Virus record (IMG/VR): IMGVR_UViG_3300037116_000299
Span: 124,001-188,000 of that record
Length of the DNA: 64,000 nucleotides
Direction: 5' to 3' (one strand)
Below the pieces are notes generated by a model. The model did no database searches and was not told where the DNA came from. It saw only the letters and a list, made by a program, of their open reading frames with translations. This document shows positions 1-64,000 of the stretch, piece by piece. The translations under genes were made by a program, and so were the position numbers. Each line of letters starts with the position of its first letter. Positions within the stretch are counted from its first letter, which is position 1.

Positions 1-2793
1 GTCCATCAGCTCGTTGAGCATCCAGTTGGGGACGCCGTCACCTACGCTGATGGTCTTGCCGTCCTCGGACACCAGGGCCTCGGACTCCATCGAGTACACC
101 TTGTTGAGCCACTCGACTGCGATCGAGCGACGCACTTCAGGCGACCAGGCGCCGCCGCTGATGGAGAGCTTGACGCCCTCCCCTTCGGAGGTGAACTGGT
201 TGAGGTAGAAGTCCCTGAGACCGAGGTGATGCAGTGTGGTGCTGCTCACGATACGGCCTTCGGCATCCTTCACATCGATCGGCTCATCCCAGCCATTGGC
301 GATGTTGTCATACGCATCCTCAGACAGCTCGCCCGTGAGGGACTTGGCTGCTTCGAACTGCGCACGCCACCAGACGCGCAACGCTTTGACGACGTCGGTG
401 ATGACATCGCTGCCGGGATAGGCCATGAGCAGCTGCAGAGGCAGCGGCTTCTTGAAGCTGTGCTCGAGCTGACGGGATTCCTCCATGATTCCCTCATAGT
501 GGTCCTTCAGCTCTTCCAGAGCAGCGCAGACCTCGGTACGGACCAGCAGGTAGTTGCCTGCTTCGATCCGGTCCTTGGGTGCACGGCCCTGGCGGACGTA
601 GGATGCCGGGAAGATGAGAGTCTTCTCCGACAGCTTGGCCTCCTGGCACAGTTCGGTCACCATCTTCTTGTTGCCCTTACCCTGCTGCAGGTAGTCGATG
701 ACCATGTCCGAGTTGCTCGCTGCGCGCTTGCACAGGAAGGGCTGGCGCACCTTCATGAACGTGATGCACAGCTGGACGAAGTCCTCCACCTCCGGCTTGT
801 AGTCCACGGGGATGAATTCCCAGAACCACTCCGGGCTGTTGATCTTGACGTCTTCCAACGACATGGCATGGAAGCCCTTCGGCACGATGTATGTGCCGTT
901 GATGAGGGAGTCCAGGATCACGACCACGTTGTCGCCCGACAGCATGTTGTCGAGCGTGAGGCGGTTGATGAAGGTACCCAAGCTCTCACGATACTGCGTG
1001 AAGTGCTTGAGGTCCCGACGGAAGCAGTTCCAGTTCCACTCGTCCCCGATACCCTCATGGGTGAGGCGGTTACGTGCGGCCCAGTGGCTGTCCTTCTTCT
1101 CTTCAACCGAGATCTTCGGCTGCTTCGGATACTCCTGGATCTTGGCTGCAACTCGGAGGACATACACCGAGTTCCAGAAGACCCAGATCGAGTCATCCAT
1201 ATCACCACCGTTGAGATAGCTCAGCTGTTCAGCGATCCGTTCGAGCAGGAAGCAACGGCCTTGGCCCTTGTACTTCTTCAGCTCTGCCGGGATGTAGTTG
1301 AGGAATACTAATGCTTCTGCACTGCAGGCATTGGGATTACGACCTGCTGTCACCAACACACCGTCTGGTGCATCCGGCATGCAGTTGACGAAGACAGGAA
1401 TGCCCAAGCGATCCGAGCACATCTGAGCACGTGCCATGATGTGATCCGGAACCTTGGACAGGGTGAGATCCACGATGCGCTCATCGTCGACGAATACGGT
1501 CGGCGGTGGTGCGACGTAGACACGACGCGCCCACTCATGAGGCATGGGCACACGGCCCCGACGTAAGTCGAGGATGTTGTCGAACAGGTGACGAGTGACG
1601 CGACGGAAGCCCACAGGCATAGCCTTGGTTCCGATCCCGTCCTCCGCCATGCGCACCAGCGCCCAGCGGTTCTCGCTCTCATCGTTGCAGGAGTTGACGA
1701 ATGCACTGATCTCATCGAGCAGCTTGCCTTCGTCGCTGCCGAACAGGATAGCCGCCGCACGGTCCATATACTTGATACCAGTGGTGGCTGCCAAGCCCTT
1801 GGCACCCAGGCCCATGTTGCCCATGGTCTGGTTGTCGAGGGTGAGGTCATGCTCCTCAGCATCCGAGAGTGCACCCAGGAAGACGCGGTCATCCACGAAG
1901 CGAACCTCCTTCTTCGAACCGAAGAGATAGAGGTCGTAGCTGCGCATGTGCGGCATCTTCCAGTAAATGCCCTTGCCTTCGCCGAACTCGCCGACGAGGG
2001 TAAGCGCCTTGTTGAAGTACCCGGGGATGTTGGAGATACCCATCCCATCGATGGTGGCGGTTTCAGCTGCGTTGAAACGGGTCATGTCCGCATCGAGAAT
2101 GCGGATAACCCGGCCGTTGTCCAGCTCGATCTCGTAGGCGGTGCCTTCGGGAACGATCGTACGGTCAATGATGTGACCCCGCATCGAGGACTGATGCGGT
2201 GCCAGGAAGCGGCGCAACCGCTTGGCTGCCTTCGCGTCACTGGATACCCAGATACCCAGATCCTTGAAGCTGCGTGCCTTGCAGTTGTCGGATACGAAGA
2301 GAGCGGTGCCCTCATCGATCACGTTGCCGTAGATGGGGACGTAGCGAATGCCCGTCTGCTTGTCGGTCCAGCCGGAGCGCACCAGCGACCAGGCCTTGTT
2401 GGCCATGTGCTTGGTGGCGTTCTTGCCGGATGCTTCGAAGCTGACGAAGCCGTAGGTGACGCCTTCTGCCAGGAGGTCATCGAGAGCCTGACGGGTCTCG
2501 CTGTCATCGATGGCAGTCTTCGAGTCGAAGGATGCGCCTTCCTTGCGGATACGGCGCGTGATCTCCTTCAGGTTGACCTCACCCTCAGCACCGTGGGATA
2601 CGGCGCTCAGCACCAGCTGGAATGCCAGCTTGCTGGTGGGTTCGGTTGGGGTAACGGCTTCTGCGACTGCGACTGCGGCCGCTCCAAAGCTCTCTGAAGT
2701 GATCGGTGACGCTGCAACCACTTCGTTGACAACGATACGGGCGATGAAGCGACCAGTCTTGGGGTCACGAGCTGCTACGGTTCTCTGAGACAT
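1..2793 (-). CDS. Single-subunit two-barrel DNA-dependent RNA polymerase, YonO/cellular RdRP-like (non-virion RNAP candidate); 3'-partial, >=931 aa
   Basis: Translated by hand from ATG 2793 (RBS AAAGGAGA) through the catalytic region, and the same frame is open at base 1. Motifs in RdRP/YonO order: KRLRRFLAP, TIDGMGIS (D249), GEGKG (K274), GSKKE, LDNQT, GRVPMP, AGRNP (R485), LNGGDMDDSIWVFWN (D531/D533/D534; 1192-1209), LGTFIN, SDMVIDYLQQGKG. Confidence 0.85.
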   Translation of the reverse strand, partial: MSQRTVAARDPKTGRFIARIVVNEVVAASPITSESFGAAAVAVAEAVTPTEPTSKLAFQLVLSAVSHGAEGEVNLKEITRRIRKEGASFDSKTAIDDSETRQALDDLLAEGVTYGFVSFEASGKNATKHMANKAWSLVRSGWTDKQTGIRYVPIYGNVIDEGTALFVSDNCKARSFKDLGIWVSSDAKAAKRLRRFLAPHQSSMRGHIIDRTIVPEGTAYEIELDNGRVIRILDADMTRFNAAETATIDGMGISNIPGYFNKALTLVGEFGEGKGIYWKMPHMRSYDLYLFGSKKEVRFVDDRVFLGALSDAEEHDLTLDNQTMGNMGLGAKGLAATTGIKYMDRAAAILFGSDEGKLLDEISAFVNSCNDESENRWALVRMAEDGIGTKAMPVGFRRVTRHLFDNILDLRRGRVPMPHEWARRVYVAPPPTVFVDDERIVDLTLSKVPDHIMARAQMCSDRLGIPVFVNCMPDAPDGVLVTAGRNPNACSAEALVFLNYIPAELKKYKGQGRCFLLERIAEQLSYLNGGDMDDSIWVFWNSVYVLRVAAKIQEYPKQPKISVEEKKDSHWAARNRLTHEGIGDEWNWNCFRRDLKHFTQYRESLGTFINRLTLDNMLSGDNVVVILDSLINGTYIVPKGFHAMSLEDVKINSPEWFWEFIPVDYKPEVEDFVQLCITFMKVRQPFLCKRAASNSDMVIDYLQQGKGNKKMVTELCQEAKLSEKTLIFPASYVRQGRAPKDRIEAGNYLLVRTEVCAALEELKDHYEGIMEESRQLEHSFKKPLPLQLLMAYPGSDVITDVVKALRVWWRAQFEAAKSLTGELSEDAYDNIANGWDEPIDVKDAEGRIVSSTTLHHLGLRDFYLNQFTSEGEGVKLSISGGAWSPEVRRSIAVEWLNKVYSMESEALVSEDGKTISVGDGVPNWMLNELMD

Positions 2794-2891
2794 GTGGTTC
2801 TCCTTTGTCCAGATCTCCACGATCTGAACGGCTATGCCAGTCGGGTAACTGGCGAGTTGTGGTTGTGAGTTGGGGGAGCAGGTCTATGCGC

Positions 2892-3074
2892 TTACCCCTG
2901 CCACGGGAAGTTGACATTGCTTACCCACGCCTCGTGGTCTTCCTTCTGCTTCTGAAGGCGTGCGGCGTATGCGACGTTCGACTCGACAGGCGTAGCTGGC
3001 TTATCGGCTGGGTACACATACAGAAGGAGTGCGCTAACGACGAGGAAACAAACGATGAAGAATGCGATCAACAT
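2892..3074 (-). CDS. Small membrane protein (60 aa, one N-terminal TM helix)
   Basis: Start placed at MLIAFF behind RBS AAAGGAGAAAGCACC; hydrophobic segment LIAFFIVCFLVVSALLLYVY. Confidence 0.7.
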   Translation of the reverse strand: MLIAFFIVCFLVVSALLLYVYPADKPATPVESNVAYAARLQKQKEDHEAWVSNVNFPWQG

Positions 3075-3161
3075 GGTGCTTTCTCCTTTCAAGAGAAAGC
3101 CCACAGTCATGAAGACCTGTGGGCAGTTAGAGTGAGGTTGACGAACAGACTGTTGGTCAGA

Positions 3162-3689
3162 CTACTTGGCGGACTGAGCGATCAATGCGATCAGGTCAGC
3201 CTTGGACATGTCGTTGAGCTGCGCTTCGAGGTTGGTCATCTCCACACCCGGGGTGCGGGCGATGGATGCTGCGGACGTGGCCTTGCCCCACTTGCTGAGC
3301 TTGCCGCTGATGCTCTCGCCGATGGATGCGGACTTCGACAGCATGTAGCCGGTGGCGTGGAGGGTGACTGGCACAGCCAGCACTTCCACTTTGCCGACGA
3401 CCGGAGCGGTCTTCTCTGCAGCGGTCTTGATGATGCTGCCTGTCCAGTTGATGAAGCGGTTGCTGACGCTGCCGCTGATGGCCTGGTCCAGGGTCTGCTT
3501 GGTGGCGATGGGTGCCACGACTGCTACTGTGGTTGCGGCAACCTGGGTGGTTGCCTGGGCGATTGCTGCTGCGATGATGGTCTGGAGCTGCTCTGCTGTC
3601 ATGGTCACGGTGTTCTCTTTGGTTGCCTTGGTGGACTTCTTGGAAGTTGAGTTGACGGTCGCGGTTGCTGCCTTGATGGAAACTGCCAT
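3162..3689 (-). CDS. Hypothetical Ala/Thr/Lys-rich protein (175 aa)
   Basis: Strong RBS AAAGGAGAACCACC-ATG, almost identical to that of the RNAP gene; phage-like codon usage. Confidence 0.75.
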   Translation of the reverse strand: MAVSIKAATATVNSTSKKSTKATKENTVTMTAEQLQTIIAAAIAQATTQVAATTVAVVAPIATKQTLDQAISGSVSNRFINWTGSIIKTAAEKTAPVVGKVEVLAVPVTLHATGYMLSKSASIGESISGKLSKWGKATSAASIARTPGVEMTNLEAQLNDMSKADLIALIAQSAK

Positions 3690-3932
3690 GGTGGTTCTCC
3701 TTTGTACGGGTTGGGGTTATTGATTAGGACCGGGTGGGCTCGAACCTAAGTCGAGGGTCACTCAGTACCACTGATTACCTGGTGTCTCTATCCCCAAACC
3801 TGTCCGCCCCTCGTGATGGCTCAAGGGACCTTTCCCACTCAGCGTGCGGTGAATACCCCACGTAATCGCCGCATGCCAGCCATCGCTCAAAAGCTGTCCA
3901 GGATGCAAACAGAAAAGGCCTCGCGTGTGGGC

Positions 3933-3962
3933 CTTTGGTAGTCGGGCGCCCTCCCTGACACT
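3933..3962 (+). promoter_or_regulatory. Class A putative phage promoter (CTTTGGTAG ... GACACT), probably leaderless
   Basis: Motif at 3933, NANNNT hexamer at +24, SD-less ATG at +36 (3969). Confidence 0.7.
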
Positions 3963-3968
3963 CGAGTT

Positions 3969-4298
3969 ATGAGCAAGGCAATCAAGCACGATCCCATCAG
4001 CACCAGCACGGCGAAGTTCAAACTGCGGGACACCTACGCACCGGGCAAGTTCGGCGTGTACCACGCCGATGGCGTCATCGTCAGCAGTCCGGTCATGCAG
4101 ATCGACGGCAAGTACGTGGCGATCTCCGATGAAATCTTCGTTGAAACCCATCGTCTGCTCTTCGACATCACCTCCCTGGGTACAGACGGACTGATGATCC
4201 AGGTCTACGAGAAGACGATGCCGGCAACCCTGTGGCAGCGCCTTCGGGCAGGCTGGCTTCGTCTCTTTGAACCGAGTGCTTGCCTGACGGGGTGCTGA
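3969..4298 (+). CDS. Hypothetical protein (109 aa)
   Basis: First gene of the rightward block; stop overlaps the next start (TGATG). Confidence 0.75.
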   Translation: MSKAIKHDPISTSTAKFKLRDTYAPGKFGVYHADGVIVSSPVMQIDGKYVAISDEIFVETHRLLFDITSLGTDGLMIQVYEKTMPATLWQRLRAGWLRLFEPSACLTGC

Positions 4299-4456
4299 TG
4301 ACCTTCTCTGATCTCATCCGCAGTCCGAAGTTCCTGCCCACCGTCATGGTGGCGCTGTCGGTGGCAGCATCCTGCCGGTACGCCCTCCAGGCGGACTGGC
4401 GCCACGCCATCTACTGGATGGCCTCTGCAGTTTTGGTTTCAGCAGTCACGTACTAG
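4298..4456 (+). CDS. Small membrane protein (52 aa), not in ORF track
   Basis: TGATG-coupled ORF MTFSDLIRSPKFLPTVMVALSVAASCRYALQADWRHAIYWMASAVLVSAVTY with two hydrophobic stretches. Confidence 0.65.
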   Translation: MTFSDLIRSPKFLPTVMVALSVAASCRYALQADWRHAIYWMASAVLVSAVTY

Positions 4457-4472
4457 AAGGAGTTCCCTAACC

Positions 4473-4838
4473 GTGGACTATTTGAAGATCGCCGAGGATG
4501 CCATGCGTGTCTTCGACAACCACTACGATTACGAGATCGATCTGCTCAATCGGAACAAGGTCATGCCCGTCCTGATTGCAAAATCGGGGAAAGACAAAAA
4601 CGCTGCATTCGACGAGGATGACCTGGCTCACATGTTCTTTTACCTGGAGACATCCAACTCGATCCCCAAGGATGCTGTTCTGGCCATGCCTCACGGATGC
4701 CCCTTTCAGACGGAGCGCGCGAAGTGTGTCTATGACTGGGGCCTCAACACCAGCCACCACAGTGGCCACGTCGTTCTCTATGACGCCGCTCAGGTTGATG
4801 CGTTCCGCTCGGCCGCGGCATTCAACATCAAGTGGTAA
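4473..4838 (+). CDS. Hypothetical protein (121 aa)
   Basis: GTG start with AAGGAG RBS; globular-looking sequence. Confidence 0.75.
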   Translation: MDYLKIAEDAMRVFDNHYDYEIDLLNRNKVMPVLIAKSGKDKNAAFDEDDLAHMFFYLETSNSIPKDAVLAMPHGCPFQTERAKCVYDWGLNTSHHSGHVVLYDAAQVDAFRSAAAFNIKW

Positions 4839-4901
4839 AACTGCGCCACCTAACCAGTTTCTGATTTCCAAATCAGAAACATCACAAATACCAGGAGACT
4901 T

Positions 4902-5417
4902 ATGACCCTCAATCACTACTTGCTGAACATCACCATCACCGACGGCATGTTGAACTCCGACAAGTCCGACGCCAACGACATCGAGGTCGCCGCGTTGGCC
5001 ACCGACCAGGAAGATGCGCAGAAGATCGTGCTCGCGTTCTACACCCAGTCCGGCCTGTCCTCGAAGGTGATCGACGGCGTGCACACCCTGTATCGCACGG
5101 CCGACCTGCAGAAGCCGGGTTCGATCCGCACGGTGCGCGTCAACACCATCGTCGATCTGCCGATCGCCACAGTGACCGAGGCCAGCTCGGCTCCCGTCGT
5201 GAAACCGGCCGTGAAGGCCCCCACTGCCAAGGAGAAGAAGGCAGCTGCTGCAGCTGAAGCCGCCGCGGGCGCGCAGGAGAAGACAGAAGATCCGATCGAG
5301 ACCCAGACCAAGGAGACACCAGGCGAAACCGGTGATGCAGGCAAGATCACCGAGGGAACTGGCTTCGGCGTAGGCACCCAGACGGACGCGCAGGAAGGCG
5401 CTACGGAACAGAAGTAA
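4902..5417 (+). CDS. Hypothetical protein with low-complexity Ala/Glu/Thr C-terminus (171 aa)
   Basis: AGGAG RBS; followed by a terminator. Confidence 0.75.
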   Translation: MTLNHYLLNITITDGMLNSDKSDANDIEVAALATDQEDAQKIVLAFYTQSGLSSKVIDGVHTLYRTADLQKPGSIRTVRVNTIVDLPIATVTEASSAPVVKPAVKAPTAKEKKAAAAAEAAAGAQEKTEDPIETQTKETPGETGDAGKITEGTGFGVGTQTDAQEGATEQK

Positions 5418-5488
5418 CGACATTGCATCTCGAACGGTTCGCCGCAAAGCGACTTCGAGGCACAACCACCCGGGTTACCGGGCTCAGG

Positions 5489-5510
5489 AAGCCACCTTCG
5501 GGTGGCTTTT
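5489..5510 (+). terminator. Intrinsic terminator
   Basis: AAGCCACC-TTCG-GGTGGCTT stem with UUCG tetraloop, followed by TT. Confidence 0.75.
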
Positions 5511-5520
5511 CCTGTTGGGG

Positions 5521-5550
5521 CTTTGGTAGTCCCCTGCCCTCTTCCATACT
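5521..5550 (+). promoter_or_regulatory. Class A putative phage promoter (CTTTGGTAG ... CATACT)
   Basis: Motif about 10 nt after the terminator; hexamer at +24. Confidence 0.7.
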
Positions 5551-5588
5551 CAGCACATCAGCCCAAACCGGGCGAGGAGATGAGAGCA

Positions 5589-5804
5589 ATGCCAGAGAAA
5601 GAAGCCATTCAGTTTGCAGTCACCGAGACCAAGATCCGCGACAAGAAGGTCGGTCGCGTAGGCACCGTAACCCTCGAGAGCGCCAACAGCAAGGGCTGCA
5701 GCCGGATCGTGCTGGTAGGCCAGGAAACGATCATCAACGACTACCGCGTCGGCGAGTTCTATGAGTTGACACTCAACCAGGTCACGGCGCCGGTCGCAGA
5801 CTGA
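5589..5804 (+). CDS. Hypothetical protein (71 aa)
   Basis: Start placed at MPEKEA behind GAGGAG; TGATG overlap with the next gene. Confidence 0.7.
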   Translation: MPEKEAIQFAVTETKIRDKKVGRVGTVTLESANSKGCSRIVLVGQETIINDYRVGEFYELTLNQVTAPVAD

Positions 5805-6058
5805 TGCGCACAGCCGGCATCAAGGTCTCCGCCGCCGACATCCGCCGCCTGATCGACGGCAAGTCGCTCACCATCAACCTGCCGGCAGATGTCACTACCC
5901 TCCAGATCACGCTCTACGGCATGGAAGACGCCAAGAAGGATGCAAAGACGGAGTTTCTGGAAAGTATGCGAGAAGTCGCTGCCGGTCTTCCAGGGCTCAA
6001 CAAAGAACGCGTCGAAGCGTTCCTACAACGGGTAGCAACGATTGGCAACAGATTCTGA
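5804..6058 (+). CDS. Hypothetical protein (84 aa)
   Basis: Translationally coupled ORF. Confidence 0.7.
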   Translation: MRTAGIKVSAADIRRLIDGKSLTINLPADVTTLQITLYGMEDAKKDAKTEFLESMREVAAGLPGLNKERVEAFLQRVATIGNRF

Positions 6059-6070
6059 AAGGACAGCACC

Positions 6071-6430
6071 ATGTGGAGTATCGCAATTGAAGCATCCATG
6101 AAGGAAGACGACGGCAGCTACGTGAAGGTCAACCTCAGCACCGAGTTCCATGGCGGCGAAGGCGCGCTGGACAAGCACCTCGCTGAAGGCGCCGATTCGG
6201 TGAACAAGTTCTTCGACCGTCTCGACGAAGAGCCGGAGCCGGAGCTTGAAGCAGTCCTGGGCGTATCCCACGCAGGGTGCGGTGGCCTCCGCGGAACACC
6301 ATTCGTCACCACGGGAAACATCACTCCTGCGGCCGGTGTCGACTTCCCCAATGGCTTCGCCACACTCGTTCAGTGCGAACCCCTGCTGCCCAACCAGCCC
6401 CGCATCATCTTCATCATCTCGGAAGACTAA
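6071..6430 (+). CDS. Hypothetical acidic protein (119 aa)
   Basis: AAAGGA RBS, operon position. Confidence 0.7.
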   Translation: MWSIAIEASMKEDDGSYVKVNLSTEFHGGEGALDKHLAEGADSVNKFFDRLDEEPEPELEAVLGVSHAGCGGLRGTPFVTTGNITPAAGVDFPNGFATLVQCEPLLPNQPRIIFIISED

Positions 6431-6466
6431 AGCCCTCACCCTCAGATCCACCCAGGAGCAGTTCAA

Positions 6467-6793
6467 ATGAAGATTCGCCCTCTCAGTCAGTACACCATCA
6501 TCAAACTCGATCCCTCGGAGAAGCAGATCGGCTCCATCCTCACGCCGGGTGGCACGTTCGAGCAGTTCAACGTGCCCAAGCGCACCGGAACCGTCATGGC
6601 CGTCGGCCGCGGTCTGGTGACCGCCGGCGGGCAGGTTCTCCCACCCCAGGTTGTCCCTGGCGATCGCGTCTACGTCCTTGAAGCCAAGGTCAAGATCGAG
6701 GTTGAGTACGACGGGGTCATGTGCCTCGCTCTTTCCGACGAGTCTCACATCGTCGGCGTCATCGTTGAAGACAACGATGGGAAGGAGGGGTAA
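6467..6793 (+). CDS. groES: GroES/Cpn10-like co-chaperonin (108 aa)
   Basis: MKIRPL..., mobile loop SEKQIGSIL, TGTVMAVGRG, VVPGDRV, IEVEYDG, DESHIVGVI match the Cpn10 pattern. Confidence 0.9.
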   Translation: MKIRPLSQYTIIKLDPSEKQIGSILTPGGTFEQFNVPKRTGTVMAVGRGLVTAGGQVLPPQVVPGDRVYVLEAKVKIEVEYDGVMCLALSDESHIVGVIVEDNDGKEG

Positions 6794-6858
6794 TGCCCTC
6801 CTTATGACGCACTAAAGGGCTTAGTGCCCTGTTTATGAACCAAACTGGAAGGAAACAC

Positions 6859-7080
6859 ATGGCAATCAATCGCAAGAAGCCTGGCGCCGTCGTCAAGCAG
6901 AAGTTCATCGTCTACACCACCGTCAAAGCGGACCTCGGAGTCCACATCGAGGCGGATTCCTGGGAAGACGCAGTAGCCGTCGCCAAGGGCCTCAAGTTCG
7001 AGACCATCGTGAGCACCGAAGGCCTCGAGTACATGGATTCGGATCCCGTGCAGATCAACTCGATCTCCAGCGACTCCTAA
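6859..7080 (+). CDS. Hypothetical protein (73 aa)
   Basis: Start at MAINRK behind GGAAGGAAAC; phage-like IEADSWEDAVAVAK motif. Confidence 0.7.
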   Translation: MAINRKKPGAVVKQKFIVYTTVKADLGVHIEADSWEDAVAVAKGLKFETIVSTEGLEYMDSDPVQINSISSDS

Positions 7081-7592
7081 TGCGCCCGCCTCTCTCCGAG
7101 CCACCCAACCGGAACCAGCAGCTGGTCAACACGCTCAGCGCGCTCTGTGAGCGGCGCGGGTGGACGAGTACGCTTGACCAGGCTCGTTATCTGTTCGGCC
7201 CGCACCACTGTGAGATGTTCATGGAGTGTGGCCGGTGGGTAAAGCGCTGCCAATGCGGCGCGGAGGTCGACCCCAGTCAGGGTGGCCACCTCCTTCACCT
7301 GATCCAGATCCTGACTGTGGAGATGACCAATGAAGTTGTATCAGATTCAGTACACGGTGACCTTCGGCAAGGGCCCGAGCGCCCTCTGCTTCCCGGACAC
7401 AATGGTAGTTCCAGCGAACACGGAAGCGGAAGCGAAATCATCCTTTATCGGGACGGTGGAGAGGGTTGGCACGCTGCTGATGAAGTTCAACGACACCCGG
7501 CTGATGGCCCCGATCCGCGACCTCGGCGGTTCGCTCGCTATCATCGGATGCTCGAAGCTCTGAAGCGAACCTTCTCTAAGTGGTTCGCCTGA
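7080..7592 (+). CDS. Hypothetical Cys/His-containing protein (170 aa); C-terminal half overlaps another ORF
   Basis: TAATG-coupled start; HHCEMFMECGRWVKRCQCG; true length uncertain. Confidence 0.5.
   Translation: MRPPLSEPPNRNQQLVNTLSALCERRGWTSTLDQARYLFGPHHCEMFMECGRWVKRCQCGAEVDPSQGGHLLHLIQILTVEMTNEVVSDSVHGDLRQGPERPLLPGHNGSSSEHGSGSEIILYRDGGEGWHAADEVQRHPADGPDPRPRRFARYHRMLEALKRTFSKWFA
7330..7563 (+). CDS. Hypothetical protein (77 aa), nested in another frame of 7080-7592
   Basis: GGAG RBS; phage-like VVPANTEAEAK motif. Confidence 0.6.
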   Translation: MKLYQIQYTVTFGKGPSALCFPDTMVVPANTEAEAKSSFIGTVERVGTLLMKFNDTRLMAPIRDLGGSLAIIGCSKL

Positions 7593-7651
7593 TCGCGCCA
7601 GGGCGGCGCTGATCAGATACTCAATCTAACCAAAGCGGTGAAACGCGATTT

Positions 7652-7686
7652 GGGGTACGGCCCTAAGAAGCCGTGCCCCTCTTTTT
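7652..7686 (+). terminator. Intrinsic terminator
   Basis: GGGGTACGGC / GCCGTGCCCC stem followed by TCTTTTT. Confidence 0.8.
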
Positions 7687-7695
7687 GTGCCCAGG

Positions 7696-7725
7696 CTTTG
7701 GTAGTCCGGCCGCGGCGCCCATCCT
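7696..7725 (+). promoter_or_regulatory. Class A putative phage promoter (CTTTGGTAG ... CATCCT), probably leaderless
   Basis: About 10 nt after the terminator; hexamer at +24; SD-less ATG at +36 (7732). Confidence 0.7.
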
Positions 7726-7731
7726 GGGTGC

Positions 7732-7938
7732 ATGGACGCCAAGAAAGAAGTCATGCGTCTCCTCAAGGAATCCGGAGTCGAGGAGCGCCATAACAAACAC
7801 CAGGCCTACCGGTTGAACGGTCATCTGATCGTGATCACCGGCACCAAGACTGACGACCGCGGCTGGATGAACAAGCTGTCGGAGATCCGCCGCGCCATCA
7901 AGACGCCGGCTGTAGAAGCTTTTCGGAAGGCCGCATGA
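7732..7938 (+). CDS. HicA-like small basic protein (68 aa)
   Basis: ERHNKHQAYRLNGHLIVITGTKTDDRGWMNKLSEIRR resembles the HicA-like (dsRBD-fold) pattern; no adjacent antitoxin seen. Confidence 0.45.
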   Translation: MDAKKEVMRLLKESGVEERHNKHQAYRLNGHLIVITGTKTDDRGWMNKLSEIRRAIKTPAVEAFRKAA

Positions 7939-8051
7939 TGCTCAATCGAATTCTCTGCTTCTTCGGACTGCATCGCTGGGTCCCGGCCGGTCCTTACATC
8001 GAGACTTGCCGCTGCTGTGGCGCGGTGCAAAACGTCTGGGTCCTCCTGTGA
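7935..8051 (+). CDS. Small Zn-finger-like phage protein (38 aa), not in ORF track
   Basis: ATGA overlap; LCFFGLHRW...TCRCCG (C-x4-H...C-x2-C). Confidence 0.6.
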   Translation: MMLNRILCFFGLHRWVPAGPYIETCRCCGAVQNVWVLL

Positions 8052-8941
8052 AGGAATGGACCCACGCCGATCTGGTAGCCCGGGCCGCCCGCTGGCTGTG
8101 GGGTACCTACGGCTGCAAGGCCGTGCTCACGGAGATGACCACTCACTCTGGCGAGATCCCTGACGTCATCGGCTGGAAGTTCAATGGACGCTCCGTCCTG
8201 GTCGAGTGCAAGACCAGCCGCGCCGACTTCAAAGCCGACGCCGACAAGCCCTTCCGCCAGAACCTGAACATCGCACTCGGCGCCGAACGCTACTACTTCG
8301 TGCCGGCGGGGCTGATCAAGCCGGAGGAGCTGCCGGCGGACTGGGGCCTGGCGGAACTGAAGGGCAACGGGGTCCACATCACCGTCCACGCCCGGCCGCG
8401 CAAGGACCTTCGTTCTGATGTAGCCCGCAACTACGAGATGCGCATGCTGGTCGCTGCCCTGGGCCGCACTGCCGCGCGTCTCCAGCCCATCCAGCTCAAC
8501 GACTGGCTGCGCTGGGAGAACCGGGAGCAGTCGCTCAACCAGATGCACGGCTGGGTCACCAAGGAAGATCACGAGGCCCACCTCTCCGCCCTGGCTGGCT
8601 GGGAGCAGGTTACCGATCCCAAGGATCTCCCGATCGACGACGTCACAGGTGAGGCCTGGTGTCCCAAGCATGAGCAGGCCTTCGCCGACTGTTGCTGCAT
8701 CGGCCCAGGCGAGCAGCATGTCCAGTACGAGGTGAAGAACGGCGTGCTGATGGCTTTTCCCATGGCGATGCACTGCTGCAAGTTCGAGCCCATCGAGTTG
8801 CGGGTAGCCCCGAGTCTCCGCATCGATGCCTGCGTTCTCCCGACGGACCAGGAGCGCTGGAGAGGCCGCAAGGACACGGAGTCCTTCATTCCAGGTCCCT
8901 CTTTGGTAGGCCTGTCCCTACAGGGGATTATTGCGGAGTGA
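8048..8941 (+). CDS. MmcB-like PD-(D/E)xK nuclease-domain protein with Cys-rich C-terminal extension (about 297 aa)
   Basis: EIPDVIGW...VLVECKTSRADFKAD.. and RYYFVP..LI...ELP..WGL pattern; GTG start overlapping the upstream stop. Confidence 0.7.
   Translation: MKEWTHADLVARAARWLWGTYGCKAVLTEMTTHSGEIPDVIGWKFNGRSVLVECKTSRADFKADADKPFRQNLNIALGAERYYFVPAGLIKPEELPADWGLAELKGNGVHITVHARPRKDLRSDVARNYEMRMLVAALGRTAARLQPIQLNDWLRWENREQSLNQMHGWVTKEDHEAHLSALAGWEQVTDPKDLPIDDVTGEAWCPKHEQAFADCCCIGPGEQHVQYEVKNGVLMAFPMAMHCCKFEPIELRVAPSLRIDACVLPTDQERWRGRKDTESFIPGPSLVGLSLQGIIAE
8901..8931 (+). promoter_or_regulatory. Class A putative phage promoter (CTTTGGTAG ... GATTAT)
   Basis: Motif in the last codons of the upstream gene; hexamer at +25; GGAGGG RBS and ATG 8969 downstream. 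Confidence 0.6.
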
Positions 8942-8968
8942 ATCGTAACTTTTCCGTTGGAGGGACCC

Positions 8969-9151
8969 ATGGCGACCGTCGTTTCCGTCAACCACATCGA
9001 TCTCTTTGACACCACACAGCTGGATGCGGAGTTCCGCGCCAGCAAGGAGCGTAAGAATGGCACCCAAAGCCGCACAGAAGAAGTCCCCAGCAGCTCAGAA
9101 GCTGGCCAAGCAGGGCGCACCAGTCACAGCACCGACCAAGCGGCAGGGTAA
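8969..9151 (+). CDS. Hypothetical protein (60 aa)
   Basis: GGAGGG RBS; overlaps the next ORF by about 95 nt. Confidence 0.5.
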   Translation: MATVVSVNHIDLFDTTQLDAEFRASKERKNGTQSRTEEVPSSSEAGQAGRTSHSTDQAAG

Positions 9152-9527
9152 GGCCGTCCTGGCGCCGGTGGTCCCGATCACCGTGAAGTCCCTGGTCAAG
9201 CCCCGTCCCGCTCCGATCCCACTGGCAGCCGCTCAGCCTCACCCTGATCCGTCCAGCATTGCCCGCAAGGCAATGCAGTTGCGTCAGCAGGTCGGAAAGA
9301 AGGTCGATGGCTACGGAGCACCGGCTCCAGTCATCCGCAAGGTCGCTGAGTATCTCATCCGCTTCGAAGATGGCACGGTGTTGCACGCAGTTGGACCGCA
9401 CGCCGACGTGCTCGTTCGTTTCACCGACGAGTGCAATTCGATCTGCCTCGCCGAGGGCAAGGCCTACTACGACGGCCCGGCCATGACGAAGTACACCCCC
9501 GAGGAGTGGGCGGCCCGGCAGCTGTAA
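9057..9527 (+). CDS. Hypothetical protein with basic low-complexity N-terminus (156 aa)
   Basis: Start placed at MAPKAAQKK behind AAGGAG; followed by a terminator. Confidence 0.7.
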   Translation: MAPKAAQKKSPAAQKLAKQGAPVTAPTKRQGKAVLAPVVPITVKSLVKPRPAPIPLAAAQPHPDPSSIARKAMQLRQQVGKKVDGYGAPAPVIRKVAEYLIRFEDGTVLHAVGPHADVLVRFTDECNSICLAEGKAYYDGPAMTKYTPEEWAARQL

Positions 9528-9545
9528 CACTCTTCCCGCACACTC

Positions 9546-9574
9546 AAGGCCCTGTCGCTCTGGCAGGGCCTTTC
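9546..9574 (+). terminator. Probable intrinsic terminator
   Basis: AAGGCCCTGTC / GGCAGGGCCTT stem followed by TCT. Confidence 0.55.
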
Positions 9575-9578
9575 TACT

Positions 9579-9965
9579 ATGCCAAGAGACATCACACCGC
9601 TTTATCAAGGCGCCTACGAGAAGACCTGTGGGCAGACCTGCGTCGCAATGGCCGCCGGCGTGTCCAGGGAGGCCGCGATCGCCGCCGTGGGCATGCCGGC
9701 AGGCACCTGGGGCGCCGACCTCAAGCGCGGGCTTGCCAAGCTCGGCATTCGTACCGGCAAGACGCGCACGCTGCGCCACAACGCGGGCGCACCCCAGTTC
9801 GGCATCGTCAACATCAACTACCGGGTCAACGGCCGCAAGGTGCGCCGCCCTGGCCACTGGCTGCTGGTGTGGGATGGGCTGATCTATGACCCGTTGCCCC
9901 CGGACCACGAGTGGCGCCCTCCGGGTGAGTTCATCTCCGGCTTCGACATCCTCGACATCGACTAG
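9579..9965 (+). CDS. Papain-fold C39-like cysteine peptidase (128 aa)
   Basis: Q-x5-CG..C..M nucleophile motif (QGAYEKTCGQTCVAM), GHW and IYDP catalytic His/Asp. Confidence 0.7.
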   Translation: MPRDITPLYQGAYEKTCGQTCVAMAAGVSREAAIAAVGMPAGTWGADLKRGLAKLGIRTGKTRTLRHNAGAPQFGIVNINYRVNGRKVRRPGHWLLVWDGLIYDPLPPDHEWRPPGEFISGFDILDID

Positions 9966-10151
9966 TTGGCGGAGGGAAGGGGGCCGCGCAACGGGGTTAG
10001 GAGGTTCGAGTGCCTACTGACTGTCAGTGGGTTCTCAATGATTGACCCGAGTACGTGGAACCTCTTAGATTCATGCCTATTCTGACTTAGTTGTGCCGTG
10101 AGTCTTTGACGGGTGTCCGGTAGGGTGTCATGCTCTTTCTACCTTCTTACA

Positions 10152-10255
10152 TTGAGTAGTGCTTAAAGACTTTAAGTAAGTCTTAACTATTGAGTACCTC
10201 TTAATCAGTCAGTACATCTCTACGTGATGTACTGCTTTTATTAAGTACCTCTAAA
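10152..10255. repeat. Four 15-bp imperfect palindromes TTRAG-TANNN-CTWAA in an AT-rich non-coding island
   Basis: Copies at 10152, 10172, 10190 and 10241; 10141-10260 is 35% GC by hand count. Confidence 0.75.
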
Positions 10256-10278
10256 GAGCGGGGTCCTCCCGCTCGATC

Positions 10279-10308
10279 CTTTGGTAGATCCAGACCATCC
10301 CGCATGCT
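10279..10308 (+). promoter_or_regulatory. Class A putative phage promoter (CTTTGGTAG ... CATGCT)
   Basis: Hexamer at +24; GAGGAG RBS and TTG 10349 downstream. Confidence 0.7.
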
Positions 10309-10348
10309 CAGTCATGTGGCCGGTCACCGGCTCCAGAGGAGAACTATC

Positions 10349-10675
10349 TTGACCACCCCAAACGATCTTTCCCGGCTGCTCGACGAGGACACCAAGTCCG
10401 AACCGCGCAACCACACCTGGCTGGTGAGCTTCACGGCGAAACTGCCCTCCGACCTGCTCCCTGCCGAAGAAGGCATCTGTCCGAACTGTGGCGAAGAGCA
10501 TGACCCCGAAGAGATGCGCATCGTCAACGATGAGGTCACCATTCTGGGCACCCTCGACGGCCAGGTCATCATCGACCGCGTGCGCGCCCGGGTCCTCGAT
10601 CCGGAGAACATTCCCGTCCTGACGGATTTCTGTTTGACCGGCTTGAAGCACCTGGCCATGGCGGAGGTGTACTAG
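10349..10675 (+). CDS. Hypothetical protein with CPNC motif (108 aa)
   Basis: TTG start behind GAGGAG, in frame with track ORF 10304. Confidence 0.7.
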   Translation: MTTPNDLSRLLDEDTKSEPRNHTWLVSFTAKLPSDLLPAEEGICPNCGEEHDPEEMRIVNDEVTILGTLDGQVIIDRVRARVLDPENIPVLTDFCLTGLKHLAMAEVY

Positions 10676-11055
10676 TGTCGACCGACCGTATCCTCGACCC
10701 CTCCCGCGAGCAGTTTGCCATCCGCGTGCCTGAAGGCGAGACCCGCATCGTCCTGGTCACGCCGGATGTGCCCTTGTTCTGCAACCACTGTCACGACACC
10801 GAAGCTCCTGAGTACCGCCTGCGGCGCGCCGCCGGCAAGTACATCGCCCTCTGCTTCAAGAACGGCGAGGGCTGCTGGGAGCGCACCACCGTTCCCCAGT
10901 GCGAGTACACCGACAACCAGGGTGTGCAGTGCCTGTTCGAGTCGGAATGGGAAGTTCGCTTCGGTAGTGACCAGCTGATGCGCACCAACCGCTGCGTTGC
11001 GCACGTGGGTCCCGCGCTGTGTGATGTCGGCGAGCACCGGGTCTTTCCGATCTAA
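10675..11055 (+). CDS. Cys-rich, probably Zn-binding protein (126 aa)
   Basis: CNHC plus six further Cys; TAGTG-coupled start. Confidence 0.7.
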   Translation: MSTDRILDPSREQFAIRVPEGETRIVLVTPDVPLFCNHCHDTEAPEYRLRRAAGKYIALCFKNGEGCWERTTVPQCEYTDNQGVQCLFESEWEVRFGSDQLMRTNRCVAHVGPALCDVGEHRVFPI

Positions 11056-11207
11056 GGGTTGGGCTCCTCCCGGACGTTCTGAGAGGCATCTCTCCCCAAT
11101 TTCCCCTTTGTCTTTCCCCCTGTTATTTGTACCTGCCTTTCAAGTACCGGGCGGGAGGAATAGCGCACCAGCGCTGACCTCCCGCTCCCAACCCCTAAGG
11201 AAAACCC

Positions 11208-11672
11208 GTGTCCCAAGATACGAACCTCGGCTATCGCTCCAACTTCCCACTCACCAAGATCCTCGATCGCCTCTATCTCGGCGGCTTTCAGGACGCTCTT
11301 AACCTGCGCGGCCAGAACCCGCTCGGCATCACCCACATCTGCAACTGCACCAGCGAGAAGCTGGATCTGCCTCGTGCCAAGTTCAACATCATCCAGATGG
11401 ACCAGCTGGACGGTCACGAGTGGCACACCCAGAAGCTCTACGGCGCGGTCGACTGGATCCACCAGGCCCTGCGGGGCGGCGGTAAGGTCCTGGTCCACTG
11501 TCATGCGGGTGCGAGCCGCTCCCCTACCCTGGTCGCCTGCTACCTCTACACCTGTGGCTTCGGCTTCTACGAGTCCCTCGATGAGCTGCGCAAACAACGG
11601 CCCATCATCAACCCGGCGCCGGCAATTGTGATCAGCGCCAAGCGGGCCTTTGGTATCACCCCTGTCGCATAG
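11208..11672 (+). CDS. Dual-specificity protein phosphatase (154 aa)
   Basis: LTKILDRLYLGG, GITHICNC, GGKVLVHCHAGASRS (HCxxGxxRS), RKQRPIINP. Confidence 0.9.
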   Translation: MSQDTNLGYRSNFPLTKILDRLYLGGFQDALNLRGQNPLGITHICNCTSEKLDLPRAKFNIIQMDQLDGHEWHTQKLYGAVDWIHQALRGGGKVLVHCHAGASRSPTLVACYLYTCGFGFYESLDELRKQRPIINPAPAIVISAKRAFGITPVA

Positions 11673-11678
11673 CACTCT
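11648..11678 (+). promoter_or_regulatory. Class A putative phage promoter variant (CTTTGGTAT ... CACTCT)
   Basis: In the last codons of the phosphatase gene; hexamer at +25; GGAGG RBS starts at +37. Confidence 0.45.
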
Positions 11679-11694
11679 GGCTCTGGAGGCACGA

Positions 11695-11979
11695 ATGAGT
11701 CAAGTAATTAGCAAGGGTACGATCGCCATCTGTTCCCGTGGCCGCAAGGGCCTCGTCACATCGGACGGCCAAGTTGAAGTCAGCTACGAGGATGGCACGA
11801 AAGGCATGGCCTGGACCGGCGTGCATCTTGGCCCGGCAGTCCTCGGGCAGCCCTGGTCGAGCCGCAAACCCACCGCGTTGCAGCAGACAACGTCGCGTCA
11901 GTATCGCGCCATGATGGCGTTGCTTGACCGGCACACCCGCAACCTGCAGCCGCTGAAGAGTGTGGCATGCCAGAAGTAG
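11695..11979 (+). CDS. Hypothetical protein (94 aa)
   Basis: Start placed at MSQVIS behind GGAGG; GQPWSSRKP motif. Confidence 0.7.
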   Translation: MSQVISKGTIAICSRGRKGLVTSDGQVEVSYEDGTKGMAWTGVHLGPAVLGQPWSSRKPTALQQTTSRQYRAMMALLDRHTRNLQPLKSVACQK

Positions 11980-12299
11980 GCCATCGCGAGATCGTTCACA
12001 CCATGCGCGATTGGCGGCGGATCGAGGTCTTCGAAGGCGATGAATGGTTCGCCGACAAGATCGTCCACCGCTACCGCGACATCCAGGAGAAACGGGTCAA
12101 CGGTGAGTGGGTTCTCGACAGCTCGAAGCTGTTGAAGCGGGTCACCGGCAGGTTCCTATGTGTCGGTGGTCCTCGCAATGGCGAGCGCCTGACCTTTGAG
12201 GAGTCCCGCAACACCAAGTACGTCTCCTTCAACTGCGCTGGCGATTACGGCCGGCGCGAAGGAATTCCCAAGTCTGTCTTTGCCTGGATCGAAAGGTAA
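11967..12299 (+). CDS. Hypothetical protein (110 aa)
   Basis: Short overlap with the upstream gene; phage-like CVGGPRNGE motif. Confidence 0.7.
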   Translation: MPEVGHREIVHTMRDWRRIEVFEGDEWFADKIVHRYRDIQEKRVNGEWVLDSSKLLKRVTGRFLCVGGPRNGERLTFEESRNTKYVSFNCAGDYGRREGIPKSVFAWIER

Positions 12300-12301
12300 T
12301 C

Positions 12302-12883
12302 ATGAGCGCCACCAAGATTGTGCCACTGGTCAAGAAGATGGACCGCTGGGAGAGCCACTTCATGCAGACGGCCATGCTGGCCGCGACTATGTCGGACGAC
12401 CGTTCCACCAAGGTGGGCTGCGTCATCGTGAAGGAAAACGCCATCCTGGCAAGCGGCTGCAACACCTTTCCCCGCGGCTGCTACGTGAACGGTGAGGACC
12501 TGGAACCTCATCTGCAGATGAGGGAGTACATGGTCTCGGGAATCATCAATCCGGAGTCTCGTGCCAGGATACTGGCCCCTATCGAGGCCCGCCACGACAA
12601 GCCCGCCAAGTACCTCTGGACCGAGCACGCCGAGCGCAACGCCATCTACGGTGTTGCCCGCCGCGGTGGACCGGCCTTGCAGGGCTCTGCCATCTATGTG
12701 CCCTGGTTCCCCTGCGCTGACTGTGCCCGGGCCATCATCCAGTCCGGCATCTCCCAGGTAGTTGCCTACATGCCCGGCTTCGATCACCCCAAGTACGGCC
12801 CGGATTTCAAGGTAGCCGTCCAGATGTTCCGGGAGAGCGGGGTTGATGTTCGCTATGTGGAACGTCTGGAAGCGGCCAAGTAA
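12302..12883 (+). CDS. dCMP deaminase-family protein (193 aa)
   Basis: STKVGCVIV, SGCN.FPRG, HAERNAI, PCADCARAIIQSGI. Confidence 0.92.
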   Translation: MSATKIVPLVKKMDRWESHFMQTAMLAATMSDDRSTKVGCVIVKENAILASGCNTFPRGCYVNGEDLEPHLQMREYMVSGIINPESRARILAPIEARHDKPAKYLWTEHAERNAIYGVARRGGPALQGSAIYVPWFPCADCARAIIQSGISQVVAYMPGFDHPKYGPDFKVAVQMFRESGVDVRYVERLEAAK

Positions 12884-13145
12884 GGCCGACACCCGCGACT
12901 TCTTCCTGCTGATGGGCTGCCAGTTCCTGAGCTACTTCATCTACAGTGTCAACGCCCGCGCCCTGGCGCAGGGCCGGATGGCGTGGACCTTCTTCACCGA
13001 CCTGATCTTCGCCGCCGCCAACTACACCATCATCAAGCAGGTCAGCGAGAACAAATCTGCCATGGGCCGCCTGGGTTACGTCCTGGGCGGGTCTTTCGGC
13101 TCAGTTCTGGCCATCCTGCTGACAAAGAAGCTGTTCGGCCAGTGA
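12843..13145 (+). CDS. Small multi-pass membrane protein (about 96-100 aa)
   Basis: Three hydrophobic segments, YVLGGSFGSVLAILL; start uncertain (12843 or 12855). Confidence 0.65.
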   Translation: MMFAMWNVWKRPSKADTRDFFLLMGCQFLSYFIYSVNARALAQGRMAWTFFTDLIFAAANYTIIKQVSENKSAMGRLGYVLGGSFGSVLAILLTKKLFGQ

Positions 13146-13155
13146 GCCGCAAAAT

Positions 13156-13165
13156 CCTATACTAG
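13156..13165 (+). promoter_or_regulatory. Class B putative late promoter CCTATACTAG
   Basis: Intergenic copy of a motif seen five times at operon starts. Confidence 0.65.
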
Positions 13166-13175
13166 GAAGGGTCGT

Positions 13176-13910
13176 ATGAGCACACCAGGGTTGATCCCCT
13201 CACCCGAAGACCTTTCTCCCTCCTGCACACCGGCACTTCCCGCCCCCAAAGTGAACATCAACAGCCTCATGGCTCGTGATGAGGACCTGGGGCTGACCAC
13301 GGAAGAGCAACAGGAGCTGGAAACCTACCAATCTGCCCTCATCATCCTCGGCCCCGCCGCCGGCGCCGTCCTCGTGTGTCCCGGCAACCAGGACAACGTG
13401 GCGGACGAGGACAAGTGTCCCTACTCGTCCAAGTGCCCCCTCCTGCGCGCCCGCAAGGCGCCCGCGGATCGACTCTGCCCGATCGAACGCAAGATCGTCG
13501 AAGAGCGCTTCGGGGCCTGGTGCCGGGAGATGGAAACCGAGCCCGATACCCTCAACGAGTCCAACCGCGTCGCCATCTCTGATCTCTGCTGGCTCGACCT
13601 GCAGGAGCAGCGCTGCCTGCACATCGTCGACAAGGGCGAGCAGGCCCGGCTCACCGTTACCAACCCGAAGGATGTGCACCCCGAGACCCTGTTGCCTATC
13701 TCGTGGGAGAAAGTCATCCATCCGAACGTCGAGCTTTTGGTACAGCTGCAGACGCAGCGCAGGATGATCTTGAAGGATTGGATGCTCACTCCGGAACAAC
13801 GCTGGAAGAAGGCGAAGGCGGAGAACAAGGGAACCGGGAAGGACCTGAGCAGCAAACAGTCCGCACGAGCGGACCTGCTGCGCAAGGGAACGGTTTCACC
13901 ACAAGTTTAG
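13176..13910 (+). CDS. Possible terminase small subunit with Cys cluster (244 aa)
   Basis: C-terminal VIHPNVELLVQLQTQRRMILKDWMLTPEQRWK resembles the P27-type TerS pattern (P......LTP..R); under a class B promoter. Confidence 0.4.
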   Translation: MSTPGLIPSPEDLSPSCTPALPAPKVNINSLMARDEDLGLTTEEQQELETYQSALIILGPAAGAVLVCPGNQDNVADEDKCPYSSKCPLLRARKAPADRLCPIERKIVEERFGAWCREMETEPDTLNESNRVAISDLCWLDLQEQRCLHIVDKGEQARLTVTNPKDVHPETLLPISWEKVIHPNVELLVQLQTQRRMILKDWMLTPEQRWKKAKAENKGTGKDLSSKQSARADLLRKGTVSPQV

Positions 13911-13994
13911 CGATACCCCACACGGAGAGAAGGTTGCTCCGAATACGGGCCGGGAGGGTTCACTCTCCCGGCTTAGTTCTCTTACGAGGTAGCA

Positions 13995-15374
13995 ATGTCG
14001 AAGCGCGAACGCGGCAGGCCAAGAGCAGGCGTCACCTACGAGCAGATTGCAGCGGAAGTGGCTGCAGGGCAGGATTTCAACCAGATCGCCATCAAGTTCA
14101 GCGTATCGCGCGACACTGTTGACCGGCGGATCAAAGAGCACACCGGAGGCAAGAAGGGCGTCAAGAGTGCCGCCCGCAAGGCTGCCACCAAGCGTGCCGC
14201 GGACAAGAAGGCCAAGGCCGCTCCGGTCAAGAGCCTCCATGCCCGCGCCATCCTGTCCGAGCGTTCGAAGAAGGCCGACTGGAGCGCGACGCCTGAAGAT
14301 TGCATCGCCGATCTCCGCTTGGTCCAGGAAAACCACTCCGACTCGTTCATCTCACGCAACTACTACCGCGTGCACGGCAAGTACAGCGACAGTACCTGGA
14401 ACTGTCATTTCGGCACGTTCGAGGAGTTCAAGCGGCGCGCTGGCCTGCAGCTCTCCCGCGGCCAGCATCACCTGGAGAAGAAGACCGCCCGCCACGCCGC
14501 CCTCGACGTCTATCGCCAGTTCTTCCTCGAAGAAGTGAAGCCCTGGGTCGGCAAGTACGAACTCAAGCAGACCGATGGCCGCATCAAGACCATGCTGATC
14601 GGCAGCGATCTGCATGATGTCGAGGCCGACCCGTTCGTCCTGTCTGTCTTCCTGGACACCGCCAAGCGCGTGCAGCCGGATGTGATCGTCCTCAATGGCG
14701 ACATGTACGACGAGTACGAGTTCTCCCGCTTCGACCAGGATCCGCGGCAGGTGAACATCCGGGCACGTTACGACTTCGTGCGCGAGCAGTTCTTCAAGCC
14801 CTTGCGCAGGATCTGCCCGAATACGCAGATCGATTTCATCATCGGTAACCACGAACAGCGCATTCTGAAGCTGCTCGCCGATCGCTCTCCCGCCATGAAG
14901 GTCCTCGTCGACCTGATGGGCGTCACCTTCTCGCAGCTGCTCGGGCTGGACGACTTCAGGATCAACCTGATCTGCAAGAGCGACTTCGCGGCGTACAACG
15001 CCAAGGAGATGCACGAAGAGGTCAAGCGCAACTACAAGAAGTATTACGAGACCGTGATCGTGAACCACTTCGGCGACGAAGGGTTCGCCATGTGCTCAGT
15101 CGGAGGCCACACCCACAAGCCCAAGCTCAGTTCGACGGTCAATGAAGTGATGGGCCCCATCTGGGCGCTCACCACCGGCGCGATGGCCAAGGTAGATGCG
15201 GAGTACGTCCCCGGCAAGACCAACTATCAGCAGTCGTTTGCCCTCGTTCACGTCGACACCTGGAGCCGCCAGGCGCTGCCCGAACACATCATGTTCACGT
15301 CACGCATGGCAGTTGTCGGCGGGAAGTTCTACTTCCGGCCCGAGCCGGAAGAAGAAGCGCAGCTCGCTGCGTAG
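13995..15374 (+). CDS. Calcineurin-like metallophosphoesterase with N-terminal HTH and a homing-endonuclease-associated-type repeat (459 aa)
   Basis: SDLHD, NGDMYD, GNHE, GHTH motifs; N-terminal HTH (FNQIAIKFSVSRDTVDRRIK); WSATPEDCIADL...YYRVHGKYSDSTWNCHFGTFEEFKRRAGL. Confidence 0.85.
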   Translation: MSKRERGRPRAGVTYEQIAAEVAAGQDFNQIAIKFSVSRDTVDRRIKEHTGGKKGVKSAARKAATKRAADKKAKAAPVKSLHARAILSERSKKADWSATPEDCIADLRLVQENHSDSFISRNYYRVHGKYSDSTWNCHFGTFEEFKRRAGLQLSRGQHHLEKKTARHAALDVYRQFFLEEVKPWVGKYELKQTDGRIKTMLIGSDLHDVEADPFVLSVFLDTAKRVQPDVIVLNGDMYDEYEFSRFDQDPRQVNIRARYDFVREQFFKPLRRICPNTQIDFIIGNHEQRILKLLADRSPAMKVLVDLMGVTFSQLLGLDDFRINLICKSDFAAYNAKEMHEEVKRNYKKYYETVIVNHFGDEGFAMCSVGGHTHKPKLSSTVNEVMGPIWALTTGAMAKVDAEYVPGKTNYQQSFALVHVDTWSRQALPEHIMFTSRMAVVGGKFYFRPEPEEEAQLAA

Positions 15375-15384
15375 GAGCCGTCCC

Positions 15385-15573
15385 ATGAACTCGTTCCGCG
15401 TCATCGAGGGTCAGATCGTCGAAGACATCTCCCCCTCCCAGGTACCACTCTTCCACCGCGCTGCATGGGAGATTGCTGAGAAACTCTGTACGAACGGAAA
15501 GGCCGACGTCACCAAGGTCTTCGACATCCTCGATTCGTACTTCCACATCCCGCCCGGCCAGCCTTCCCGTTAG
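15385..15573 (+). CDS. Hypothetical protein (62 aa)
   Basis: Start placed at MNSFRV behind TAGGAG. Confidence 0.65.
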   Translation: MNSFRVIEGQIVEDISPSQVPLFHRAAWEIAEKLCTNGKADVTKVFDILDSYFHIPPGQPSR

Positions 15574-15588
15574 CAGAAAGACAATCTG

Positions 15589-16023
15589 ATGCAGGCCATG
15601 AATATCTTCGTGGACGCAACCCAACAGCGCACCTTCAAAAGGCGCGCTGTTGCTGCGTTCCATAAGGACAAAGAGTATATGGAGGCTATCTTCGTCCGCC
15701 GGGGCGTTGGTGAGTTCCACGTCGTCAAGTTCATCAAGCTCAAGCTGCTCAAGCAGGGTCCCGAGATCGTCGACTCCGACGACGTCGAGTACCAGGCGCT
15801 GAAGAACGAGGCCAAGAACCTGGGGCTCGAGTTTGGCACCGTCCACACCCATCTCTACAACGACTCGGCTCCCTCGGAATGGGACCACAAAGAGAGCGTT
15901 GGCGAAGCCCTGGTTGGAGTCTGCTCCGTCTGGACCGACGAGAAGACGCAGAAGACCCACAGCCGTATCGACTTCTGGCAGCCTCAACTGCCCTGCAAGC
16001 TGAATGTTGTTCCCTCGAAATAG
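15589..16023 (+). CDS. JAB/MPN+ (JAMM) metalloprotease (144 aa)
   Basis: KEYMEAIF glutamate plus exact H-x-H-x7-S-x2-D motif (HTHLYNDSAPSEWD). Confidence 0.85.
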   Translation: MQAMNIFVDATQQRTFKRRAVAAFHKDKEYMEAIFVRRGVGEFHVVKFIKLKLLKQGPEIVDSDDVEYQALKNEAKNLGLEFGTVHTHLYNDSAPSEWDHKESVGEALVGVCSVWTDEKTQKTHSRIDFWQPQLPCKLNVVPSK

Positions 16024-16190
16024 GTGACCATGACCACATCCCCTCTGCGGACCTCTACCCAGGTCCGCCCCTCCCCTCTTGTCCGCGTCCCGACCAAGGT
16101 CATGAAGACCGGCGTCAGCAACTTTACCCCCGGGACGGCGACCTTCAGTCCCCGCGCCAGTGGCTCTCGCAAGCTCCGAGGGGTCTGATC

Positions 16191-16200
16191 CCTATACTAG
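16191..16200 (+). promoter_or_regulatory. Class B putative late promoter CCTATACTAG
   Basis: Directly before the first gene of the structural/packaging operon (AGGAG RBS, ATG 16222). Confidence 0.7.
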
Positions 16201-16221
16201 ATAGCTTTTAGGAGATCAATA

Positions 16222-16737
16222 ATGGTATCGATTCCAGCTAACAGAGCACTCAATATCCTCGACAGTGGGATGACGAAAGCCGCCTCCATGTGGAATTCGG
16301 CAGGCGCATCAAGGGCTGCAGGCATCGCCCGACAAGTTTCCAGTGGCATGCACCTGAAGAGTTCCGGGTTCGCTCTTGCAGCGGGCGCGGGCGCCGCGGC
16401 AGGTGGCGCGGCCGGTTACGCAGCCAGCGATGGCGATATGAGCGGAGCAGCCAAGGGCGCGGCCCTGGGTGTACTGGGCGTCGCCGGTTTCCGCGGCATC
16501 CAGTCTGCCCGTTCCAGCTATAACGGCGGCCTTCTTCGCGATGGCGTAAGTTCAGCCAAGAGCTGGGCTTCCGGAAAGTGGCAGAACGGCATGCTGCAGG
16601 CTCGTCTGGGCGCAATGGAATTGGAGCAGCGCAGCACCAGCGCCGCTGTGACGGCGGGGTCCGTAGGCAAACGGATGAGCAGCCGCGGTGCGGCAGAAGC
16701 CGATCGCGCGTTCTGGCGTGCCAATCCGAACGGGTAA
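16222..16737 (+). CDS. Gly/Ala-rich hydrophobic protein, possible virion-internal/ejection protein (171 aa)
   Basis: Glycine-zipper-like GFALAAGAGAAAGGAAGYA segment; late-operon position. Confidence 0.6.
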   Translation: MVSIPANRALNILDSGMTKAASMWNSAGASRAAGIARQVSSGMHLKSSGFALAAGAGAAAGGAAGYAASDGDMSGAAKGAALGVLGVAGFRGIQSARSSYNGGLLRDGVSSAKSWASGKWQNGMLQARLGAMELEQRSTSAAVTAGSVGKRMSSRGAAEADRAFWRANPNG

Positions 16738-16740
16738 ACC

Positions 16741-17466
16741 ATGACCGATCCCGTCTTTGCCGGCACCAAGGCAGCGCAGTTCCTGAAATCCAAGGGCATC
16801 TTCGTCGCCGCCGCGGCCGCCGGCGCCGGCGGCATCGCCATTGGAGCGGCACGCGGCAGCAGTCAGCATCAGGACGCTTCACCCACCACTCGCGCAGGCC
16901 TGGCGGCTCATCATGCGGTTGGCGCTGGCCTGATTCTGGCCGGAGTCGGAGCTGGAGTCTACGCCGCCAAGGGAACGCTTTGGAAGGGCGGCTACAAGGC
17001 CGCGACCGGTGCTGTCGAAGCGGGAGGCAAGTCCTTTACCGCAGCGACCCGGGAAACGGGGATAGCCAATACCTTTCTGAAACACCCCATCGTTCCTACC
17101 GCGATCGGTATGGGACTCGGCGGGCTCGTCGGGGCCCAGATGGACAAAGACAATCCCGCCGCGGGCGCCGCGATGGGGATGGTCGCAGGCGGAGCTGCAG
17201 GTCTGGCACTGCGTAGCGGCCGGAACATGGCCAAGAGCTGGAGCAAGACACCTCGGGTTGGCAAAGCAGCCTTGATTGCCGGCGCAGCGATCGGCGTTAC
17301 TGCAGCAGCGCACGCTTTCACCCACGAACAGTCTTATGCCGCTGATGACACCGCCGTAAGCGATGGCCGCGGCAGCTACGAGGCAACCGCGGGACCTCGA
17401 GAGCGGATGCAGTCGATGAATGCGACAGGATATCTGGTCTTCGGTCTCAACGCGCGTAGGCACTAA
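16741..17466 (+). CDS. Gly/Ala-rich multi-hydrophobic-helix protein, possible ejection protein (241 aa)
   Basis: Several glycine-zipper-like segments. Confidence 0.6.
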   Translation: MTDPVFAGTKAAQFLKSKGIFVAAAAAGAGGIAIGAARGSSQHQDASPTTRAGLAAHHAVGAGLILAGVGAGVYAAKGTLWKGGYKAATGAVEAGGKSFTAATRETGIANTFLKHPIVPTAIGMGLGGLVGAQMDKDNPAAGAAMGMVAGGAAGLALRSGRNMAKSWSKTPRVGKAALIAGAAIGVTAAAHAFTHEQSYAADDTAVSDGRGSYEATAGPRERMQSMNATGYLVFGLNARRH

Positions 17467-17990
17467 TGCTCCTGAACCAGGCATCCCGGGATGGACTCAA
17501 CGGAGCAGCGCAGTCGATGCGCATGGCTCCGTCGCGTGCGTTCTGGTCAGGCATGAAGCTGAGCGGTATCGGAATCGCCGCGGGCGTCCCGATGATCGCG
17601 TATGAAGCAGGGCATGCCCAGAGGGGCGAGGTTTTGCCCACCGCCCTGGGCCGCACCGTAGGCCTGATGACCTTCCCCGCGCTCAGCGGCGCGCTCGCCG
17701 CCGGCGGCGCGATGGCGGCCACCGCGCTAGGTCTCTCGGTCCCGGGCATTGGAGCCTTTGCCGTGTTGGCTTCGATCTACCCCGACGTGATGATCGGCAA
17801 TTCGATCAATCGCAGCATCCGGTCTCTCACCGCGGCCGGGCGCCAGGTTCACCACCTCGAGTTCGGTGGCAGCTTCCAGGACACCGACACCGCGCGCCAG
17901 ATGCGCAACTACGCCCTTTACGAGATGAGCGGAGCCACCTCCGCCTCCCGTCGTTACCTGGGACAGGAAGCTGCCCTGATGCACCGATAA
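17466..17990 (+). CDS. Gly/Ala-rich hydrophobic protein (174 aa)
   Basis: TAATG-coupled; long hydrophobic centre. Confidence 0.6.
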   Translation: MLLNQASRDGLNGAAQSMRMAPSRAFWSGMKLSGIGIAAGVPMIAYEAGHAQRGEVLPTALGRTVGLMTFPALSGALAAGGAMAATALGLSVPGIGAFAVLASIYPDVMIGNSINRSIRSLTAAGRQVHHLEFGGSFQDTDTARQMRNYALYEMSGATSASRRYLGQEAALMHR

Positions 17991-18079
17991 CAGTCTTCGA
18001 CTCGAAGAGCGGATTCATAGCGGTTTTCGACCGCCGATAACGCTTTTCGACCAAACCCTTCAAATTGGAGTTCCTACTC

Positions 18080-18496
18080 ATGGGCGACTACCTGGATTTC
18101 AAGCGCAACGTGCTCAATACCCCTCACCCGATGTTCGGGGCGATGCCTCCTGGCTTTGGCGTAGGCGACCTGCCTGCGCGGTATGACGACGGCTTCCTCG
18201 TGTTCAACGCTGTCACTGGCGACCAGACATCCGCAGCCATCCCTGTCGATGCCAACGCGATCGAGCTGGTGGCCACCTTCAGCGACCTGCACACCGGTTG
18301 CACGATCACGGTGTTGGCGGCCGACGGCGTGACTCCGCTGGCAGTCTTCCCCGGGGTAAGCACGCTCAAGAGCAGCAACCTCTATGCCGGCTTTGCCGAG
18401 AACAACCAGCTGCTCGGCGGAGGTTCGTTTCTCTTCGCCGTATCCGCATGGTCTGGCACGGGAACCCTGACGTTGAAGGTTCGCCGCACCGGCTAA
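18080..18496 (+). CDS. Beta-rich hypothetical protein, possibly structural (138 aa)
   Basis: Start placed at MGDYLD behind GGAG. Confidence 0.65.
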   Translation: MGDYLDFKRNVLNTPHPMFGAMPPGFGVGDLPARYDDGFLVFNAVTGDQTSAAIPVDANAIELVATFSDLHTGCTITVLAADGVTPLAVFPGVSTLKSSNLYAGFAENNQLLGGGSFLFAVSAWSGTGTLTLKVRRTG

Positions 18497-18509
18497 TACA
18501 GGACAACTT

Positions 18510-20636
18510 GTGAGCACTGGATTCGTTCCGTTGGCCGATCTTGTGGCCGGTCTTCCTGAGGAAGATCGGTCCTTTCTCGCCAACGCCATCAAACGCGATC
18601 AGAAAGAACACGCCGAGGGCAGCGACAAAGCTGGCATCATTCGGCGGATGCAGTGCGCCCAGTGCCAGAACTGCCAGGAGCACTACCGCACCAAGCATCC
18701 AGGCAAGCCCTTCGTCATCAAGTGCTTTGGCGTCTACGACACCCCTGACTATGAGGCGGCGAAGGTGCGCATGCACGCCGACGGCGAGGAGATGTCGATC
18801 GACGAGATCCGGGAGATCTATGACCCCGCGTTCTGGGGCTCACGCCACATCGTCGTCAAGAATGACGACGGCGACATCGTCTCTTTCATCCCCCGTTTCT
18901 ACCAGGAAGAAGCTCTGCGCTGCACCTCGCCACGCAAGATCGACCGTTGGGGCCGCGGCCTGGGCAAGACCATGAGCGGCGTGGTGGAGGAGATGCACTT
19001 CCTCTGCAACAACAAGAACACCCAGACCCTGGTGCTCTGTCCATCGGCCGCGCAAGCTCAGTTGTGGTGGGATGAGATCAACTTCCAGGTCGAGAACTCG
19101 CCGACCCGTGAGTTCGAGATCTTGCAGAAGAAACAGCAGCCGTACGCCATGATCCGCTTCGGCAATGGCTCGGTCCTGACCATCTTCACCGCCGGATCGA
19201 AGTCCGGTAAGGGCGCTGACTCCATTCGATCGCAATCCCCGCGCCGCATCCGGCTCGAGGAGCAGGACTTTCTCGCCGACAAGGATTACCAGGCGATCAT
19301 GCCGCTGTTGCGGCGCTTCAAGAACGTCACCTTCCACGGTTCCTCGACGCCGACCGGCAAGCGCGAGATGTACTGGCAGATGTGCAACAAGCTGGCCGAG
19401 TACCAGGAGTTCTTCCACCCGGTCATGGATCACCCGGACTGGGGCAGTGAAACTCTCAATGAAGAGGCCTGCTTGGCCGAAGCCAAGACCATGGACCGCT
19501 ATCGCCATGAGTGGCTGGCCGAGTTCGGCGATCCCGAGGCCGGGCTCTTCAAGAGCGCCTTCGTCGACGCGGCGATGATGCCGTTCACCATGCGGTCTTC
19601 GATGTACTCCCCGGACAAGAACCATGTGATGGGCATCGACTGGAACGGCAAAGGCACCGGCACCCGCATCGTGGTCACCCAGTACGATCCTTCGACCCGC
19701 AAGCGGAGAGTGGTGCATCACGAGACCATCGACGACCCCAAGTCGACGACCCGCAAGTCCATGGCCCGCATCGTCGAGATCAACAAGATGTGGCACTGCG
19801 ACTACGTGTACGTGGACGCGGGGTTCGGCTTTGTCCAGGACGAGTTGATCAAGGAGATCGGCGTCGCCGCCGGCACCTTCGACCCTGACACCGCCAAGCT
19901 GAAGTACATCAAGGTCATCGACTTCGGCGCCAAGCTCGAAACCAACGCCATCGTCCCCAACCGGGACCCCAATTCCAAGTACCTGGCCGATCCGAAGGAC
20001 GACATTCTGAAGCGCCGCACCAAACCCTTCATGGTTGAAGGCATGGTCATGGCCTTCGAAGCCGGCCTGGTCGAGATCTCGCGCGAGTACAACACCCTCG
20101 AAGAGCAGCTCCGCGGCTACCGGGTCAAGACCTGGACCAAGGGCGGCGCAGCCGACACCTACATCACCGACTCCGAATCTGGCGACCATGACCTCGACGC
20201 CTGCATGCTGTCGATGCTGGGGATCGAGCTGAACTACGGCCTCTGGCACACCAAAGAATCCATCCGGCGTTTGGTACAGATCGCGCACGTGTCAGGCTGG
20301 GGACTGCCGGCAACTGTGGTCAATACCCAGCCGGCGGCAGCGGACGATCCAGAACAGAGTCCAGCCGCGCGGATTGAGCAAAACCGGCAACTCCGCCGTC
20401 AGGCGTCCGGGGTTCCTTCCCGCGTTACTGCTGCCCAGACGGGAACATCGCTGCAGGAGAAATACCGGCTGATGTACCTCTCCAAGGGCAGCTACATTGC
20501 CGCCCCCACCGGAGGCGGCGCTGCCAGTTCCAACGGACGCGTACCCTCCCGGACCGGAGTCTTCCAGGGAGCCTCGCGGGGAGGTTCGCAGTACGGCAAC
20601 CCGCAGACTTCCCGGACTCGATTCAGGAGCTACTAA
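18510..20636 (+). CDS. terL: Terminase large subunit (708 aa)
   Basis: Q motif RFYQEEAL, Walker A WGRGLGKT, Walker B RIRLEEQD, motif III SSTPTG, RNaseH-like nuclease MGIDW...YVDAGFG...DHDLDA. Confidence 0.92.
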   Translation: MSTGFVPLADLVAGLPEEDRSFLANAIKRDQKEHAEGSDKAGIIRRMQCAQCQNCQEHYRTKHPGKPFVIKCFGVYDTPDYEAAKVRMHADGEEMSIDEIREIYDPAFWGSRHIVVKNDDGDIVSFIPRFYQEEALRCTSPRKIDRWGRGLGKTMSGVVEEMHFLCNNKNTQTLVLCPSAAQAQLWWDEINFQVENSPTREFEILQKKQQPYAMIRFGNGSVLTIFTAGSKSGKGADSIRSQSPRRIRLEEQDFLADKDYQAIMPLLRRFKNVTFHGSSTPTGKREMYWQMCNKLAEYQEFFHPVMDHPDWGSETLNEEACLAEAKTMDRYRHEWLAEFGDPEAGLFKSAFVDAAMMPFTMRSSMYSPDKNHVMGIDWNGKGTGTRIVVTQYDPSTRKRRVVHHETIDDPKSTTRKSMARIVEINKMWHCDYVYVDAGFGFVQDELIKEIGVAAGTFDPDTAKLKYIKVIDFGAKLETNAIVPNRDPNSKYLADPKDDILKRRTKPFMVEGMVMAFEAGLVEISREYNTLEEQLRGYRVKTWTKGGAADTYITDSESGDHDLDACMLSMLGIELNYGLWHTKESIRRLVQIAHVSGWGLPATVVNTQPAAADDPEQSPAARIEQNRQLRRQASGVPSRVTAAQTGTSLQEKYRLMYLSKGSYIAAPTGGGAASSNGRVPSRTGVFQGASRGGSQYGNPQTSRTRFRSY

Positions 20637-21056
20637 ATGGCGAACGGCGATACCCAGAACAACATTGCCGCGGACACCGCAGCGAGTTACGACAAGCCGA
20701 TCGCCGTGTCGGTCATCAACAAGCTGGAGAAGTTCCCGTTCATGCAGGAGCTGGCCTACAACGGCATCCTGGAATTCCTGAAGCAGGGCTTCCTCGGCCT
20801 GCAGGACTTCTTTGAGGAGATGACGGTGTACTCGAGCGTCAGCACCCTGCTCAAGGCCGCCTGGAGTCTGATCGTGCATCGCGCGCCTCTCAACCTCGAT
20901 GTGGAGCGGAATCTCTACACCACTGAATCCCTGGGAACGGTCGGTCTGGCCTTCCAGAGGATGATCGGCTACGACCAGGTCTTCGCCGTGGATCCTGACG
21001 ACCTGCAGGACGCGACCGGGTCTTCAGTCGTTTCCGCCAACCTCCCGAGCGCCTAA
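20637..21056 (+). CDS. Hypothetical protein (139 aa)
   Basis: Abuts terL; coupled to the next gene. Confidence 0.7.
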   Translation: MANGDTQNNIAADTAASYDKPIAVSVINKLEKFPFMQELAYNGILEFLKQGFLGLQDFFEEMTVYSSVSTLLKAAWSLIVHRAPLNLDVERNLYTTESLGTVGLAFQRMIGYDQVFAVDPDDLQDATGSSVVSANLPSA

Positions 21057-22672
21057 TGTCCTTCGATTCGATCAAGTTCGCGTACACCCCGCCGCCTACC
21101 GTTCCCGCGACGATCCCAGTCAATTCTGTTCAGCAACCCGGTCTGTTCATGAACCCCGGACAGACGAATTCGCTGAACACGTCAGTGGCAGGACAGTTGA
21201 TCGCCAGAGCCAAGGAGCTGCTCAATGCCAATCGGTACCTTCAGGATGTGATCCTGGCGCGCAGCCAGGGATTGGGCGTGGAGTTCGATCCCGCCGTCGA
21301 CCCCAGCACGGCGCAGTCGCTGGAGATTCTCTACCCGAACCAGATCGTCCCGACTTCGCTGACCGTCAACATGTACGGCCGGATGCTGGACGCAGAACTG
21401 GCCGCGCTGCAGATCGACACCGCGCTTGGCACCAACAGCGCCTGTGAAGTCAACGCCTTCCAGGCGGCGGCTGTGAGCCAGGTGGCTCAGGCAATTGAGA
21501 ACGGCTTGCTCAACAGCGGCAAGTTCCAGTACCAGCTGCCCCTGCTGCTCCGTCAACTCAAGGGAGATACCGCCCTCTTCAACACCGTAGCGACCGAACT
21601 GGCCAGGTACCCCGTGCTGGCGGCGCCGGCGGCGTCGCTCACGAGCGGCAAGCCGAGCTTGATCTCGGTGCGCGGCCAGGACGTGTCGCCTGCCCTGTCG
21701 TCCATCATGAACGACGCGTTTGACTCATTCCAGAGTTCCTACGCTTCGGTCTATCAGCTGGCGGCAACGACGGGTGTCATCGACCAGGACGTCAACAACG
21801 TCCTGAACCAATACTTCATCGAGCCGGCCGCGAACCTGATTCGTATGACGGCTCTGTTCGACTCGCTGATCGGGTTTGCCCATCTCCCGCGGTTGAAGTC
21901 AGTGGTCAACGGGCTCACCGGCTACGCCTTCATGATGCTGATCGCCGAGGCCTCCACGATGGAGTTCATGGCCGATCGGTTCATTCAGACCGCAATCATG
22001 CCGCTCCGCCAGATCACCAGCAACATAGGCGACATGGTCAAGCAGGTACAACTTGCAACTGCCCTGGTGGGTCAGGCTGCCGGCGGCGTCAAGCAGGCCT
22101 ACAACCACACCACCGGCGGTCTGAAGGGAATGTCCTTCGGCTACAGTTGCGGACTCCCGCACAACGCGGCGGCTCAGAAGCCGGCCGTTCCGGAAAGCGT
22201 TTGGTCCGTTCCTGGCGTTGGCAAGATGTCCCAGGGCCTGACCGCCCTGGCCACCCATCTCGACTGGGCACAACACGAAGGCATGAAGAAAGCCAGCCTG
22301 GTCCAGGAGTCGTTTCAGAAGCTCCTGCAGCGCCGTGTTGGCGACATGAACACCCAGCTGGACCTGATGTGTAGTACCCAGGCTTTGAACACGCTCACCC
22401 AGCTCGCGCGATCCGTCCTCTCTTTCACCGGATCCGCGGCGCCCGTGGGCGGCACCCAGACCATCAGTCAGATGCAGGCCGTCACCCAGATCATGAACGG
22501 CATGCAGTCCGCCACCGGATCCTCTTATGTTGTCGTGAACAGCCAGATGCAGGCCGTTCCTCCTTCCGTTCCCGCGCCACCGAGCAGCGTCCAGACCACT
22601 CTGGTCAACGGAGGCCTGACCCTCGTCGCCACTTCGGCGGCCGTCAAGGCACCCACCCTTGGAGCAAGCTAA
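21056..22672 (+). CDS. Hypothetical, probably virion protein (538 aa)
   Basis: Long coupled ORF between terL and the portal. Confidence 0.7.
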   Translation: MSFDSIKFAYTPPPTVPATIPVNSVQQPGLFMNPGQTNSLNTSVAGQLIARAKELLNANRYLQDVILARSQGLGVEFDPAVDPSTAQSLEILYPNQIVPTSLTVNMYGRMLDAELAALQIDTALGTNSACEVNAFQAAAVSQVAQAIENGLLNSGKFQYQLPLLLRQLKGDTALFNTVATELARYPVLAAPAASLTSGKPSLISVRGQDVSPALSSIMNDAFDSFQSSYASVYQLAATTGVIDQDVNNVLNQYFIEPAANLIRMTALFDSLIGFAHLPRLKSVVNGLTGYAFMMLIAEASTMEFMADRFIQTAIMPLRQITSNIGDMVKQVQLATALVGQAAGGVKQAYNHTTGGLKGMSFGYSCGLPHNAAAQKPAVPESVWSVPGVGKMSQGLTALATHLDWAQHEGMKKASLVQESFQKLLQRRVGDMNTQLDLMCSTQALNTLTQLARSVLSFTGSAAPVGGTQTISQMQAVTQIMNGMQSATGSSYVVVNSQMQAVPPSVPAPPSSVQTTLVNGGLTLVATSAAVKAPTLGAS

Positions 22673-24915
22673 TGCCCAGCAAGACCGCTAACCAGATGAA
22701 AGCAGACCGTCTTCAGATCCAGGAAACGTATCGGCTCACCCGCCTCATGGCATTCACGGACGGCACGCTGAAGAGCGCGTCGAAGCCGATCGCGATGCGG
22801 AGGACGGTTGCCGGCAAGCAGATGGAGCCCAACATCAAAGGGCTCGGCGATCGTACCGCTTCGTACACCGGCGGAACCTTCCAGCCGCGGGAGATCCCGA
22901 CCGGAGCACGCCACGTCACCGATGCCCAGATGCGCGCCTGGAAGACGACCGTCGACAGCGGGATGAAGATCGCCGATGCCGGGAAGATCATCAACCCGGA
23001 CATCACCCGGATCAAGCAGGCCAAGGCGGCCGACTACATCGGCACCTATTACATGTGGAATGGGGTCCTGCAGCCGGAATACGACATGCGCGAACCGCAT
23101 GCCATCGTGGACACCGAAGTCTATGTAAAGCAGATGGTCCACCGGAAGCTGGCGCTCGCCGCCCGCGCCGGCTACGAGATCATGAGCGACCGGGATGAGG
23201 ACGCTGAGTACATCCAGCACCGCATCGACGTCATGGAGTTTGTCTCGGAGCGCAGTTTCCCCAGCCTGCTCAAGGGCATTCTGTACAACCTCTTCACCTG
23301 CTCCAACTGCTTTGTTCACAAGCTGCGCAAGGAAGATGCGTCCCCGGTTCCCCGCAAGAAGGGGATGCCGGCGCCGGTCGCCGCCTATTCGATCATCCCG
23401 GCCCACACCATCCAGCCCTACCTCGAGCATGGCCGGATCGTGAAGTGGCGTCGCTTCTTCGACTCCGCCGTTCCGTGGCAGGACATCCCGGTCGAAGACA
23501 TCATCCACTTCAAGTGGTCCTCCGATCTCAAGGCTGGCCACATCTATGCCACCCCGCGCACGATCGCCGTCCGCGACGACATCTTTGCGCTCCGCCGCTT
23601 GGAAGAGAACGTCGAACTGCTGTTCATCAACCACTTGTTCCCGTTGTTCCACGTTCAAGTGGGCACCGCGGAAGCGCCTTGCACCTACGGCGACAACGGC
23701 GAGTCTGAGATCGACCTGGTCCGCTGGCAGATCGAGAACATGCCGAAGGAAGGCGTCTATGTCTCGGACGAGCGCGTCAAGATCAGCGCCGTCGGCGCCG
23801 AAGGCAAGTCCCTCGACTTCTCCCCACTGGTAACGCACTACAAGAGCCGCGTCTATGTCGGGCTGGGCATGAGCGCCATCGACATGGGCGAAGGCGCGGA
23901 CGCAACGCGCGCCACCGCCGACAACATCTCGCAGAACCTCAAGGATTCGATCAAGGCCGATCTCGATGACCTGGCCGATCAGATCCGGATGTTCATGTTC
24001 CGCGACTGGTTCATGGAGGCGAACTACTCGACCTCCGTGCAGAAGGGCGTGGCCCGCACCTTCATCCGGTTCCACGAACTGGATCTCGACAACCGGATCA
24101 AGGAAGAGACCCACGTCCTGGCTCTCTTCAACTCCCACCTCATCACCGAGGATGAAGCCCGCAAGCGCCTGAAGTACAAGGCGATGACTCCGAAGGATCG
24201 GGGCAACACCCACTTCAGCCTGCATGTGGTGAAGCTTGAGAAGGAGATTACCAAGTTCAAGACTGCCTCGACCCTCGAAATCAACGCCGCCAATGTCGAC
24301 AACGAAAAGAAGATGGCAGGCACCCAGATCAAGCTGATGGAGGCGCAGGCCAAACTCTCCGAGACCAAGACCGGTCACGAGGAGCAGAGTCTCGCCGCCC
24401 AGGCCAAGCATCTGCCTGTCATCGCCAAGGCCAAGGTAGCGGTGGCGAATGCTACCGCGCGCAAGGGCGCCGCCGGCGCGCCGCGCCGCTCAACCGCCAA
24501 GAAGACGACGCAGACCGCGGCCGCCGTCTCGAATAAGATGCGCCCGACCAACCAGCACGGCAGCGGCCTGGGGCCGACCAAGGCTAAGTCCAGCCGTGAA
24601 TCCTTCATGGGCGAGTTGTACGAAGGCTTGCTGCTGGCGCGCGAGGACATGATCAGCGATGGACAGTCCGCGCCGAAACAGTGGCAGTCGGTCAGTTCGG
24701 AAGTGGTAGATCAGGTCCTGGACCGTATGGAGAAAGCTGAAATCACCGGTTCGGGTGGTGATTCCTATACTAGACAGGTGAGAGATGGACTTAGCCGATT
24801 GAAGGCCATGATCGCTGAGACCTCTGACCCTGAACTTCTCTCTGTCCTCCTTCGGGAAGGCATCGAGGAAGAGGTAGTAGACGATGTCGAACTTCACGAC
24901 GCACTTGCCAGTTAG
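22672..24915 (+). CDS. Portal protein with long Lys/Ala-rich C-terminal extension (747 aa)
   Basis: Position between terL and protease; DIIHFKW, YATPRTIAVRDDIFALRR, LFPLFHVQVG, RVYVGLGMSAIDMG...RATAD portal-like motifs. Confidence 0.8.
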   Translation: MPSKTANQMKADRLQIQETYRLTRLMAFTDGTLKSASKPIAMRRTVAGKQMEPNIKGLGDRTASYTGGTFQPREIPTGARHVTDAQMRAWKTTVDSGMKIADAGKIINPDITRIKQAKAADYIGTYYMWNGVLQPEYDMREPHAIVDTEVYVKQMVHRKLALAARAGYEIMSDRDEDAEYIQHRIDVMEFVSERSFPSLLKGILYNLFTCSNCFVHKLRKEDASPVPRKKGMPAPVAAYSIIPAHTIQPYLEHGRIVKWRRFFDSAVPWQDIPVEDIIHFKWSSDLKAGHIYATPRTIAVRDDIFALRRLEENVELLFINHLFPLFHVQVGTAEAPCTYGDNGESEIDLVRWQIENMPKEGVYVSDERVKISAVGAEGKSLDFSPLVTHYKSRVYVGLGMSAIDMGEGADATRATADNISQNLKDSIKADLDDLADQIRMFMFRDWFMEANYSTSVQKGVARTFIRFHELDLDNRIKEETHVLALFNSHLITEDEARKRLKYKAMTPKDRGNTHFSLHVVKLEKEITKFKTASTLEINAANVDNEKKMAGTQIKLMEAQAKLSETKTGHEEQSLAAQAKHLPVIAKAKVAVANATARKGAAGAPRRSTAKKTTQTAAAVSNKMRPTNQHGSGLGPTKAKSSRESFMGELYEGLLLAREDMISDGQSAPKQWQSVSSEVVDQVLDRMEKAEITGSGGDSYTRQVRDGLSRLKAMIAETSDPELLSVLLREGIEEEVVDDVELHDALAS
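24764..24773 (+). promoter_or_regulatory. Class B putative late promoter CCTATACTAG
   Basis: Inside the portal 3' end, upstream of the head-assembly genes; context TTCCTATACTAGACAG matches the 42258 copy. Confidence 0.55.
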
Positions 24916-25066
24916 GGAGATCAACCCCACCGGCATTGTATCCGCACCGCTGGAGACCGCGCTTGCAATGGGCGCCGGGGCAATGTTCCAGAGTCCGGTA
25001 CAGGTATCCCAGATCCCCGCAGGCGGTTCTTTCCTGCTCGAGATCCCCCTCAACGTACAGAACTAA
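24884..25066 (+). CDS. Small hypothetical protein (60 aa)
   Basis: GAGGTAG RBS-like sequence; fills the gap before the protease. Confidence 0.5.
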   Translation: MSNFTTHLPVREINPTGIVSAPLETALAMGAGAMFQSPVQVSQIPAGGSFLLEIPLNVQN

Positions 25067-25136
25067 CTGCAGTCGACGCCGGACAAGAACTACGTTACCC
25101 GGGTGACTGACAGTTCGTCAGGAAGAACAAGCCGAC

Positions 25137-27248
25137 ATGTCCAACGAGCGACGCTGGCTCAAGGTCCGCGACTTTCTGACATTCCGTCCGAAAGAGGTCC
25201 TTGAGGATAAGAAACACTTCTTCGAGTGCAAGGACTCTACCTCCGAGACAGGCAGTAGCCTGCTCGTGCGCGTCAACGCGACGCACGCCGGTCTGGTCAC
25301 CGGCAACCGCAAGTTTTACCGTCCTGATTTCATGCAGGACTCAGTCCACACCTGGCTGCCGAAGCACAAGCCGGCGCTTCCAGTGTTGCGTGGACACAGT
25401 GAGGATGGCGAGGTTCTGGGCCGCGTTCGCGAGGCCAAGTACATCGATGACTCCTGGCAGTATGCGAAGGACTATCCGATCCTCAAGGATTCGGTCTTCT
25501 ACAACCGGGATGCCCGGTCCAAGAAGGTAGGTCTCTTCAAAGCTGTCGACTGGATCACCGACAATCTAGTCCCCCTGTCCGACTACCGTGGTCTGGGCCA
25601 CATCGAACTCGGCCTGACCATCACCAATCCGGAAGCGATCAAGAAGATCCTCCGCGACGAATACCTTTGCGTTTCGGCCGGTGCCATCACCGACGAGGCA
25701 ATCTGCTCAATCTGCCACACCGATTGGGCTTCGAACGATAAGTGCGAGCATCGCCCTGGGCAGCTCGTTGATGGCCGCCGGATGTTCATTATCTCCGGTC
25801 GCTTCCGCTACGAGGAACTCTCCTTCGTCAACTTCGGCGCCGATCCATTCGCCGCCGTGAAGACCAAGGAATTGAAGGACTCCCTCGAGAAGATGTTCTT
25901 TCTCGGCTTGCCGATCGGAGACCAGGATCACATGGTCGAGGCGGGCCTCAAACTGACCGACAGTCTGTATGAGTCGGACATCCAGATTCATTACGAGGAA
26001 CCCGAGATGACGATCGATTTGGCTGCCCTTGAGCAGACCATCAAAAGTGCCGAACTGACCGCGACCGATGCCTTTGCGGTGCGCGACCAGCTCCTGGCCT
26101 GGACCCCGGAATCGGAAGACGACAAGAGCGCCAAGCGCAGCTTGCAGTCGACCCTGACCGCCAAGATTCGTAAGAACAGCTGGAAGCAGGACACTCCTGT
26201 TACAGTGACCGACGCCGTCGCAGCTCCTTCCGCGGAAGAACTCGCCACCGTCGATAAGGTCAAGGATGCAGTTGATGCTGCCGCCGTCGCCGCCGCCGTC
26301 ACCGAGTCCGAGACTCCGGCAACGGAAGTCAAGGACAAGGTCGAATGCTTTGCCTGCAAGGCGAAGTTCACCAAGGACAAGATGGGCGTCACTTCCGACG
26401 GTGAGAATGTCTGCGAAGAGTGCAGCGAGAACATCAAGGACGCCAAGAAGGCAACCGACGGTGTTGTCAAGATCAGCGATGAGCTGAAGGCCCTCGCAGT
26501 CGGCGTCAAGTTGCTCGATGCCGAAGAGAAGGCCGAGCCCACCGAAGAAGCCAAGTCGATTCTCGGTTGCTACGAGACGCTGGACAAGTTGCACGGCAAT
26601 GCGAGCCAGGAACTGCGCTGGAAGATGGAAGACCTTCACGGCTCCATCGGCGAGCGTTGGGGCAAGGATCGCTGGGTCGAGTACGCGAAGTCCACGCTGG
26701 CCAACCACGTCAAGGACTCCAAGCTCGTCTCCAACGACGAGCTGGCGCTCAAGGATGAGGCTGTCGTCACCCAGGAAGCCGAGATCACCAAGCTCCAGGG
26801 CACGATCACGATCAAGGATCAGTCGATCGCCAAGTTCTTCAACGACTCGAAGCTGAGCATGGCCACCACCATCGTCATGGCCAGTGTCCTGCGCCAGAAG
26901 GACGGTTTCACCGGCCTGGATGGAGCCAAGATCCAGGACAAGATCAGCGAGTACGCGAAGCGGCATATCACCAGCCTGCGCGACTCCGTCGCCGACATCC
27001 TGAATGAGCTGCAGTGGGCCAAGCCCGTTGTAGCCGCACCGGAGGCAGCGGGCAAGGACCCGGCCACCACGGTAACCGACAACGCGCATGTAAGCGAGTC
27101 CGAAGGGTTCCACCCTGAAGCGCAAATTCCGGAACTGAAGGCGCAAGACGCCCAGAAGCTGAACCGGATGCTCTCTTACATCACCGACGAACCTGCACGT
27201 ACCCGGCTGATTGCGGATGTGCGGTGGGGTCGGACGAAGCTCAGCTAA
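25137..27248 (+). CDS. Prohead protease fused to a scaffold-like region (703 aa)
   Basis: ATHAG...NRKFY, PVLRGH, VSAGA...CSICH...CEHRPG...YEELSFVNFGADPFA; acidic/coiled-coil C-terminal half with a CFAC...CEEC ribbon. Confidence 0.8.
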   Translation: MSNERRWLKVRDFLTFRPKEVLEDKKHFFECKDSTSETGSSLLVRVNATHAGLVTGNRKFYRPDFMQDSVHTWLPKHKPALPVLRGHSEDGEVLGRVREAKYIDDSWQYAKDYPILKDSVFYNRDARSKKVGLFKAVDWITDNLVPLSDYRGLGHIELGLTITNPEAIKKILRDEYLCVSAGAITDEAICSICHTDWASNDKCEHRPGQLVDGRRMFIISGRFRYEELSFVNFGADPFAAVKTKELKDSLEKMFFLGLPIGDQDHMVEAGLKLTDSLYESDIQIHYEEPEMTIDLAALEQTIKSAELTATDAFAVRDQLLAWTPESEDDKSAKRSLQSTLTAKIRKNSWKQDTPVTVTDAVAAPSAEELATVDKVKDAVDAAAVAAAVTESETPATEVKDKVECFACKAKFTKDKMGVTSDGENVCEECSENIKDAKKATDGVVKISDELKALAVGVKLLDAEEKAEPTEEAKSILGCYETLDKLHGNASQELRWKMEDLHGSIGERWGKDRWVEYAKSTLANHVKDSKLVSNDELALKDEAVVTQEAEITKLQGTITIKDQSIAKFFNDSKLSMATTIVMASVLRQKDGFTGLDGAKIQDKISEYAKRHITSLRDSVADILNELQWAKPVVAAPEAAGKDPATTVTDNAHVSESEGFHPEAQIPELKAQDAQKLNRMLSYITDEPARTRLIADVRWGRTKLS

Positions 27249-27275
27249 CTCAGCGTTAGCACAAGGAGATTCACC

Positions 27276-28478
27276 ATGGCTTTTGACGTCAATAACCAGT
27301 ACACCGGCAAGATGTTCGGCAACGACCGGTGGCCCGGTCACACCACCCCCGATCTCGAGGCTTCCGAGCCCATTCGGCCGTGGCTGCCCGTTCCCTACCC
27401 GGCGCCCTACCTCCCGGCTCTGCGCCAGGATGCGGGTCATCCCAAGTTGGCTTCCGTTGTCCTCAGCTCGCAGCATCTCGTGGGCCAGGACAAGAGCGGC
27501 GCATTGGTTCCCGCGGGCCTGTTCTGCGGCGTCACCCCCGGCGCGTCGAACAAGTATTGCATCCTGCAGTACAGCTCCGGCCTGGCCGATGAGTTCACCG
27601 TTGACCCGCGCACCGGCGGACCGGTAACTCCTGGCGACCACGTGTTGCTCGCAGCGCCGTCCGATGCAGCTCCAGGGAACATCACGCTGCCCAACGGCAC
27701 CGTGGTTGTGATCTCGCAGCCCGACATCGACTTCGCCCATGCCTGTAACCTCTTCCCGGCTGTGCAGTCCGGCACGACCCCCACGGGCGTGGCTGGCGCG
27801 CCGGTTGCCTACTCCTTCGGAGTAGCCCGTCCCATCGGCGTCGCAGTGCGCAACGTGCTCCAGTACATCGGCGGCGTGAAGGTGCTCGACACGACTCTGG
27901 TCGGCGGCATCCTGTATCGCCTCGAAGGCATGGTTCCCACCGGCTTCCAGGTCAACAACTACATGCACGAGATGGGCACGGCCATCCAGACCCAGTACGT
28001 GCTGCGCGTGCCATGGATCGGCGCAACCCCCGGCACTCTGCAGGGCTTTGCGACGACCGACAACATCCGCGGCTATGTCCAGGGTTACGGACGCAGCTTC
28101 GCCCACTACACCGGCGCACCCCAGGTCGGCAACGGCGTCACCTTCTCCCAGCAGACCGGCGATTGCGGCAACTACTCCGACTTCGACGCGACCAAGAACA
28201 CCCCGGTCGATCTCATCGGACGCATCATCGGCGTGCTGAACATGATCCAGAAGGTCGGGTACTCGAACCGCATCAAGACCCTGTGGGATCCGTCCCGCAT
28301 GGTTGGTCCGACCAACAACCCGAACCCCGCGTCGATCATGATGGGCGGTTCCGCCACCGGCGGTATCCCGTACGACCTGTCTCTGACCACGGACGGCATC
28401 TACAAGGCCTCCCTGATCCAGAAGACGGCCGCTCGCCCGGAGTACGGCACCTACGTCCTCGTTCGCGTCAACCTGTAA
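27276..28478 (+). CDS. Head decoration/minor capsid-like protein (400 aa)
   Basis: Position between protease and MCP; strong AAGGAG RBS; Gly/Pro-rich beta composition. Confidence 0.55.
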   Translation: MAFDVNNQYTGKMFGNDRWPGHTTPDLEASEPIRPWLPVPYPAPYLPALRQDAGHPKLASVVLSSQHLVGQDKSGALVPAGLFCGVTPGASNKYCILQYSSGLADEFTVDPRTGGPVTPGDHVLLAAPSDAAPGNITLPNGTVVVISQPDIDFAHACNLFPAVQSGTTPTGVAGAPVAYSFGVARPIGVAVRNVLQYIGGVKVLDTTLVGGILYRLEGMVPTGFQVNNYMHEMGTAIQTQYVLRVPWIGATPGTLQGFATTDNIRGYVQGYGRSFAHYTGAPQVGNGVTFSQQTGDCGNYSDFDATKNTPVDLIGRIIGVLNMIQKVGYSNRIKTLWDPSRMVGPTNNPNPASIMMGGSATGGIPYDLSLTTDGIYKASLIQKTAARPEYGTYVLVRVNL

Positions 28479-28517
28479 GCCGACCGAACCAACAGTTTGT
28501 TCGTGTGGAGATTGCCC

Positions 28518-28718
28518 GTGCCGCAGATCGTGATTACCCAGGGTCAGGCGTACCTGAAGGGAAACGGTCTGCGGTGCATGGCTCCCCGCTATGACGACGC
28601 CACCTGCAAGTGCAACACGCTGGTGGTGAAGAAGAACTCGGCCGGTGAACTATCCGGGGCCTTCCAATGCCCCGAACGCCGCTGCCGCCAACACATCGAG
28701 GTTGAGGTTCGGCCCTAA
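28518..28718 (+). CDS. Com-like Zn-ribbon protein (66 aa)
   Basis: CKCNTLVVK...FQCPERRCRQHIEV; GTG start behind GGAG. Confidence 0.55.
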   Translation: MPQIVITQGQAYLKGNGLRCMAPRYDDATCKCNTLVVKKNSAGELSGAFQCPERRCRQHIEVEVRP

Positions 28719-28803
28719 ACCGAACCCCTTCGTGAATCCAGCTCCACAAGAACACCCGCACGGTCCCGCGCGGACCAGCTCGCCCCAGGAGGGTATTTTC
28801 ACC

Positions 28804-30132
28804 ATGGCAAAGAATAAGCAGACACCGGAAGAGTTCCAGGCCGAGCTGAAGCTTCAGGACCGGTTCGCGACCATTTTCCGCAGCAATGGGTACGATCCCG
28901 AGACCGGCGACCCGATGGATATCAAGGACGCTCTGGATGTTCAGAACGCGGCCTTCATGATCCCCCGCGCGCTGACTCAGATCGTGCAGGAAGGCATCGA
29001 GCCGATGCTCATCGGCACGAACCTGCTCCAGAAGGTCCAGTACAAGCCTGGAATGACGACCGTATTCCCCGCCATCGAGCCGCTTCGCGCGGACGAAGCC
29101 GGCGACGGAATGGATCTGCCGATCTACAACATCAACATCGGTGGAGCACAGTCGTTCGGTGTGACGGTCAAGCGGCACGGTCTGCGTCTCAAGATCGCCA
29201 AGCGCTTCGTCGACGAGTCCAGCTACCCCTGGATCAACTTCTGGCTGCGCCTGGCCGGCAACGCTCTCGCCCGCCACAAGGAAGAGTACATCTTCGACTT
29301 CATCACGCGCCTCGGCACGGTTGTCTTCGACAACGACGTCAACGCACGTATGACGTCCAACACCGTCGGCCAGCCCATCAAGGGCGTCACCACGGGTCGC
29401 GACTACAAGGGCAAGCTGAACGGCTCCATGACGGTCGACGACATCTTCGATATGTACGCGGCTGTTCTCTTGAACGGTTTCGTGCCCGACACGATGCTGG
29501 TCCATCCAATGGCGTGGCTCATGTGGGTAAAGGATCCCGTGATCCGCGAGTTCGCGATCCAGGCGGGCGGCGGAAGCTTCTTCGCTCAGTGGACCGGAAA
29601 CCCGGCTGTCCAGGGCAACAAGTTCTACAACAACGGCGGCCTCGGCCTCGGTACCGGCCAGACCGGCCAGTACACCAACGGTCAGCTGACCGGTGGGGAA
29701 GTCTCCAACGCCACGTCCGGCAACTACCAGAACATGAGTTCGGCACCGCAGCTCCCCGGTTACCTCGGCCTGCCCTTCCGCATCCTGGTCTCGCCGTTCG
29801 TCAAGTTCGACCCCGAGGATCGCACGACCGACATCCTGATGTTCAACAGCCGCAACCTCGGCGCCTTGATCGTGGCTGAAGAGCCCCATGTCAAGAGCTG
29901 GGAAGATGGCCAGTTCAACATCCAGAACATGTCGATCGAAGAGACCTACGGCTTCGGCATCCTCAACGAAGGCCAGGCGATCGCGGTTGCCCGCAACATC
30001 AAGGTCCGCCCGAACGAGTTCACCATGCCGGCGCGCACCGTGTTCAACCTGTCGGAGGCGAACAACACCTTCACCGATCTGGCAACGGCAGCGATCTTCG
30101 ATGCGGCGAACCCGCTCAACGTCAACGCCTAA
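28804..30132 (+). CDS. Major capsid protein, HK97-fold (442 aa)
   Basis: Position; IPRALTQIVQEGIEP, VKRHGLRLKIAKRFVDES (backbone strand), LARHKEEYIF (spine helix), PDTMLVHPMAW, RILVSPFV, EETYGFGILN. Confidence 0.88.
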   Translation: MAKNKQTPEEFQAELKLQDRFATIFRSNGYDPETGDPMDIKDALDVQNAAFMIPRALTQIVQEGIEPMLIGTNLLQKVQYKPGMTTVFPAIEPLRADEAGDGMDLPIYNINIGGAQSFGVTVKRHGLRLKIAKRFVDESSYPWINFWLRLAGNALARHKEEYIFDFITRLGTVVFDNDVNARMTSNTVGQPIKGVTTGRDYKGKLNGSMTVDDIFDMYAAVLLNGFVPDTMLVHPMAWLMWVKDPVIREFAIQAGGGSFFAQWTGNPAVQGNKFYNNGGLGLGTGQTGQYTNGQLTGGEVSNATSGNYQNMSSAPQLPGYLGLPFRILVSPFVKFDPEDRTTDILMFNSRNLGALIVAEEPHVKSWEDGQFNIQNMSIEETYGFGILNEGQAIAVARNIKVRPNEFTMPARTVFNLSEANNTFTDLATAAIFDAANPLNVNA

Positions 30133-30153
30133 CCTCAACGCAACATCTTCCCG

Positions 30154-30185
30154 GAGGCGGACGGTCAACACTGATCGTCCGCCTC
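30154..30185 (+). other. 14-bp RNA stem-loop after the MCP gene, no U-tract
   Basis: GAGGCGGACGGTCA-ACAC-TGATCGTCCGCCTC. Confidence 0.7.
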
Positions 30186-30217
30186 GTGTGGTTTCGAGGC
30201 CCTCCATGTTATCCAGC

Positions 30218-30247
30218 CTTTGGTAGTCCGCTCCGCCCTTCCACAAT
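30218..30247 (+). promoter_or_regulatory. Class A putative phage promoter (CTTTGGTAG ... CACAAT)
   Basis: Hexamer at +24; GGAGG RBS at +37; ATG 30268. Confidence 0.7.
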
Positions 30248-30267
30248 CAGGGGTGGAGGCATACTTC

Positions 30268-30921
30268 ATGTCCAATTTGATCGTGATGCCTGGTTCGAAA
30301 GAGTTCAACGAGACTCTCGCCACCAAGACATCTCCCGCCAAACGCCGCACCGCCCCGAAGATGCCCGAGGACCTGACTGGCAAGACGCTGATGTTGAACA
30401 CAGCGGTGATCCAGCAGTTCCAATGCGGTGGCTTCCACCTGGGCTCCCGCCATCCCTTTGCCATCGTGGGCCCGCAGGCCCAGCAGGCGCCGCTGCACAT
30501 CGCCCTGGCTGCCGGCAACCTCATCGACATGACCGGCAAGGACATGACCAAGGGCTACAAGGGCAAGGGCGGCGAGACTTCCGCGATCGCCGAGGAAGAT
30601 ACCGGCAAGCAGGTCTTCATCGCCACCGACGGCCGCGGCAACCTTTACATCGCCGCGCCCAAGTCGAAGGCGGAAGGCAAGCGCTTTGAGAAGGAGATCC
30701 GCAGGACCGGGACCCTCAAGAGCGTGAACTTCGACGAGCATGTCACTGGCTTCGCTGGTGGCATCACCGAGGAAGTCGTCGAGAGCAGCCTGCCCGCCAA
30801 GAAGCCCACCAGGAAGCCCACCAAGAAACCGGCGCAGAAGAAGCCAGCCACCAAGCCGAGCAAGACGAAGGCAAAGAAGAATGTCAGCTCCAGTAGTCGT
30901 AAGCGTAGACCCGGGAAATAG
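30268..30921 (+). CDS. Hypothetical protein with Lys-rich C-terminal tail (217 aa)
   Basis: Start placed at MSNLIV behind GGAGG; KKPTRKPTKKPAQKKPATK tail. Confidence 0.7.
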   Translation: MSNLIVMPGSKEFNETLATKTSPAKRRTAPKMPEDLTGKTLMLNTAVIQQFQCGGFHLGSRHPFAIVGPQAQQAPLHIALAAGNLIDMTGKDMTKGYKGKGGETSAIAEEDTGKQVFIATDGRGNLYIAAPKSKAEGKRFEKEIRRTGTLKSVNFDEHVTGFAGGITEEVVESSLPAKKPTRKPTKKPAQKKPATKPSKTKAKKNVSSSSRKRRPGK

Positions 30922-31582
30922 CGAGACCGACGTCGTTCTGGGTCAGGCCCTCATCGTCACCTTTGACCAGGTGATCGATCCGACCACTCTGAACGACAGC
31001 ACCTTTTCGCTGACCTACCCCGCATCGATCCAGGTGGTCAATGCGTCGCAGCTCATCTCAGGCAAGCCGGAGTCCTCGACGGTTGCCGTCGACGGCACCT
31101 GGTCCCTCGCCACGGTGGCGGGCGCTACCGTCGCCACCTTCCAGCCCACCCGCGGGTTCCAGCAGAACACCCCGTATACCGCGATGCTGTTGGGCGCCGA
31201 CGCTTCCCTCTCCACTGAGGATCTCAAGAACCTCGCGGGCGAGTCGATGGCGGTCAGCTACCAGTGGACCTTCACGACGGGCGTGCTCGATCTGCTGATC
31301 CCACCGTCCACTTCTCCCCTGGTCGACGACAACCGCGCGATCCAGTTGGACCAGATCCGCATCGTTCCCCGCATTCGCCTGAACCAGGATCTCACCCAGG
31401 AGTTCGATGTCATCTTCCCAGGTGATATCGATCCGACATCCTTCGACGTCAGCGATATCTATCTGAGCGTCGAGGCCATCCTGGGCAATCCCCTCATCCC
31501 CGGGCCGCCGCCGAATCTCGAGTACAGCGCGACGGTCGACGGCAACAAGCTGCGCATCCGGGTCACCGGCTGGCCAGCCTAA
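30881..31582 (+). CDS. Ig-like (SbsA/Big_5-type) virion protein (233 aa)
   Basis: PVVVSVDPGNSETDV.....IVTFDQVIDPTTL...ATFQP......TPYTA...YQWTFTTG. Confidence 0.8.
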   Translation: MSAPVVVSVDPGNSETDVVLGQALIVTFDQVIDPTTLNDSTFSLTYPASIQVVNASQLISGKPESSTVAVDGTWSLATVAGATVATFQPTRGFQQNTPYTAMLLGADASLSTEDLKNLAGESMAVSYQWTFTTGVLDLLIPPSTSPLVDDNRAIQLDQIRIVPRIRLNQDLTQEFDVIFPGDIDPTSFDVSDIYLSVEAILGNPLIPGPPPNLEYSATVDGNKLRIRVTGWPA

Positions 31583-31590
31583 GGAGCTTC

Positions 31591-32034
31591 ATGCAACTGA
31601 CAGAACACTTCGCCGATCGTGAACTTGGAGTTGCCGGCGAGATCGATCCTCGGATCTATGCCAATGCGGTCTTCCTGTGCAAGGAAGTCCTCGAACCCAT
31701 CCACGCCAAGTTCGGCGCCGTCCGGATCCATGACGGTTACCGCGATCCAGGCCACAACGCCCGGGTAGGCGGCAAGACAGCATCCTTCCATCTCTTCGTC
31801 GGCGGCGACGCCGCAGCCGACGTGGATGCGCAGGGCACCACGATCCAGATCCTCTTCGATTGGCTGCGCCTGGAGTCAGACCTGCCCTTCGACAAGGTCA
31901 TCCTCGAGAAGAACGCAGCCGAAGTCCCCGCCTGCGTTCACATCCAGATCGACCGCCTCAACAAACCCCGCCGCCAGGCCTTCATCGGCCACACCGGCAA
32001 CTCTCTCCGCTATGACCAGGTAGAGGTTCGCTAA
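31591..32034 (+). CDS. Endolysin, peptidase M15 family (147 aa)
   Basis: LTEHF..REL, IHDGYRDPGHNARVGG..ASFHL....AADV, CVHIQ zinc-ligand pattern. Confidence 0.88.
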   Translation: MQLTEHFADRELGVAGEIDPRIYANAVFLCKEVLEPIHAKFGAVRIHDGYRDPGHNARVGGKTASFHLFVGGDAAADVDAQGTTIQILFDWLRLESDLPFDKVILEKNAAEVPACVHIQIDRLNKPRRQAFIGHTGNSLRYDQVEVR

Positions 32035-32043
32035 GGAGCTGCC

Positions 32044-32289
32044 ATGTCCTTTCTTCCCAGCATCAAGATCACGTTTCCCGACCTGACCAGTAAGACCGCG
32101 ACCATCGTGATCCTGCTCGGCCTCGACCTGTTGTTCTTTCACTCGGCCATCTCCGGAGCACACGACACCATCACCACCAACCGGCTCTGGGAGTTGTTCG
32201 TCGGATCCAACGCAGGTCTGTTGCTGGCGCTCAATGCAGGCAGCAGCCACATGCCTCCTCCGCCCGCGGTCCCCACAGGAATTCTGTAA
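32044..32289 (+). CDS. Putative holin (81 aa)
   Basis: Two hydrophobic helices; directly after the endolysin. Confidence 0.55.
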   Translation: MSFLPSIKITFPDLTSKTATIVILLGLDLLFFHSAISGAHDTITTNRLWELFVGSNAGLLLALNAGSSHMPPPPAVPTGIL

Positions 32290-33065
32290 TGTCGGTTCTT
32301 CAAACAGCTTGCTTCCTCCGCAACCGGCGCCGCCGGGCGCGCGTCGCTTCAGTATTCACCTTCAGAAACGCTGTCCTCACTGCGGCCGCTTTCGCGCTGG
32401 TGTGTCTTGGACTTGCATTCCTATCGGTGCGCAAGGCCGCGACTGGGATGGTCGTAACGGAGCAAGCGCTGAACACGTTTGCCGCGACGGCGACGCGGGA
32501 AGTCACCAACAACGGCGATGAAGCCCACCGGGTTCTGCTCGAGGCTGGTCTGACAGCAACTGAGGCGCGCAAGGCCGCGGTGACCCAGCGCAAGTATTGG
32601 GAAACCGAAGTCCCCGTCCTCACCGCCAAGTCGGAGTTGACCCTCGATCGGACCAATGAACTTCTGGCGTCGCTCAAGAAGACGTCGGACGGCTTCAACG
32701 GTGATGGCACGGACATCACCAAGGAAGTGCTCAACGTCCTCGGCGATCTGCGGCCCGCGCTGCAGAAGAGCACCGAGACTCTCCAGGCGACCGCCGATAC
32801 GGCCCGCGCCGCCACCAAGGTGATCGGGGATCCTGCGATTCCCTCAGCTTTGAAGCACGTCGACACTGCGACGGGCCACATTGCTGAAGCGTCCGATCAC
32901 TTTGCCAAGGCTACTGACCACGTTGAGAAAACTATGGTCGATATCCAGGGCGGCGTGCACACCATCGTCCACCCCACCAAGGTCCAGCAGGTTAAGAACT
33001 GGATCACATTCAGCCTCGACGTGGCTCAGAAGTTCACCGAGACCCACTTCTACTGGCCCTTCTAG
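32289..33065 (+). CDS. Membrane-anchored coiled-coil protein, possible i-spanin (258 aa)
   Basis: Basic N-terminus, TM helix AVLTAAAFALVCLGLAFLSV, helical Ala/Thr-rich body; lysis-cassette position. Confidence 0.45.
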   Translation: MSVLQTACFLRNRRRRARVASVFTFRNAVLTAAAFALVCLGLAFLSVRKAATGMVVTEQALNTFAATATREVTNNGDEAHRVLLEAGLTATEARKAAVTQRKYWETEVPVLTAKSELTLDRTNELLASLKKTSDGFNGDGTDITKEVLNVLGDLRPALQKSTETLQATADTARAATKVIGDPAIPSALKHVDTATGHIAEASDHFAKATDHVEKTMVDIQGGVHTIVHPTKVQQVKNWITFSLDVAQKFTETHFYWPF

Positions 33066-33095
33066 CTTTGGTACTTCGTTTCTCCCATCCACACT
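33066..33095 (+). promoter_or_regulatory. Class A putative phage promoter (CTTTGGTAC ... CACACT)
   Basis: Hexamer at +24; AAGGAG RBS begins at +36. Confidence 0.65.
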
Positions 33096-33114
33096 CACAT
33101 CAAGGAGCACACTC

Positions 33115-33477
33115 ATGACTTTCTCTCTGAAACCGTTCAAGTCCATTGGCCATTTCTTCGCAACCGCGATCAAGGCCCTCGCCCAAAAGGGTCCTGCCGA
33201 AATCGACAAGCTCGAAGCGACCAAGACCGTTGTCGAAAAGGTCACAACCGCCGCCTCCGCAGTCCTCGGGATCGGCACTGTTGCTACGAGCATCGAAGAT
33301 CTGGGCTATGCCCTGCTCGGCGAGTTCGCCAAGGTCCTCACCCTGGGTGATGCGGCTGCTCAGGCCAAGTTGGCTGATGCAGGCGTCGACATCGCTGTGA
33401 TCAACGAAGTGAAGACCTTCGTGAACCAGTCCCAGGCGCTCAGCTCCGCGCTGCCGGCCCTCATCGCAGGCAAGTAA
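33115..33477 (+). CDS. Amphipathic helical hypothetical protein (120 aa)
   Basis: Start placed at MTFSLK behind AAGGAG; has its own promoter and terminator. Confidence 0.75.
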   Translation: MTFSLKPFKSIGHFFATAIKALAQKGPAEIDKLEATKTVVEKVTTAASAVLGIGTVATSIEDLGYALLGEFAKVLTLGDAAAQAKLADAGVDIAVINEVKTFVNQSQALSSALPALIAGK

Positions 33478-33494
33478 GCACACGTTCCAACCGG

Positions 33495-33523
33495 AGGGGC
33501 GGCCGCACTGGCCGCCCTTTCTT
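33495..33523 (+). terminator. Intrinsic terminator
   Basis: AGGGGCGGCC-GCACT-GGCCGCCCTT then TCTT. Confidence 0.65.
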
Positions 33524-33543
33524 CCGTGACACTCGGAGACCTC

Positions 33544-34188
33544 ATGCTTTATCCCGGCGACATCCGCACCTTCCTGCTTTCCCTTTCGCATACCGACGGA
33601 TCCGCCCCTACCGTCACCACTGCCCCGCTGATCACGGTGATTCGTCTCATCGACGGCGTGTCGGTGACGACTGCTCAGGCAATGGTGCTGGTGACCGGAA
33701 CCTCGCTCGTCTATGCCTATCCCTGGAACACCGCCGGGTTGGCAAATGGTGATTACCTGGCCGTGGTCTCCTACGCCGCTGACGGCGCGACCATCAATGG
33801 CAGGTTCCTCGAGAACGTGCGCCTAGGCGATACCCGCGTCACCGGACTGGTTGCGCTGGACTCAACCGTCGCTCACGACGCCACGGTGGCTAAGGACGCA
33901 ACCGTTGCGCACCTGGCGGACCTGGCGACGATCAATCCCAGCACTTCGGCAGCGGTCCTCGCCATCAAGGCCAAGACCGACACATTGCCCACCAACCCCG
34001 CCAGTCAGGACTCTCTCCTGGCTCTGACGCAGCTGATCACCGACGTTCACGACGTCTCGCTGGGCACATGGGTGGTGGATAAAACGCAGAACCCGAAGGT
34101 CCTGACCTTCCGCCGCCTGGATGGTTCCGTCCTGGCCAACTTCCAGATTACTGAAGACACCAACTCAGCCACCCGCACTGTCCGCTAA
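33544..34188 (+). CDS. Putative virion structural protein (214 aa)
   Basis: Start at MLYPGD behind GGAG; beta-rich; precedes the fibre genes. Confidence 0.6.
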
Positions 34189-34790
34189 TGAGTCAGAGCA
34201 CAGACCTTACGCGTTACTACACCCGCCCTCAGGTCGACGCAAAGCTTGCTGGCCTAATCGGTGGAACCGGCCCTACCGGACCTACCGGTACGGCCGGCGT
34301 TACTGGTGCTGCCAGCACAGTTCCTGGACCAACTGGTCCCACCGGATCTGCCAGCACAGTTCCTGGACCCACCGGAGCAACTGGGGCCAACAGCACGGTA
34401 GCAGGTCCTACTGGGCCGACGGGTTTGACCGGATCTACTGGAGCAGCCGGCGCCGCGGCGCCGCTCTCCATCGGATTCATCATCAATATCGGCACTGCTG
34501 GAACGAATGTGGGGCCAATGCTGCCCGCCACTCGCGTGGCAGGTTTTACTAAATGTGTCGTCACTGTGAAGTTCTCGGATACGGTTACTGCTCTTTCCTT
34601 CCGAATCAAGCAGAACGGAACGAGTGTCTTCACAACTAACCCGACCATAGCAGCTGGCACCTCTTCAGGCACTGTGTCCACATTTACAGCGCTCACCTCG
34701 AGTCCACTGACCGTTGCTGCGAACGATCTGTTCACCATCGACATCCTGACTGGCACCGCCAACTGGCAATTCACCGCAGTGATGGAGTAA
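34188..34790 (+). CDS. Collagen-like (G-X-Y) fibre protein (200 aa)
   Basis: GPT/GxT triplet run with interruptions; exact 22-nt duplication CTGCCAGCACAGTTCCTGGACC at 34309 and 34348. Confidence 0.85.
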
Positions 34791-34797
34791 TCCGCAA

Positions 34798-35961
34798 ATG
34801 GCAGCATCCCTCAGCTATCTCCTCAATGACAGCTCTACCTTCGCTAACTACTTCGCGTGGGCGAGTTCTTTCGCCACAGCATTTATCGCGGCAGGTTCTT
34901 GGGTGCAATCACCCGATACTGGCCAGGTGATGTGGTCCGGGTTGAGCATCACAGCCGTGAGCATGTCCGGCACAACGATGACCTGCACCTATTCTTCTCA
35001 GACAGGTCTCGCCCTGGCTGTTGGCCGTGCTTTGACCGTCACCGGATGGACGTCCGGCAACGTCGGCAACAACGGCACCTTCGTCATCACCGGCGGAACT
35101 CTTACCGCGGGCAGCGGAACCTTCACTGCGACCAATGCTGCAGGAGTCACCGTGGCTTCGGGAGGTACTGGGGTAGTCACCGCCCAGGCGACCGCTCCTG
35201 GCACGAACGTGTACTTCTATGAAATCTGGCAGCCAAACGATGGTCTGACGAACTTCTACCTGAAGATGGAGTACGGGAGCTATTCCTCCGGTACCAATGC
35301 ACCTACCATAGCGGCCACCATCGGGGGAGCCACAAATGGAGCTGGAATCATTGTTGGTCTTGCCACAGGTCGATTCGTTGGTTCAGTGGTCACGAACACC
35401 GCTGCTTCTTCCACCATCCCCTATGAGTGCCGATTCTCAGGCGGAGCTGGGTACTTCGGAGCCATGCTATGGAGAGGCATCAACAATGGTCAGTTGGTGT
35501 ATGTGGAGCGTTCGGTCAACTCTTCGGGTGCCTACACTAGCTCCCATGTGACTCTGGTAGTCATTGGTGCAGCCGCAGGGACTCAAGCATGTTCGGCCAA
35601 TCAGCAGACGTACACGCTTGGCGGTCTTGGCCCTGCTCCACAGGTGTGTTCATCTTCGAACACGAACAACATCAACTATATTGGCCTGTCCATCCGCAAT
35701 GCTAACCCCCGAACCTCTCTTGTGTTCAACAACAGCGTGCCATTCGATACATTGGCCCCCGTTGTTGGCTACTACGACTATCCGCTACTTGGACTCGGGG
35801 GTACTAACTACCTCAACGTCACTGAAGGCCAAATCCTAGTGACCCCTGTGTATGGAACGAACCACACCTACATCTGCACTCAGGCGTACCCCTTTTCTTT
35901 TGCGTTTGTAGGCGCGGGTTCAAGCAGTGCCGGTCAGTCTCTTGCTATGAGGTACGAATAA
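34798..35961 (+). CDS. Ser/Thr/Gly-rich fibre/receptor-binding-like protein, paralogue 1 (387 aa)
   Basis: End-to-end similarity to 35962-37110; fibre-module position. Confidence 0.6.
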   Translation: MAASLSYLLNDSSTFANYFAWASSFATAFIAAGSWVQSPDTGQVMWSGLSITAVSMSGTTMTCTYSSQTGLALAVGRALTVTGWTSGNVGNNGTFVITGGTLTAGSGTFTATNAAGVTVASGGTGVVTAQATAPGTNVYFYEIWQPNDGLTNFYLKMEYGSYSSGTNAPTIAATIGGATNGAGIIVGLATGRFVGSVVTNTAASSTIPYECRFSGGAGYFGAMLWRGINNGQLVYVERSVNSSGAYTSSHVTLVVIGAAAGTQACSANQQTYTLGGLGPAPQVCSSSNTNNINYIGLSIRNANPRTSLVFNNSVPFDTLAPVVGYYDYPLLGLGGTNYLNVTEGQILVTPVYGTNHTYICTQAYPFSFAFVGAGSSSAGQSLAMRYE

Positions 35962-37110
35962 ATGACCGCTAACCTTGTGTACCTCTTGAACGACGCTTCC
36001 ACGTTCGCCAACTTCTCCCAGTGGGCATCGCAGATTAGCGTCCAGCTTCAGCTCGCCGGATGGATTCAAAGCAACGACACAGGACAAGTCATGTGGACGG
36101 GCTTGACCATCAGTGCTGTGACCTGCACCGGAACCACATCAGTCTATACATACGCCTCGCTCACAGGTCTGCCGCTTGCGAATGGTCGTGCCTTGAACAT
36201 CACAGGCATGGGCAATTCGGTCAACAACGGAACGTTTGTCATCACGTCGTTCACCGGCACGACCTCGGGCACCTTCACCGTGACCAACTCAGCCAGTGGC
36301 ACTACGGCTTCCGGTCAGTCGGGTGTGGTCACAGCGAACACCGTTGTTCCTGCCACCAACGCCACGGTTTATGAAATCTGGCAACCCAATGACTCGTTGA
36401 CCAACTTCTTCCTCAAGATACAGTATGGGAACAGTCAGGCCGCGAATGCCCCGGTTCTAGTTGCTCAACTCAGCACCACCACCAATGGGGCTGGGGTACC
36501 CACAGGCTACGTTACCTCCCAATTTGTAGCGTGTGTGGGCGCACCCACCGCCCAGAGTGCCACGGTGCCCTGGGAGTGCCGCTTCTCTGGAGGACCCAGC
36601 TACTTCGGGGCTCTGATGTGGAGAGGAGTAAACACCGGTCAGTTGGTGTACATCGAACGCAGCGTGAACTCCAGCGGTGTCTACACCAACACGCACGTCA
36701 CCTTGGTGGTCATCGGGGACACTAACGGAGGCGGAGTCGTCACGGTTGCTAACCAGCAGACTCTGTACCTACAGAGCGGACTCGGGGCTTGCCCTGTAGT
36801 GTGCTCATCCACGAACTCAAACGCTTACGGCGGTTTGACTATCTCTGTGCCTAACCCTACCTCCAGAGGCAACCAAGCCTTCAACGGCACCGTGCCTGTG
36901 GACTTCATCTCTCCAGTGGTTGGGCTCCTCGATTACCCCCTTTATGGATTGGCGGGGACGAACTATCTGGCGGTGTCAGAAGGTCAGATTCTAACGGTAT
37001 CGGTGTACGGCTCTAACCACACCTACTTCGCCACTCAGGCTACACCTTTCTCTCAAGCGTTTCAGGGTTCAAGTGCCGCAGGTAACGCCCTCCTCATGAG
37101 GTACGAATAA
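35962..37110 (+). CDS. Ser/Thr/Gly-rich fibre/receptor-binding-like protein, paralogue 2 (382 aa)
   Basis: Shares YLLND.STFAN, DTGQVMW.GL, YEIWQPND.LTNF, ECRFSGG, ERSVNSSG.YT..HVTLVVIG and terminal MRYE with paralogue 1. Confidence 0.6.
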   Translation: MTANLVYLLNDASTFANFSQWASQISVQLQLAGWIQSNDTGQVMWTGLTISAVTCTGTTSVYTYASLTGLPLANGRALNITGMGNSVNNGTFVITSFTGTTSGTFTVTNSASGTTASGQSGVVTANTVVPATNATVYEIWQPNDSLTNFFLKIQYGNSQAANAPVLVAQLSTTTNGAGVPTGYVTSQFVACVGAPTAQSATVPWECRFSGGPSYFGALMWRGVNTGQLVYIERSVNSSGVYTNTHVTLVVIGDTNGGGVVTVANQQTLYLQSGLGACPVVCSSTNSNAYGGLTISVPNPTSRGNQAFNGTVPVDFISPVVGLLDYPLYGLAGTNYLAVSEGQILTVSVYGSNHTYFATQATPFSQAFQGSSAAGNALLMRYE

Positions 37111-38870
37111 TGCCCCTGATGGCGCCCACGCCCATTGCGATGGCGAATCGTGGTAACACGGTCACCAACAGCAACACCGTTGCGGCTACGACACTCACCA
37201 TGTCTATCGCCAACAACAGTGTGGGTGTGAACGGGGGCAACTCCGTGGGCGGAAATGTATTGATGGTAGCGGCTATCGCTATCTACACGGCCAGTGTGAC
37301 GGTCTCCTCCATCACCCCCGGAGCGAACCTCTTCACCGGATGGACATTTCAAGGAGCAAGCACCGAACCCGGCTCAGGCGTCCGCATTGAACTGTGGACG
37401 ACGCCTTGTGTCCTCGGGGCTGGAACAGCCAACTCGACCATCAACTTCAGTTCAGCCGCTCTGGCCTCTGTGTCCGTGACCAGCTACACGGAACCTTACG
37501 ACTACCCCTCGTCGCCTCTGGTGAACAGCGGTTTGTACAACAACACCAACGGCATCACCACCGGTGTTCACGTTGAGACCATCTCTCCCGCAGCCTTCAC
37601 AGCGGGAAACCTGATTATCATGAGTATGCAAGCGACTCCGACCCCCACCAGCGTCACGGACAGTGTAGGTACCACATACACTTTGGTCAACACCGGTTCC
37701 TACAATGCCTATGGTGCTAACCTCTACGTCGCCGTGTTCGCCGGTATCGCCGCAGGTTCCTCCGCGTCTCCCACGGTGACGATGCACTTCGGGGCCAGCA
37801 GTGGTGTCTATCGCTACTACGTGAGCCAGTGGGCCGGGGTCACCGCAACGGTGGACACAACGAACGCTGTAGGAGTCCCGTCTCTTGGCGGGGCTGCGAT
37901 GAACACTATCAACGTCACCACGACCAATGCCAATGACCTCATTCACACCGTGCTTGCCATGTATGGTGGGAACCCGACCGTGTTGAGTCAATATCCGGGC
38001 AACGGCGTCATTGGTAGTTTTGAAGGCGCCAGAATTGTAAACAGTACGGGAACCTACCCGACCTACTGGACAAACAACAACTCAAGTATGGCGGTCACCA
38101 CCGCGTTCAAGGTATCTCCGACGTACACTCCGACCGCCGCGCCAACACCGCGTGTCGTAACGGCTCACAGTGCTGCAAGCACTGGTTTTTATGCTGAACT
38201 GGACAACACCCCCCAGTACGGGGGAAACATGATGGTCACCGCGTATGCGGTGGCTACCAACTCAGGAGATACATTCGCGGGTGCGGTTGGTACGCTTCGA
38301 ACTTCGGTGACACCTACGGTGACATCCGCTGCTGCTGTCCTCATGGAGAATGGGCCAACTAGCACCATCGCCAGTATGCGTACTCAGTTGAGGATGTCGT
38401 CCCAACGGGCATGGGCTGCTATCAGCTTTGAACTGGTGGCCGCTAACGGCACCTACACGCTGAATGCCAACCCGCTCGTTCAGTCCAACCACATAGGTCA
38501 ATCTGAAACGGCCAAGTACCAAGTGAAGTCCACCGACATAATCGAGAAGTACATGGTTCCGTCTCAGAATGGAAGTAGCTCCGGACTCTATCTGTTTGCT
38601 CAGGCTCTCGCCAGCGCTACCCTTGGCATTGCGTACTCAGAAACGATCTTTGCTACCGGAGGTTCCAGCCCCTATGCACTCACGGTTCTGTCCGGGACTC
38701 TGCCTCCTGGTCTGTCCTTGAACTCAGGCACTGGTGTGATTTCCGGTACACCTACAACGGCAGGTACGTACGGTTTCACGCTCAAGGCAATTGACTCGCT
38801 GCGCAACACTACGACTTGCACGTTCCAGATCCTGACGATTGCATCGACCAACAGCGGATTCGTGAACTAA
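37110..38870 (+). CDS. Thr/Ser-rich beta protein with C-terminal putative Ig (He_PIG-like) domain (586 aa)
   Basis: ATLGIAYSETIFATGGSSPYALTVLSGTLPPGLSLNSGTGVISGTPTTAGTYGFTLKAIDS. Confidence 0.75.
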   Translation: MPLMAPTPIAMANRGNTVTNSNTVAATTLTMSIANNSVGVNGGNSVGGNVLMVAAIAIYTASVTVSSITPGANLFTGWTFQGASTEPGSGVRIELWTTPCVLGAGTANSTINFSSAALASVSVTSYTEPYDYPSSPLVNSGLYNNTNGITTGVHVETISPAAFTAGNLIIMSMQATPTPTSVTDSVGTTYTLVNTGSYNAYGANLYVAVFAGIAAGSSASPTVTMHFGASSGVYRYYVSQWAGVTATVDTTNAVGVPSLGGAAMNTINVTTTNANDLIHTVLAMYGGNPTVLSQYPGNGVIGSFEGARIVNSTGTYPTYWTNNNSSMAVTTAFKVSPTYTPTAAPTPRVVTAHSAASTGFYAELDNTPQYGGNMMVTAYAVATNSGDTFAGAVGTLRTSVTPTVTSAAAVLMENGPTSTIASMRTQLRMSSQRAWAAISFELVAANGTYTLNANPLVQSNHIGQSETAKYQVKSTDIIEKYMVPSQNGSSSGLYLFAQALASATLGIAYSETIFATGGSSPYALTVLSGTLPPGLSLNSGTGVISGTPTTAGTYGFTLKAIDSLRNTTTCTFQILTIASTNSGFVN

Positions 38871-39940
38871 GCCACTTGGATCTTGGTCTTGAGGACCGCG
38901 ATCCAAGGCTGCATCCATCCCGTATCGCGCGAGTTCCGTTCGATCGCGGCCAGCGTCCTGTCCGCGAGTCCGATCCTTCCGGTTTGAATCGCAGCAAAGG
39001 CAAACTCGTACGGCATTAGGTGCTGGTAGATGGTGGCATCGATGAACAACCGATCTTCCTTCGGATAGGGGAAGTCGTGGCCCCAGACCGAAGCATAGAA
39101 GAATGCCATCCGCGGCTCATCGATCGCCCGGTAATGCTGGACGATTTCATAGATCGGCTCAATGCGCGTCGGCCGATATTGGTAAGCCTTGAGGAATAGG
39201 GGCAGCACGGTCGCCTCCCAATCCTCTCCCAGGCGCATGGCCATCCGGCCCTTCTGATACATGGCGTACCAGCGTTCCTCGTCGAAGCCTTCAAGCAGCA
39301 CGCGTCGCCCATACCAGTATTCGGCGGGCCCATAGTGGCCGAAGTCCTTGTAGGACTGGGCCAGATAGAAGAGGCTCCGCGGATTGGTCGGATCTTCGAT
39401 CACAGCCTTGGTCAACAGGCAGATGTCGCGTTCGAACTTGTCCGTACGCATTGCTCCATCCGCCAGGTGAGTCAGGCTGATGTCGTGGATCTGCTCAAAG
39501 CGCAGCGCCGTCGGCGACGTGATGTATTCGTGGGTGACCCCGACATAGTTCCACTCGTGGCGCGACGACACCAGCATGGTCTGGGTGTAGTCGAGCGACC
39601 CTTCGTAGCGCAACTCATACGCATCCGCGGTCAGCTTTTCCTTGAATGGAGCCCGAACATTCAACACCATGTCCGCATCCATGATCAGCATGTAATCAGT
39701 CTTCGCCCGAGCGAGCCGTACGAGTTGCGTGCGATTGGCCCCGAAATTCACCCATGGGACTTCAATCAGATCCCCCGGCAGGCTCCCCAGTACGTCGAGC
39801 ACGATCGCCTGGGTGCCATCTGTCGACCCTGTGTCGCAAACGATCCAGGAATCGATCCATGGCTTCGCGGACTCTAGGGCGCGCCGAACGACTGCGCTCT
39901 CATTCTTCACCATCATGGCCAGGCAAACAGTTGGTTTCAT
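38867..39940 (-). CDS. Family-2 glycosyltransferase with C-terminal TPR-like region (357 aa)
   Basis: VCLAMMVKNE, IVCDTGSTDGT, WVNFGANR, LIMDAD (DxD), GVTHE; RSLFYLAQSYKD TPR-like helices. Confidence 0.9.
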   Translation of the reverse strand: MKPTVCLAMMVKNESAVVRRALESAKPWIDSWIVCDTGSTDGTQAIVLDVLGSLPGDLIEVPWVNFGANRTQLVRLARAKTDYMLIMDADMVLNVRAPFKEKLTADAYELRYEGSLDYTQTMLVSSRHEWNYVGVTHEYITSPTALRFEQIHDISLTHLADGAMRTDKFERDICLLTKAVIEDPTNPRSLFYLAQSYKDFGHYGPAEYWYGRRVLLEGFDEERWYAMYQKGRMAMRLGEDWEATVLPLFLKAYQYRPTRIEPIYEIVQHYRAIDEPRMAFFYASVWGHDFPYPKEDRLFIDATIYQHLMPYEFAFAAIQTGRIGLADRTLAAIERNSRDTGWMQPWIAVLKTKIQVA

Positions 39941-39946
39941 ATCGCC

Positions 39947-39977
39947 ATCATTCCATTGGCGAAAGTAGGTACCAAAG
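39947..39977 (-). promoter_or_regulatory. Class A putative phage promoter on the minus strand (CTTTGGTAC ... AATGAT), probably leaderless
   Basis: Hexamer at +25 and SD-less ATG at +37, both shifted by one base relative to the +24/+36 sites. Confidence 0.65.
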
Positions 39978-39994
39978 ACTAGACCCGCCGTCTT

Positions 39995-40004
39995 CCTATA
40001 CTAG
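39995..40004 (+). promoter_or_regulatory. Class B putative late promoter CCTATACTAG
   Basis: Back-to-back with the class A site; followed by ATAGCT as at 16191. Confidence 0.7.
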
Positions 40005-40058
40005 ATAGCTCCAGGAGCCTTTTATTGCGGCTCTACTCCGACAACAGGATGTCCAACC

Positions 40059-40343
40059 ATGAGTCTTTCGTCCTCAGATGAGAAGGAAATGCTTCTCAAA
40101 GTACGAGACATCCATGCCGTATTCATCGGCATCGAGGGTCAACCAGGGCGCTTTGCCACCCTTTCCAACACCGTAGAAGGACACGGCCGCCAGCTCGGCA
40201 GGCTTCAGAAGTTCCAGTGGGCGTTGACCGGTATGGGCGTCGTCATTGGCTATCTCTTCTATCATCTGGCCGGAGTTCTCGGCGCGGTTGACGCGCTGAA
40301 GAAGATCTCCTTCGTTCACACCGTCTTCCTTTCCAGGACCTAA
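40059..40343 (+). CDS. Small membrane protein, coiled coil plus TM helix (94 aa)
   Basis: FQWALTGMGVVIGYLFYHLAGVLGAV; holin-like architecture. Confidence 0.6.
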   Translation: MSLSSSDEKEMLLKVRDIHAVFIGIEGQPGRFATLSNTVEGHGRQLGRLQKFQWALTGMGVVIGYLFYHLAGVLGAVDALKKISFVHTVFLSRT

Positions 40344-40889
40344 ATGGCGACTGTTGGCCAATCCCGGTTGATTCAGTTCTGGATCGCCGATGTTGCCAGT
40401 GTTCCGATCACCACCTGCACGCTGTCCAGTTTCGCCATCTCCTTTACGCGGGATGGCGCAGCCTGTGCTGATGGTCTGAGCCTTGTAAACAATGGTGCCG
40501 GCAGTTACTGCCTGCAGTACACCCCAACGGCCGCCGGTCGCGATGCGGTGACGATCGATGATACTGTCAACGATCTCTACTACTGCGACATCGAGCCCAT
40601 TGTGTTGGTTGGGTCAGATGGTCTGGACCTCGTGACCGTGACCCAGGACTACGGCGGAGTGGGCGCGCTCCTGCCAAGCGCTCCGCAGCTTGCGACGTTT
40701 ACCCTCTACGCCTACTTCTATTCCGACTGGTCGGTGGGCAACAACGACCCGTCCTACGCCCTGGCTTCTTATCAACTCGATAGTTCCGGTGCCTGGAGCC
40801 TGACGCTTGTTCCCGGCACCTACACTCTGGTGCTCACGAACAACATCGGAACCACGATCGTCTTTCAGCCAAGTCTGGTGGTCGCCTAA
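40344..40889 (+). CDS. Putative virion structural protein (181 aa)
   Basis: Beta-rich; neck-region position. Confidence 0.6.
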   Translation: MATVGQSRLIQFWIADVASVPITTCTLSSFAISFTRDGAACADGLSLVNNGAGSYCLQYTPTAAGRDAVTIDDTVNDLYYCDIEPIVLVGSDGLDLVTVTQDYGGVGALLPSAPQLATFTLYAYFYSDWSVGNNDPSYALASYQLDSSGAWSLTLVPGTYTLVLTNNIGTTIVFQPSLVVA

Positions 40890-40892
40890 GTC

Positions 40893-41630
40893 ATGCAGAG
40901 CAATCTCGTATTCCACATCGCGATCCCGCGCGGGCTCAAACTGAAGAACGGCGCGACACTGATGAAGGACGTCACCTTCGACCTCATCAGTCAGCTCACT
41001 CCGTTTTACTCGAGTGTGGACCTGGTGCGCCTGGGCGGCGGACCTGCGATCGCCAAGCTCTCCGACATCACCCTGGCTTGCCAGATCTTCCAGGCCAGTC
41101 TGAAAGCAGACCTGATCTCACCCAACCATCATCCCTGGTTCGGGCCGCAGTTCAAACGTTTCCTTGGCGCCCGGATGCAGTGGACCACAGCAGTCGCCAC
41201 CCGCGACCTGATGCTGAACATCGTTTCCCTGCTGGGCCCGAGCGCGCACGTGTTGGCCAACTTCTCCGCCGATCGCAAGACCGACCTCAAACAGCCCCTG
41301 TCCCAGATCGCCGGCGACATCAAGAGCTACGAGGTTGCGGTCCGCAGCGGCGGCCGTACAGTTCCGGGCGGCCGGCCCACCTTCCACTTTGCTGCCAAGG
41401 GAGTCATGGACTGGGGCGAACGCACCCCCGGGCGATCCTGGAGCGGGAACGGTATGGGTGCAAACGCCACCTCGATTGATCCCGGGTCCGCCACCGGCGG
41501 CCGCGGCAAGCCGGTCAAGTTCTTCGCATCCCCCATCTGCTCGCCGCCCTTCTCCGCGATGCGGTCTGGCATCTACCAGCCGGGCTATCCTCTGGCTCCA
41601 ACGTCGATGTCCTCGTCGGGGTACTACTAA
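40893..41630 (+). CDS. Putative head-tail adaptor/neck protein (245 aa)
   Basis: Position before closure and terminator-like genes; helical N-terminal domain. Confidence 0.5.
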   Translation: MQSNLVFHIAIPRGLKLKNGATLMKDVTFDLISQLTPFYSSVDLVRLGGGPAIAKLSDITLACQIFQASLKADLISPNHHPWFGPQFKRFLGARMQWTTAVATRDLMLNIVSLLGPSAHVLANFSADRKTDLKQPLSQIAGDIKSYEVAVRSGGRTVPGGRPTFHFAAKGVMDWGERTPGRSWSGNGMGANATSIDPGSATGGRGKPVKFFASPICSPPFSAMRSGIYQPGYPLAPTSMSSSGYY

Positions 41631-41632
41631 GC

Positions 41633-42214
41633 ATGGATTTCTACGGCAACATGAGCATGGTCCCGGACATCCGGGAAGAGCTGCACGCAGTCATTCACGG
41701 CCGGGCGGATGTTACACCCCAGGGCCGCGGAGTTGTCCTGCGCCGGCTCAGCAATACACCGTGCGCCTGCTGGGACCCGGTCACAGGCGGCAGCAAGCGC
41801 CCCAACTGCCCGTACTGCAAGGGTGAGGGTTGGCAGTTCATCGAGACCCAGGAAACGATGGCGATCTACCGCGGCGTCGCCCCGGTCTATAAGCCGGGTG
41901 TGCTGGCCACCGGCCAGTATCCCCAGGCGGGTATGGGCTATACCGATACCAACCGCGCAACCGCCTACGTCGAGTTCTTCCGCACAGACGGCAGCGAGGT
42001 CTATCCGAACTACGAACGCTACACGCTGCAGGAGGCCAAGGCCTACGACAAGCTCTACGAGCTGAAGGTCGACCACGAAGGCGAGCTGGTCATCGATCTC
42101 ACCGGACACTTCGTCCGGACGGTCAAATGGAAGGTCCTGTCGGTGGTTCCCACGCACGGAGATCACGGTCGAATCGAGTTCTTCGAGCTTGGCCTCGAGA
42201 AGGAGAACGCCTAA
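41633..42214 (+). CDS. Putative head-closure/neck protein with Zn finger (193 aa)
   Basis: CACW...CPYCKGEGW; position. Confidence 0.55.
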   Translation: MDFYGNMSMVPDIREELHAVIHGRADVTPQGRGVVLRRLSNTPCACWDPVTGGSKRPNCPYCKGEGWQFIETQETMAIYRGVAPVYKPGVLATGQYPQAGMGYTDTNRATAYVEFFRTDGSEVYPNYERYTLQEAKAYDKLYELKVDHEGELVIDLTGHFVRTVKWKVLSVVPTHGDHGRIEFFELGLEKENA

Positions 42215-42257
42215 ATGCGCGTGATCAAGTGGTGAATCACCGGTAGAGGTGTGTCTT

Positions 42258-42267
42258 CCTATACTAG
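42258..42267 (+). promoter_or_regulatory. Class B putative late promoter CCTATACTAG
   Basis: Intergenic, before the tail operon. Confidence 0.7.
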
Positions 42268-42307
42268 ACAGAGGTGGCCGGGTAAACCTCCCGCGAGAGG
42301 ACCGCAC

Positions 42308-42973
42308 ATGTCTGCAATCGTGCACCCCTCGATGATCCCTCCGCCACTGCGTTCCAGCAAGCCTGCTGTGGACATCAATGGTTTCTTCCAGATCGTCGGG
42401 CAGGCGCTGACCAATTACGTCACCACCGAGGGACTTCCCCAGGGAGTCACTCCCTTCTACGTTGAGGATTTCCCTAAGGAGCGCCTCTCCCAGCCGGATA
42501 CCCCGTTCGACGGATTCACCTTCCACGTCGTGGATGGTGAGATGGCAACCACTTCGAACCTGGGCAACGCCCCACGCCAACCCGCTCTGCGCGAGACGCG
42601 CGTGATGAACGAGCTGACCGGTTACAACGAGGTCACGCTGGGCTGGTGGGAGAACTACACGGTCATCTTTGAGACCTGGTCGAAGTCCAATGGGACCGCC
42701 AACGATTTGTGCATGTGGTTTCACCGTTTCCTGATTCGGTATGCCTATTTCTACAAGGTCTTCGAAGCCTACGGGGTCAAGCAACTCCGATTCCTGAAGC
42801 GGCTCGAAGACACCGTGGAACTCAAGGAAAACCAGGAGTTGTACAAGCGTCAGTACGCCTACACCTTCCGGCTTGAATATCTCGACACCTTTGTCGAACG
42901 CCAACTCACCGACCTGACGGTCAATGTAAGCATCGGGCGGAACATTCAGACGATCGAAGTTCCTGCCACCTAA
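42308..42973 (+). CDS. Putative tail completion/terminator protein (221 aa)
   Basis: Start at MSAIVH behind GAGAGGA; FETWSKSN..ANDL..WF, LYKRQYAYTFRLE; directly before the sheath. Confidence 0.55.
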   Translation: MSAIVHPSMIPPPLRSSKPAVDINGFFQIVGQALTNYVTTEGLPQGVTPFYVEDFPKERLSQPDTPFDGFTFHVVDGEMATTSNLGNAPRQPALRETRVMNELTGYNEVTLGWWENYTVIFETWSKSNGTANDLCMWFHRFLIRYAYFYKVFEAYGVKQLRFLKRLEDTVELKENQELYKRQYAYTFRLEYLDTFVERQLTDLTVNVSIGRNIQTIEVPAT

Positions 42974-43030
42974 GCCCCGCACCTGTAGCGAACAGACTGT
43001 CAGTTCGCCCGATCCACGAGGAGAAATCGA

Positions 43031-44878
43031 ATGTACAACAATCTGCCTGGGATTCTGGTCAACACCGTTGATGGCGGCCTCGCCGTTCAGCGGCAGCCGG
43101 TGGCCGACTCCACTCTTGTCATCAGCACGTCCGGCCAGGGCGTCGCCAACCAGCCTTACCAGGTTGTCGATCGCACCAAAGCGGCTCTCGAATTCGGACT
43201 GCAGGGCAACCTGATCCGGGGCATGGAAGAGGCTGCATCGAATTCCGACAACCTGATCCTGTTCCGCATGGGTACCGCTCCGATGACCCTCACTGGCATC
43301 GGCGCAGATTCCACCCCGGGCGCTTTGACTGCAGGCTTCGGTTTGGAGTTCGGCCAGGTTCAGGCCACCGCCGCGACCGACTACAAGGTCTGGTACAAGG
43401 CCGGTGTGCTCGCCGTTTACTTCGGCGAGGCTCTGATCTATTCCAACGACCCGCTGCAGACGACCGACAACGGCGACCTCACCATCGACGGCTTGATCGC
43501 CGGCAATGCAGGTCTGCAGATCGGTACCGGAGCCAGCGCGACCCTCGCCAATGCCATCACGGTTCAGGCCGCAGCGGCTCTGGCAGGCGTAGCCCATCAG
43601 GCGGCTCCGACGCTGACCGCGTGCGTAACCGGCCTCGGCCTCACCGGCCGCCAGCAGTTCGTCGCCTTGCTCAAGGCGCTCGACTTGCTCCAGGGCTTCC
43701 AGGTCAAACAGATTGTGGTTCCGGAGGCGCTCTTCAATGCGCCGAACGTGGCCTTCTATGTCGCAGGCGACGCTACCACGTCCCTCAACAACCCGGTCAC
43801 CAACCCGAGTGCGCTCGACTGGCTCAAAACCTCAGCCGATGCGTATGGCAACCTCACGTTCCAGTGGGCGTCCGAGACAACGGACTCGAACGGAACAGCG
43901 GTTGCTGCCTTCGCCGGTGTGACCCTTGCGTCGCGCAAGGCCGCGGGCTTCTCCGAAGTCAACTGGGGCTACACCCTCGCCAACTTCTGCGCGTCGGTGA
44001 GCATGCTCGGCAACGAGTGCATTGGCTTCATCGGCACGACTGGCCCTGCTTCCTACAAGCTGGTCGATGTGCGCAAGTGGGTGGGTTACCTGCCCAAGTA
44101 CGACGCCAACGGAGTTGTGACCACGGCCGGTGCAGGCCTGCTCGGCATCGCCTACACGGCGGGCACGGACACCGCGCATCTGAATCCCCTGTGTGTCGAC
44201 TTTGCTTCCGGTTCGCGCAAGCCTGGCTTCTTCCAGACGGCGAGCGGACAGTACGATGATGCCGCGGAACAGGACATCAACCAGAATCCGATCGACATCG
44301 GCGCCTACCTGCATGTGGTTGCAGACCAGGCCATTCTTTCGAATGGCTTTGCCACCAACTATGTCAGCAACATCGCGACGTTCGTTGCCGGTATCTGCGG
44401 CATGCTCGACGAGAAGCGCGCACTGACCAACCTGTCGGTCTCCGGCATTCAGCAGCTGCCGGGCCTGACCTACACACCCGGCCAGCTCGATGCGCTCACC
44501 CAGGTCAACATCAACGTGCTCAAGACCAAGACCACCGGTCCGGCGCTGTTGCATGACAAGACCTGCGCCACCGATGCCAGCGACTACACCCAGGTGCTGC
44601 GCGTCCGCATCAAGGGCCTGGTGGTTGCCACCATGCTTGCGATCGGCGACCCCTTCGTGGGAGCCAGCTCGCTCGACGGTCTCCAGCTCACCTCGCTGAA
44701 GACGGCGTTGGACACCGGACTCTCCGAACTGTCCAAGCGTGGCTACATCAACAGCCCCAGCGTGGTCATCAAGACCACAGCGGCTGAACAGCGCATCGGT
44801 CACGCCGACCTGTTCCTGAAGTTCCACCCGGCCGACCAGATGGTGCAGCTCAACGCCTATGTGGGCCTGACCCGCTAA
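43031..44878 (+). CDS. Contractile tail sheath protein (615 aa)
   Basis: MYNNLPGILVNTVDGGL start; C-terminal QLDALTQVNINVL...YTQVLRVRIKGLVV...IGDPFVG...LKTALD..L..L...G..., LKFHPADQMVQLNAYV. Confidence 0.85.
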   Translation: MYNNLPGILVNTVDGGLAVQRQPVADSTLVISTSGQGVANQPYQVVDRTKAALEFGLQGNLIRGMEEAASNSDNLILFRMGTAPMTLTGIGADSTPGALTAGFGLEFGQVQATAATDYKVWYKAGVLAVYFGEALIYSNDPLQTTDNGDLTIDGLIAGNAGLQIGTGASATLANAITVQAAAALAGVAHQAAPTLTACVTGLGLTGRQQFVALLKALDLLQGFQVKQIVVPEALFNAPNVAFYVAGDATTSLNNPVTNPSALDWLKTSADAYGNLTFQWASETTDSNGTAVAAFAGVTLASRKAAGFSEVNWGYTLANFCASVSMLGNECIGFIGTTGPASYKLVDVRKWVGYLPKYDANGVVTTAGAGLLGIAYTAGTDTAHLNPLCVDFASGSRKPGFFQTASGQYDDAAEQDINQNPIDIGAYLHVVADQAILSNGFATNYVSNIATFVAGICGMLDEKRALTNLSVSGIQQLPGLTYTPGQLDALTQVNINVLKTKTTGPALLHDKTCATDASDYTQVLRVRIKGLVVATMLAIGDPFVGASSLDGLQLTSLKTALDTGLSELSKRGYINSPSVVIKTTAAEQRIGHADLFLKFHPADQMVQLNAYVGLTR

Positions 44879-44914
44879 GTAGTCCCTCCCTCCGCCGGCA
44901 AACCTGCCGCGGCT

Positions 44915-44949
44915 CAGCTCCCGTGAGGTCGCCCGATCTCCGGGAGCTG
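44915..44949 (+). other. 15-bp RNA stem-loop after the sheath gene, no U-tract
   Basis: CAGCTCCCG-T-GAGGTC-GCCC-GATCTC-CGGGAGCTG. Confidence 0.65.
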
Positions 44950-44987
44950 CGAATCCCTTCTGACTTCATCCTTCCAAGGAGTTCTCC

Positions 44988-45686
44988 ATGTCCAGTGCTC
45001 TCGGCGGTGTACTCGCCAGCGAAATCAGCCGTTCCTACAATTCGTTCGCAGGTTCGGACATCAAGGCGGTAATTGGCCAGTTCCAGTTCGCCGAGCTGCA
45101 GGCGATCAGCTACTCCATCACCCGCGAGAAGGCCCCGGTCTACACCCTGGGCAGCGCCGATGTGCGCGCCTACTCGCGCAACAAGCGCGGCATTGCCGGC
45201 TCCCTCATCTGGATCAACTTCGATCGCCACGCTCTGTTGAATCTCATTCAGCAGGCCGCCGGCACCTTCGTCGCCGATGCAGACGAGATTCGCCCGCAGT
45301 ACACCGACGTGTCCAACGGCTCCGCGGTCTTCCAGTCCTCGGTCATTCGTGACATGGGCCCCTCGATCAGTTCCACGATCAATGCTCTCGATCAGCAGAC
45401 CATCAACACGGTCGGCGCGACCAATGAGCTGGCGACCCCGTGGTATTCGGATCAGATTCTGCCGTTCGATGTAACGCTCGCTGGCGCAAATGAGTACGGC
45501 GCCATGTGTGCGGCCAAGATCTTCGGCCTCGAAATCCTCAACGAGGGTTCCGGGATCTCGATCGACGATGCGGTTACCGAGATGCAGGCGACCTTCGTTG
45601 CCCGTGTGGTCGAACCGATGGCCGCCGTGTCCAGTCCGTTCCAGCCGTCCACCGGCATTGGCGGTTCGGCTCTGACGCGCGCGTAA
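44988..45686 (+). CDS. Tail tube protein (232 aa)
   Basis: After the sheath, AAGGAG RBS; SFAGSDI...ELQAISYSITREKAPVYTLGS..RAYSRNKRGIAGSLIW. Confidence 0.75.
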   Translation: MSSALGGVLASEISRSYNSFAGSDIKAVIGQFQFAELQAISYSITREKAPVYTLGSADVRAYSRNKRGIAGSLIWINFDRHALLNLIQQAAGTFVADADEIRPQYTDVSNGSAVFQSSVIRDMGPSISSTINALDQQTINTVGATNELATPWYSDQILPFDVTLAGANEYGAMCAAKIFGLEILNEGSGISIDDAVTEMQATFVARVVEPMAAVSSPFQPSTGIGGSALTRA

Positions 45687-45707
45687 TCGTTTCTCCTCAA
45701 TCTCCAT

Positions 45708-45764
45708 ACGGGCAGTTTCAGCCTTTGGCTCTTTGTTCCTTTCTGCCATGCTGAAGCTGCCCGT
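45708..45764 (+). terminator. 15-bp stem with a large pyrimidine-rich loop and U-rich tail after the tube gene
   Basis: ACGGGCAGTTTCAGC ... GCTGAAGCTGCCCGT then TTCTTT. Confidence 0.55.
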
Positions 45765-45775
45765 TTCTTTATTCC

Positions 45776-46702
45776 ATGTCCATCTCCTTCCCTACCGTAT
45801 CTCCCGACCAATGCCTGCTTACCTGTGGACTTGAGACGACTTCGTCTCAGGTCACTTCGTTCGTGGCGATGGGTCTGCCTGCGGACGCCGGTCCTACTCC
45901 GGCAGCCAGTGCGCCGGTGCTCGCCCCGCCAACAGCGCAGGACGCCGCGGCGCTCGCGGCTTACACCCCGTCGAAGACCAATACCCTCGACGGAAAGGGA
46001 ACGGTTGTAACGCCGCAGTGGAACCCCGGCGCCGCCGGCGCCTTCGACTATCCCACCGATGCGATCAATCACACTCCGAACCCAGGGCTGACCACGTCAG
46101 GGTCGAACTACGATGACATGACCTACACCGGGTCCGACCTGAAGGTCATGCTCGAGGTTGCAGGCAGCGGAAGCACTCCGGGATCGGTACGGCTGTCCAA
46201 GCGCCTGGCGGAGTTGACCACAATCACCGTCTCGGTCCATCGGGTCAAGTCCCCGGTACCTGCCTGCGGGTACATCAACACCAAGGGCTGGGCGCGCGGG
46301 CGGCGCACGATCGCCGGCACCATGGTCTTCACCAAGTTCCTGCAGGATGTGCTGGCCGAGTTTCTCACCTCCGCCGCCTTCACCTCCGATCTCTCCAAGG
46401 ATTCCCAGTACGTCAAGGTCGATCAGCTCCCGCCCTTCAATCTGACCTTCCTGTTCTCGAACGAGTACGGTCACCAGAGTTACCAGCGCCTGATCGGTGT
46501 TGAGTTCGTCACTTCGGGTGACGTCTACTCCATCCAGGACATGCTGAGCGAACAGACGGTCTCCTACGTCTGTGCCGACTTCACTCCTCTCCTCCCCATC
46601 TCCCAAAACAGTCAGCATGTAGCGGCAGCGTCCAACCCGATCACCGCTGCTCAGCGGACCGTGGCGGACGTGCTCAACGCCGCCGCAACACGGCAGGTCT
46701 AG
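45776..46702 (+). CDS. Tail-tube-like paralogue with N-terminal extension (308 aa)
   Basis: YTGSDL...ELTTITVSVHRVKSPVPACG...GWARGRRTIAGTMVF...DQLPPFNLT...NEYG parallels the tube protein. Confidence 0.7.
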   Translation: MSISFPTVSPDQCLLTCGLETTSSQVTSFVAMGLPADAGPTPAASAPVLAPPTAQDAAALAAYTPSKTNTLDGKGTVVTPQWNPGAAGAFDYPTDAINHTPNPGLTTSGSNYDDMTYTGSDLKVMLEVAGSGSTPGSVRLSKRLAELTTITVSVHRVKSPVPACGYINTKGWARGRRTIAGTMVFTKFLQDVLAEFLTSAAFTSDLSKDSQYVKVDQLPPFNLTFLFSNEYGHQSYQRLIGVEFVTSGDVYSIQDMLSEQTVSYVCADFTPLLPISQNSQHVAAASNPITAAQRTVADVLNAAATRQV

Positions 46703-46704
46703 CC

Positions 46705-48222
46705 ATGGCCATTGCAACGATCCGATTCAAAGTCGTCAATCACGGCAACTTCCTTCCCGTTCAGGGAGCAACCGTGTCCAGTGGCGGCGCGTCCGCATCC
46801 ACGGCGAGCGACGGCACGACAACCCTGAAGGTGACCATCGGCTTGACCAACCAGTTCACGGTGGCGGCCCCTACCTATCTGACCAAGTCCGACTGGATCA
46901 CCTTTTCCGAGACCGACGTCAACACCCTCTATCTGGACCGCGATCCGAAGTATTTCGCCAACTGGACCAAGCTGGTTGACTCGAAGACCAACCAGCCGAT
47001 CGCCGGGGCGACGATCTACATCAACTCCAGCCGGGCCGGCACCTCGGATTCGACCGGCGCCGTGTGGGTCACCGGGCCTGTCGGCGCGGTATCCGTGCGC
47101 GTAACCGGCACCGGCTACGATTCCACCTTTCCTCAGACTGCGACCGGCCCCCAGGGATTCCCCGCACAACTCAGTGTGACGGCGACGCCGCCGTCGCCTC
47201 AGCACCTGACTCTGACGGCGGGCGCGGCTACTGCCGCAACCGCAGGCTGTACCCTGTTCTTCGCCACGGCAGCTGCCGGCGGCCCCGCTGCAGAACAGTT
47301 GACCTGCGCCAACGGGCAGGCCACGACAGCCAACACGTATCTCCCAGGTCAATACCTCGTCACTGCTTCCCAGACGGGTTATACCAGTTCGGACACGCCT
47401 CTCACCGTCACCGCGGGCGTCACCCAGTACGCGGTCCAGCCTCCAATCCTGGATGCGGCAGCTTCGAATGTAAAGGCAGGCGACGCTCAGAAGGTCCCCG
47501 CGAACGGAGGATCCGTCTCCGCCGGGCCGACAACCGCGTCAAGCGGGATTGCGACTCTGACCTCGACCCCTCCGGACTACGAGTGGATCTACCCGAACTC
47601 CCAGGATGGGAAGTATTTCACCGCCACCCAGGCGCGCATCTACGTGGGCAACCTCTTTATGGACGAGCTGGTGCAGATCCAGTTCACCTACCAGGGCAAC
47701 CGGATCCCCATCTACGGCTACAGTTCTGAACTGGCCGACGGCTTTGGAACCGGCAGGCGTTTGGTACAAGGCCAGCTCGCGCTTAACTTTGTCACTGAAG
47801 GCTACCTGTACACCGTCTTGAAAGAGTTCGCCAAGATGGCAAGCAACCGACCCGCGTCGGTGCAGGATGCCAACATCGCCGATCTGACAACCACCGTCCA
47901 GCAGTACCAGACCCTGGCTGCACAGAAGGACGATCAGACCGACCAGCTGCAGGCACTTTCCATCAAGATCCAGTCGCTGGCCGATTCACTTGGGCCCAGC
48001 GGACTCGATCTTTACACTGCGGGCCGGACCGTCTCGACGCAGAGTAAGTCGCCCCTCGCACTGTCCATCCCGTTCGACATCCGGTTTGAATTGACCGGCG
48101 CTGGTCGTACGGTAACGAAGATCATCCGGAATTGTCTGCTGACCGCGAACGATCAGGTCTATGACCAATCCGGCTCAACCTTGCTTGACGCCTATGGCTT
48201 CGTTGCACGAAGCCTGGACTAA
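46705..48222 (+). CDS. Virion protein: carboxypeptidase-regulatory-like beta domains plus C-terminal tube-like domain (505 aa)
   Basis: PVQGATVS, PIAGATIYI...TSDSTG repeats; C-terminal DELVQIQFTY...PIYGYSS....GTGRRLVQGQLALNF. Confidence 0.65.
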   Translation: MAIATIRFKVVNHGNFLPVQGATVSSGGASASTASDGTTTLKVTIGLTNQFTVAAPTYLTKSDWITFSETDVNTLYLDRDPKYFANWTKLVDSKTNQPIAGATIYINSSRAGTSDSTGAVWVTGPVGAVSVRVTGTGYDSTFPQTATGPQGFPAQLSVTATPPSPQHLTLTAGAATAATAGCTLFFATAAAGGPAAEQLTCANGQATTANTYLPGQYLVTASQTGYTSSDTPLTVTAGVTQYAVQPPILDAAASNVKAGDAQKVPANGGSVSAGPTTASSGIATLTSTPPDYEWIYPNSQDGKYFTATQARIYVGNLFMDELVQIQFTYQGNRIPIYGYSSELADGFGTGRRLVQGQLALNFVTEGYLYTVLKEFAKMASNRPASVQDANIADLTTTVQQYQTLAAQKDDQTDQLQALSIKIQSLADSLGPSGLDLYTAGRTVSTQSKSPLALSIPFDIRFELTGAGRTVTKIIRNCLLTANDQVYDQSGSTLLDAYGFVARSLD

Positions 48223-48233
48223 CAGGAGTTTCT

Positions 48234-48677
48234 ATGGCAGAACAGACCGCAGACCAGACCGCAGACCAGGGAGCCCCGATCACCCCTTTCGAGTTCCTCC
48301 AGGGTTTCGCCGGCGCGCCCAACCAAGCCGACATTGACAGTCTGAAGGCGCAAGCCCCAGGGGGACGCATCCGCCTCTTCCATTCCACCGACGCCAAGCG
48401 CGTGTACCTGATGCGCGGGATCTCCGCGATCGAACTGGTGCAGGTGCAGAACCTCATCCCCGCAGGCATCCACCCGGACAAACTGTCCGGAGTGATGCAG
48501 ACCACGGTTGCCATCAAATGTTGCGCGTGGACCAGCGAAACCGCCGACCACAAGCTCAGCGATCTGGCATTGCAGGCCGCCGGCGCGGGTCTCACCGGGA
48601 CGCTTCACGAGATCGTCTGCCAGCTCTCCGACTACATGGATCCGGCGACCATCGACCGCTGCAGCGCGGACCTGTAA
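48234..48677 (+). CDS. Putative tail assembly chaperone 1 (147 aa)
   Basis: Position between tube genes and the giant protein; VYLMRGISAIE pattern. Confidence 0.55.
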   Translation: MAEQTADQTADQGAPITPFEFLQGFAGAPNQADIDSLKAQAPGGRIRLFHSTDAKRVYLMRGISAIELVQVQNLIPAGIHPDKLSGVMQTTVAIKCCAWTSETADHKLSDLALQAAGAGLTGTLHEIVCQLSDYMDPATIDRCSADL

Positions 48678-48689
48678 GAGGAGGTCCTT

Positions 48690-49367
48690 GTGCAGGTATT
48701 TAGCGCTCAGTGGGCAAGCGGCCGCTACGCCAAGTGGCGGTCGCTGACCTGGGCAGAGTTCCGGCGGTTCGAAGATCGACTCCGTTACGAAAGCCCGATG
48801 CAGGTGTACGTCGACCTGTACCGGGCTGTCGTGATTCAGGGTCCTCCCTTGGAAGGCGATCCCATCTTCCAGGCCCCCGCGGGTCTGGTCGAGTTCGTCG
48901 CCCATTCGATGCTGGACTCCAATCCGTTCGGCGGCGAGTACACCTCCGTCAAGAACGCGATGGAGCAGAAGCGCACCGAGCTGAAGCAGAACTTCCTCTC
49001 CGCCAGCAAAGCCATCATCGCCGGGATCTTCCGCTACACCTTCGAGGAGATCGAGCAGTGGGATGCCGAGATGTTCTTTGAGCGCCTGGCTGCCGCCGAG
49101 TTTGTCTCCGGCCGCAAGGTAGAACCCGGCAATCCCAATCGCAAGGGCCGCCGCGGCCCCCAGAAGAAAGACTTGACCGCAGCACAGGAGCAAGTTGTCC
49201 AGCGTGTCGCGCAACGCGATCCGCGCATGCCGATGCCGGCCGAGGAATCCAGCTACGACCCCACCGCAAACTCAGAGGACGATCAGCCTCGTATGACCAA
49301 GCGACCCCTGACCCCTGCACAGGAGCAAGTCGCCGATCGGGTCCGCAAACAACGCATGGGAAGGTAG
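48690..49367 (+). CDS. Putative tail assembly chaperone 2 (225 aa)
   Basis: GAGGAGG RBS plus GTG; WRSLTWAEF, YTFEEIEQWDAEMFFERLAAAE; same frame as the upstream gene. Confidence 0.55.
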   Translation: MQVFSAQWASGRYAKWRSLTWAEFRRFEDRLRYESPMQVYVDLYRAVVIQGPPLEGDPIFQAPAGLVEFVAHSMLDSNPFGGEYTSVKNAMEQKRTELKQNFLSASKAIIAGIFRYTFEEIEQWDAEMFFERLAAAEFVSGRKVEPGNPNRKGRRGPQKKDLTAAQEQVVQRVAQRDPRMPMPAEESSYDPTANSEDDQPRMTKRPLTPAQEQVADRVRKQRMGR

Positions 49368-49370
49368 TCC

Positions 49371-52300
49371 GTGCCCAATCCATTCATCGTATTCGATCTC
49401 GAGGCCAGCTCCTTCAACACGGGGCTGGCCAATTCGTTTCTGAATGGAGACGGCCGCGGCGCTGACTTGATTCAGGAGTTCGTCCGCACTAGTTCCGACC
49501 CTTCCCGTCTGCAACAGCATCCCCTCTTCCAAGCTCACCAGCGTTCCCAGATTCTGCAGGTCTACGCAACCGGCGGCGCCTTTCAAGGCGGCGACGAAGG
49601 ATGGGTACGTCCGTTCGACGAGATGCGCCGGTTCAACCGGCCGATCGGGAATTCACTCTACGATGAGAGCGACTTTGCCCTCCGTCATTCCCTGCTCTCG
49701 AAGGCACAGGGAGGCCGCAACTATGAAGCCCAGCGCGTCGAGCAACTGTACCAGGGAATCTCGGACTCGATCCGGTCCCATGGCAAGGCAGTCCTCGGTG
49801 GGCACAACATCGGGTCTTATGACTTGTGGAGGCTCGAGTACGCCACCTATCAGCACGACTCCCTGCGGAATCGCCGCGGGTGGCTGGCGGACCAGGTGCG
49901 CACGGGCCGTCTCATGTTGCGGGACAGCGACGCCGAACTGCTCGGAGCTGCCTCGGCGTTTGCCCGCCAGGATGCAGACTTTGCCGCCCATCACTTGAAG
50001 GGTGCGACCGACGTGGCTTCGGCCAAGTGGGTCTCCGGTCACAACCTGACCAACATCACCGAGGCAATGGGCTATCGCAACACCAATGCCCACAATGCCC
50101 TGGATGACACCCTCGGGAATGTGGCGTTCTTCGGGGACATCGATTCGGGGAAGGCCTTCACGCCGGAATCACTGCGTTCGATCTTCCCCCGCCAGGCTGC
50201 CGCTGCCACGCGCGAAGCCGCGCCGCTCCGGGCTACCGTGGCTGAAGCTGCAACGGAAGCGCGTTCTCTCTTCACCGGCGGAGAGAAGAAGTTCCTCATC
50301 GGCGCCGCCGTCGCCGCCGCCGCCGCCGCCGTAGGCTCTCTGATTGCGCACTCTACCCGCCGCGATCGCCAGACCCAAATCACAGGTCTTGGCGAGACCG
50401 GCATGGGCGCGCAGGGCCGCCACAGACTCACGGACTTCGGCTCTGGCTACCAGGGCCTCTCCACCTCCCCCAATCCCTTCCAGCTCGAGTCTGAGGCCGC
50501 CTACAACCCCCTGGTGCGCGCACTGGGTGTAGGCGTCACCGGCTCTGCGCTCTACGGCGCCCATCGCTACATGCTGGCGACGAGCCCGAACTATGCCAAG
50601 CGCCTCCACGGTGCTGCGCTCAAGTTCGAGCAGTATTCCCCCATGCACCTGGGGCGCACCTTCGCTGCCAGCGAACGGTTCTCGTCCTACCTGCCCAGCA
50701 AGCTGGTATTCACCCGCGGGATGCTGACCAATGACGACGGCACCCTCAATGAGGTGGGCCAGACCTTCGATCGTCAGTTCTCAGCAGCCGGACACAAGTT
50801 TGATTTCCTGAATGAGGTCACCGAAGACAATCCCCTGGTCTTCGAAGGCCGCCGCCGGGCGGGCTCCGGATCCCTGCAACTCCAGGGGCGCGGCATCGAC
50901 ATCGAGACCCGGTTCGTCCCCTCCGAGGGACGTCTGGCGGGAACCGCCGCGCGGCTTGACCAGGCGTTGGTCAACCATCCGATTCGCAGGTCGCAGGCTC
51001 AGAGTTCAGTCAAGCAGGCCTGGGGTGATTTCCAGGCAGTCCGCCGATCCCAGCGAATCTCGAATGCATCTCCCTGGTCTGAAGTCGCTAGTGCTGAAAA
51101 GCTGTATCGGCCTTTCTATACCCAGGGGCATGTCGCCGATCCTGCCGACGAGCTGTTCTCCCAGGCCCGCAATGCATGGACCCGTCTTCGGGTAGAGGGG
51201 CTCGAGGCGACCGAGCGTACCCAGAGACTCTTCGCGGAAGCAGGGTTCGGACTGAAGGCAGGTACCTGGAACAAAGCAGCTCATCTCCCCTTTGTCGGGG
51301 AAGGCGGCATGCTCAACCAGATGCTCACCAAGCGCGTCGCGCCTCTGGTGCTTGCAGCCACTGCGCTGGGCTGGCTGGACTATAAGCTGGGGCATCCAAG
51401 CAACAAGATCGTCGATCTTGGCCTGAAGGCCAATGTCCTGCGCGCCGACCTGACCGATATGGTCCCCGGCGCCCGCGGCGTCACTGACTTCTACGACAAG
51501 GTCACCCCGGGATCGCAGTACGGCCCGTTGGCGTTGCCCCTGGCCGGCGCTTTCTTTGGAGGTGTCTACCACTACGGCAAACTCCTCGGCGGCAAGTACG
51601 CCGATGAGGCAGCCAGGACCCTCGGGGCTCGTATCCTCCCTGAGATGAAGGGCCTGCGCAACTTCACCGCTAAGGGTGGCAAGTTGGTTTCCGTCGAAGG
51701 AGCTTCCGCTATCTGGAAGTCTCTCGGCGCGCCGGGCAAGGGCGCTGCCATCGGCCTGGCTGCCATGGCTCTGTTCGTGCCCGGCATGCTTGGGTCCCGT
51801 AAGAGCGGCGCCGATCTGCGCGACATCTACTCCGGCAGCGAACCGATTCCAATCAGGTCCGGCCGCTGGTGGGAAGTCGGCTCAACACCCTACGAAGGCG
51901 GACGCATCAAGGAGTGGCGTCCCCACTGGAGCGTGCTGCGCAAGAGTCATGCAGAAGACATCTCGCTCTACGGATCCGAGAAGGATAAGTGGAAGCACAA
52001 TCCCATCCTGCATCCGCTGAAGTATGCCCGCGATCCCTACTGGCTTGAGAAGCAGCATTACTACGATCGACCGTACCCGGTTGCGTCCCCGGCGTTCTCC
52101 AATGTTCCCTTGATCGGCCCGCTGCTCGCCGCGACCGTCGGCAAGTTGGTCAAACCGCCTGTGCGCATGCATGAAGAGAACTGGAATGGAGAGGATTACA
52201 CCCTCTACTCAACCCGTCTGGAACCGAAGGGCCCAGGCGCGGTCGCGCCGCCCCGTCCGGAAGACGAGTTCACCCTCAGACATGCCCTCAAGCAGGAAGT

Positions 52301-54401
52301 AGGTATCCTGGCCGAGTACACCGGACTCTACGGATTCATCGCCAGCAGCGCCTACCAGGCCATCTTCCCAGGTGTGAACCAGGGCAAGGACGTCTACTTC
52401 CAGGGCTCCCGTCAGATGGACAATTTCTCCCGCCGCTACTACGAGCGGGAGCTGGGCGCCGGCATCGCGCCGTCTCCCTCGATGAAGGAACACTTCGGAT
52501 ACACCGAGCCCTTCCGCCGATTTGTCCAGCGGGAAGACTTCTCTCCCCAGGCCAACCCACTGCGCAACCAGATGCCTGGCTGGCTGCCCGGAGCCGACTA
52601 CCTCACCAACTTCCAAATCGGCGATCCCTTCACCAAGGTCGACGAGGGCTATGCCCGCCTGCCTGGCGCCGGCTACGAGGCCCTGCATCCAGAGTTGAAG
52701 GGACTCAAGCCCGAAGACTACCCCGACATCAACAAGCTGGCCATCCTGGGTGACGTAGCCCCGTACTCGCGCGAGTACAACATCTTCCGTTCGAAGGTAG
52801 GCGCCGACTCCGCCGACAACACCGAGCTGCGCATCGAGTACGAGAAGATCCTCGACCGCGTCCGGCAGACCAGGGAGTCCGTCATCCGGATGGACGCTCG
52901 TCGCTTCACCGAGCCTGTCGCTGAGCTTGAAGGCACCGTCGAAACGGCGACGCCCGGCGGAGTCACCCTCAAGGAACACCCCGGACAACTCTTCCAGTTC
53001 TCGTCCGTGAGCATGAGTGCCGCCAGCATGTCGGCGAGCATTCTCGGCGAGCACAACAATCTGACCCGCGCGGAAGTTGCCGGACAGGTTGACGAGCGCC
53101 ATCAGAAACTGCAGGACTACCTGGCTGGGATGGTTGGATCCAAAGCCCACCTGACAGTCCCCGATGGAACACTCGGCCGGGCGGAGCGCGCACGAGCCGT
53201 CATCGAAGTCGATGGCAAGAACCTCAACCGGGAACTGATCGACCAGGGTTACGGCCAGTATCAAGAACGCCTGGGCGGAGCTGAAGCGCAGGAGATGTTC
53301 GGCGCCGCCGGCAAGACCATGGGCTCGATCGCTGAGGCCCTCGCCTTCCAGGGCGACTCCGGCCGGCTCAACCCGATGCGCTACATCCCCACACCAGGCC
53401 ACACCAAGGCCTGGCAGGAGCGCACGCCACTCGCCCAGTACATGACCAACGAGGTTGTTGGCACCCGCATGCGGCGGTGGGAACGGCCCATCCATGACTT
53501 CCTCATGCCTTACGCACGAGGCGCCTGGCAGCGGATGAGCGGTAAAGCTCTCATTCCTGAGGATGTACAGGTTCGGCGGGATCTGAACACCCTGGGCGAC
53601 ACCATGCAATATCTCCGCGGACTCAATGCGGAGACCTCGGGGACCTATACTAATAAGAAGCAGAGGACTTCTGTCGGGGCCAACCTGTTTGCCGCGTCGA
53701 CGTTTGTAGCTTCTACCCTTCCCGCCCGCGAATCCCATTACTTCCGCCAGTTCCTCAACGAGACGGATCCCGAGAAGCGGGCCTCGATTCTCGAAGTGGC
53801 TTCGACCGAGATGCAGCGCGCCCTTTCCGCGCAGTGGGTCGCTCAGGAAGCTCGCATTCAGGTAGCCAACGGCGAAGACCCTGGCCCGATCGGCGAAGGC
53901 GGCCGGCTCTACACCCAGGCCAACGTCGAGGACTACAAGAAAACCGACACCAGTCTGGACTACGGCAATTGGTTGCGATCCAAGGAGATCGCCGACTTCT
54001 TCTCCCGCACCGGGTTTGCTCTTCCCGAACAAGGATCAGCTGCATACGACGAAGCTTTGGATTATGAGGACGTCAAGCTGAAACTGATTCAACAGGAAGG
54101 GTACGACTCCCATGACTTCAACATCTTCGATGACCGGGCAGCCATGCTGTGGCGCAAGCCGTATGTGGATGGCGCTGTCCGCGAACTCACCAGTGGTGAC
54201 GATCGTTCCCCAGAACAGTTGCGGCGGGCGGTCGAACAGCTGATGACAGCCTCACACGACGCAAGATCGGATGTTCGAACTGCGGTACACGCAAGCCACA
54301 CGAATCGCGCGAGCATTCGAGTGGATGTATCTGTCGACGAGAGCGACGCACTGGTGAGAGACATTCGCCGCAACCCCGACAAGTATGCGCAGGAGACGTA
54401 A
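49371..54401 (+). CDS. Giant tape-measure-position protein with N-terminal DEDDh 3'-5' exonuclease and a degenerate SNase-like OB domain (1676 aa)
   Basis: Follows the chaperones; ExoI FDLE (D9/E11), ExoII HNIGSYD (D151), ExoIII HNALDD (H241/D246); hydrophobic Ala/Gly helices; TLGRAERARAVIEVDGKNLNRELIDQGYG near 53160-53260. Confidence 0.75.
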   Translation: MPNPFIVFDLEASSFNTGLANSFLNGDGRGADLIQEFVRTSSDPSRLQQHPLFQAHQRSQILQVYATGGAFQGGDEGWVRPFDEMRRFNRPIGNSLYDESDFALRHSLLSKAQGGRNYEAQRVEQLYQGISDSIRSHGKAVLGGHNIGSYDLWRLEYATYQHDSLRNRRGWLADQVRTGRLMLRDSDAELLGAASAFARQDADFAAHHLKGATDVASAKWVSGHNLTNITEAMGYRNTNAHNALDDTLGNVAFFGDIDSGKAFTPESLRSIFPRQAAAATREAAPLRATVAEAATEARSLFTGGEKKFLIGAAVAAAAAAVGSLIAHSTRRDRQTQITGLGETGMGAQGRHRLTDFGSGYQGLSTSPNPFQLESEAAYNPLVRALGVGVTGSALYGAHRYMLATSPNYAKRLHGAALKFEQYSPMHLGRTFAASERFSSYLPSKLVFTRGMLTNDDGTLNEVGQTFDRQFSAAGHKFDFLNEVTEDNPLVFEGRRRAGSGSLQLQGRGIDIETRFVPSEGRLAGTAARLDQALVNHPIRRSQAQSSVKQAWGDFQAVRRSQRISNASPWSEVASAEKLYRPFYTQGHVADPADELFSQARNAWTRLRVEGLEATERTQRLFAEAGFGLKAGTWNKAAHLPFVGEGGMLNQMLTKRVAPLVLAATALGWLDYKLGHPSNKIVDLGLKANVLRADLTDMVPGARGVTDFYDKVTPGSQYGPLALPLAGAFFGGVYHYGKLLGGKYADEAARTLGARILPEMKGLRNFTAKGGKLVSVEGASAIWKSLGAPGKGAAIGLAAMALFVPGMLGSRKSGADLRDIYSGSEPIPIRSGRWWEVGSTPYEGGRIKEWRPHWSVLRKSHAEDISLYGSEKDKWKHNPILHPLKYARDPYWLEKQHYYDRPYPVASPAFSNVPLIGPLLAATVGKLVKPPVRMHEENWNGEDYTLYSTRLEPKGPGAVAPPRPEDEFTLRHALKQEVGILAEYTGLYGFIASSAYQAIFPGVNQGKDVYFQGSRQMDNFSRRYYERELGAGIAPSPSMKEHFGYTEPFRRFVQREDFSPQANPLRNQMPGWLPGADYLTNFQIGDPFTKVDEGYARLPGAGYEALHPELKGLKPEDYPDINKLAILGDVAPYSREYNIFRSKVGADSADNTELRIEYEKILDRVRQTRESVIRMDARRFTEPVAELEGTVETATPGGVTLKEHPGQLFQFSSVSMSAASMSASILGEHNNLTRAEVAGQVDERHQKLQDYLAGMVGSKAHLTVPDGTLGRAERARAVIEVDGKNLNRELIDQGYGQYQERLGGAEAQEMFGAAGKTMGSIAEALAFQGDSGRLNPMRYIPTPGHTKAWQERTPLAQYMTNEVVGTRMRRWERPIHDFLMPYARGAWQRMSGKALIPEDVQVRRDLNTLGDTMQYLRGLNAETSGTYTNKKQRTSVGANLFAASTFVASTLPARESHYFRQFLNETDPEKRASILEVASTEMQRALSAQWVAQEARIQVANGEDPGPIGEGGRLYTQANVEDYKKTDTSLDYGNWLRSKEIADFFSRTGFALPEQGSAAYDEALDYEDVKLKLIQQEGYDSHDFNIFDDRAAMLWRKPYVDGAVRELTSGDDRSPEQLRRAVEQLMTASHDARSDVRTAVHASHTNRASIRVDVSVDESDALVRDIRRNPDKYAQET

Positions 54402-55471
54402 TGCAACCGCACAGCATCACCCTTGACCCCGAGCTGCACAGCGTTGATATCCGCGAGATTGAACGTCGCCTGAAAGAAAGGGTGGCTGGTCAAGATCCGG
54501 CCATTTCACAGTTGGTGGGCTTGCTCGAAACCTACTTTGCCGGCTACAACGACCCTAATGCTCCTGTGGGCGTGGTGCTTGCCCTGGGCCCGTCCGGGAC
54601 CGGCAAGACCAGTCTGATCGAAGCTCTGTGCGAGATACTCTACGACAACCCCAAGGCGCATGTTCGGATGAACTGCGCGGACTTCAAGGAGTCCCAACAG
54701 ACCCAGCGGATTGTCGGAGCGCCTCCGGGCTACATCGGTTTCAAGGACAAGTCGATCGAGACGTATTTGACCCAGGAGAATCTGGACCGCCATCACACGG
54801 CGAAGATGAAGCTCAGCGTCGTCCTGCTGGACGAGATCGAGGAAGCTCATAGCGCCCTCTATGACTACCTGCTGGCCGTATTCAATGACGGCGAAGGCAT
54901 GGTCAGCGGCAAGCTGGTCAACTTCCGCAACACCCTGTTTGTCATGACCTCGAACCTGGGGACCTCCACGAAGTCCAGCCTGCTTGGCTTTACGGCCGAC
55001 CAGGTCGCCGCCCATAACCACCAGAACGAAGCATCGATCCGCAAGGCAGTGCAGGAGCATTTCAAGTTCAAGTTCCTGAACCGCATCGACGAAACCATGA
55101 TCTTCGAGGCGCTGTCCAAAGAGACCATCGACCTGATCTTCGACATGCAGGTGTGCCAGATCCGCCGCAGGCTTCTGATCTCGAAGCAACCCGGTCCGCA
55201 GTACGTGTTCAAGATCCAGGACGATGCCCGCCAGGAGCTGGTCCGCCGCGGCTTTGACATCAAGTTTGGAGCCCGTCCCCTGAAGCGTGTCCTCCGCCGG
55301 GTCATTACCGACAAGCTGGCGGCTCTGATGCGCAGCGGCCAGGTGGAACACGGCGACCTGGTGGTGATCGATTACACCGGCATTCGCTTCATCTACGAGA
55401 AATACAACGGTGACGAAATCGGCCAGCTCTCGGACCCGCAATGGGCCGAGTTCAGCAGGATCATCGACTAG
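54401..55471 (+). CDS. Stand-alone ClpB/ClpC second-ring (D2)-type AAA+ ATPase (356 aa)
   Basis: RVAGQDPAI, GPSGTGKT, pore loop GAPPGYIGF, VLLDEIEEAH, FRNTLFVMTSNLG, FLNRIDE, FGARPLKR; no N-domain or D1. Confidence 0.92.
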   Translation: MQPHSITLDPELHSVDIREIERRLKERVAGQDPAISQLVGLLETYFAGYNDPNAPVGVVLALGPSGTGKTSLIEALCEILYDNPKAHVRMNCADFKESQQTQRIVGAPPGYIGFKDKSIETYLTQENLDRHHTAKMKLSVVLLDEIEEAHSALYDYLLAVFNDGEGMVSGKLVNFRNTLFVMTSNLGTSTKSSLLGFTADQVAAHNHQNEASIRKAVQEHFKFKFLNRIDETMIFEALSKETIDLIFDMQVCQIRRRLLISKQPGPQYVFKIQDDARQELVRRGFDIKFGARPLKRVLRRVITDKLAALMRSGQVEHGDLVVIDYTGIRFIYEKYNGDEIGQLSDPQWAEFSRIID

Positions 55472-55629
55472 ACCTTTGATAGATGCGGCGGAACAGCGAT
55501 GCTGTTCTAGCCACCAAGGCTCCCACCGGGCGGACGAGTAACTCACCTGGACTTCCGCGATAGCACCCTGCCGTCCTCACCTGTGCTCCCCACCTCGCTC
55601 GGAAGCGTCCGCCCACCCCTCTCCCTCCC

Positions 55630-58600
55630 ATGCCAAATCCCCTCCCATCGATGACCCGAACCGCCCTCAACTCCCTCAATGAGGGTGTTGACGGCGTGCG
55701 TGCATGGGCGAATCTCAGCCTGCTGCACTCCAGGGTGGGTATGGGAGCGGGCATTGCCATGCTGGCAGCTCCGTTGTTCCTGAAGAATGACGAGCGCGGT
55801 TACTTCCAGACGGCTGCGATGACCACTCCCTTGATCGCCGCCGGCGCCATGGTAGCGCCGCGGCTGTTCCCGACGCTGCAGCGCGAAGGTAAACGCCTCA
55901 TCGACGTGGTCAAGCAGGTTCCTACCGACTACGGCTTTCAGAGCGGGGTCTACAACGCCGAGAGCGGCGCAATGAACCTATCCGAACTGCGCCAGGCCTT
56001 CGAAGGCGGACGCATCTCCTCCGCGGATTACAACCGAGGTTTGCTGCGCTATCACGGTGACATTGCCGCCAGCGTGATCAGTCCCGACGAGATCGACCGG
56101 CAGTTCCTGTCGGCATCCCGCACCTTCTCCGAACTGTACAAAGATCCCACCAAGCACCGCATGCTCGAGAACGCGCTGTACCGCGCGACGCTGAGCCAGG
56201 AAAGCGCCGGCGAGAAAGCTGCCTGGAACGACCTGACGGCGGTTGCACCAAAGATGTCGCTCAATGAGATCGACGACCTGTTCGACGCCTACTCCAAGAA
56301 CCCGGACTGGCTGAAACAGGTCAACTACCGAATGCAGGAAGCCCGCAAGGCAACTACATCCGGCGCCACCATTCCCTCAATCGACACCCTGGTCGATGCG
56401 AATGCCGAGTACGTGCACTCTTACAGCCTGGATACAGATCAGGGCATGGCGATGCTCAAGAACTCGCCGTTCCAGGATGAGATGAGCGAGATCGAGACCC
56501 TGCTCGGCACTCAGGGTGCGGGCTGGAAACGATCTGACTTCGAACTGCAGGTTCTGCCTGATCGCAACCAGGCAGTCAACCGCATCCAGGGCCTGATGGT
56601 TCGGGGCGAGCTGTCGATTCCTTTTGCTGATGCGGACGGCGGCGTGCGCCTGGGCAGCCGGTTCGACCGGCACGGGGCCTCCCGCTTCTTCATCACCCAC
56701 AACGACCGGCTCTCCTCCCAGGTCTATGCCCTGCGCGGGCTGCAGAGCGGCCCCGCCGCCATGCCGAGTGTGGCCGAGGAGCTGGCGCGCGCTCAGTTCA
56801 ACATTCAGGGCGATGCAGGTGCATTGCGCAACCAGAAGTTCTTCTTTGGCAAGCAGGGTGTCATGGGCAATCTGCCGAACTCATTTCCCACCGAACGAGG
56901 CGCAAAGGGATTTGCCGATCTTCGTCCGGAAGAGATGATGGCCGCGATCAAACATCAGACCGAGGGGCCGGATGGCCTGGTCCGGATGTCAGGCGGTACG
57001 GGTCTGGACATCTATGAAGATCGCTCACTGCGGTTGATCGAGCCCCAGGGCGTGCACTCGCGTGAGGCGGAGAGTCTGCGCGGCAAGGCCGTCAACAAGG
57101 GCGTCTCCGCCTGGGTAGCTCCCGGCCATGAAGGCTTCTCCGCCACCAACGCCGTGGATCTTCCTGAGTTTGCGATGCGGACCTACCAGGTGTCGGGCAG
57201 CCAGCATGCCTTCTTCAGCGAGATGCCGGAATGGAAGGCGATCGAGAACGACGTCAACCAGCAGTTCGGTTATATGGAAGCTGCCGGTTTCGGAGGCAGC
57301 TCCGCCCTGGAAGAAGAGGCACGACAACTGTCTGTCGATGTCGCCTTGAGCAAGATTGGCGCTCGGGAACGCATGATCACCTTCATGGCAGGAGATGCGG
57401 GTGTTGGTATGGAAGCAGCCGAGGCCATGTACACCAAGTTCCTGCCATTCCTGGCCAATCCCAAGAACTACGAGGCCATGCGATCGCTCTCCTATCTGGG
57501 AGATGGATCCAGAATCATGGGCAACAGCATCGGCGCTGGCTTCACCCAGACCCGCTCGGTGCGCCTGCACGAGAGCCTGCTCACCGAAGGCATGCTGAAC
57601 GGGGAGACCATTCCCGAAGGCACGCCACTGGGCTTCGAGTACGGCAACGCCGTGTTCCCCAACGGGGAGCGCAACAAGATCGTCTCGCACTCGAGCACCT
57701 TCAACGAAGACGGGTCAATGACCTTCCAGATCGAAGAGAACCTGGGCAGCCAAGGCCTGAAGACGCACGGCTACACCAAGCAGACGACTGTGCTCGGGCT
57801 CAACGACCTGACCCTGGACCGCGTGCGCCGCGGTACGAATGCGTGGCATCAGGCGACCGGCAGCGGTGGTGTGGTCGATGAGCGAGTAGCCGCCTTCACC
57901 CTGGAGGGTTCCAACTCGGCCAAGGCCAAGAACCCCCTCTCCATCATGGAGAACATGCTGGGCGCCACGCTGGGCGATGTCCAGCAGGCAAACGGTGAGC
58001 TGCCCGACTTTCTCAATGCCGGCCTCAAGCAGCTGTCGCCCTACGGCTATTCGTTTGAGAACGGCGGACTGCTCAGCGACTCGTCGAAGTTCCTGAGCAT
58101 GGAGCATGCTCCTGCGAACTACACCGCTGTGGCCGAGATTATGCACGGCTTGATGGAACAGACCGGCGCGGCCATCAAGGCCGAGCAAATCAAGCTGGAC
58201 GCATCCATGCGCGGCTACATTGACTGGTCCATGAAGAACTCCAACGGGTCTTATACCGACTACAAGACCCGCTTCGGCATGCCCGAATCTCTCAGCGTAT
58301 CCGATCACATGGCCCTGAACCACGCCGGTGAGGTTCGGATCACGCGCGACGCACTGCAGCAGTTGAACATTATGGGCTACCACGAGGTTGCCAAAGAGAT
58401 CAACGACCGCCTGCAGACCGACGGACTCCCGAGTATGACCCAGGACTTCCTCAAGCACATCGAGAAGGACGGCCAGGACTTCTCCGGTCAGTTTGGTGAT
58501 ACCACCGTTTCGCTCGCTGATGCAATGGGAGGTTCCGACCTGCGCCTGGGCACCGCCGCTGGGCGCTCGGGTACGATCTTCGACCCAAAGAATCCGCTTG

Positions 58601-60579
58601 CCCAGAAGAACTACTCCGTCCTGGCCAATGTGGAAGGCAAGGACTATTACATCCCTGCCCTGGGGCGAGAAGCCTTTGGAGGCGGAGCAAACGCATACGG
58701 CACCGACGGTTACTCGGCCAACACGTGGGAGGGCCAGTTCAAAGATGTGCTGCAGGCTGCCGGCGGCGACAAGGAACCCTTCGAAGCGAAACTCAAGACT
58801 TACACCGACACCGTGAAACAGAAGGTGGGGATGGGCAAGGAGAGTGTGTGGCGCCCGTCGTCCGTTGACCCTCTGGGCATGGAAGGGCGCGCCGCCTCGC
58901 GCGCTTCGTCTCTGCGCTACGCGGATGGTTCCGTAAACCCCTACGAGATCGGAGTGGGCAACCGTTATCTGGATCTGATGGCCGCCGACGATGCAGCCGC
59001 TCTGCGCCGCGGTGGTAGCCGAGCATCTCTGCTCTTGCGTCACCCGATCAACGCTCCGGCCATCACCGTGATGAAGTACGACCCGCGGCTGGACAACACC
59101 TGGGACATTGGAGTGGATCCTCTGCTGCAGTTGATCGATAAGGGCGACACCGACGGCGATCGTATGTCAGCCCATCTGATCAACGGGGACCACTTCACCA
59201 AAGAAGGTTTCGCCAACTTCATGAAGAATGAAGTTCACGGATCTCAGAGCCTGCAAAGCAGTCAGGTCAAGTTCAACCGAATCTTCAATGGTGATGAGGG
59301 GCCCGTTCCCTTCAAGGACTGGTTCGCCGAAGCAGGTGAAGGCGCCCGGCGGCGCAACGGGTTTGCCACCTTCGCAGGAGTTGATGTCCGCCGCGCCCTG
59401 ATGGCTCGCACCGCCGGCGCCGACGTCGGCATGCTGTCGAACACCTTTGAGCTGATGGAGACCACGATCGCGCACAGCAATTCGATCCGCATGCCTGCCG
59501 AGCGTCTACTTGCCCACCAGACCCTGTTCGATATCGTCAAGCAATCCTCGATTGCCGCCCAGAAGTTGAAGAAGGGGGACGCGGTCGGGGACTACACCCA
59601 GCTTATGGCCTGGAACAACAAGCTGCGTGGTTCCCTTGCAGATCGGTCTGCCAATGGCCAACAGGGCTTTATGAAGGCCCTCATGGAAGGCGCTGAGAAG
59701 TTCGGCAAGGATGTCGACATCAACGATGAACACGTTGGAATGGGCATTGCCACCCAGGCAGAGCTGGAAGCTGGCAGTCAAATCAATCCCTACGCGCGCT
59801 TGCTCGAGCACAAGGCTGATCTCTTCGGACGGGTCCACTCTAGCTTCGACCCGCGACAGGCAGATGCCCATAAGCTATGGACCATGTCCGCCGCTGATGC
59901 CGAGAAGTTCTACGGCAACGTCACCGGCCGGATGACCGACGATATGCTTCCCCTGATCCAGGCGGCAGCCAACCGAGGCAGCGCAAGCAATTTGAGTGCT
60001 GCGGTTCTGGGAGCTGAGAACGAAGCCAACAAGGTGGCGCAGTTTGCCGGGAAGGCACGGCGGGCGGCCGCCGGGTTGGTCGATGCGGCCGGGCAGTCTG
60101 CGGAAGAAGTCATGCGGACCGCTCGGGGAGCTGGCGTCAGTAAGGTCCTGGGCATCGGCATGGCAGCCGCGGCTGCAGGAGGCCTGCTGTTGGGGTCTCT
60201 GCACAGCCCGCGCGAGGGACAGGCTTTGGCTCCTCCATCGGGTAATGCCCAGCGTCCGGAAGAACGGATCGGAGTCGAAGATCGCATTCCAGGAGAACCT
60301 GAGCCTGGGGCGATGGCACCTGCCAACCCACCGCGTATGGTGAGGTCAGCTCGGCAGGGTGTACGCACTTCCGTCGTTGCCCCCATGGGTCGTGCGACCC
60401 AGCTCGAAGTCCACATGAAGGCCGACGACCGTAGTCGAGCGGCCGAAGCTGCCCGTCTTGCCGCAAGACTTGCCTCCGGCGATGGGAACTCCAGCACCAC
60501 GATCAATTACCGCGACACCACTCGACTGGACAGTCTCCGCACCCGGGACAAGGTCCGCGAGGCGATGAACGAAAGCTAA
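55630..60579 (+). CDS. Single-chain two-barrel RNA polymerase, probably virion-packaged (1649 aa)
   Basis: Beta'-like block GMEGRAA...PYEIGVG...LLLRHP (R1137)...IGVDPLLQLIDKGDTDGDRMSAHL (D1173/D1175/D1177; 59146-59160) parallels the SGR...RxP...NADFDGDQMAVH pattern; candidate beta-barrel lysines GLKTHGYTK (K711/K717); located in the tail operon. Confidence 0.82.
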   Translation: MPNPLPSMTRTALNSLNEGVDGVRAWANLSLLHSRVGMGAGIAMLAAPLFLKNDERGYFQTAAMTTPLIAAGAMVAPRLFPTLQREGKRLIDVVKQVPTDYGFQSGVYNAESGAMNLSELRQAFEGGRISSADYNRGLLRYHGDIAASVISPDEIDRQFLSASRTFSELYKDPTKHRMLENALYRATLSQESAGEKAAWNDLTAVAPKMSLNEIDDLFDAYSKNPDWLKQVNYRMQEARKATTSGATIPSIDTLVDANAEYVHSYSLDTDQGMAMLKNSPFQDEMSEIETLLGTQGAGWKRSDFELQVLPDRNQAVNRIQGLMVRGELSIPFADADGGVRLGSRFDRHGASRFFITHNDRLSSQVYALRGLQSGPAAMPSVAEELARAQFNIQGDAGALRNQKFFFGKQGVMGNLPNSFPTERGAKGFADLRPEEMMAAIKHQTEGPDGLVRMSGGTGLDIYEDRSLRLIEPQGVHSREAESLRGKAVNKGVSAWVAPGHEGFSATNAVDLPEFAMRTYQVSGSQHAFFSEMPEWKAIENDVNQQFGYMEAAGFGGSSALEEEARQLSVDVALSKIGARERMITFMAGDAGVGMEAAEAMYTKFLPFLANPKNYEAMRSLSYLGDGSRIMGNSIGAGFTQTRSVRLHESLLTEGMLNGETIPEGTPLGFEYGNAVFPNGERNKIVSHSSTFNEDGSMTFQIEENLGSQGLKTHGYTKQTTVLGLNDLTLDRVRRGTNAWHQATGSGGVVDERVAAFTLEGSNSAKAKNPLSIMENMLGATLGDVQQANGELPDFLNAGLKQLSPYGYSFENGGLLSDSSKFLSMEHAPANYTAVAEIMHGLMEQTGAAIKAEQIKLDASMRGYIDWSMKNSNGSYTDYKTRFGMPESLSVSDHMALNHAGEVRITRDALQQLNIMGYHEVAKEINDRLQTDGLPSMTQDFLKHIEKDGQDFSGQFGDTTVSLADAMGGSDLRLGTAAGRSGTIFDPKNPLAQKNYSVLANVEGKDYYIPALGREAFGGGANAYGTDGYSANTWEGQFKDVLQAAGGDKEPFEAKLKTYTDTVKQKVGMGKESVWRPSSVDPLGMEGRAASRASSLRYADGSVNPYEIGVGNRYLDLMAADDAAALRRGGSRASLLLRHPINAPAITVMKYDPRLDNTWDIGVDPLLQLIDKGDTDGDRMSAHLINGDHFTKEGFANFMKNEVHGSQSLQSSQVKFNRIFNGDEGPVPFKDWFAEAGEGARRRNGFATFAGVDVRRALMARTAGADVGMLSNTFELMETTIAHSNSIRMPAERLLAHQTLFDIVKQSSIAAQKLKKGDAVGDYTQLMAWNNKLRGSLADRSANGQQGFMKALMEGAEKFGKDVDINDEHVGMGIATQAELEAGSQINPYARLLEHKADLFGRVHSSFDPRQADAHKLWTMSAADAEKFYGNVTGRMTDDMLPLIQAAANRGSASNLSAAVLGAENEANKVAQFAGKARRAAAGLVDAAGQSAEEVMRTARGAGVSKVLGIGMAAAAAGGLLLGSLHSPREGQALAPPSGNAQRPEERIGVEDRIPGEPEPGAMAPANPPRMVRSARQGVRTSVVAPMGRATQLEVHMKADDRSRAAEAARLAARLASGDGNSSTTINYRDTTRLDSLRTRDKVREAMNES

Positions 60580-60582
60580 ACC

Positions 60583-63500
60583 ATGAGTGTTACCTTCTCC
60601 ACCAGCAACTCGGGCCCTTCGTCTGCCGGCTACTTCCGGATCGGCTTTGTCACGCTGCAGATCCCGCCTCAGAACATCGTGACCTCGCGCGTCGTCAACA
60701 ACGACAAGCTGGCCACTCTGCGCGGCATGAACGAGATGTTCCGCAAGACCGGTCAGGCTCGCTGGGACGTAACCGTGAGCTGGGCCGCCATGATGGGCGG
60801 CGCCACACCCGAAGCCAAGTACCAGCAGTGGAATGATCTGCAGAACGTCGCCGCCATGTTCAAGGCAGCTCCCTTTGTCGAAGTCGAGTCACCTCACCTG
60901 CGCCAGGTCCTGGCCCCTCACGATCCGCTGATGGCTTATCCCCACCGGCTGGGGATGGCGTTGCGGCAGCTACGCGTTGATTCCCATCCCGATATCGTGG
61001 ACACCCTTCTGGTCACGTTGACGATGACCTACTTCAACTTCGGTCCCTACTCTGTGGCCTTCGACTATGTGGGCGACGAAGGACAGCCAGTCAGCGCCGA
61101 TCAATGCACCAAGTTCAAGAACTACATCGCCATGTGGCGCGCGAACAATATGGACCACGTCTCCGCGCGGGACGGCGACCCGATCGCACCGCTGTGGATG
61201 GCACAGGATCCAGGCGAGATGGCCCTGAAGTACCGGATCTACAACCCGGTTCCAACCGGTCAACTGCCGGACTTTGGAACCATGGTCATGCCTGGCGGCG
61301 CCCAGGTGGGCACGACAGTGCTGCCCAGCACCTACACTCCAGCGTCAGCGACATCTGCCGCGGCCGGCAAAGCGAGCAAGGGAACTCTGCCTCCGGATAT
61401 CGAAGCTCTGATTCGGAAGACGGCACTTACGGTCAAAGGGTACTGTGATCCGGCTATTGCCTGTGCAGTCTGTCTCACCGAAAGCGCTGGAAACCCAACT
61501 GCTCACAATGCAGGATCGACAGCACAGGGTCTCTTTCAGTTGCTGGCAGGCACGCGCCAGTCCCTCAACGTGGCGGACGGCTTCAATGCACAGCAGAGCG
61601 CCCAAGGTGGCTGCCAGTACCTGGCCGATCTGTTCAAGAAACTGGGCACCTGGGAGCTTGCCGTTGCTGGTTTCAACCAGGGATCCGGCACCATCGTTGC
61701 TTATCGGGACGGCAAGGCCTTGACCGACAAGAGCAACGGGCACGTGATCAATCCGAACAAGCTGGTGACCGGTGGAATTCCTCCGGATCCTGCTGTGCAG
61801 CGGTACGTTTCAACCATCCTGCGCAATGCACAGATGAAGTTCGGATTCACCGGGCAGACAGCACCTCAGCCAGGCTCCCAGCGGCCACAGACCGCACAAG
61901 TGGCACCGGCCGCTGCGACCAACAGCGCCACATCGCCCGCCACTTCCACCAGCAATCCAATGACAGCGACGGACTCCGCGACCGAACAGGCGTTCCAGGC
62001 CCAGGCTACCGAGATGGCGGCCGACGGTTGGAGTCTTGATCATCGGTCGGACACCGCGGGCGTCGGGATCTGCTTCTTCTACAAGGAAGCCGAAGTGAGG
62101 ATGGCTCCGCTCGATTCGTCTACGGCGGATGTCACCGGCGGCATCTGGCCCACCCAGTTCTCGGTTCTGCTGGTGAACAATCTGGCGCAGATCCCTCTGT
62201 CCGGTTATCAGTATCCGACCTATCAGCATCTTGGCCCCTGCAGTTCGCTGGTGCAGATCTCGTTCATGTCCAAGGGCGAGCGCGCCGACGAAACCCAGGA
62301 ACCTGTGCACGAAGGCCTCAGGTCGCTATCCTCCATGGCTCACTTCATGGAACAACAGCACCTGCGTCTGCGCACGCAACTGCGCACGCCCAATTCCCTG
62401 CATCGGATGCAGGCAGTCTACGTTGAGAACCAGGTCCTGAACATGCTCGGCATCTACGGCCTCATGCTTGACCAGGTCACTACCGAGACATTGCCCGAGT
62501 CCTCGGACCTGGTCACGGCGCAGCTGACGGCCAGCCAGTACGAGAACCGCTTCGAAGAGATCGAGCCCTACAAGTTGAACGGCATCTCCCAGGCCTACAA
62601 CCAGGGGTTGAAGGACCTGGTGCTGACCGACAATACCATTCAGCAGGCACCTTCCGATGTCCAGGGACCGTTGAAGCCCATCTTGAACTACCGCACCCAG
62701 GCAGATAACGCAGATGAAAATGCGATGATCGCGCGCCTGATGGAAGTCGCGGCTCAGCCGTCGTCGACTCTGTTCACGTACATGGCAGGTGCACCCACTT
62801 TCACCATCAGCCAGGTCGACGCCGCCCAGATCACCTACCAGACGGGAGTGGACTGGTCGAAGTATCCGGTCGCACTCGCCCGGGTGAAGCAACTCCAGCA
62901 GACTGGCGATGCTCAGACCTGGACGATGGCCGACTACCTGATGATCAAGAGCGTGGCCTGGAAGGTCTACAAGCCGGTTAATCTGGGCGGCAGTATTCAA
63001 CACGTCGACTCAACCTTCCAGGGCAACACCCGCCGGACGATGGTCCAGGATGCGTATCAGCGGCTGTTCGCGTACTTTGCCGCGAGCGACACCGGACTGC
63101 GCACCGCTCTCAACCAGGTGATGAACAGCCCAGCCCTGGCCGCCAAGGTCAAGGGCGCAGTGCCCTCCGGGGACCCGTCGCTGGCGTCACCAGGATCCAA
63201 CGACCACGGCGCCTACCGGGATATGGGTTTGAACACCATCCTGTTGAACGGCGAAGACTTCAACCCCGGCATGTACTTTGTCAACAACAACGAACAGTAC
63301 AAGACACTTGCGAAAGGCGCCCTGCTGGATGTGATGAGGTCGACGGCATCGGCGGCGGCGCAGACCAACAGCAATGACAACAGCCAGCAGCTGCCGAATT
63401 CAGTGGCCCCAATCTCCTCGACGACATCTCTGACTCCGACAAACCTCCCCGTAGATCAGGCAGGACAGATCAACCTGCCGGCAGGCCTCAAGTCGATCCC

Positions 63501-64000
63501 CGGCAATGCGGATACGGTCATGCGGATGTGCAACATCCCCGGCTACAACATGGCCGAGGCGTTCCCGACCTTCAAGCTGATGTTCCTGGAGGACGAGAAC
63601 AACAACGTCTATTACGCATTCGACGACTTCTTCAGCTATGCCTCGGTGCTCGACTTCGAGATGCAGCGGCCGTGGAATCGCCCGGCTACACTGCAGATCA
63701 AGATCACCAACCTGGCCTACCTGCTCAACCACAAGATCTACGATGCTTCGACCGCTGGCAAGTGGGCGTCCTACCGCGACCGCTTTGCCACCGAGGTCTC
63801 CGGATCCGCAGCAGTCGCTGTTCCTAGCGACACCAACACCAAGATCACTGCCGGAAAGGAAGGCATCGGAGGCACGCCCTATCAGCTGATGGGCCCGGAC
63901 ATGACCGAAGGCCCGCGCGGCGGCAACATGAAGAACCGTCGCATTCCGCTGCAGTATTTCCCACTGCAGACCGGCACCAAGATCCAACTGCGGGTTGGCT
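60583..64000 (+). CDS. Large baseplate-hub-like protein with internal SLT lytic transglycosylase; 3'-partial, >=1139 aa, not in ORF track
   Basis: ATG 60583; SLT motifs in this frame AVCLTESAGNP (catalytic E at 61480), AQGLFQL, GGCQYL, LAVAGFNQG; same frame ends GTKIQLRVG at the window edge. Confidence 0.8.
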   Translation, partial: MSVTFSTSNSGPSSAGYFRIGFVTLQIPPQNIVTSRVVNNDKLATLRGMNEMFRKTGQARWDVTVSWAAMMGGATPEAKYQQWNDLQNVAAMFKAAPFVEVESPHLRQVLAPHDPLMAYPHRLGMALRQLRVDSHPDIVDTLLVTLTMTYFNFGPYSVAFDYVGDEGQPVSADQCTKFKNYIAMWRANNMDHVSARDGDPIAPLWMAQDPGEMALKYRIYNPVPTGQLPDFGTMVMPGGAQVGTTVLPSTYTPASATSAAAGKASKGTLPPDIEALIRKTALTVKGYCDPAIACAVCLTESAGNPTAHNAGSTAQGLFQLLAGTRQSLNVADGFNAQQSAQGGCQYLADLFKKLGTWELAVAGFNQGSGTIVAYRDGKALTDKSNGHVINPNKLVTGGIPPDPAVQRYVSTILRNAQMKFGFTGQTAPQPGSQRPQTAQVAPAAATNSATSPATSTSNPMTATDSATEQAFQAQATEMAADGWSLDHRSDTAGVGICFFYKEAEVRMAPLDSSTADVTGGIWPTQFSVLLVNNLAQIPLSGYQYPTYQHLGPCSSLVQISFMSKGERADETQEPVHEGLRSLSSMAHFMEQQHLRLRTQLRTPNSLHRMQAVYVENQVLNMLGIYGLMLDQVTTETLPESSDLVTAQLTASQYENRFEEIEPYKLNGISQAYNQGLKDLVLTDNTIQQAPSDVQGPLKPILNYRTQADNADENAMIARLMEVAAQPSSTLFTYMAGAPTFTISQVDAAQITYQTGVDWSKYPVALARVKQLQQTGDAQTWTMADYLMIKSVAWKVYKPVNLGGSIQHVDSTFQGNTRRTMVQDAYQRLFAYFAASDTGLRTALNQVMNSPALAAKVKGAVPSGDPSLASPGSNDHGAYRDMGLNTILLNGEDFNPGMYFVNNNEQYKTLAKGALLDVMRSTASAAAQTNSNDNSQQLPNSVAPISSTTSLTPTNLPVDQAGQINLPAGLKSIPGNADTVMRMCNIPGYNMAEAFPTFKLMFLEDENNNVYYAFDDFFSYASVLDFEMQRPWNRPATLQIKITNLAYLLNHKIYDASTAGKWASYRDRFATEVSGSAAVAVPSDTNTKITAGKEGIGGTPYQLMGPDMTEGPRGGNMKNRRIPLQYFPLQTGTKIQLRVG

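Follow-up and report, generated by a model that had tools for sequence, protein, structure and literature searches.

The 64,000-nt stretch analyzed here (the window) covers positions 124,001 to 188,000 of the IMG/VR virus record IMGVR_UViG_3300037116_000299 and belongs to a tailed phage with terminase, portal and sheath genes. On the minus strand, positions 1-2793 translate as 931 codons without a stop and run off the left edge of the window, which is why a mechanical ORF list omits this frame. The full product (hereafter P0001) is 1032 aa, the last 101 codons lying beyond the edge. An AAAGGAG ribosome-binding site is found at 2800-2806, 6 nt before the ATG at 2793-2791. Immediately upstream and co-oriented is a 72-aa ORF (2892-3110, minus strand), which is a called gene in the loci L001/L002, followed further upstream by a 175-aa ORF (3162-3689, minus strand) with a near-identical ribosome-binding site, the latter being the first gene of this arm after the strand switch. 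A divergent intergenic region (3690-3968) separates the minus-strand arm from the opposite, plus-strand arm. This region showed no Rfam hit and no unusual fold, and a tRNA-like stretch (GGTTCGAGCCCACC) in the 280-nt leader upstream of the arm gave no ARAGORN hit, no Rfam hit and a folding z-score of -0.2. In all five loci examined, at 20-42% protein identity, the polymerase gene sits just after a divergent strand switch and heads a run of small ORFans.

To explore whether the open frame is a real gene, we searched for it in other assemblies. The same protein is encoded on at least 9 contigs from independent samples, and an 80-nt stretch around its putative metal-binding loop is base-identical in five other assemblies. 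Moreover, a strain variant (L005) differs at 68 of 3096 nt, with 55 synonymous and 12 non-synonymous codon changes, and its loop is unchanged apart from a synonymous GGT->GGC. These results show that the gene is under purifying selection and is more than a chance ORF. The first-pass annotation had described an RNA polymerase related to YonO and cellular RdRPs whose DxDGD loop has lost its Gly, and all the motifs on which it relied are present in order: DGMGIS at residue 249, GEGKG at 271, SKK at 293, RNP at 485, GGDMDD at 529, LGTFIN at 605 and VIDYLQQGKG at 698. The loop reads LNGGDMDDSIWVFWN, with GGDMDD (G529-G530-D531-M532-D533-D534) at 1192-1209 and D531/D533/D534 at 1192-1203, all on the minus strand. 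A 3-nt sequencing or assembly deletion at the loop is refuted by the identical DNA in five assemblies from different samples and pipelines, by the diverged strain that keeps the loop, and by the presence of the loop in all 62 relatives examined and in the further loci L011-L016.

P0001 itself is not recognized by sequence in Pfam, PHROGs, NCBIfam or the PDB, nor by tblastn against 50,697 GenBank phages, and tblastn with two divergent members of its family also gave nothing. An exhaustive HMMER search of 1.84 billion proteins, however, found 86 metagenomic representatives. Among these, all 62 near-full-length sequences, which are only 19-40% identical to P0001, carry G-[GA]-D-x-D-D. D531, D533, D534 and P487 are invariant (62/62), and R485 is present in 61 of 62. 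The R485-N-P487 motif (1333-1341, minus strand) is the R-x-P of the second, beta-prime-like double-psi barrel, which is listed as universal (PMC2919709), and it aligns to the R-x-P of QDE-1 and YonO. In the first, beta-like barrel, D249-G250 (2044-2049, minus strand; D in 54/58, G in 58/58), K274 of GxGKG (1972-1974, minus strand; 59/59) and K294 (1912-1914, minus strand; 56/59) are conserved in the order and region expected for the barrel-1 Asp and two basic residues of two-barrel polymerases (Rpb2 D837, K979, K987). D249 is a candidate equivalent of QDE-1 D709 (Mg-B, water-mediated; PMC9508822), which rests on spacing and on a sub-threshold HMMER stretch (DGm..GlgKG vs QDE-1 DGI..GSAKG), and the equivalence of K274 and K294 to QDE-1 K743 and K767 is likewise inferred.

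The family profile hits QDE-1 as its only significant sequence match in the PDB (E=1.5e-4). P0001 has no hit to Pfam RdRP (PF05183) even at E<=10, but its relatives P0054 (40.8 bits) and P0036 (25.0 bits) exceed the cut-off of 23.8 bits, so the link to this Pfam family is transitive. BLASTP against YonO finds nothing, and hhalign against the YonO family gives E=3.9e-4 but only 35% probability, over 188 columns that include R-x-P and the triad. The protein is thus no closer to YonO than to eukaryotic-type RdRPs. An AlphaFold2 model built on the 62-sequence alignment has pLDDT 91.2 and pTM 0.87, and all 23 PDB matches at E<=1e-3 in a Foldseek search are single-subunit two-barrel RNA polymerases, whereas matches in BFVD are phage 'RdRP' or uncharacterized proteins. 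These results, although barrel topology was not inspected in the coordinates, support a predicted two-barrel fold.

It is worth noting that the three Asp are kept while their spacing is not. HMMER aligns D531/D533/D534 to QDE-1 D1007/D1009/D1011 with the Gly of QDE-1 as a one-residue insertion (GGDmD.D vs GGDYDgD), and hhalign against the YonO family introduces the gap in the same register, in agreement with the clean Gly deletion proposed in the first-pass annotation. Its anchor x-phi-phi-V-x-W, by contrast, fits QDE-1 (MAWVCW) but not YonO (KALIIS), and the two Trp of P0001 are not conserved in its own family. An ungapped alignment of GGDMDDS with GGDYDGD, in which the canonical third Asp has been lost and D534 occupies the Gly position, is formally possible. 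It is nevertheless very unlikely, because both flanks are in register only with a one-residue gap: family members have GG-DxDD, six residues, then DP, and QDE-1 has GG-DYDGD, six residues, then DP. Furthermore, position 535 is unconstrained (S/N/A/T/Q...) whereas D534 is invariant, so D534 is inferred to be the selected ligand, and in the model strand 535-539 starts right after D534, as the strand of QDE-1 starts after its third Asp.

Two enriched, strand-biased upstream motifs are found in the window. Motif A, CTTTGGTA(G/C)-N15-CA(T/C)(A/G)CT, is exemplified at 5521-5553, with other sites starting at 3933 (within the divergent intergenic region and pointing right), 7696, 8901, 10279, 11648, 30218 and 33066, all on the plus strand. 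It is conserved at orthologous sites in the relatives L011-L015, but neither motif showed convincing recurrence in the distant relatives L008, L009 and L010, and only the 41-42% relatives share motif A. Motif A has a sigma-70-like layout and may belong to the host enzyme. Motif B, TCCTATACTAGA(C/T)AG, is exemplified at 42256-42271, with other sites at 13154, 16189, 24762 and 39993, all on the plus strand within or next to the structural module (5 sites found vs 0.11 expected). A consensus scan for a host-type promoter of the polymerase arm found nothing above background. A third element on that arm, (A/T)CACCCT, shows 11 sites on the plus strand vs 1 on the minus, and 6 of the 11 fall in the 20% of the arm that is intergenic, but this remains a weak lead.

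Taken together, the gene most likely encodes a catalytically competent single-subunit two-barrel (double-psi beta-barrel) RNA polymerase of the QDE-1 / YonO / phage non-virion RNAP kind (with a probability of roughly 0.75 for this reading as a whole), belonging to a deep, unnamed phage family that is metagenome-only apart from two Acidobacteriaceae bins; a search of GTDB genomes with subclade A4 found nothing. In the proposed active site, barrel 1 (about residues 200-310) supplies D249 and K274/K294, and barrel 2 (about 420-540) supplies R485-x-P487 and the triad, which sits between helix 520-526 and strand 535-539. Because the residue between the second and third Asp is missing, Mg-A is inferred to be held by two adjacent Asp, as in the DD of palm-polymerase motif C. 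The proposed role is that of the non-virion, DNA-dependent RNA polymerase of a roughly 255-kb tailed phage, probably of Acidobacteriaceae, made early from the arm of small ORFan genes that it heads and then transcribing genes on the opposite arm, with motif B promoters in the structural region as the best candidates. Activity, DNA template use, timing and promoter class are inferred here, without biochemical data for any member and without expression data.

A catalytically dead homolog kept for a structural, DNA-binding or regulatory role could also be considered, because DxDD spacing is unprecedented in this superfamily. This seems very unlikely. Dead enzymes lose their catalytic residues, whereas here all three Asp and the R-x-P Pro are invariant, both Lys, R485 and the barrel-1 Asp are held in 87-100% of the 62 sequences, and the gene is under purifying selection. 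It is also possible, though unlikely, that the protein is an RNA-dependent or dual-template polymerase, or that it makes short RNAs (replication primers, dsRNA or a regulatory RNA), and is not the general transcriptase of the phage. The best sequence and fold matches are indeed RdRPs (QDE-1, RDR2 and Pfam RdRP), QDE-1 has both activities (PMC9508822), and the polymerase arm has unusually long non-coding gaps of 590, 334 and 519 nt. However, all characterized phage members of this superfamily are DNA-dependent transcriptases (YonO, gp64/gp62, gp66 and gp96), the element is a dsDNA tailed phage, and the conserved position of the gene at the head of an early-looking arm fits a transcription switch.

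A 1649-aa ORF in the structural module (55630-60579, plus strand) carries R1137-H-P and, 36 aa on, G-D1173-T-D-G-D-R-M-S-A-H, and is an unproven candidate for a second, perhaps virion, polymerase. This motif-based lead was neither supported nor refuted by Pfam (including searches of segments), PHROGs, the PDB (whole protein and motif segment), hhalign against both polymerase families, GenBank phages or two degenerate-pattern scans of IMG/VR, and a single-sequence AlphaFold model was unusable (pLDDT 34.5). A more speculative and rather unlikely scenario is a two-polymerase cascade, in which this protein would transcribe the early arm, including the DxDD enzyme, which would then transcribe late genes from motif B promoters. 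In this scenario the DxDD loop would be a functional re-engineering of the Mg-A site with altered catalytic properties, such as metal preference, fidelity, NTP/dNTP discrimination or insensitivity to factors that target canonical loops.

In the papers we read, the D-x-D-x-D loop is described as universally conserved, from bacterial, archaeal and eukaryotic RNA polymerases to RNAi RdRPs, YonO and crAss-like phage enzymes, and no described two-barrel polymerase has adjacent second and third Asp. The loop is also the motif scanned for when hunting new polymerases, and P23-45 gp96 and crAss gp66 were found that way. A deep family that keeps all three carboxylates but drops the spacer residue means that such scans have a blind spot, and suggests that the Mg-A site tolerates a different backbone geometry. 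The family also adds a polymerase-encoding lineage of large soil phages, probably infecting Acidobacteriaceae, for which there are no cultured representatives.

Among known systems, QDE-1 of Neurospora crassa / Thielavia and plant RDR2 (eukaryotic cellular RdRPs, PF05183; PDB 2J7N, 5FSW, 7Y7P-T, 7EU0/1, 7W82) are the best fold matches, over about 900-1000 aligned columns (E from 2e-13 to 3e-8). They share with the predicted structure a single chain with two double-psi barrels, R-x-P, GG before the triad and a hydrophobic strand then D-P after it, together with a barrel-1 Asp plus basic residues whose equivalence is inferred. However, identity is only 10-13%, the loop is DxDD and not DYDGD, the context is a bacteriophage and not RNA silencing, and the N-terminal region (1-240) and the C-terminal beta-rich domain (835-1010) have no demonstrated counterpart. 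YonO of Bacillus prophage SPbeta, a DNA-dependent RNAP that transcribes late genes, is a phage-encoded single-chain two-barrel enzyme of similar size (839 vs 1032 aa), and by eye the YonO-family invariants IG..xN and IDY..K recur in order as L605-G606..N610 and I699-D700-Y701. YonO nevertheless has DNDGD, and its homologs number in the thousands, mostly in Firmicutes genomes. The P23-45 gp64 / P74-26 gp62 non-virion RNAP (PDB 8F5M) gives a significant fold match (E=5.8e-6) and acts in a cascade in which an early-made, DNA-dependent phage polymerase transcribes later classes, but it is much smaller (about 590 aa), has a canonical DxDxD loop and shows no detected sequence similarity. Finally, the DNA-dependent virion RNAP gp66 of the crAss-like phage phi14:2 (PDB 6VR4) has a two-barrel, QDE-1-like catalytic core and gives a significant but weak fold match (E=1.7e-4); it is, however, a 2180-aa virion-packaged protein with a DFDxD loop, whereas the gene studied here lies outside the structural module.

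The reverse complement of window 1-2793 is an uninterrupted frame of 931 codons that runs off the left edge, which is why it is absent from the mechanical ORF list, and the complete product is 1032 aa (hereafter P0001). The polymerase motifs listed in the first-pass annotation are all present and in place, with DGMGIS at residue 249, GEGKG at 271, SKK at 293, RNP at 485, GGDMDD at 529, LGTFIN at 605 and VIDYLQQGKG at 698, and the loop codons occupy window 1192-1209. The ATG at 2793-2791 follows an AAAGGAG ribosome-binding site, and the 175-aa gene upstream has a near-identical one. To explore whether the shortened loop could be an artefact of a 3-nt deletion in the assembly, we searched for other copies of the gene. 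The same protein is encoded on at least nine contigs, including two Logan runs and a 254,873-bp JGI contig, and on three IMG/VR contigs, and an 80-nt stretch around the loop is base-identical in five other assemblies. Moreover, a natural variant (locus L005) differs at 68 of 3096 nt, with 55 synonymous and 12 non-synonymous codon changes, and its loop shows a synonymous GGT->GGC change with unchanged residues. The assembly-deletion explanation is thus refuted, and the gene is under purifying selection.

The window belongs to a tailed phage. A PHROGs search identified a terminase (18510-20636), a portal (22672-24915) and a tail sheath (43031-44878), and a weak capsid hit was also found. Contigs carrying the gene reach 255 kb, so this is a jumbo phage; its GC content is about 60% and no tRNAs were detected. 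Within the ORF at 34188-34790, three tandem 39-nt repeats (34302-34418, plus strand) read in frame as a Gly-X-Y (collagen-like) repeat, as seen in some phage fibre proteins. A 1676-aa ORF downstream of the tail sheath (49371-54401, plus strand) has no Pfam, PHROGs or PDB match and contains no D.D.D or D.DD motif; it is possibly a tape-measure or baseplate protein.

P0001 alone hits nothing in Pfam, PHROGs, NCBIfam, PDB or GenBank phages. An exhaustive phmmer search of 1.84 billion representatives, however, found 86 relatives, 46 of them at E<=1e-10. Ten members spanning the family were looked up, and all are metagenomic and carry either no name or the name "hypothetical protein". The 62 members of at least 560 aa, which are 19-40% identical to P0001, were aligned (alignment A1). 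In this alignment P487, D531, D533 and D534 are invariant (62/62), whereas D249 is found in 54/58, G250 in 58/58, K274 and G275 in 59/59 each, K294 in 56/59, R485 in 61/62 and G529 in 61/62; position 535, immediately after the third Asp, is free (S, N, A, T, Q and others). This is the inventory given by Ruprich-Robert and Thuriaux for all two-barrel RNAPs (PMC2919709), namely one Asp and two Lys in the beta-like barrel, for which D249, K274 and K294 are the candidate equivalents, and R-x-P plus three Asp in the beta-prime-like barrel. One family member, P0009 (locus L010, 10001-13303), carries an N-terminal phage zinc-finger DNA-binding domain (PF24623, E=1.5e-6) fused to the polymerase, which hints that the variable N-termini of the family bind DNA.

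Three further links tie the family to known polymerases. First, the A1 profile hits QDE-1 chains and nothing else meaningful in the PDB (E from 1.5e-4 to 2.6e-4), and HMMER writes the loop as GGDmD.D against GGDYDgD, so the Gly of QDE-1 is a one-residue insertion. Second, two family members pass the curated Pfam RdRP threshold of 23.8 bits on their own, P0054 at 40.8 bits and P0036 at 25.0 bits. Third, hhalign of A1 against a 20-sequence YonO alignment (A2) gives E=3.9e-4, although at only 35% probability, with R-x-P and the triad in register and the same one-residue gap, whereas direct BLASTP against YonO finds nothing.

Both flanks fix the register of the loop. Family members read GG-DxDD, six residues, then D-P, and QDE-1 reads GG-DYDGD, six residues, then D-P; the family is therefore exactly one residue shorter between the first Asp and the D-P. 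Because D534 is invariant while position 535 is unconstrained, D534 is the selected third carboxylate. The ungapped alternative, in which Gly has changed to Asp and the third Asp has been lost, is unlikely, and either way the loop is non-canonical. The anchor D-S-I-W-V-F-W, on which the first-pass annotation had based the Gly deletion, is partly fortuitous, since W537 and W540 are not conserved in the family and YonO has KALIIS after its triad; the conclusion nevertheless holds on the profile alignments.

An AlphaFold2 model built on A1 has a mean pLDDT of 91.2 and a pTM of 0.87, and only residues 1-45 are disordered. A Foldseek search of the PDB with this model returned 23 matches at E<=1e-3, all of them single-subunit two-barrel RNA polymerases. 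QDE-1, Arabidopsis RDR2 and maize RDR2 matched at E from 2.3e-13 to 3.2e-8 over 820-1060 aligned columns (TM about 0.4), P74-26 gp62 at E=5.8e-6 and crAss-like phi14:2 gp66 at E=1.7e-4, whereas bacterial beta-prime appears only at E=5.6e-3. Against BFVD, the best matches are uncharacterised Caudovirales proteins and one annotated "RNA dependent RNA polymerase". In the predicted structure the triad loop lies between helix 520-526 and strand 535-539, R485-P487 follows strand 480-484, and D249, K274 and K294 lie within the first strand-rich block (202-311), which is consistent with two barrels.

The motif has been described as "universally conserved DxDGD" (PMC7598289) or as DxDxD, and as DFDxD in crAss-like phages. 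None of the papers examined contains DxDD, although absence from the library searched is not proof of absence. The finding is real, and the reading of the first-pass annotation, a YonO/RdRP-like RNA polymerase with a shortened catalytic loop, is supported as far as computation can go, with activity, DNA dependence and altered Mg-A loop geometry still inferred. The kind of enzyme is already known; what is new is a family that constitutes a clade-wide exception to a motif regarded as invariant.

To explore the likely role of the enzyme, we examined five loci (L002, L008, L009, L010 and L015) with polymerases 20-42% identical to P0001. In each of them the gene lies a few small genes after a divergent strand switch and heads a long run of small ORFans, and in four of the five a Cpn10-containing arm runs the other way. 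That is the layout of an early arm. The 280-nt leader upstream of the polymerase arm (window 3690-3935, minus strand) contains GGTTCGAGCCCACC, which resembles a tRNA T-arm; however, ARAGORN and Rfam find nothing there, and folding is no better than that of shuffled sequences. In L002, which extends beyond the left edge of the window, the arm downstream of the polymerase gene (13100-23099, plus strand) has long non-coding gaps (590, 334, 206 and 519 nt). A recurring GTTT..(A/T)CACCCT element occurs in it 11 times on the plus strand versus once on the minus, and 6 of the 11 fall in the 20% of the arm that is intergenic; it may be a third promoter class or a leader element.

Two motifs are enriched and point away from the polymerase arm. 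Motif A, CTTTGGTA(G/C)-N15-CA(T/C)(A/G)CT, has six exact core matches plus 1-mismatch sites (16 in all versus 6.6 expected), and eight sites, at window 3933, 5521, 7696, 8901, 10279, 11648, 30218 and 33066 on the plus strand, show the bipartite layout, often just after a hairpin and 30-70 nt before a start codon. It is conserved at orthologous intergenic positions, with a free spacer, in relatives whose polymerase is only 41-42% identical (loci L011-L015), so it is functional. Its layout (TTGgtA-16-cAtacT) looks like a sigma-70-type promoter, perhaps of the host, possibly Acidobacteriaceae, or of a phage factor. Motif B, TCCTATACTAGA(C/T)AG, has 5 sites versus 0.11 expected, at window 13154, 16189, 24762, 39993 and 42256, all on the plus strand. 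It is a single tight block 6-50 nt upstream of genes in or beside the structural module, and twice it follows the hairpin AATCACCGGT..GGTGATT. This is more like a phage-polymerase promoter, and motif B is a candidate late promoter. Neither motif occurs in the polymerase's own direction. By analogy with YonO, which transcribes late genes, and P23-45 gp64, which transcribes early and middle genes, we propose, as an inference, that the enzyme is made early and transcribes a later class, with motif B as the best candidate.

A clue to the host comes from two GTDB bins that carry 38-42% identical homologs with the same GGDMDD loop, an uncultured Acidobacteriaceae MAG (L015; CAWENG010000004.1, where the locus lies 65-78 kb from the end of a 3.26-Mb contig) and a Terracidiphilus MAG (L016). 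The former also has the same synteny, with a Cpn10 gene on the opposite arm, and GC content matches (57-59%), although the phage there may be integrated, mis-binned or mis-joined. Other family members come from loci of 38-56% GC, so the family spans several hosts.

The phage may also encode a second, possibly virion, RNA polymerase. The 1649-aa ORF at 55630-60579 (plus strand), which lies downstream of the sheath and of the 1676-aa ORF, contains R1137-H-P and, 36 residues later, G-D-T-D-G-D-R-M-S-A-H (D1173). This is a beta-prime-like R-x-P / DxDGDxMxxH signature, as bacterial beta-prime appears to have R-A-P followed, after about 35 residues, by N-A-D-F-D-G-D-Q-M-A-V-H. In 20,000 shuffles of the 5,152 residues scanned, D.DGD alone arose in 6.9% of shuffles and D.DGD.M..H in 0.005%, whereas the version with R.P upstream never arose; the pattern was, however, chosen after the match had been seen. 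No library, profile or structure test supports or refutes this reading, the single-sequence AlphaFold model was unusable, and only near-identical copies exist in IMG/VR. If the second polymerase is real, the phage would have a canonical-loop virion-module polymerase plus the DxDD non-virion enzyme, as in P23-45.

What the first reader, a model, noticed from the sequence alone, without database searches (positions are those of the whole stretch)
3933..39977. Class A bipartite promoter CTTTGGTA(G/C/T)-N15/16-NANNNT with exact sigma70 -10 geometry
Seen: nine copies (3933, 5521, 7696, 8901, 10279, 11648, 30218, 33066, and 39977 on the minus strand), all at gene boundaries in the sense orientation. 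All have an N-A-N-N-N-T hexamer at +24 (GACACT, CATACT, CATCCT, CATGCT, CACAAT, CACACT) or +25 (GATTAT, CACTCT, AATGAT). With a start at +36/+37 the hexamer is -12..-7 with A-11 and T-7, the two bases flipped by sigma region 2 (established). The upstream box at about -36..-28 is not TTGACA. Inference: it is read by a phage sigma factor, by host sigma appropriated by a phage activator (analogous to the T4 MotA box), or by a sigma-like domain of RNAP-1. No sigma gene is visible in this window.
Basis: partly seen in the sequence, partly recalled or inferred. Interest (0 to 1): 0.82.

Follow-up and report, generated by a model that had tools for sequence, protein, structure and literature searches.

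The report
Sigma-type promoter family of acidobacterial jumbo phage
The repeated CTTTGGTA boxes are real transcription start signals of an uncultured giant phage of soil Acidobacteria, built like ordinary bacterial -35/-10 promoters and probably read by a sigma factor that the phage itself encodes outside this window; this is a new example of a known kind of phage gene control.

Summary
The window has nine exact CTTTGGTA boxes (0.48 expected). Every box has an nAnnnT hexamer 16 or 17 nt downstream, sits at a gene boundary and points in the sense direction.

I rebuilt the whole 214-kb phage genome. It holds 24 boxes. Seventeen lie at gene boundaries with the hexamer. Five of the six boxes deep inside genes lack it.

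The last six bases of the box, TTGGTA, occupy the -35 position (TTGnnA) with a 16/17-nt spacer, so the architecture is sigma70-type. At three window genes the ATG begins exactly 7 nt after the hexamer's T. The same holds for the lysozyme gene outside the window and for an orthologue in a Terracidiphilus MAG.

Relatives keep the box, the spacing and A-11/T-7 while flanks and spacers diverge. In some relatives the box sits 16 nt upstream of the phage's second conserved element (CTATACTAGA, a -10-only class).

The window has no sigma gene, but the genome does: a roughly 376-aa divergent sigma70-family protein whose gene lies directly behind a class A promoter.

Best reading: host core RNAP plus this phage sigma. 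Host primary sigma is the main rival. The phage's QDE-1-like RNAP is a minor rival. This is a new member of a known kind.

The parts
3933..3969 (+). Class A promoter: box 3933-3940, N16, hexamer GACACT 3957-3962, predicted start 3969, which is the A of the ATG of the 109-aa gene (leaderless).
   Evidence: The JGI gene call starts at this ATG.
5521..5557 (+). Class A promoter: box, N16, CATACT 5545-5550. Leadered gene, with ATG at 5580 or 5589 behind GAGGAG. A hairpin plus T-run lies just upstream.
7696..7732 (+). Class A promoter: box, N16, CATCCT 7720-7725, predicted start 7732, which is the A of the ATG of the 68-aa gene (leaderless). Terminator-like hairpin at 7652-7679 just upstream.
8901..8938 (+). 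Class A promoter: box, N17, GATTAT 8926-8931. The box overlaps the last 41 nt of ORF 8006-8941.
10279..10315 (+). Class A promoter: box, N16, CATGCT 10303-10308. The gene probably starts at TTG 10349 behind GAGGAG.
11648..11685 (+). Class A promoter: box, N17, CACTCT 11673-11678. The box overlaps the end of ORF 11208-11672. The downstream gene starts at ATG 11695.
30218..30254 (+). Class A promoter after the major head gene: box, N16, CACAAT 30242-30247. The gene starts at ATG 30268. Box, spacing and hexamer type are kept at the syntenic site in relatives with 75-84% identical head protein.
33066..33102 (+). Class A promoter directly after the stop codon of gene 32289-33065: box, N16, CACACT 33090-33095. 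The gene starts at ATG 33115 behind AAGGAG. Syntenic copies exist in relatives.
39940..39977 (-). Class A promoter on the minus strand: box 39977-39970, N17, AATGAT 39952-39947, predicted start 39940, which is the A of the ATG of the glycosyltransferase gene (leaderless). The orthologue in a Terracidiphilus MAG keeps the box, N17, an nAnnnT hexamer, 6 nt and the ATG, with a different spacer and hexamer sequence.
55474..55510 (+). Candidate weaker class A site: CTTTGATA (one mismatch), N16, GATGCT. It lies in the intergenic gap 156 nt upstream of the giant ORF 55630-60579.
   Evidence: This rests on inference only.

Best explanation
Class A elements are sigma70-type promoters of a temperate-looking jumbo myovirus of Acidobacteriaceae. 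TTGGTA, inside the invariant CTTTGGTA, acts as the -35 element. It is followed by a 16 or 17 nt spacer and then a -10 hexamer [C/G/A]-A-[T/C]-N-[C/A]-T with invariant A-11 and T-7. Transcription starts 7 nt after that T, usually at a purine. In at least four genes of this genome that base is the A of the ATG, giving leaderless mRNAs.

My preferred sigma is the phage's own divergent sigma, about 376 aa, at genome positions 15784-16911 on the minus strand, about 107 kb upstream of the window. Its region-4 helix-turn-helix would bind the box. Its gene lies immediately downstream of a class A promoter, so it may feed back on itself.

The second conserved element, CTATACTAGA (class B), is a -10-only promoter of the same system.

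Shown here: the motif, its geometry, its positional and strand bias, its conservation, the coincidence with ATG codons, and the existence of the sigma-like gene. Inferred: that transcription starts there, and which sigma reads it.

My split of probability: sigma-type promoter about 0.85. Within that, phage sigma about 0.45-0.5 and host primary sigma alone about 0.3. Phage QDE-1-like RNAP about 0.1.
For: Motif statistics and gene-boundary, sense-strand bias in the window come. The same holds for the whole genome.

Geometry: the spacer is only ever 16 or 17 nt. A and T are invariant at hexamer positions 2 and 6 in 26 of 27 distinct instances across loci with at least 50% GC. Position +1 is a purine in 13 of 17 sites.

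Start site: the ATG lies exactly 6 nt after the hexamer at 3969, 7732 and 39940 in the window, p = 3e-4. The same is true at the lysozyme gene outside the window, where the JGI gene call starts at that ATG. It is also true at the glycosyltransferase orthologue L066:15134, which has a different spacer and hexamer. This matches the known signature of bacterial leaderless genes, a -10 hexamer beginning 12 nt before the start codon (PMC3160421).

Footprint: relatives keep the box, N16/17 and nAnnnT at syntenic sites while flanks differ.

Hybrid promoters: CTTTGGTA-N16-TATACTAGAG occurs in L074, L076 and L077. This places the box at -35 relative to the class B -10. The two classes also share A at position 2, T at position 6 and a preference for C at position 5 of the hexamer.

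Phage sigma: Pfam Sigma70_r4 scores 26.6 bits, above the curated cutoff of 24.1, E = 4.4e-6, at the C-terminus. A profile of 21 homologues has sigma F and FliA as its best PDB sequence hits, with collinear region 2.2 and region 4.2 segments. Sixteen of 21 family members hit the PHROG family 'RNA polymerase sigma factor'. The nearest Atlas clusters are viral sigma-family proteins. Fold hits are dominated by sigma A, sigma 28, sigma B and sigma 32, though weakly.

Gene arrangement: a class A promoter precedes the sigma gene and a class B element follows it, both here and in relatives whose sigma is 61-62% identical.

Against a primary-sigma reader: T at -12 occurs in only 2 of 17 sites, and the 8-mer is invariant. 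That fits a narrow-specificity alternative sigma better than a housekeeping sigma.
Against: There are no RNA data, so the start sites are inferred.

The sigma-like protein has no Pfam region-2 hit. Its region-2 similarity and its fold matches are weak (E 0.005-0.1; model pLDDT 78, pTM 0.58).

A sigma gene lying behind the promoter class it reads needs a separate starter. The same arrangement would equally fit a cascade in which class A, read by host sigma, makes the phage sigma, which then reads class B.

The promoter preferences of the host's primary sigma are unknown.

The phage also encodes a QDE-1-like RNAP next to the first class A site, and perhaps a virion RNAP. The promoters of these enzymes are unidentified.

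Loci with more distant sigma homologues (46% identity or less) mostly lack the box. That may simply reflect overall divergence.
Confidence: 0.5

Rival explanations
1. Host primary sigma (sigma A) holoenzyme reads class A directly as -35/-10 promoters. These would be early or middle promoters. The phage sigma, made from one of them, then reads the -10-only class B late promoters, as in a classic phage sigma cascade.
For: TTGGTA matches TTGACA at 4 of 6 positions, including TTG, with a canonical 16/17-nt spacer and canonical A-11/T-7. The promoter in front of the sigma gene has the most sigma A-like -10, TATTCT. Six class A sites cluster in front of small genes of unknown function, which look like early genes. 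Class B sites lie before structural genes.
Against: T at -12 is present in only 2 of 17 sites. The 8-mer is invariant in all copies and across relatives, which is unusually strict for housekeeping promoters. The phage sigma keeps a region-4 HTH, yet class B has no -35 element for it to bind. A standard sigma70 consensus scan does not pick up any class A site. Class A also drives the lysozyme gene and genes inside the structural module.
Confidence: 0.3
2. The phage's QDE-1-like single-subunit two-barrel RNAP reads class A. This enzyme is 1032 aa, on the minus strand, at window 1-2793 and running off the left edge. The box would be its recognition element and the resemblance to sigma geometry would be coincidental.
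For: The enzyme is real. The family has an invariant RxP...GGDMDD motif that aligns with GGDYDGD of QDE-1. The model has pLDDT 89.6 and matches QDE-1 at E about 1e-13 and the P74-26/P23-45 non-virion RNAPs at 1e-5 to 3e-4. Its operon diverges from the first class A promoter. Phage RNAPs typically have strongly conserved promoters (PMC10770324).
Against: I know of no two-barrel single-subunit RNAP that uses a bipartite promoter with a variable 16/17-nt spacer and an A-11/T-7 -10 element. The model shows no sigma-like or HTH domain. The hybrid with the TATACT -10 and the separate sigma gene are explained more simply by a sigma holoenzyme.
Confidence: 0.1
3. Sigma appropriation or activation. A phage DNA-binding activator binds the box and recruits host holoenzyme to the weak -10, by analogy with T4 MotA/AsiA. 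One candidate is the phage's NarL/GerE-type response regulator.
For: The -10 hexamers are weak and the upstream box is invariant. The genome encodes a response regulator with a GerE/Sigma70_r4-type HTH, a Ser/Thr kinase and XRE-type HTH proteins.
Against: The box sits at the -35 position and contains TTG. It is not centred near -30, 11-13 bp from the -10, as a MotA box is. It is asymmetric and single-copy, unlike typical dimeric response-regulator sites. No MotA or AsiA domains appear in any Pfam listing seen.
Confidence: 0.07

Closest known systems
Phage-encoded sigma factors with their own promoter consensus (Bacillus phage SPO1 gp28 and gp33/34; phiEco32 gp36; T4 gp55). Recalled from the literature, not re-read here.
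   Same: A phage-specific, highly conserved promoter consensus repeated at gene boundaries. Host core RNAP is redirected by a phage sigma70-family protein. There are two promoter classes in one genome.
   Different: The consensus here (CTTTGGTA-N16/17-sAynCT) is new. The sigma is very divergent: only region 4 passes Pfam, and tblastn finds no match in any cultured phage. The sigma gene lies behind the class it is proposed to read. The assignment of sigma to class is not proven.
Thermus phage P23-45 transcription programme (PMC10770324)
   Same: The phage carries a QDE-1-like non-virion RNAP and a giant tail or ejection-type protein with an RNAP-like DxDxD motif. It also uses bacterial RNAP. 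It has -10-only promoters and leaderless mRNAs.
   Different: In P23-45 the phage-RNAP promoters are contiguous AT-rich or GC-rich motifs, and no phage sigma has been reported there. Here the over-represented motifs are sigma-type, and no separate phage-RNAP promoter motif was found by k-mer enrichment.
T4 middle promoters (MotA box plus sigma70 -10)
   Same: An invariant upstream box replaces a canonical TTGACA, and it is combined with an nAnnnT -10.
   Different: The box position differs: it ends 16-17 bp from the -10 and spans -36 to -29, whereas a MotA box is centred at -30. The box contains TTG. The T at -12 is missing. No MotA or AsiA was found.
Leaderless-gene promoters of high-GC bacteria (TAnnnT beginning 12 nt before the start codon; PMC3160421)
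   Same: The hexamer begins exactly 12 nt before the ATG in 4 of 17 sites of this genome and in one orthologue. Only positions 2 and 6 are informative.
   Different: Position 1 is C, G or A rather than T, and a strongly conserved -35-type box is present.

Membership tests
sigma70-type bipartite (-35/-10) promoter | -10 hexamer with A at position 2 and T at position 6 | tested here: met
   Met at 9 of 9 window sites, 17 of 18 gene-boundary sites genome-wide and 26 of 27 distinct instances across relatives. Background frequency is 0.073.
sigma70-type bipartite (-35/-10) promoter | -35 element of TTGnnn type 16-18 bp upstream of the -10 | tested here: met
   TTGGTA, the last six bases of the box, has a spacer of 16 nt (11 sites) or 17 nt (6 sites) and no other length. 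In relatives the box also lies 16 nt upstream of TATACT.
sigma70-type bipartite (-35/-10) promoter | Transcription starts about 7 nt downstream of the -10 T | tested here: inconclusive
   The evidence is indirect. The ATG lies exactly at that position in 3 window genes, the lysozyme gene and one orthologue (p = 3e-4). Position +1 is a purine in 13 of 17 sites. No RNA 5'-end data are available.
primary-sigma (sigma A/sigma70) promoter specifically | T at -12 (TAnnnT) | tested here: not met
   T is at hexamer position 1 in only 2 of 17 sites in this genome and in 0 of 26 instances of the earlier locus set.
T4 MotA-box middle promoter | Activator box centred near -30, 11-13 bp upstream of the -10, with MotA/AsiA-type proteins | tested here: not met
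   The box ends 16-17 bp from the -10. No MotA or AsiA family appears in any Pfam listing seen. The alignment scans show only the top 25 families, so this is not exhaustive.
sigma70-family sigma factor (the ~376-aa protein at genome 15784-16911, minus strand) | C-terminal region 4 helix-turn-helix | tested here: met
   Pfam Sigma70_r4 scores 26.6 bits against a cutoff of 24.1, E = 4.4e-6, at residues 407-453 of the long ORF. Sixteen of 21 homologues hit PHROG sigma-factor families.
sigma70-family sigma factor (the ~376-aa protein at genome 15784-16911, minus strand) | Region 2 (core binding and -10 recognition) | tested here: inconclusive
   There is no Pfam r2 hit. The profile aligns a region 2.2-like segment (..YD..v.Cl.ra..kYDP) with sigma F and FliA, collinear with region 4. 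Fold hits to full-length sigma A, sigma 28, sigma B and sigma 32 have E of only 0.006-0.4.
sigma70-family sigma factor (the ~376-aa protein at genome 15784-16911, minus strand) | Binds core RNAP and directs initiation at class A | not testable with these tools
   This needs biochemistry.
QDE-1/YonO-like two-barrel single-subunit RNAP (the 1032-aa protein, window 1-2793, minus strand) | Double-psi beta-barrel core with a catalytic Asp triad | tested here: met
   The family has invariant R485/P487 and G529, D531, D533, D534. The profile hits QDE-1 at E = 4e-4 across this region. The model has pLDDT 89.6 and Foldseek matches QDE-1 at E about 1e-13.

The most novel reading that the evidence does not exclude
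Class A promoters are read not by a bacterial sigma holoenzyme but by the phage's QDE-1-like single-subunit RNAP, alone or using the phage sigma-like protein as its specificity factor. That would be the first two-barrel single-subunit RNAP known to use a bipartite -35/-10-type promoter with A-11/T-7 geometry.
Probability: 0.1. Interest if true: 0.85.

Novelty: new member of a known kind. Interest (0 to 1): 0.45.

Why it matters
In the literature searches I ran, nothing was found on transcription signals of phages that infect Acidobacteriota, a dominant but genetically intractable soil phylum. This finding gives a precise, testable promoter consensus, a candidate cognate phage sigma and a set of leaderless gene starts. 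These can be used to annotate this widespread peat and soil phage clade. The promoter and sigma may also serve as an orthogonal pair for acidobacterial genetics. The finding also shows a jumbo, integrase-carrying phage that combines a sigma-type regulon with a QDE-1-like RNAP and possibly a virion RNAP.

Tried and rejected
- Megablast of 25 kb of the window against cultured phages found no match. tblastn of the sigma against the same collection found no match. The head protein reaches only 27-31% identity, to 0305phi8-36, ME3 and MTATph1-type jumbo phages.
- A standard sigma70 consensus scan found nothing above chance and missed every class A site.
- A literature search for the 8-mer returned only irrelevant hits.
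- Rfam found no family in the window, so the motif is not part of a known RNA. There are no tRNAs.
- The search for homologous proteins on the 1032-aa RNAP found only the protein itself. The exhaustive HMMER search was needed.
- The exact-protein look-up of the 1649-aa ORF found nothing on record.
- I searched loci that carry distant sigma homologues for a co-varying alternative box. Orthologous repeats confounded the result and nothing usable came out.
- The Atlas search of the giant ORF's DTDGD region gave only weak leads, scores 0.69-0.78.
- I considered a repressor operator and rejected it, because the box is asymmetric, single-copy and strictly orientation-specific.
- I considered a terminator-associated element and rejected it, because the hairpins precede the box and are not always present.
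- I considered a coding artefact and rejected it, because the boxes deep inside genes are the ones that lack the hexamer.


Full report
**1. The observation**

The minus-strand copy spans 39977-39970. Dinucleotide shuffles expect 0.48 copies, and none of 100 shuffles reached nine.

Every copy is followed by an nAnnnT hexamer after 16 nt (six copies) or 17 nt (three copies). The background frequency of such a hexamer at either offset is 0.073, so nine of nine has p about 6e-11.

All nine copies lie within 105 nt upstream of a same-strand start codon. Only 5.6% of strand-positions lie within 110 nt upstream of one (p about 5e-12). The window is 94% coding.

**2. What the window is**

The window is bases 124001-188000 of IMG/VR contig IMGVR_UViG_3300037116_000299, which is 214,300 bp. 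The same sequence lies on a 254,873-bp JGI contig.

It encodes a terminase, a portal protein, a major head protein and a tail sheath, so it is a jumbo myovirus. The head protein is only 27-31% identical to those of cultured jumbo phages of the 0305phi8-36, ME3 and MTATph1 type.

Relatives of the head protein occur in MAGs of Acidobacteriaceae, Terracidiphilus and Candidatus Angelobacter. One sits near the end of a 3.26-Mb Acidobacteriaceae contig. The genome also carries an integrase. The host is therefore most likely Acidobacteriaceae, and the phage is probably temperate.

**3. The whole genome**

I walked along the contig and joined the pieces in a scratch file. All overlaps were identical. 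One 4.3-kb gap was filled from a strain whose flanking anchors matched exactly and whose insert has the same length.

Genome-wide there are 24 exact boxes against about 3.4 expected from a third-order Markov model. CTTTGGTA and CTATACTAG are the two most over-represented words in the genome.

Eighteen boxes have the hexamer. Seventeen of these lie in intergenic gaps or the last 150 nt or so of the upstream gene, and all 17 point the way the local genes run, on either strand. Of the six boxes deep inside genes, five lack the hexamer (Fisher p = 8e-4).

The site consensus is (g)CTTTGGTA(g-t-y-c-c), a spacer of 16 or 17 nt in total, C-A-T/C-N-C-T, then G-G. The base 7 nt after the hexamer T is a purine in 13 of 17 sites.

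**4. Geometry**

Its last six bases, TTGGTA, nevertheless lie exactly where a -35 hexamer lies, separated by 16/17 nt from the -10. They match TTGnnA, including the TTG triplet. The architecture is therefore fully sigma70-type and not merely sigma70-like at the -10.

**5. Where transcription starts**

- At 3933, 7696 and 39977(-) the ATG of the downstream gene begins exactly 6 nt after the hexamer. The A of the ATG is then the predicted +1 base.
- The chance of three or more such coincidences among nine sites is 3e-4.
- The same holds for a tenth copy outside the window, in front of the phage lysozyme gene, where the JGI gene call starts at that ATG.
- It also holds for the glycosyltransferase orthologue in the Terracidiphilus MAG contig. 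There the spacer and hexamer sequences differ but box, N17, nAnnnT, 6 nt and ATG are all kept.
- A -10 hexamer beginning 12 nt before the start codon is the published signature of bacterial leaderless genes (PMC3160421).

**6. Conservation**

Relatives with 68-84% identical head protein keep CTTTGGTA, the N16/17 spacing and nAnnnT at syntenic sites. Upstream flanks and spacers differ. Twenty-six of 27 distinct instances in loci of at least 50% GC have the hexamer. In that set position 1 of the hexamer is never T.

**7. A second class, and a hybrid**

A second word, (t)tcCTATACTAGA, occurs five times in the window, at 13157, 16192, 24765, 39996 and 42259, all on the + strand. It occurs nine times in the genome.

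It contains a canonical -10 hexamer, TATACT, and has no conserved -35. The window copies at 24765, 39996 and 42259 lie within or next to the structural-gene region.

In relatives L074, L076 and L077 a class A box lies exactly 16 nt upstream of this TATACT. So the box sits at -35 relative to a bona fide -10. The two classes also share a preference for A-C-T at hexamer positions 4 to 6. This points to one kind of holoenzyme reading both classes.

**8. Who reads it**

The genome does.

An ORF at genome 15784-17175 on the minus strand has a C-terminal Pfam Sigma70_r4 match above the curated cutoff. Homologues are about 375 aa and align from residue 88 of the ORF, so the true start is probably at 16911.

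Evidence that it is a sigma:
- A profile of the family finds sigma F and FliA as the best PDB sequences, with collinear region 2.2-like and region 4.2 segments.
- Sixteen of 21 members hit PHROG 'RNA polymerase sigma factor' families.
- The nearest Atlas clusters are viral sigma-family proteins.
- Fold hits are weak but dominated by full-length sigma A, sigma 28, sigma B and sigma 32.

The nearest upstream promoter of this gene is a class A site, CTTTGGTA-N16-TATTCT at genome 17221(-), directly after the stop codon of the preceding gene. A class B site follows the gene. Relatives whose sigma is 61-62% identical show the same arrangement. Loci with sigma homologues of 46% identity or less mostly lack the box. 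That last point is suggestive but confounded by overall divergence.

**9. Other polymerases**

The large minus-strand gene at the left edge of the window (window 1-2793; 1032 aa in full) is a QDE-1-like two-barrel single-subunit RNAP.
- The family has an invariant RxP...GGDMDD motif, and its profile hits QDE-1.
- The model has pLDDT 89.6. It matches QDE-1 and RDR2 at E of 1e-13 to 1e-8, and the P74-26 and P23-45-type non-virion RNAPs and phi14:2 gp66 at 1e-5 to 3e-4.

The 1649-aa ORF at 55630-60579 carries DTDGDRMSAH, close to the universal beta-prime motif NADFDGDQMAVH. Nothing else supports it yet.

**10. Verdict**

Class A sites are real sigma70-type promoters, several of them leaderless. 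The most likely reader is host core RNAP with the phage's own sigma, at about 0.45-0.5. Host sigma A alone is the main rival, at about 0.3. That rival fits a cascade in which class A makes the phage sigma, which then reads class B. The QDE-1-like RNAP is at about 0.1 and an activator model below that.

Two points argue against a housekeeping sigma: the near-absence of T at -12 (2 of 17 sites) and the invariance of the 8-mer. One point argues for the cascade: a sigma gene that sits behind its own promoter class needs a separate starter.

Phage-specific promoter families read by phage sigmas are well known, so this is a new member of a known kind. It is of moderate interest as the first transcription signal I could find described for a phage of Acidobacteriota.

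Noticed in passing
window 13157, 16192, 24765, 39996, 42259 (+); genome-wide 9 copies: A second promoter class, (t)tcCTATACTAGA(c/t)ag. It has a canonical -10 (TATACT) with conserved flanks and no -35. In the window the copies at 24765, 39996 and 42259 lie within or next to the structural-gene region. It is conserved in relatives L065 and L066. Together with class A it is the most over-represented word in the genome.
   Followed up: partly
L074:20371, L076:14977, L077:14977: Hybrid promoters in relatives: CTTTGGTA-N16-TATACTAGAG, i.e. a class A box at -35 of a class B -10. In L075 and L078 the 20 nt printed before the CTATACTAG begin TGGTGGAAGG instead of TGGTAGAAGG, which points to a substituted box at the corresponding position; the full box was not read.
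   Followed up: partly
window 1-2793 (-), continuing to about -305 (L062:10897-13995): A 1032-aa QDE-1/RdRP-like two-barrel single-subunit RNAP with an invariant GGDMDD catalytic motif. The model has pLDDT 89.6 and a Foldseek match to QDE-1 at E about 1e-13. It also matches the P74-26/P23-45 non-virion RNAPs. The family has about 93 representatives, many apparently from Acidobacteriota-associated sequences.
   Followed up: yes
window 55630-60579 (+) and 60583 to beyond 64000 (to about 66273): A giant ORF of 1649 aa carries DTDGDRMSAH, close to the RNAP beta-prime motif NADFDGDQMAVH. It is followed by a single in-frame stop and then a 1896-aa ORF in the same frame that carries an SLT transglycosylase. 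This could be a virion RNAP fused to an ejection or tape-measure-like protein, possibly by readthrough, as in P23-45 gp96. The two pieces were searched separately, and only weak leads beyond the motif were found.
   Followed up: partly
genome 15784-16911 (-), about 107 kb upstream of the window (L111:15784-16911:-): A divergent phage sigma70-family gene of about 376 aa. The ORF is callable as 463 aa, but the first 87 codons look non-coding. It is flanked by a class A promoter upstream and a class B element downstream, and the arrangement is conserved in relatives.
   Followed up: yes
window: 982(-), 13735, 20269, 38009, 43181(-), 47759, 55474, 56844, 58396(-): One-mismatch boxes carry the nAnnnT hexamer more often than chance: 9 of 24, p = 3e-5. 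Several of these lie inside genes and some are antisense (43181-, 58396-). They could be weak internal or antisense promoters.
   Followed up: no
window 7574-7590 (+); left of the window at about -21420, -11783, -7340, -3060 and -1621 on the minus strand: A recurrent word, (CT)AAGTrGTTyCACC, lies just after stop codons and before hairpins in several intergenic gaps. It could be a terminator-associated or processing motif, compare the conserved terminator motif of the P23-45 virion RNAP.
   Followed up: no
window about 10150-10270: An AT-richer stretch with repeated AGTACCTCT/AGTACATCT words and a hairpin lies just upstream of the class A promoter at 10279. A similar CAGTACCAC word lies in the divergent region 3690-3930. 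Function unknown.
   Followed up: no
L006/L035, L043-L045, L047, L051, L054-L058: Relatives with 61-82% identical head protein have only 38-41% GC, against 59% here. That is a large compositional shift within one capsid lineage and suggests hosts in very different taxa. In those loci the rare CTTTGGTA copies lack the hexamer.
   Followed up: no
L109:14360-15517 (-); L065 (contig CAWENG010000004.1, 3.26 Mb); JGI contig 254,873 bp versus UViG 214,300 bp: The phage carries a tyrosine integrase. A close relative lies near the end of a 3.26-Mb Acidobacteriaceae contig. IMG/VR trimmed about 40.5 kb from the JGI contig. Together these suggest an integrated (temperate) jumbo phage.
   Followed up: partly
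L081:16337-17050, L081:10001-11131, L081:11128-12915, L081:9718-10026: The phage encodes a NarL/GerE-type response regulator, a Ser/Thr protein kinase, a large TPR protein and an XRE-type HTH protein. This is a signalling and regulatory module that could modulate transcription.
   Followed up: no
window 6467-6793, 12302-12883, 54401-55471: Auxiliary genes: Cpn10 (GroES-like), dCMP deaminase, and a ClpB/AAA_2-type ATPase placed between the two giant structural ORFs.
   Followed up: no

What the first reader, a model, noticed from the sequence alone, without database searches (positions are those of the whole stretch)
10020..10260. AT-rich non-coding island with four 15-bp palindromic boxes: candidate origin or operator array
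Seen: TTGAGTAGTGCTTAA (10152), TTAAGTAAGTCTTAA (10172), TTGAGTACCTCTTAA (10190) and TTAAGTACCTCTAAA (10241). A CAGTACATC/GATGTACTG inverted repeat lies between the last two. 10141-10260 is 35% GC in a high-GC genome and sits in the largest gene-free gap of the rightward block, just upstream of a class A promoter. Inference: binding sites for a dimeric protein, such as an initiator (iterons plus unwinding element), repressor, or partition/packaging factor.
Basis: partly seen in the sequence, partly recalled or inferred. Interest (0 to 1): 0.62.

Follow-up and report, generated by a model that had tools for sequence, protein, structure and literature searches.

The report
Conserved palindrome array in jumbo prophage
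The four boxes are real and unique in a ~214-kb temperate jumbo phage of peat Acidobacteriaceae, and they sit inside a short promoter-to-terminator unit that changes far less than the gene beside it, so this is a working control element, though sequence alone cannot say whether it is an operator array, a small RNA or a replication origin.

Summary
Four 15-bp boxes (10152, 10172, 10190, 10241) match TTRAGTANNNCTWAA. They occur nowhere else in the 214-kb record, and they lie in its most AT-rich 120 bp (32.5% GC).

- **Genome:** a temperate jumbo prophage of Acidobacteriaceae, distantly related to phage 0305phi8-36.
- **Conservation:** relatives with 84% identical capsid protein and a 47-50% identical neighbouring gene keep the whole ~380-bp module in the same order. 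It runs: promoter-like P2 (10104-10135), three boxes, hairpin plus T-run, fourth box, GC hairpin, class A promoter P3 (10279-10309), then the gene at 10349.
- **Relatives' boxes:** these are better palindromes, with half-site KTRAGTA.
it is an intrinsic terminator. Three of its nine stem pairs changed on both sides between clades and still pair.
- **Selection:** among 13-16 variants the core differs by 0.9%, against 11% in the adjacent gene.

My best reading (0.38) is an operator array for a phage-encoded dimer, embedded in a short transcription unit that gates the rightward operon. The rivals are a small RNA (0.27) and a transcription-activated origin (0.20). No raw reads were available, so termini, RNA ends and coverage remain untested.

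The parts
9971..9996 (+). G-rich block (GGAGGGAAGGGGG..AACGGGG) that opens the conserved module
   Evidence: Present at the same place in all clade B relatives, whatever gene lies upstream.
10034..10045 (+). Conserved CTCAATGNTTGA, an outward-facing pair of box half-sites
   Evidence: Shared by window and clade B. Function unknown.
10049..10068 (+). Box 0, a degenerate box with a stretched centre (GAGTAC-N8-CTCTTAG)
   Evidence: Read from the sequence. Clade B has a regular 15-bp box (TTGAGGTCTACTCAC) at the corresponding place, with only two rare variants among 16 sequences.
10104..10135 (+). P2, promoter-like CTTTGACG-N18-ATGCTC of class A type; predicted start near 10142
   Evidence: Found by the class A scan. 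Clade B has CTTTGACA-N18-ATGCTT. Among 16 variants the two hexamer regions never vary and only the spacer does. Promoter activity is inferred, not shown.
10152..10166 (+). Box 1, TTGAGTAGTGCTTAA
   Evidence: Counterpart in clade B is GTGAGTTTCACTCAA.
10172..10186 (+). Box 2, TTAAGTAAGTCTTAA
   Evidence: Counterpart in clade B is GTAAGTAWTACTTAC, a perfect palindrome; the outermost pair T-A became G-C.
10190..10204 (+). Box 3, TTGAGTACCTCTTAA
   Evidence: Counterpart in clade B is TTGAGTTTACACTTAA (16 nt).
10210..10242 (+). T1, a hairpin (9-bp stem, 7-nt loop) plus CTTTTATT: a + strand intrinsic terminator whose stem base carries the box core AGTA/TACT
   Evidence: Terminator scan. Hairpin energy is -12.0 kcal/mol here and -15.9 in clade B. 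Three of 9 pairs differ on both sides between clades and all still pair. A T-rich tail follows in both clades, and T1 never varies among 16 clade B variants.
10241..10255 (+). Box 4, TTAAGTACCTCTAAA
   Evidence: Counterpart in clade B is TTGAGTATTACTCAA, a perfect palindrome that never varies. The box 1 to box 4 start distance is 89 nt in both clades.
10256..10274 (+). T2, a GC-rich hairpin (GAGCGGG-GTCCT-CCCGCTC) directly before P3
   Evidence: Energy is -14.4 kcal/mol. Clade B has a hairpin of variable sequence at the same place (-6.5 to -14.4). The same hairpin-then-class-A arrangement is seen at 3933, 5521 and 7696.
10279..10309 (+).
   Evidence: Conserved in clade B, with variation only in the spacer. 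The exact motif occurs 5 times in the host MAG, all inside the prophage.
10318..10351 (+). 5' leader hairpin GGCCGGnnACCGGC, ribosome-binding site GAGGAG (10336-10341) and TTG start (10349)
   Evidence: Conserved between clades.
10349..10675 (+). Downstream gene: 108 aa, acidic, with a CxxC..H motif, function unknown. The module travels with it.
   Evidence: 47-50% identical in clade B. No Pfam or PHROG family. AF2 pLDDT 65 and no fold match.
9006..9527 (+). Upstream gene: 173 aa, basic, with a Lys/Ala/Pro-rich tail. A speculative candidate for the box-binding protein.
   Evidence: 41-47% identical homolog directly upstream of the module in G001. 26 K+R against 12 D+E. The model is poor, pLDDT 49. 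Binding is not shown.

Best explanation
The AT-rich island is the core of a ~380-bp, single-copy, phage-specific transcription-control module at the head of the rightward operon that begins at 10349. A class-A-type promoter (P2) fires into the island. Box 4, a second hairpin (T2) and the promoter P3 follow. I read the boxes (half-site KTRAGTA, five to six copies counting box 0 and the base of the T1 stem) as double-stranded DNA sites for a phage-encoded dimeric protein. Bound at about -84 and from +10 to +113 of P2, that protein would block or loop out P2, and together with T1 and T2 it would set how much transcription enters the operon. What is shown: the boxes, their uniqueness, their conservation and strong constraint, and the terminator with its compensatory changes. 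What is inferred: promoter activity of P2 and P3, protein binding, and the direction of regulation.
For: - **Uniqueness:** the boxes occur nowhere else in the 214-kb phage. They are not enriched in the 6.1-Mb host MAG, with 3 sites against 4 for the control pattern. The partner is therefore local and phage-specific.
- **Symmetry:** clade B boxes are perfect or near-perfect 7+1+7 palindromes.
- **Where variation falls:** within clade B, all variable sites in boxes a-c lie at box centres, outermost positions or spacers, never in the half-site cores. This is the usual pattern for dimer-binding sites.
- **Boxes outside the short transcript:** box 0 lies upstream of P2 and box 4/d lies after the T-run of T1, yet both are conserved, and box d never varies.
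- **Strength of constraint:** the core differs by 0.9%, against 11.3% in the adjacent gene and 18% at its third codon positions. The near-invariant block runs from just upstream of P2 to the end of box d, with variable DNA on both sides.
- **Promoters and terminator:** in P2 and P3 only the spacers vary. T1 is kept by three compensatory pairs.
- **Lifestyle:** the phage is temperate and encodes no recognisable sigma factor or single-subunit RNA polymerase. Its promoters are thus read by host polymerase and need control.
- **Accessory nature:** clade C has the gene and a class-A-like promoter but no array in the 565 nt available upstream, as expected of an accessory regulator.
Against: - No DNA-binding gene was identified next to the module. 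The 108-aa product is acidic, the neighbours have no HTH by Pfam, and both structure models are poor.
- The boxes do not overlap the -35 or -10 of either promoter. Box 4 sits at about -68 of P3 here and about -81 in clade B, so its phasing is not kept.
- In this phage the right half-sites are weak and all boxes point the same way.
- The three G:T departures from symmetry would pair only in + strand RNA. The + strand RNA folds 10 kcal/mol better than the - strand here and 7 better in clade B.
- Spacers are as conserved as the boxes within clade B, which a pure operator model does not require.
- If T1 is efficient, P2 makes only a short RNA, so it is unclear what a repressor of P2 would gain.
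Confidence: 0.38

Rival explanations
1. Small non-coding RNA gene or cis-acting leader. P2 to T1 (about 100 nt), or P2 to T2 (about 135 nt, which would include box 4), is the product. The boxes act as RNA hairpins, for example as a platform or decoy for an RNA-binding protein or as a cis antitermination or attenuation signal.
For: - A conserved promoter-like element, about 100 nt without an ORF, then an intrinsic terminator is the standard anatomy of an sRNA gene.
- The near-invariant block starts at the promoter and covers every base, spacers and T1 loop included, while the T2 stem varies as terminators do.
- G:T departures from symmetry are 3, against 0 of the A:C type.
- The + strand folds with z -5.2 and -5.8, against -1.5 and -4.7 for the - strand.
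- All boxes follow the direction of transcription.
Against: - Box 0 lies upstream of P2, and box 4 lies after the T-run of T1.
- The predicted long-range pairings differ between the two clades, and loop sequences are not conserved.
- There is no Rfam match.
- In the one RNA library with good coverage, the assembled contigs leave a hole at exactly 10095-10223. This is weak evidence, because short RNAs are lost in such libraries and only contigs were available.
Confidence: 0.27
2. Origin of replication. The boxes are iterons for a phage initiator, or the AT-rich DNA downstream of a promoter serves as a transcription-primed origin as in T7 and T4, with P2 supplying the activating or priming transcript.
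For: - The element is a single copy per genome and lies in the most AT-rich 120 bp of 214 kb.
- It has four to six repeated dyad sites over about 210 bp with a fixed overall length.
- A promoter points into the AT-rich DNA.
- The phage has its own Pol A, a Toprim primase protein, a RecD2 helicase and a ligase, so it could use such an origin.
- From my own knowledge, lambda ori likewise combines four dyad-symmetric iterons, AT-rich DNA and a palindrome.
Against: - GC skew does not change sign or slope across the site, although genes on both sides share one orientation. The only local extremum is at the strand switch near 4000.
- There is no DnaA or IHF site.
- There is no AT-rich stretch beyond the boxes themselves.
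- The replication genes lie 70-110 kb away.
- The array is absent from the corresponding locus in clade C.
- The bracketing terminators and the tandem promoter look like transcription control.
Confidence: 0.2
3. Packaging, terminus or partition site bound by a small terminase or a ParB-like protein.
For: It is a single-copy array of repeated sites upstream of the structural block. Relatives of the 0305phi8-36 type have fixed ends with a 6.5-kb terminal repeat.
Against: - The large ORF in the position of terminase lies about 8 kb downstream (18510), and the adjacent genes are not terminase.
- In 0305phi8-36 the repeat boundary lies at the strand switch, which corresponds to about 3700-3970 here, not to this site.
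- The phage appears to integrate, so a plasmid-type partition site is not expected.
- Only contigs, not raw reads, were available, so termini could not be mapped.
Confidence: 0.06
4. Sites for a global host regulator. Box 2 fits the TTAA-N7-TTAA CtrA box, and a LexA-type SOS box is another option.
For: Box 2 is an exact TTAA-N7-TTAA, and boxes 1, 3 and 4 miss it by one base.
Against: - The host is Acidobacteriaceae, and CtrA is alphaproteobacterial (my own knowledge).
- Clade B boxes are TTGA-N7-TCAA inverted repeats.
- The palindrome is not enriched in the host genome, with 3 sites against 4 for the control.
- The LexA box reported for Acidobacterium is GTTC-N7-GTTC (my recollection, not checked here).
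Confidence: 0.03
5. No function: an AT-rich remnant with chance repeats.
For: None beyond the fact that AT-rich DNA is repeat-prone.
Against: Shuffles never reproduce the family of boxes. The element is conserved across clades, with 0.9% divergence against 11% in the gene, and it shows compensatory changes.
Confidence: 0.02

Closest known systems
Tripartite operators of lambdoid phages (lambda OL/OR)
   Same: Three equal-length dyad-symmetric sites are packed 18-24 bp centre to centre, with AT-rich spacers. They lie between a terminated upstream unit and the promoter of an operon, in a temperate phage. Half-sites are conserved and centres are free.
   Different: The boxes do not overlap a -35 or -10. 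No repressor gene lies beside them. Extra sites lie about 100 bp upstream and after a terminator. The array sits in the transcribed leader of a promoter whose transcript is terminated.
Lambda ori (four dyad-symmetric iterons, AT-rich DNA, palindrome) and other iteron origins
   Same: The number, size and spacing of the repeats are similar. Both have the lowest local GC, a neighbouring palindrome, and transcription directed at the site.
   Different: The array is not inside or beside an initiator gene. There is no separate unwinding stretch and no skew signal. It is absent from one related clade at this locus.
Transcription-primed origins of T7 (promoters 1.1A/1.1B plus AT-rich DNA) and T4 (ori uvsY, ori 34)
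   Same: A phage promoter is followed at once by the most AT-rich DNA. The phage encodes a Pol A and a Toprim primase protein.
   Different: Those origins need no palindromic boxes and have no terminator in the AT-rich part. No phage RNA polymerase or sigma factor was found here.
Lambda pR'-tR' short transcript and nut/put antitermination sites
   Same: A promoter is followed by structured leader hairpins and then a terminator, ahead of a long operon.
   Different: No N- or Q-like gene was identified. There are four to five near-identical hairpins instead of boxA plus boxB. The operon has its own promoter (P3) after the terminators.
Type III toxin-antitoxin loci (ToxIN: promoter, RNA repeats, terminator, toxin gene)
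   Same: The order of promoter, repeats, terminator and gene is the same.
   Different: The repeats here have an 18-26 nt period, are not exact tandem units and are palindromic. The downstream protein is acidic, 108 aa, has no ToxN match and has its own promoter.

Membership tests
Repressor operator array (lambda-type) | Several equal-length dyad-symmetric sites with conserved half-sites and free centres | tested here: met
   Half-site is KTRAGTA, and variation falls only at centres, edges and spacers.
Repressor operator array (lambda-type) | Sites overlap the -35 or -10 of the controlled promoter | tested here: not met
   The boxes span about +10 to +63 of P2. Box 4 ends 24 bp before the -35 of P3.
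Repressor operator array (lambda-type) | Cognate DNA-binding protein encoded nearby | tested here: inconclusive
   No HTH or other DNA-binding family in the neighbours. HTH_3 genes lie only at genome 13, 64, 76 and 81 kb. A basic 173-aa protein lies upstream, but its model is poor.
Repressor operator array (lambda-type) | Protein binding to the sites | not testable with these tools
   Needs a gel-shift, footprint or pull-down.
Iteron-type replication origin | Three or more repeated initiator sites next to an AT-rich unwinding element | tested here: inconclusive
   The repeats and the lowest GC are present, but the AT-richness is that of the boxes themselves, with no separate unwinding stretch.
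Iteron-type replication origin | Strand-composition switch or coverage peak at the site | tested here: not met
   GC skew stays negative on both sides, with no extremum at 10.1 kb. Coverage could not be tested because only contigs were available.
Iteron-type replication origin | Located in or beside initiator or replication genes, with host-factor sites | tested here: not met
   Replication genes lie at genome 24-64 kb. No DnaA or IHF site.
Transcription-primed origin (T7/T4 type) | Phage promoter directly upstream of AT-rich DNA, and a phage replisome | tested here: met
   P2, the GC minimum, and Pol A and primase. The RNA-to-DNA transition cannot be tested here.
Intrinsic (Rho-independent) terminator, applied to T1 | GC-containing hairpin followed by a T-run on the transcribed strand, with the structure kept in relatives | tested here: met
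   Three of 9 pairs are compensated, a T-rich tail follows in both clades, and there is no T-run on the - strand.
Small RNA gene | Own promoter and terminator with a conserved body and no ORF | tested here: met
   The promoter is supported at motif level only.
Small RNA gene | A discrete transcript is detected, and one secondary structure is conserved | tested here: inconclusive
   RNA contigs leave a hole over 10095-10223 in X18, while one 151-nt piece spans 10159-10309 in X19. Predicted pairings differ between clades. No Rfam family.
Type III toxin-antitoxin | Exact tandem RNA repeats of about 34-45 nt and a ToxN-family toxin downstream | tested here: not met
   The period is 18-26 nt and the copies are not exact. 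The downstream protein has no Pfam family.
CtrA box array | TTAA-N7-TTAA sites in an alphaproteobacterial host | tested here: not met
   The host is Acidobacteriaceae, and the relatives' boxes are TTGA-N7-TCAA.
Terminase recognition site (pac/cos) | Site next to the terminase genes, with read starts at the site | tested here: inconclusive
   The putative terminase lies 8 kb away. No raw reads were available.

The most novel reading that the evidence does not exclude
P2 to T1/T2 encodes a new kind of phage non-coding RNA built from four to five near-identical AU-rich hairpins (stem UUGAG/CUYAA). It would act as a multivalent decoy or assembly platform for a host or phage nucleic-acid-binding protein during the lysogeny-to-lysis switch of a temperate jumbo phage of Acidobacteria. 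The same sequence would double as DNA sites, which would explain why every base is constrained.
Probability: 0.12. Interest if true: 0.7.

Novelty: new variant of a known kind. Interest (0 to 1): 0.45.

Why it matters
Acidobacteria are among the most abundant soil and peat bacteria, yet almost nothing is known about how their phages are regulated. Temperate jumbo phages are also rare. This module is the most AT-rich and one of the most strongly constrained non-coding elements in such a phage. It is compact, about 200 bp, it occurs once per genome, and it comes in two natural sequence versions. It therefore offers a direct handle for finding the cognate factor by DNA or RNA pull-down. It would also allow the phage's promoter class and its lysis-lysogeny or replication control to be defined, and reporters or vectors to be built for a hard-to-manipulate phylum.

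Tried and rejected
- **Close DNA relatives:** megablast of 9000-12000 against GenBank phages gave no match. Three IMG/VR contigs carrying the flanking genes have an identical intergenic region across the 421 nt aligned, so they are uninformative.
- **Two-box pattern search in IMG/VR:** it returned only those contigs plus unrelated AT-rich repeats. One 45%-GC contig (L042) has TATTGAGTACACCTTAA three times, but with a different dyad, so I judged it chance.
- **Upstream 128-aa gene:** its only distant homolog (P0002) lies in a contig with no synteny and no boxes.
- **Distant cousins:** G002 and G006 (capsid protein 61-70% identical, 37-41% GC) have no module, and G002 has a tRNA at that place.
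- **Sigma-70-like site at 10042-10071:** its -35 is not conserved in clade B, so I dropped it.
- **Terminal-repeat boundary by analogy with 0305phi8-36:** the boundary there lies at the strand switch, not at a site like this one.
- **CtrA and LexA ideas:** rejected on host identity and box form.
- **Other motifs:** no DnaA box, IHF site, extended -10 or G-quadruplex motif. No Rfam hit.
- **Anti-Shine-Dalgarno pairing:** boxes 3 and 4 could pair with the ribosome-binding site of the gene at 10349, but this is not conserved in clade B.
- **L133 as a natural recombinant keeping only box d:** it is an insertion-sequence insertion.
- **RNA and DNA runs:** all were contigs, with no starts, ends or usable depth.
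- **Structure models:** the 108-aa model (pLDDT 65) gave no fold match. The 173-aa model (pLDDT 49) was too poor to search.
- **MAFFT alignment of T1 between clades:** it misaligned the 3' arm, so I counted pairs by script instead.
- **Phage polymerase or sigma factor:** no sigma-70 family protein was found. The search for a single-subunit RNA polymerase also found nothing, but its control was silent, so that absence is weak.
- **Not used:** Complex prediction (there is no protein pair to test) and the large representative-protein search.

Full report
**Observation.** The pattern TTRAGTANNNCTWAA with up to one mismatch hits four times in the window, against 0.11 expected. It hits nowhere else in the 214,300-bp record that holds the window. 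Shuffling only the local AT-rich 125 bp never produced a four-member family of 15-mers in 2000 trials. The 120 bp at 10136-10255 have 32.5% GC, the lowest value in the whole genome; the next lowest is 39%. The inverted repeat at 10210-10234 is 9/9 complementary. It is followed by CTTTTATT and scores as an intrinsic terminator. It belongs to a small family also found at 3933, 5521, 30218 and 33066, often directly after a GC-rich hairpin.

**What the genome is.**
- The window is bases 124001-188000 of an IMG/VR provirus record.
- The major capsid protein (28645-30132) is 27-31% identical to those of the jumbo phages 0305phi8-36, Moorella MTATph1 and Acinetobacter ME3. Gene order around the putative terminase, portal and capsid genes parallels 0305phi8-36.
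- A relative with 81% identical capsid protein lies inside a 3.26-Mb contig of an uncultured Acidobacteriaceae MAG. The record has a tyrosine integrase next to a tRNA-Arg gene near its right end. The runs that hold the sequence are peat and permafrost metagenomes.
- It is therefore a temperate jumbo phage of Acidobacteriaceae.
- Its left arm is transcribed leftward and carries a Toprim primase protein, Pol A, RecA-like and RecD2 proteins, a ligase and ribonucleotide reductase. The right arm is transcribed rightward from a strand switch at about 3700-3970.
- No sigma-70 family protein was found. A search for a single-subunit RNA polymerase also found nothing, but its control was silent, so that absence is weak.

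**Relatives.** Near-identical contigs gave no information. Capsid-based searches found a graded series of relatives.

In clade B the capsid protein is 84% identical, the 108-aa gene 47-50%, and the next two genes 65-67%. Here the region upstream of the homolog of gene 10349 keeps the same parts in the same order:
- a G-rich block;
- CTCAATGNTTGA;
- a box 0;
- a promoter-like CTTTGAC(A/G)-N18-ATGCT(T/C), which I call P2;
- three boxes;
- a hairpin with a T-rich tail (T1);
- a fourth box;
- a GC-rich hairpin (T2);
- the class A promoter (P3);
- a leader hairpin, a ribosome-binding site and a TTG start.

The clade B boxes are GTGAGTTTCACTCAA, GTAAGTAWTACTTAC, TTGAGTTTACACTTAA and TTGAGTATTACTCAA. 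Two of them are perfect 7+1+7 palindromes. Each window box shares 9-12 of its 15 positions with its counterpart, while the spacers cannot be aligned. The distance from the start of box 1 to the start of box 4 is 89 nt in both clades, although the internal spacings differ.

The gene content just upstream of the module varies: 0.45, 2.4 or 6.3 kb of other genes in clade B, and a 128-aa gene here. The module therefore travels with the downstream gene.

Clade C (capsid protein 75% identical) has the gene and a class-A-like promoter, but no AT-rich array in the 565 nt available upstream. More distant, low-GC cousins have nothing comparable.

**Constraint.** Thirteen to sixteen clade B variants were compared, the number depending on the analysis.
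- The ~114-nt core (boxes a-c, T1, box d) differs by 0.9% on average. The adjacent 115-codon gene differs by 11.3%, with 18% at third positions and 7.7% at first and second positions.
- The column-by-column map shows a near-invariant block. It runs from about 15 nt upstream of the -35 of P2 to the end of box d, with variable DNA on both sides.
- Inside boxes a-c, the variable sites fall only at box centres, the outermost pair or the spacers.
- In P2 and P3 only the spacers vary.
- T1 never varies within clade B. Between clades it has changed at three of nine stem pairs, each time on both sides, with pairing preserved. A T-rich tail follows in both clades.

I therefore take T1 to be a real + strand terminator. 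P2 is a likely promoter, but it is supported only at motif level.

**DNA sites or RNA hairpins.**

For DNA sites:
- The half-site cores are conserved and the centres are free.
- The relatives have perfect palindromes.
- Box 0 and box 4/d lie outside the P2-to-T1 transcript and are still conserved.
- The palindrome is absent from the rest of the phage and is not enriched in the host genome.

For RNA:
- The anatomy is that of an sRNA gene.
- Conservation is uniform and includes the spacers.
- All boxes share one orientation.
- Three G:T departures from symmetry occur, against none of the A:C type.
- The + strand folds better than the - strand by 10 kcal/mol here and 7 in clade B.

Against a single conserved RNA fold, the predicted long-range pairings differ between the clades and Rfam has no match.

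RNA-library contigs are inconclusive. X18 covers 9548-10094 and 10224-10450 but leaves a hole over P2, boxes 1-3 and the 5' half of T1. X19 has one 151-nt piece across 10159-10309. A DNA run crosses the island in one contig (10020-11740).

**Origin and packaging readings.** A promoter pointing into the most AT-rich DNA of a phage with its own Pol A and primase resembles the T7 and T4 origins. Four dyad repeats plus a palindrome resemble lambda ori. Both resemblances rest on my own knowledge.

Several signs of an origin are missing:
- GC skew does not change across the site, although gene orientation is constant there.
- There is no DnaA or IHF site.
- There is no AT-rich stretch beyond the boxes.
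- The replication genes are far away.
- Clade C lacks the array at this locus.

A packaging or terminus role is unsupported. The putative terminase lies 8 kb downstream. In 0305phi8-36 the terminal-repeat boundary sits at the strand switch. Termini could not be mapped because no raw reads were served.

**Verdict.** The finding is real, non-random and functional.
- I rank first a transcription-control module in which the boxes are sites for a phage-encoded dimer, embedded in a short promoter-to-terminator unit (0.38).
- A small RNA or cis-acting leader comes second (0.27).
- A transcription-activated origin comes third (0.20).
- Packaging or partition (0.06), host-regulator sites (0.03) and no function (0.02) trail.

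The binding partner is unknown. The adjacent 108-aa protein is acidic and gave no fold match. A basic 173-aa protein encoded upstream is only a speculative candidate.

The element is a new variant of known kinds of phage control regions. Its interest lies in the host phylum, the temperate jumbo lifestyle, and how directly it could be tested.

Noticed in passing
whole record; window 28645-30132; genome 210504-211807: The record is a ~214-kb temperate jumbo phage of Acidobacteriaceae, distantly related to 0305phi8-36. It has a tyrosine integrase beside a tRNA-Arg(CCG) gene. A relative lies inside a 3.26-Mb MAG contig, and another lies in a 452-kb metagenome contig (L135).
   Followed up: partly
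window 3933, 5521, 7696, 10104, 10279, 30218, 33066: A promoter-like family, CTTTGGTA-N17-AYNCTC, is usually preceded directly by a GC-rich terminator-like hairpin. The exact motif occurs 5 times in the 6.1-Mb host MAG, all inside the prophage. The phage has no recognisable sigma factor or single-subunit RNA polymerase.
   Followed up: partly
window 7940-9965 and the corresponding stretch of L097-L099: The flank upstream of the module is a gene-insertion hot spot. Between the 173-aa gene and the module, relatives carry 0.45, 2.4 or 6.3 kb of different genes. The window has an MmcB-like nuclease gene (8006-8941) and a 128-aa gene (9579-9965) that those relatives lack.
   Followed up: partly
L133:44-1180 and 1290-1864: In one peat contig, a 378-aa ORF that I read from memory as an IS4/IS5-type transposase (no family scan was run) is inserted exactly between T1 and box d. 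The downstream gene is frameshifted, so this is a decaying copy of the prophage.
   Followed up: partly
genome 73-87 kb (outside the window; L014, L015): A gene-poor stretch of lower GC (46-53%) holds seven of the record's eight predicted tRNA genes, a doubtful tmRNA call, and HTH_3 genes on both strands at 76.2 and 81.5 kb. It is a candidate immunity region.
   Followed up: no
window 10000-10045: A short ORF (GTG 10010, 11 codons) with a strong AGGAGG site ends in the conserved CTCAATGATTGA. Clade B has an 8-codon ORF ending in the same frame at the same motif. This may be coincidence.
   Followed up: no
window 11208-11672 and 12302-12883: The operon headed by the module encodes a dual-specificity protein phosphatase (DSPc, E 2e-19) and a dCMP deaminase (E 6e-23).
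   Followed up: no
genome 1401-6437 (L011): The left end of the record carries restriction-modification-like genes: a T5orf172/ResIII helicase and Eco57I/MmeI-type methylases. They may belong to the phage or to the host flank.
   Followed up: no
window 9985-10019: The DNA contigs of run X8 break here, at the left edge of the conserved module. One metagenome contig (L119) starts at the equivalent point. This fits strain-level variation in what lies upstream.
   Followed up: no
L141:2340-2365; table 7: The end of contig G010 carries what looks like a cDNA-amplification adapter (recognised from memory). Two RNA contigs of X18 carry Illumina adapter tails. These are assembly artefacts, not biology.
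   Followed up: no
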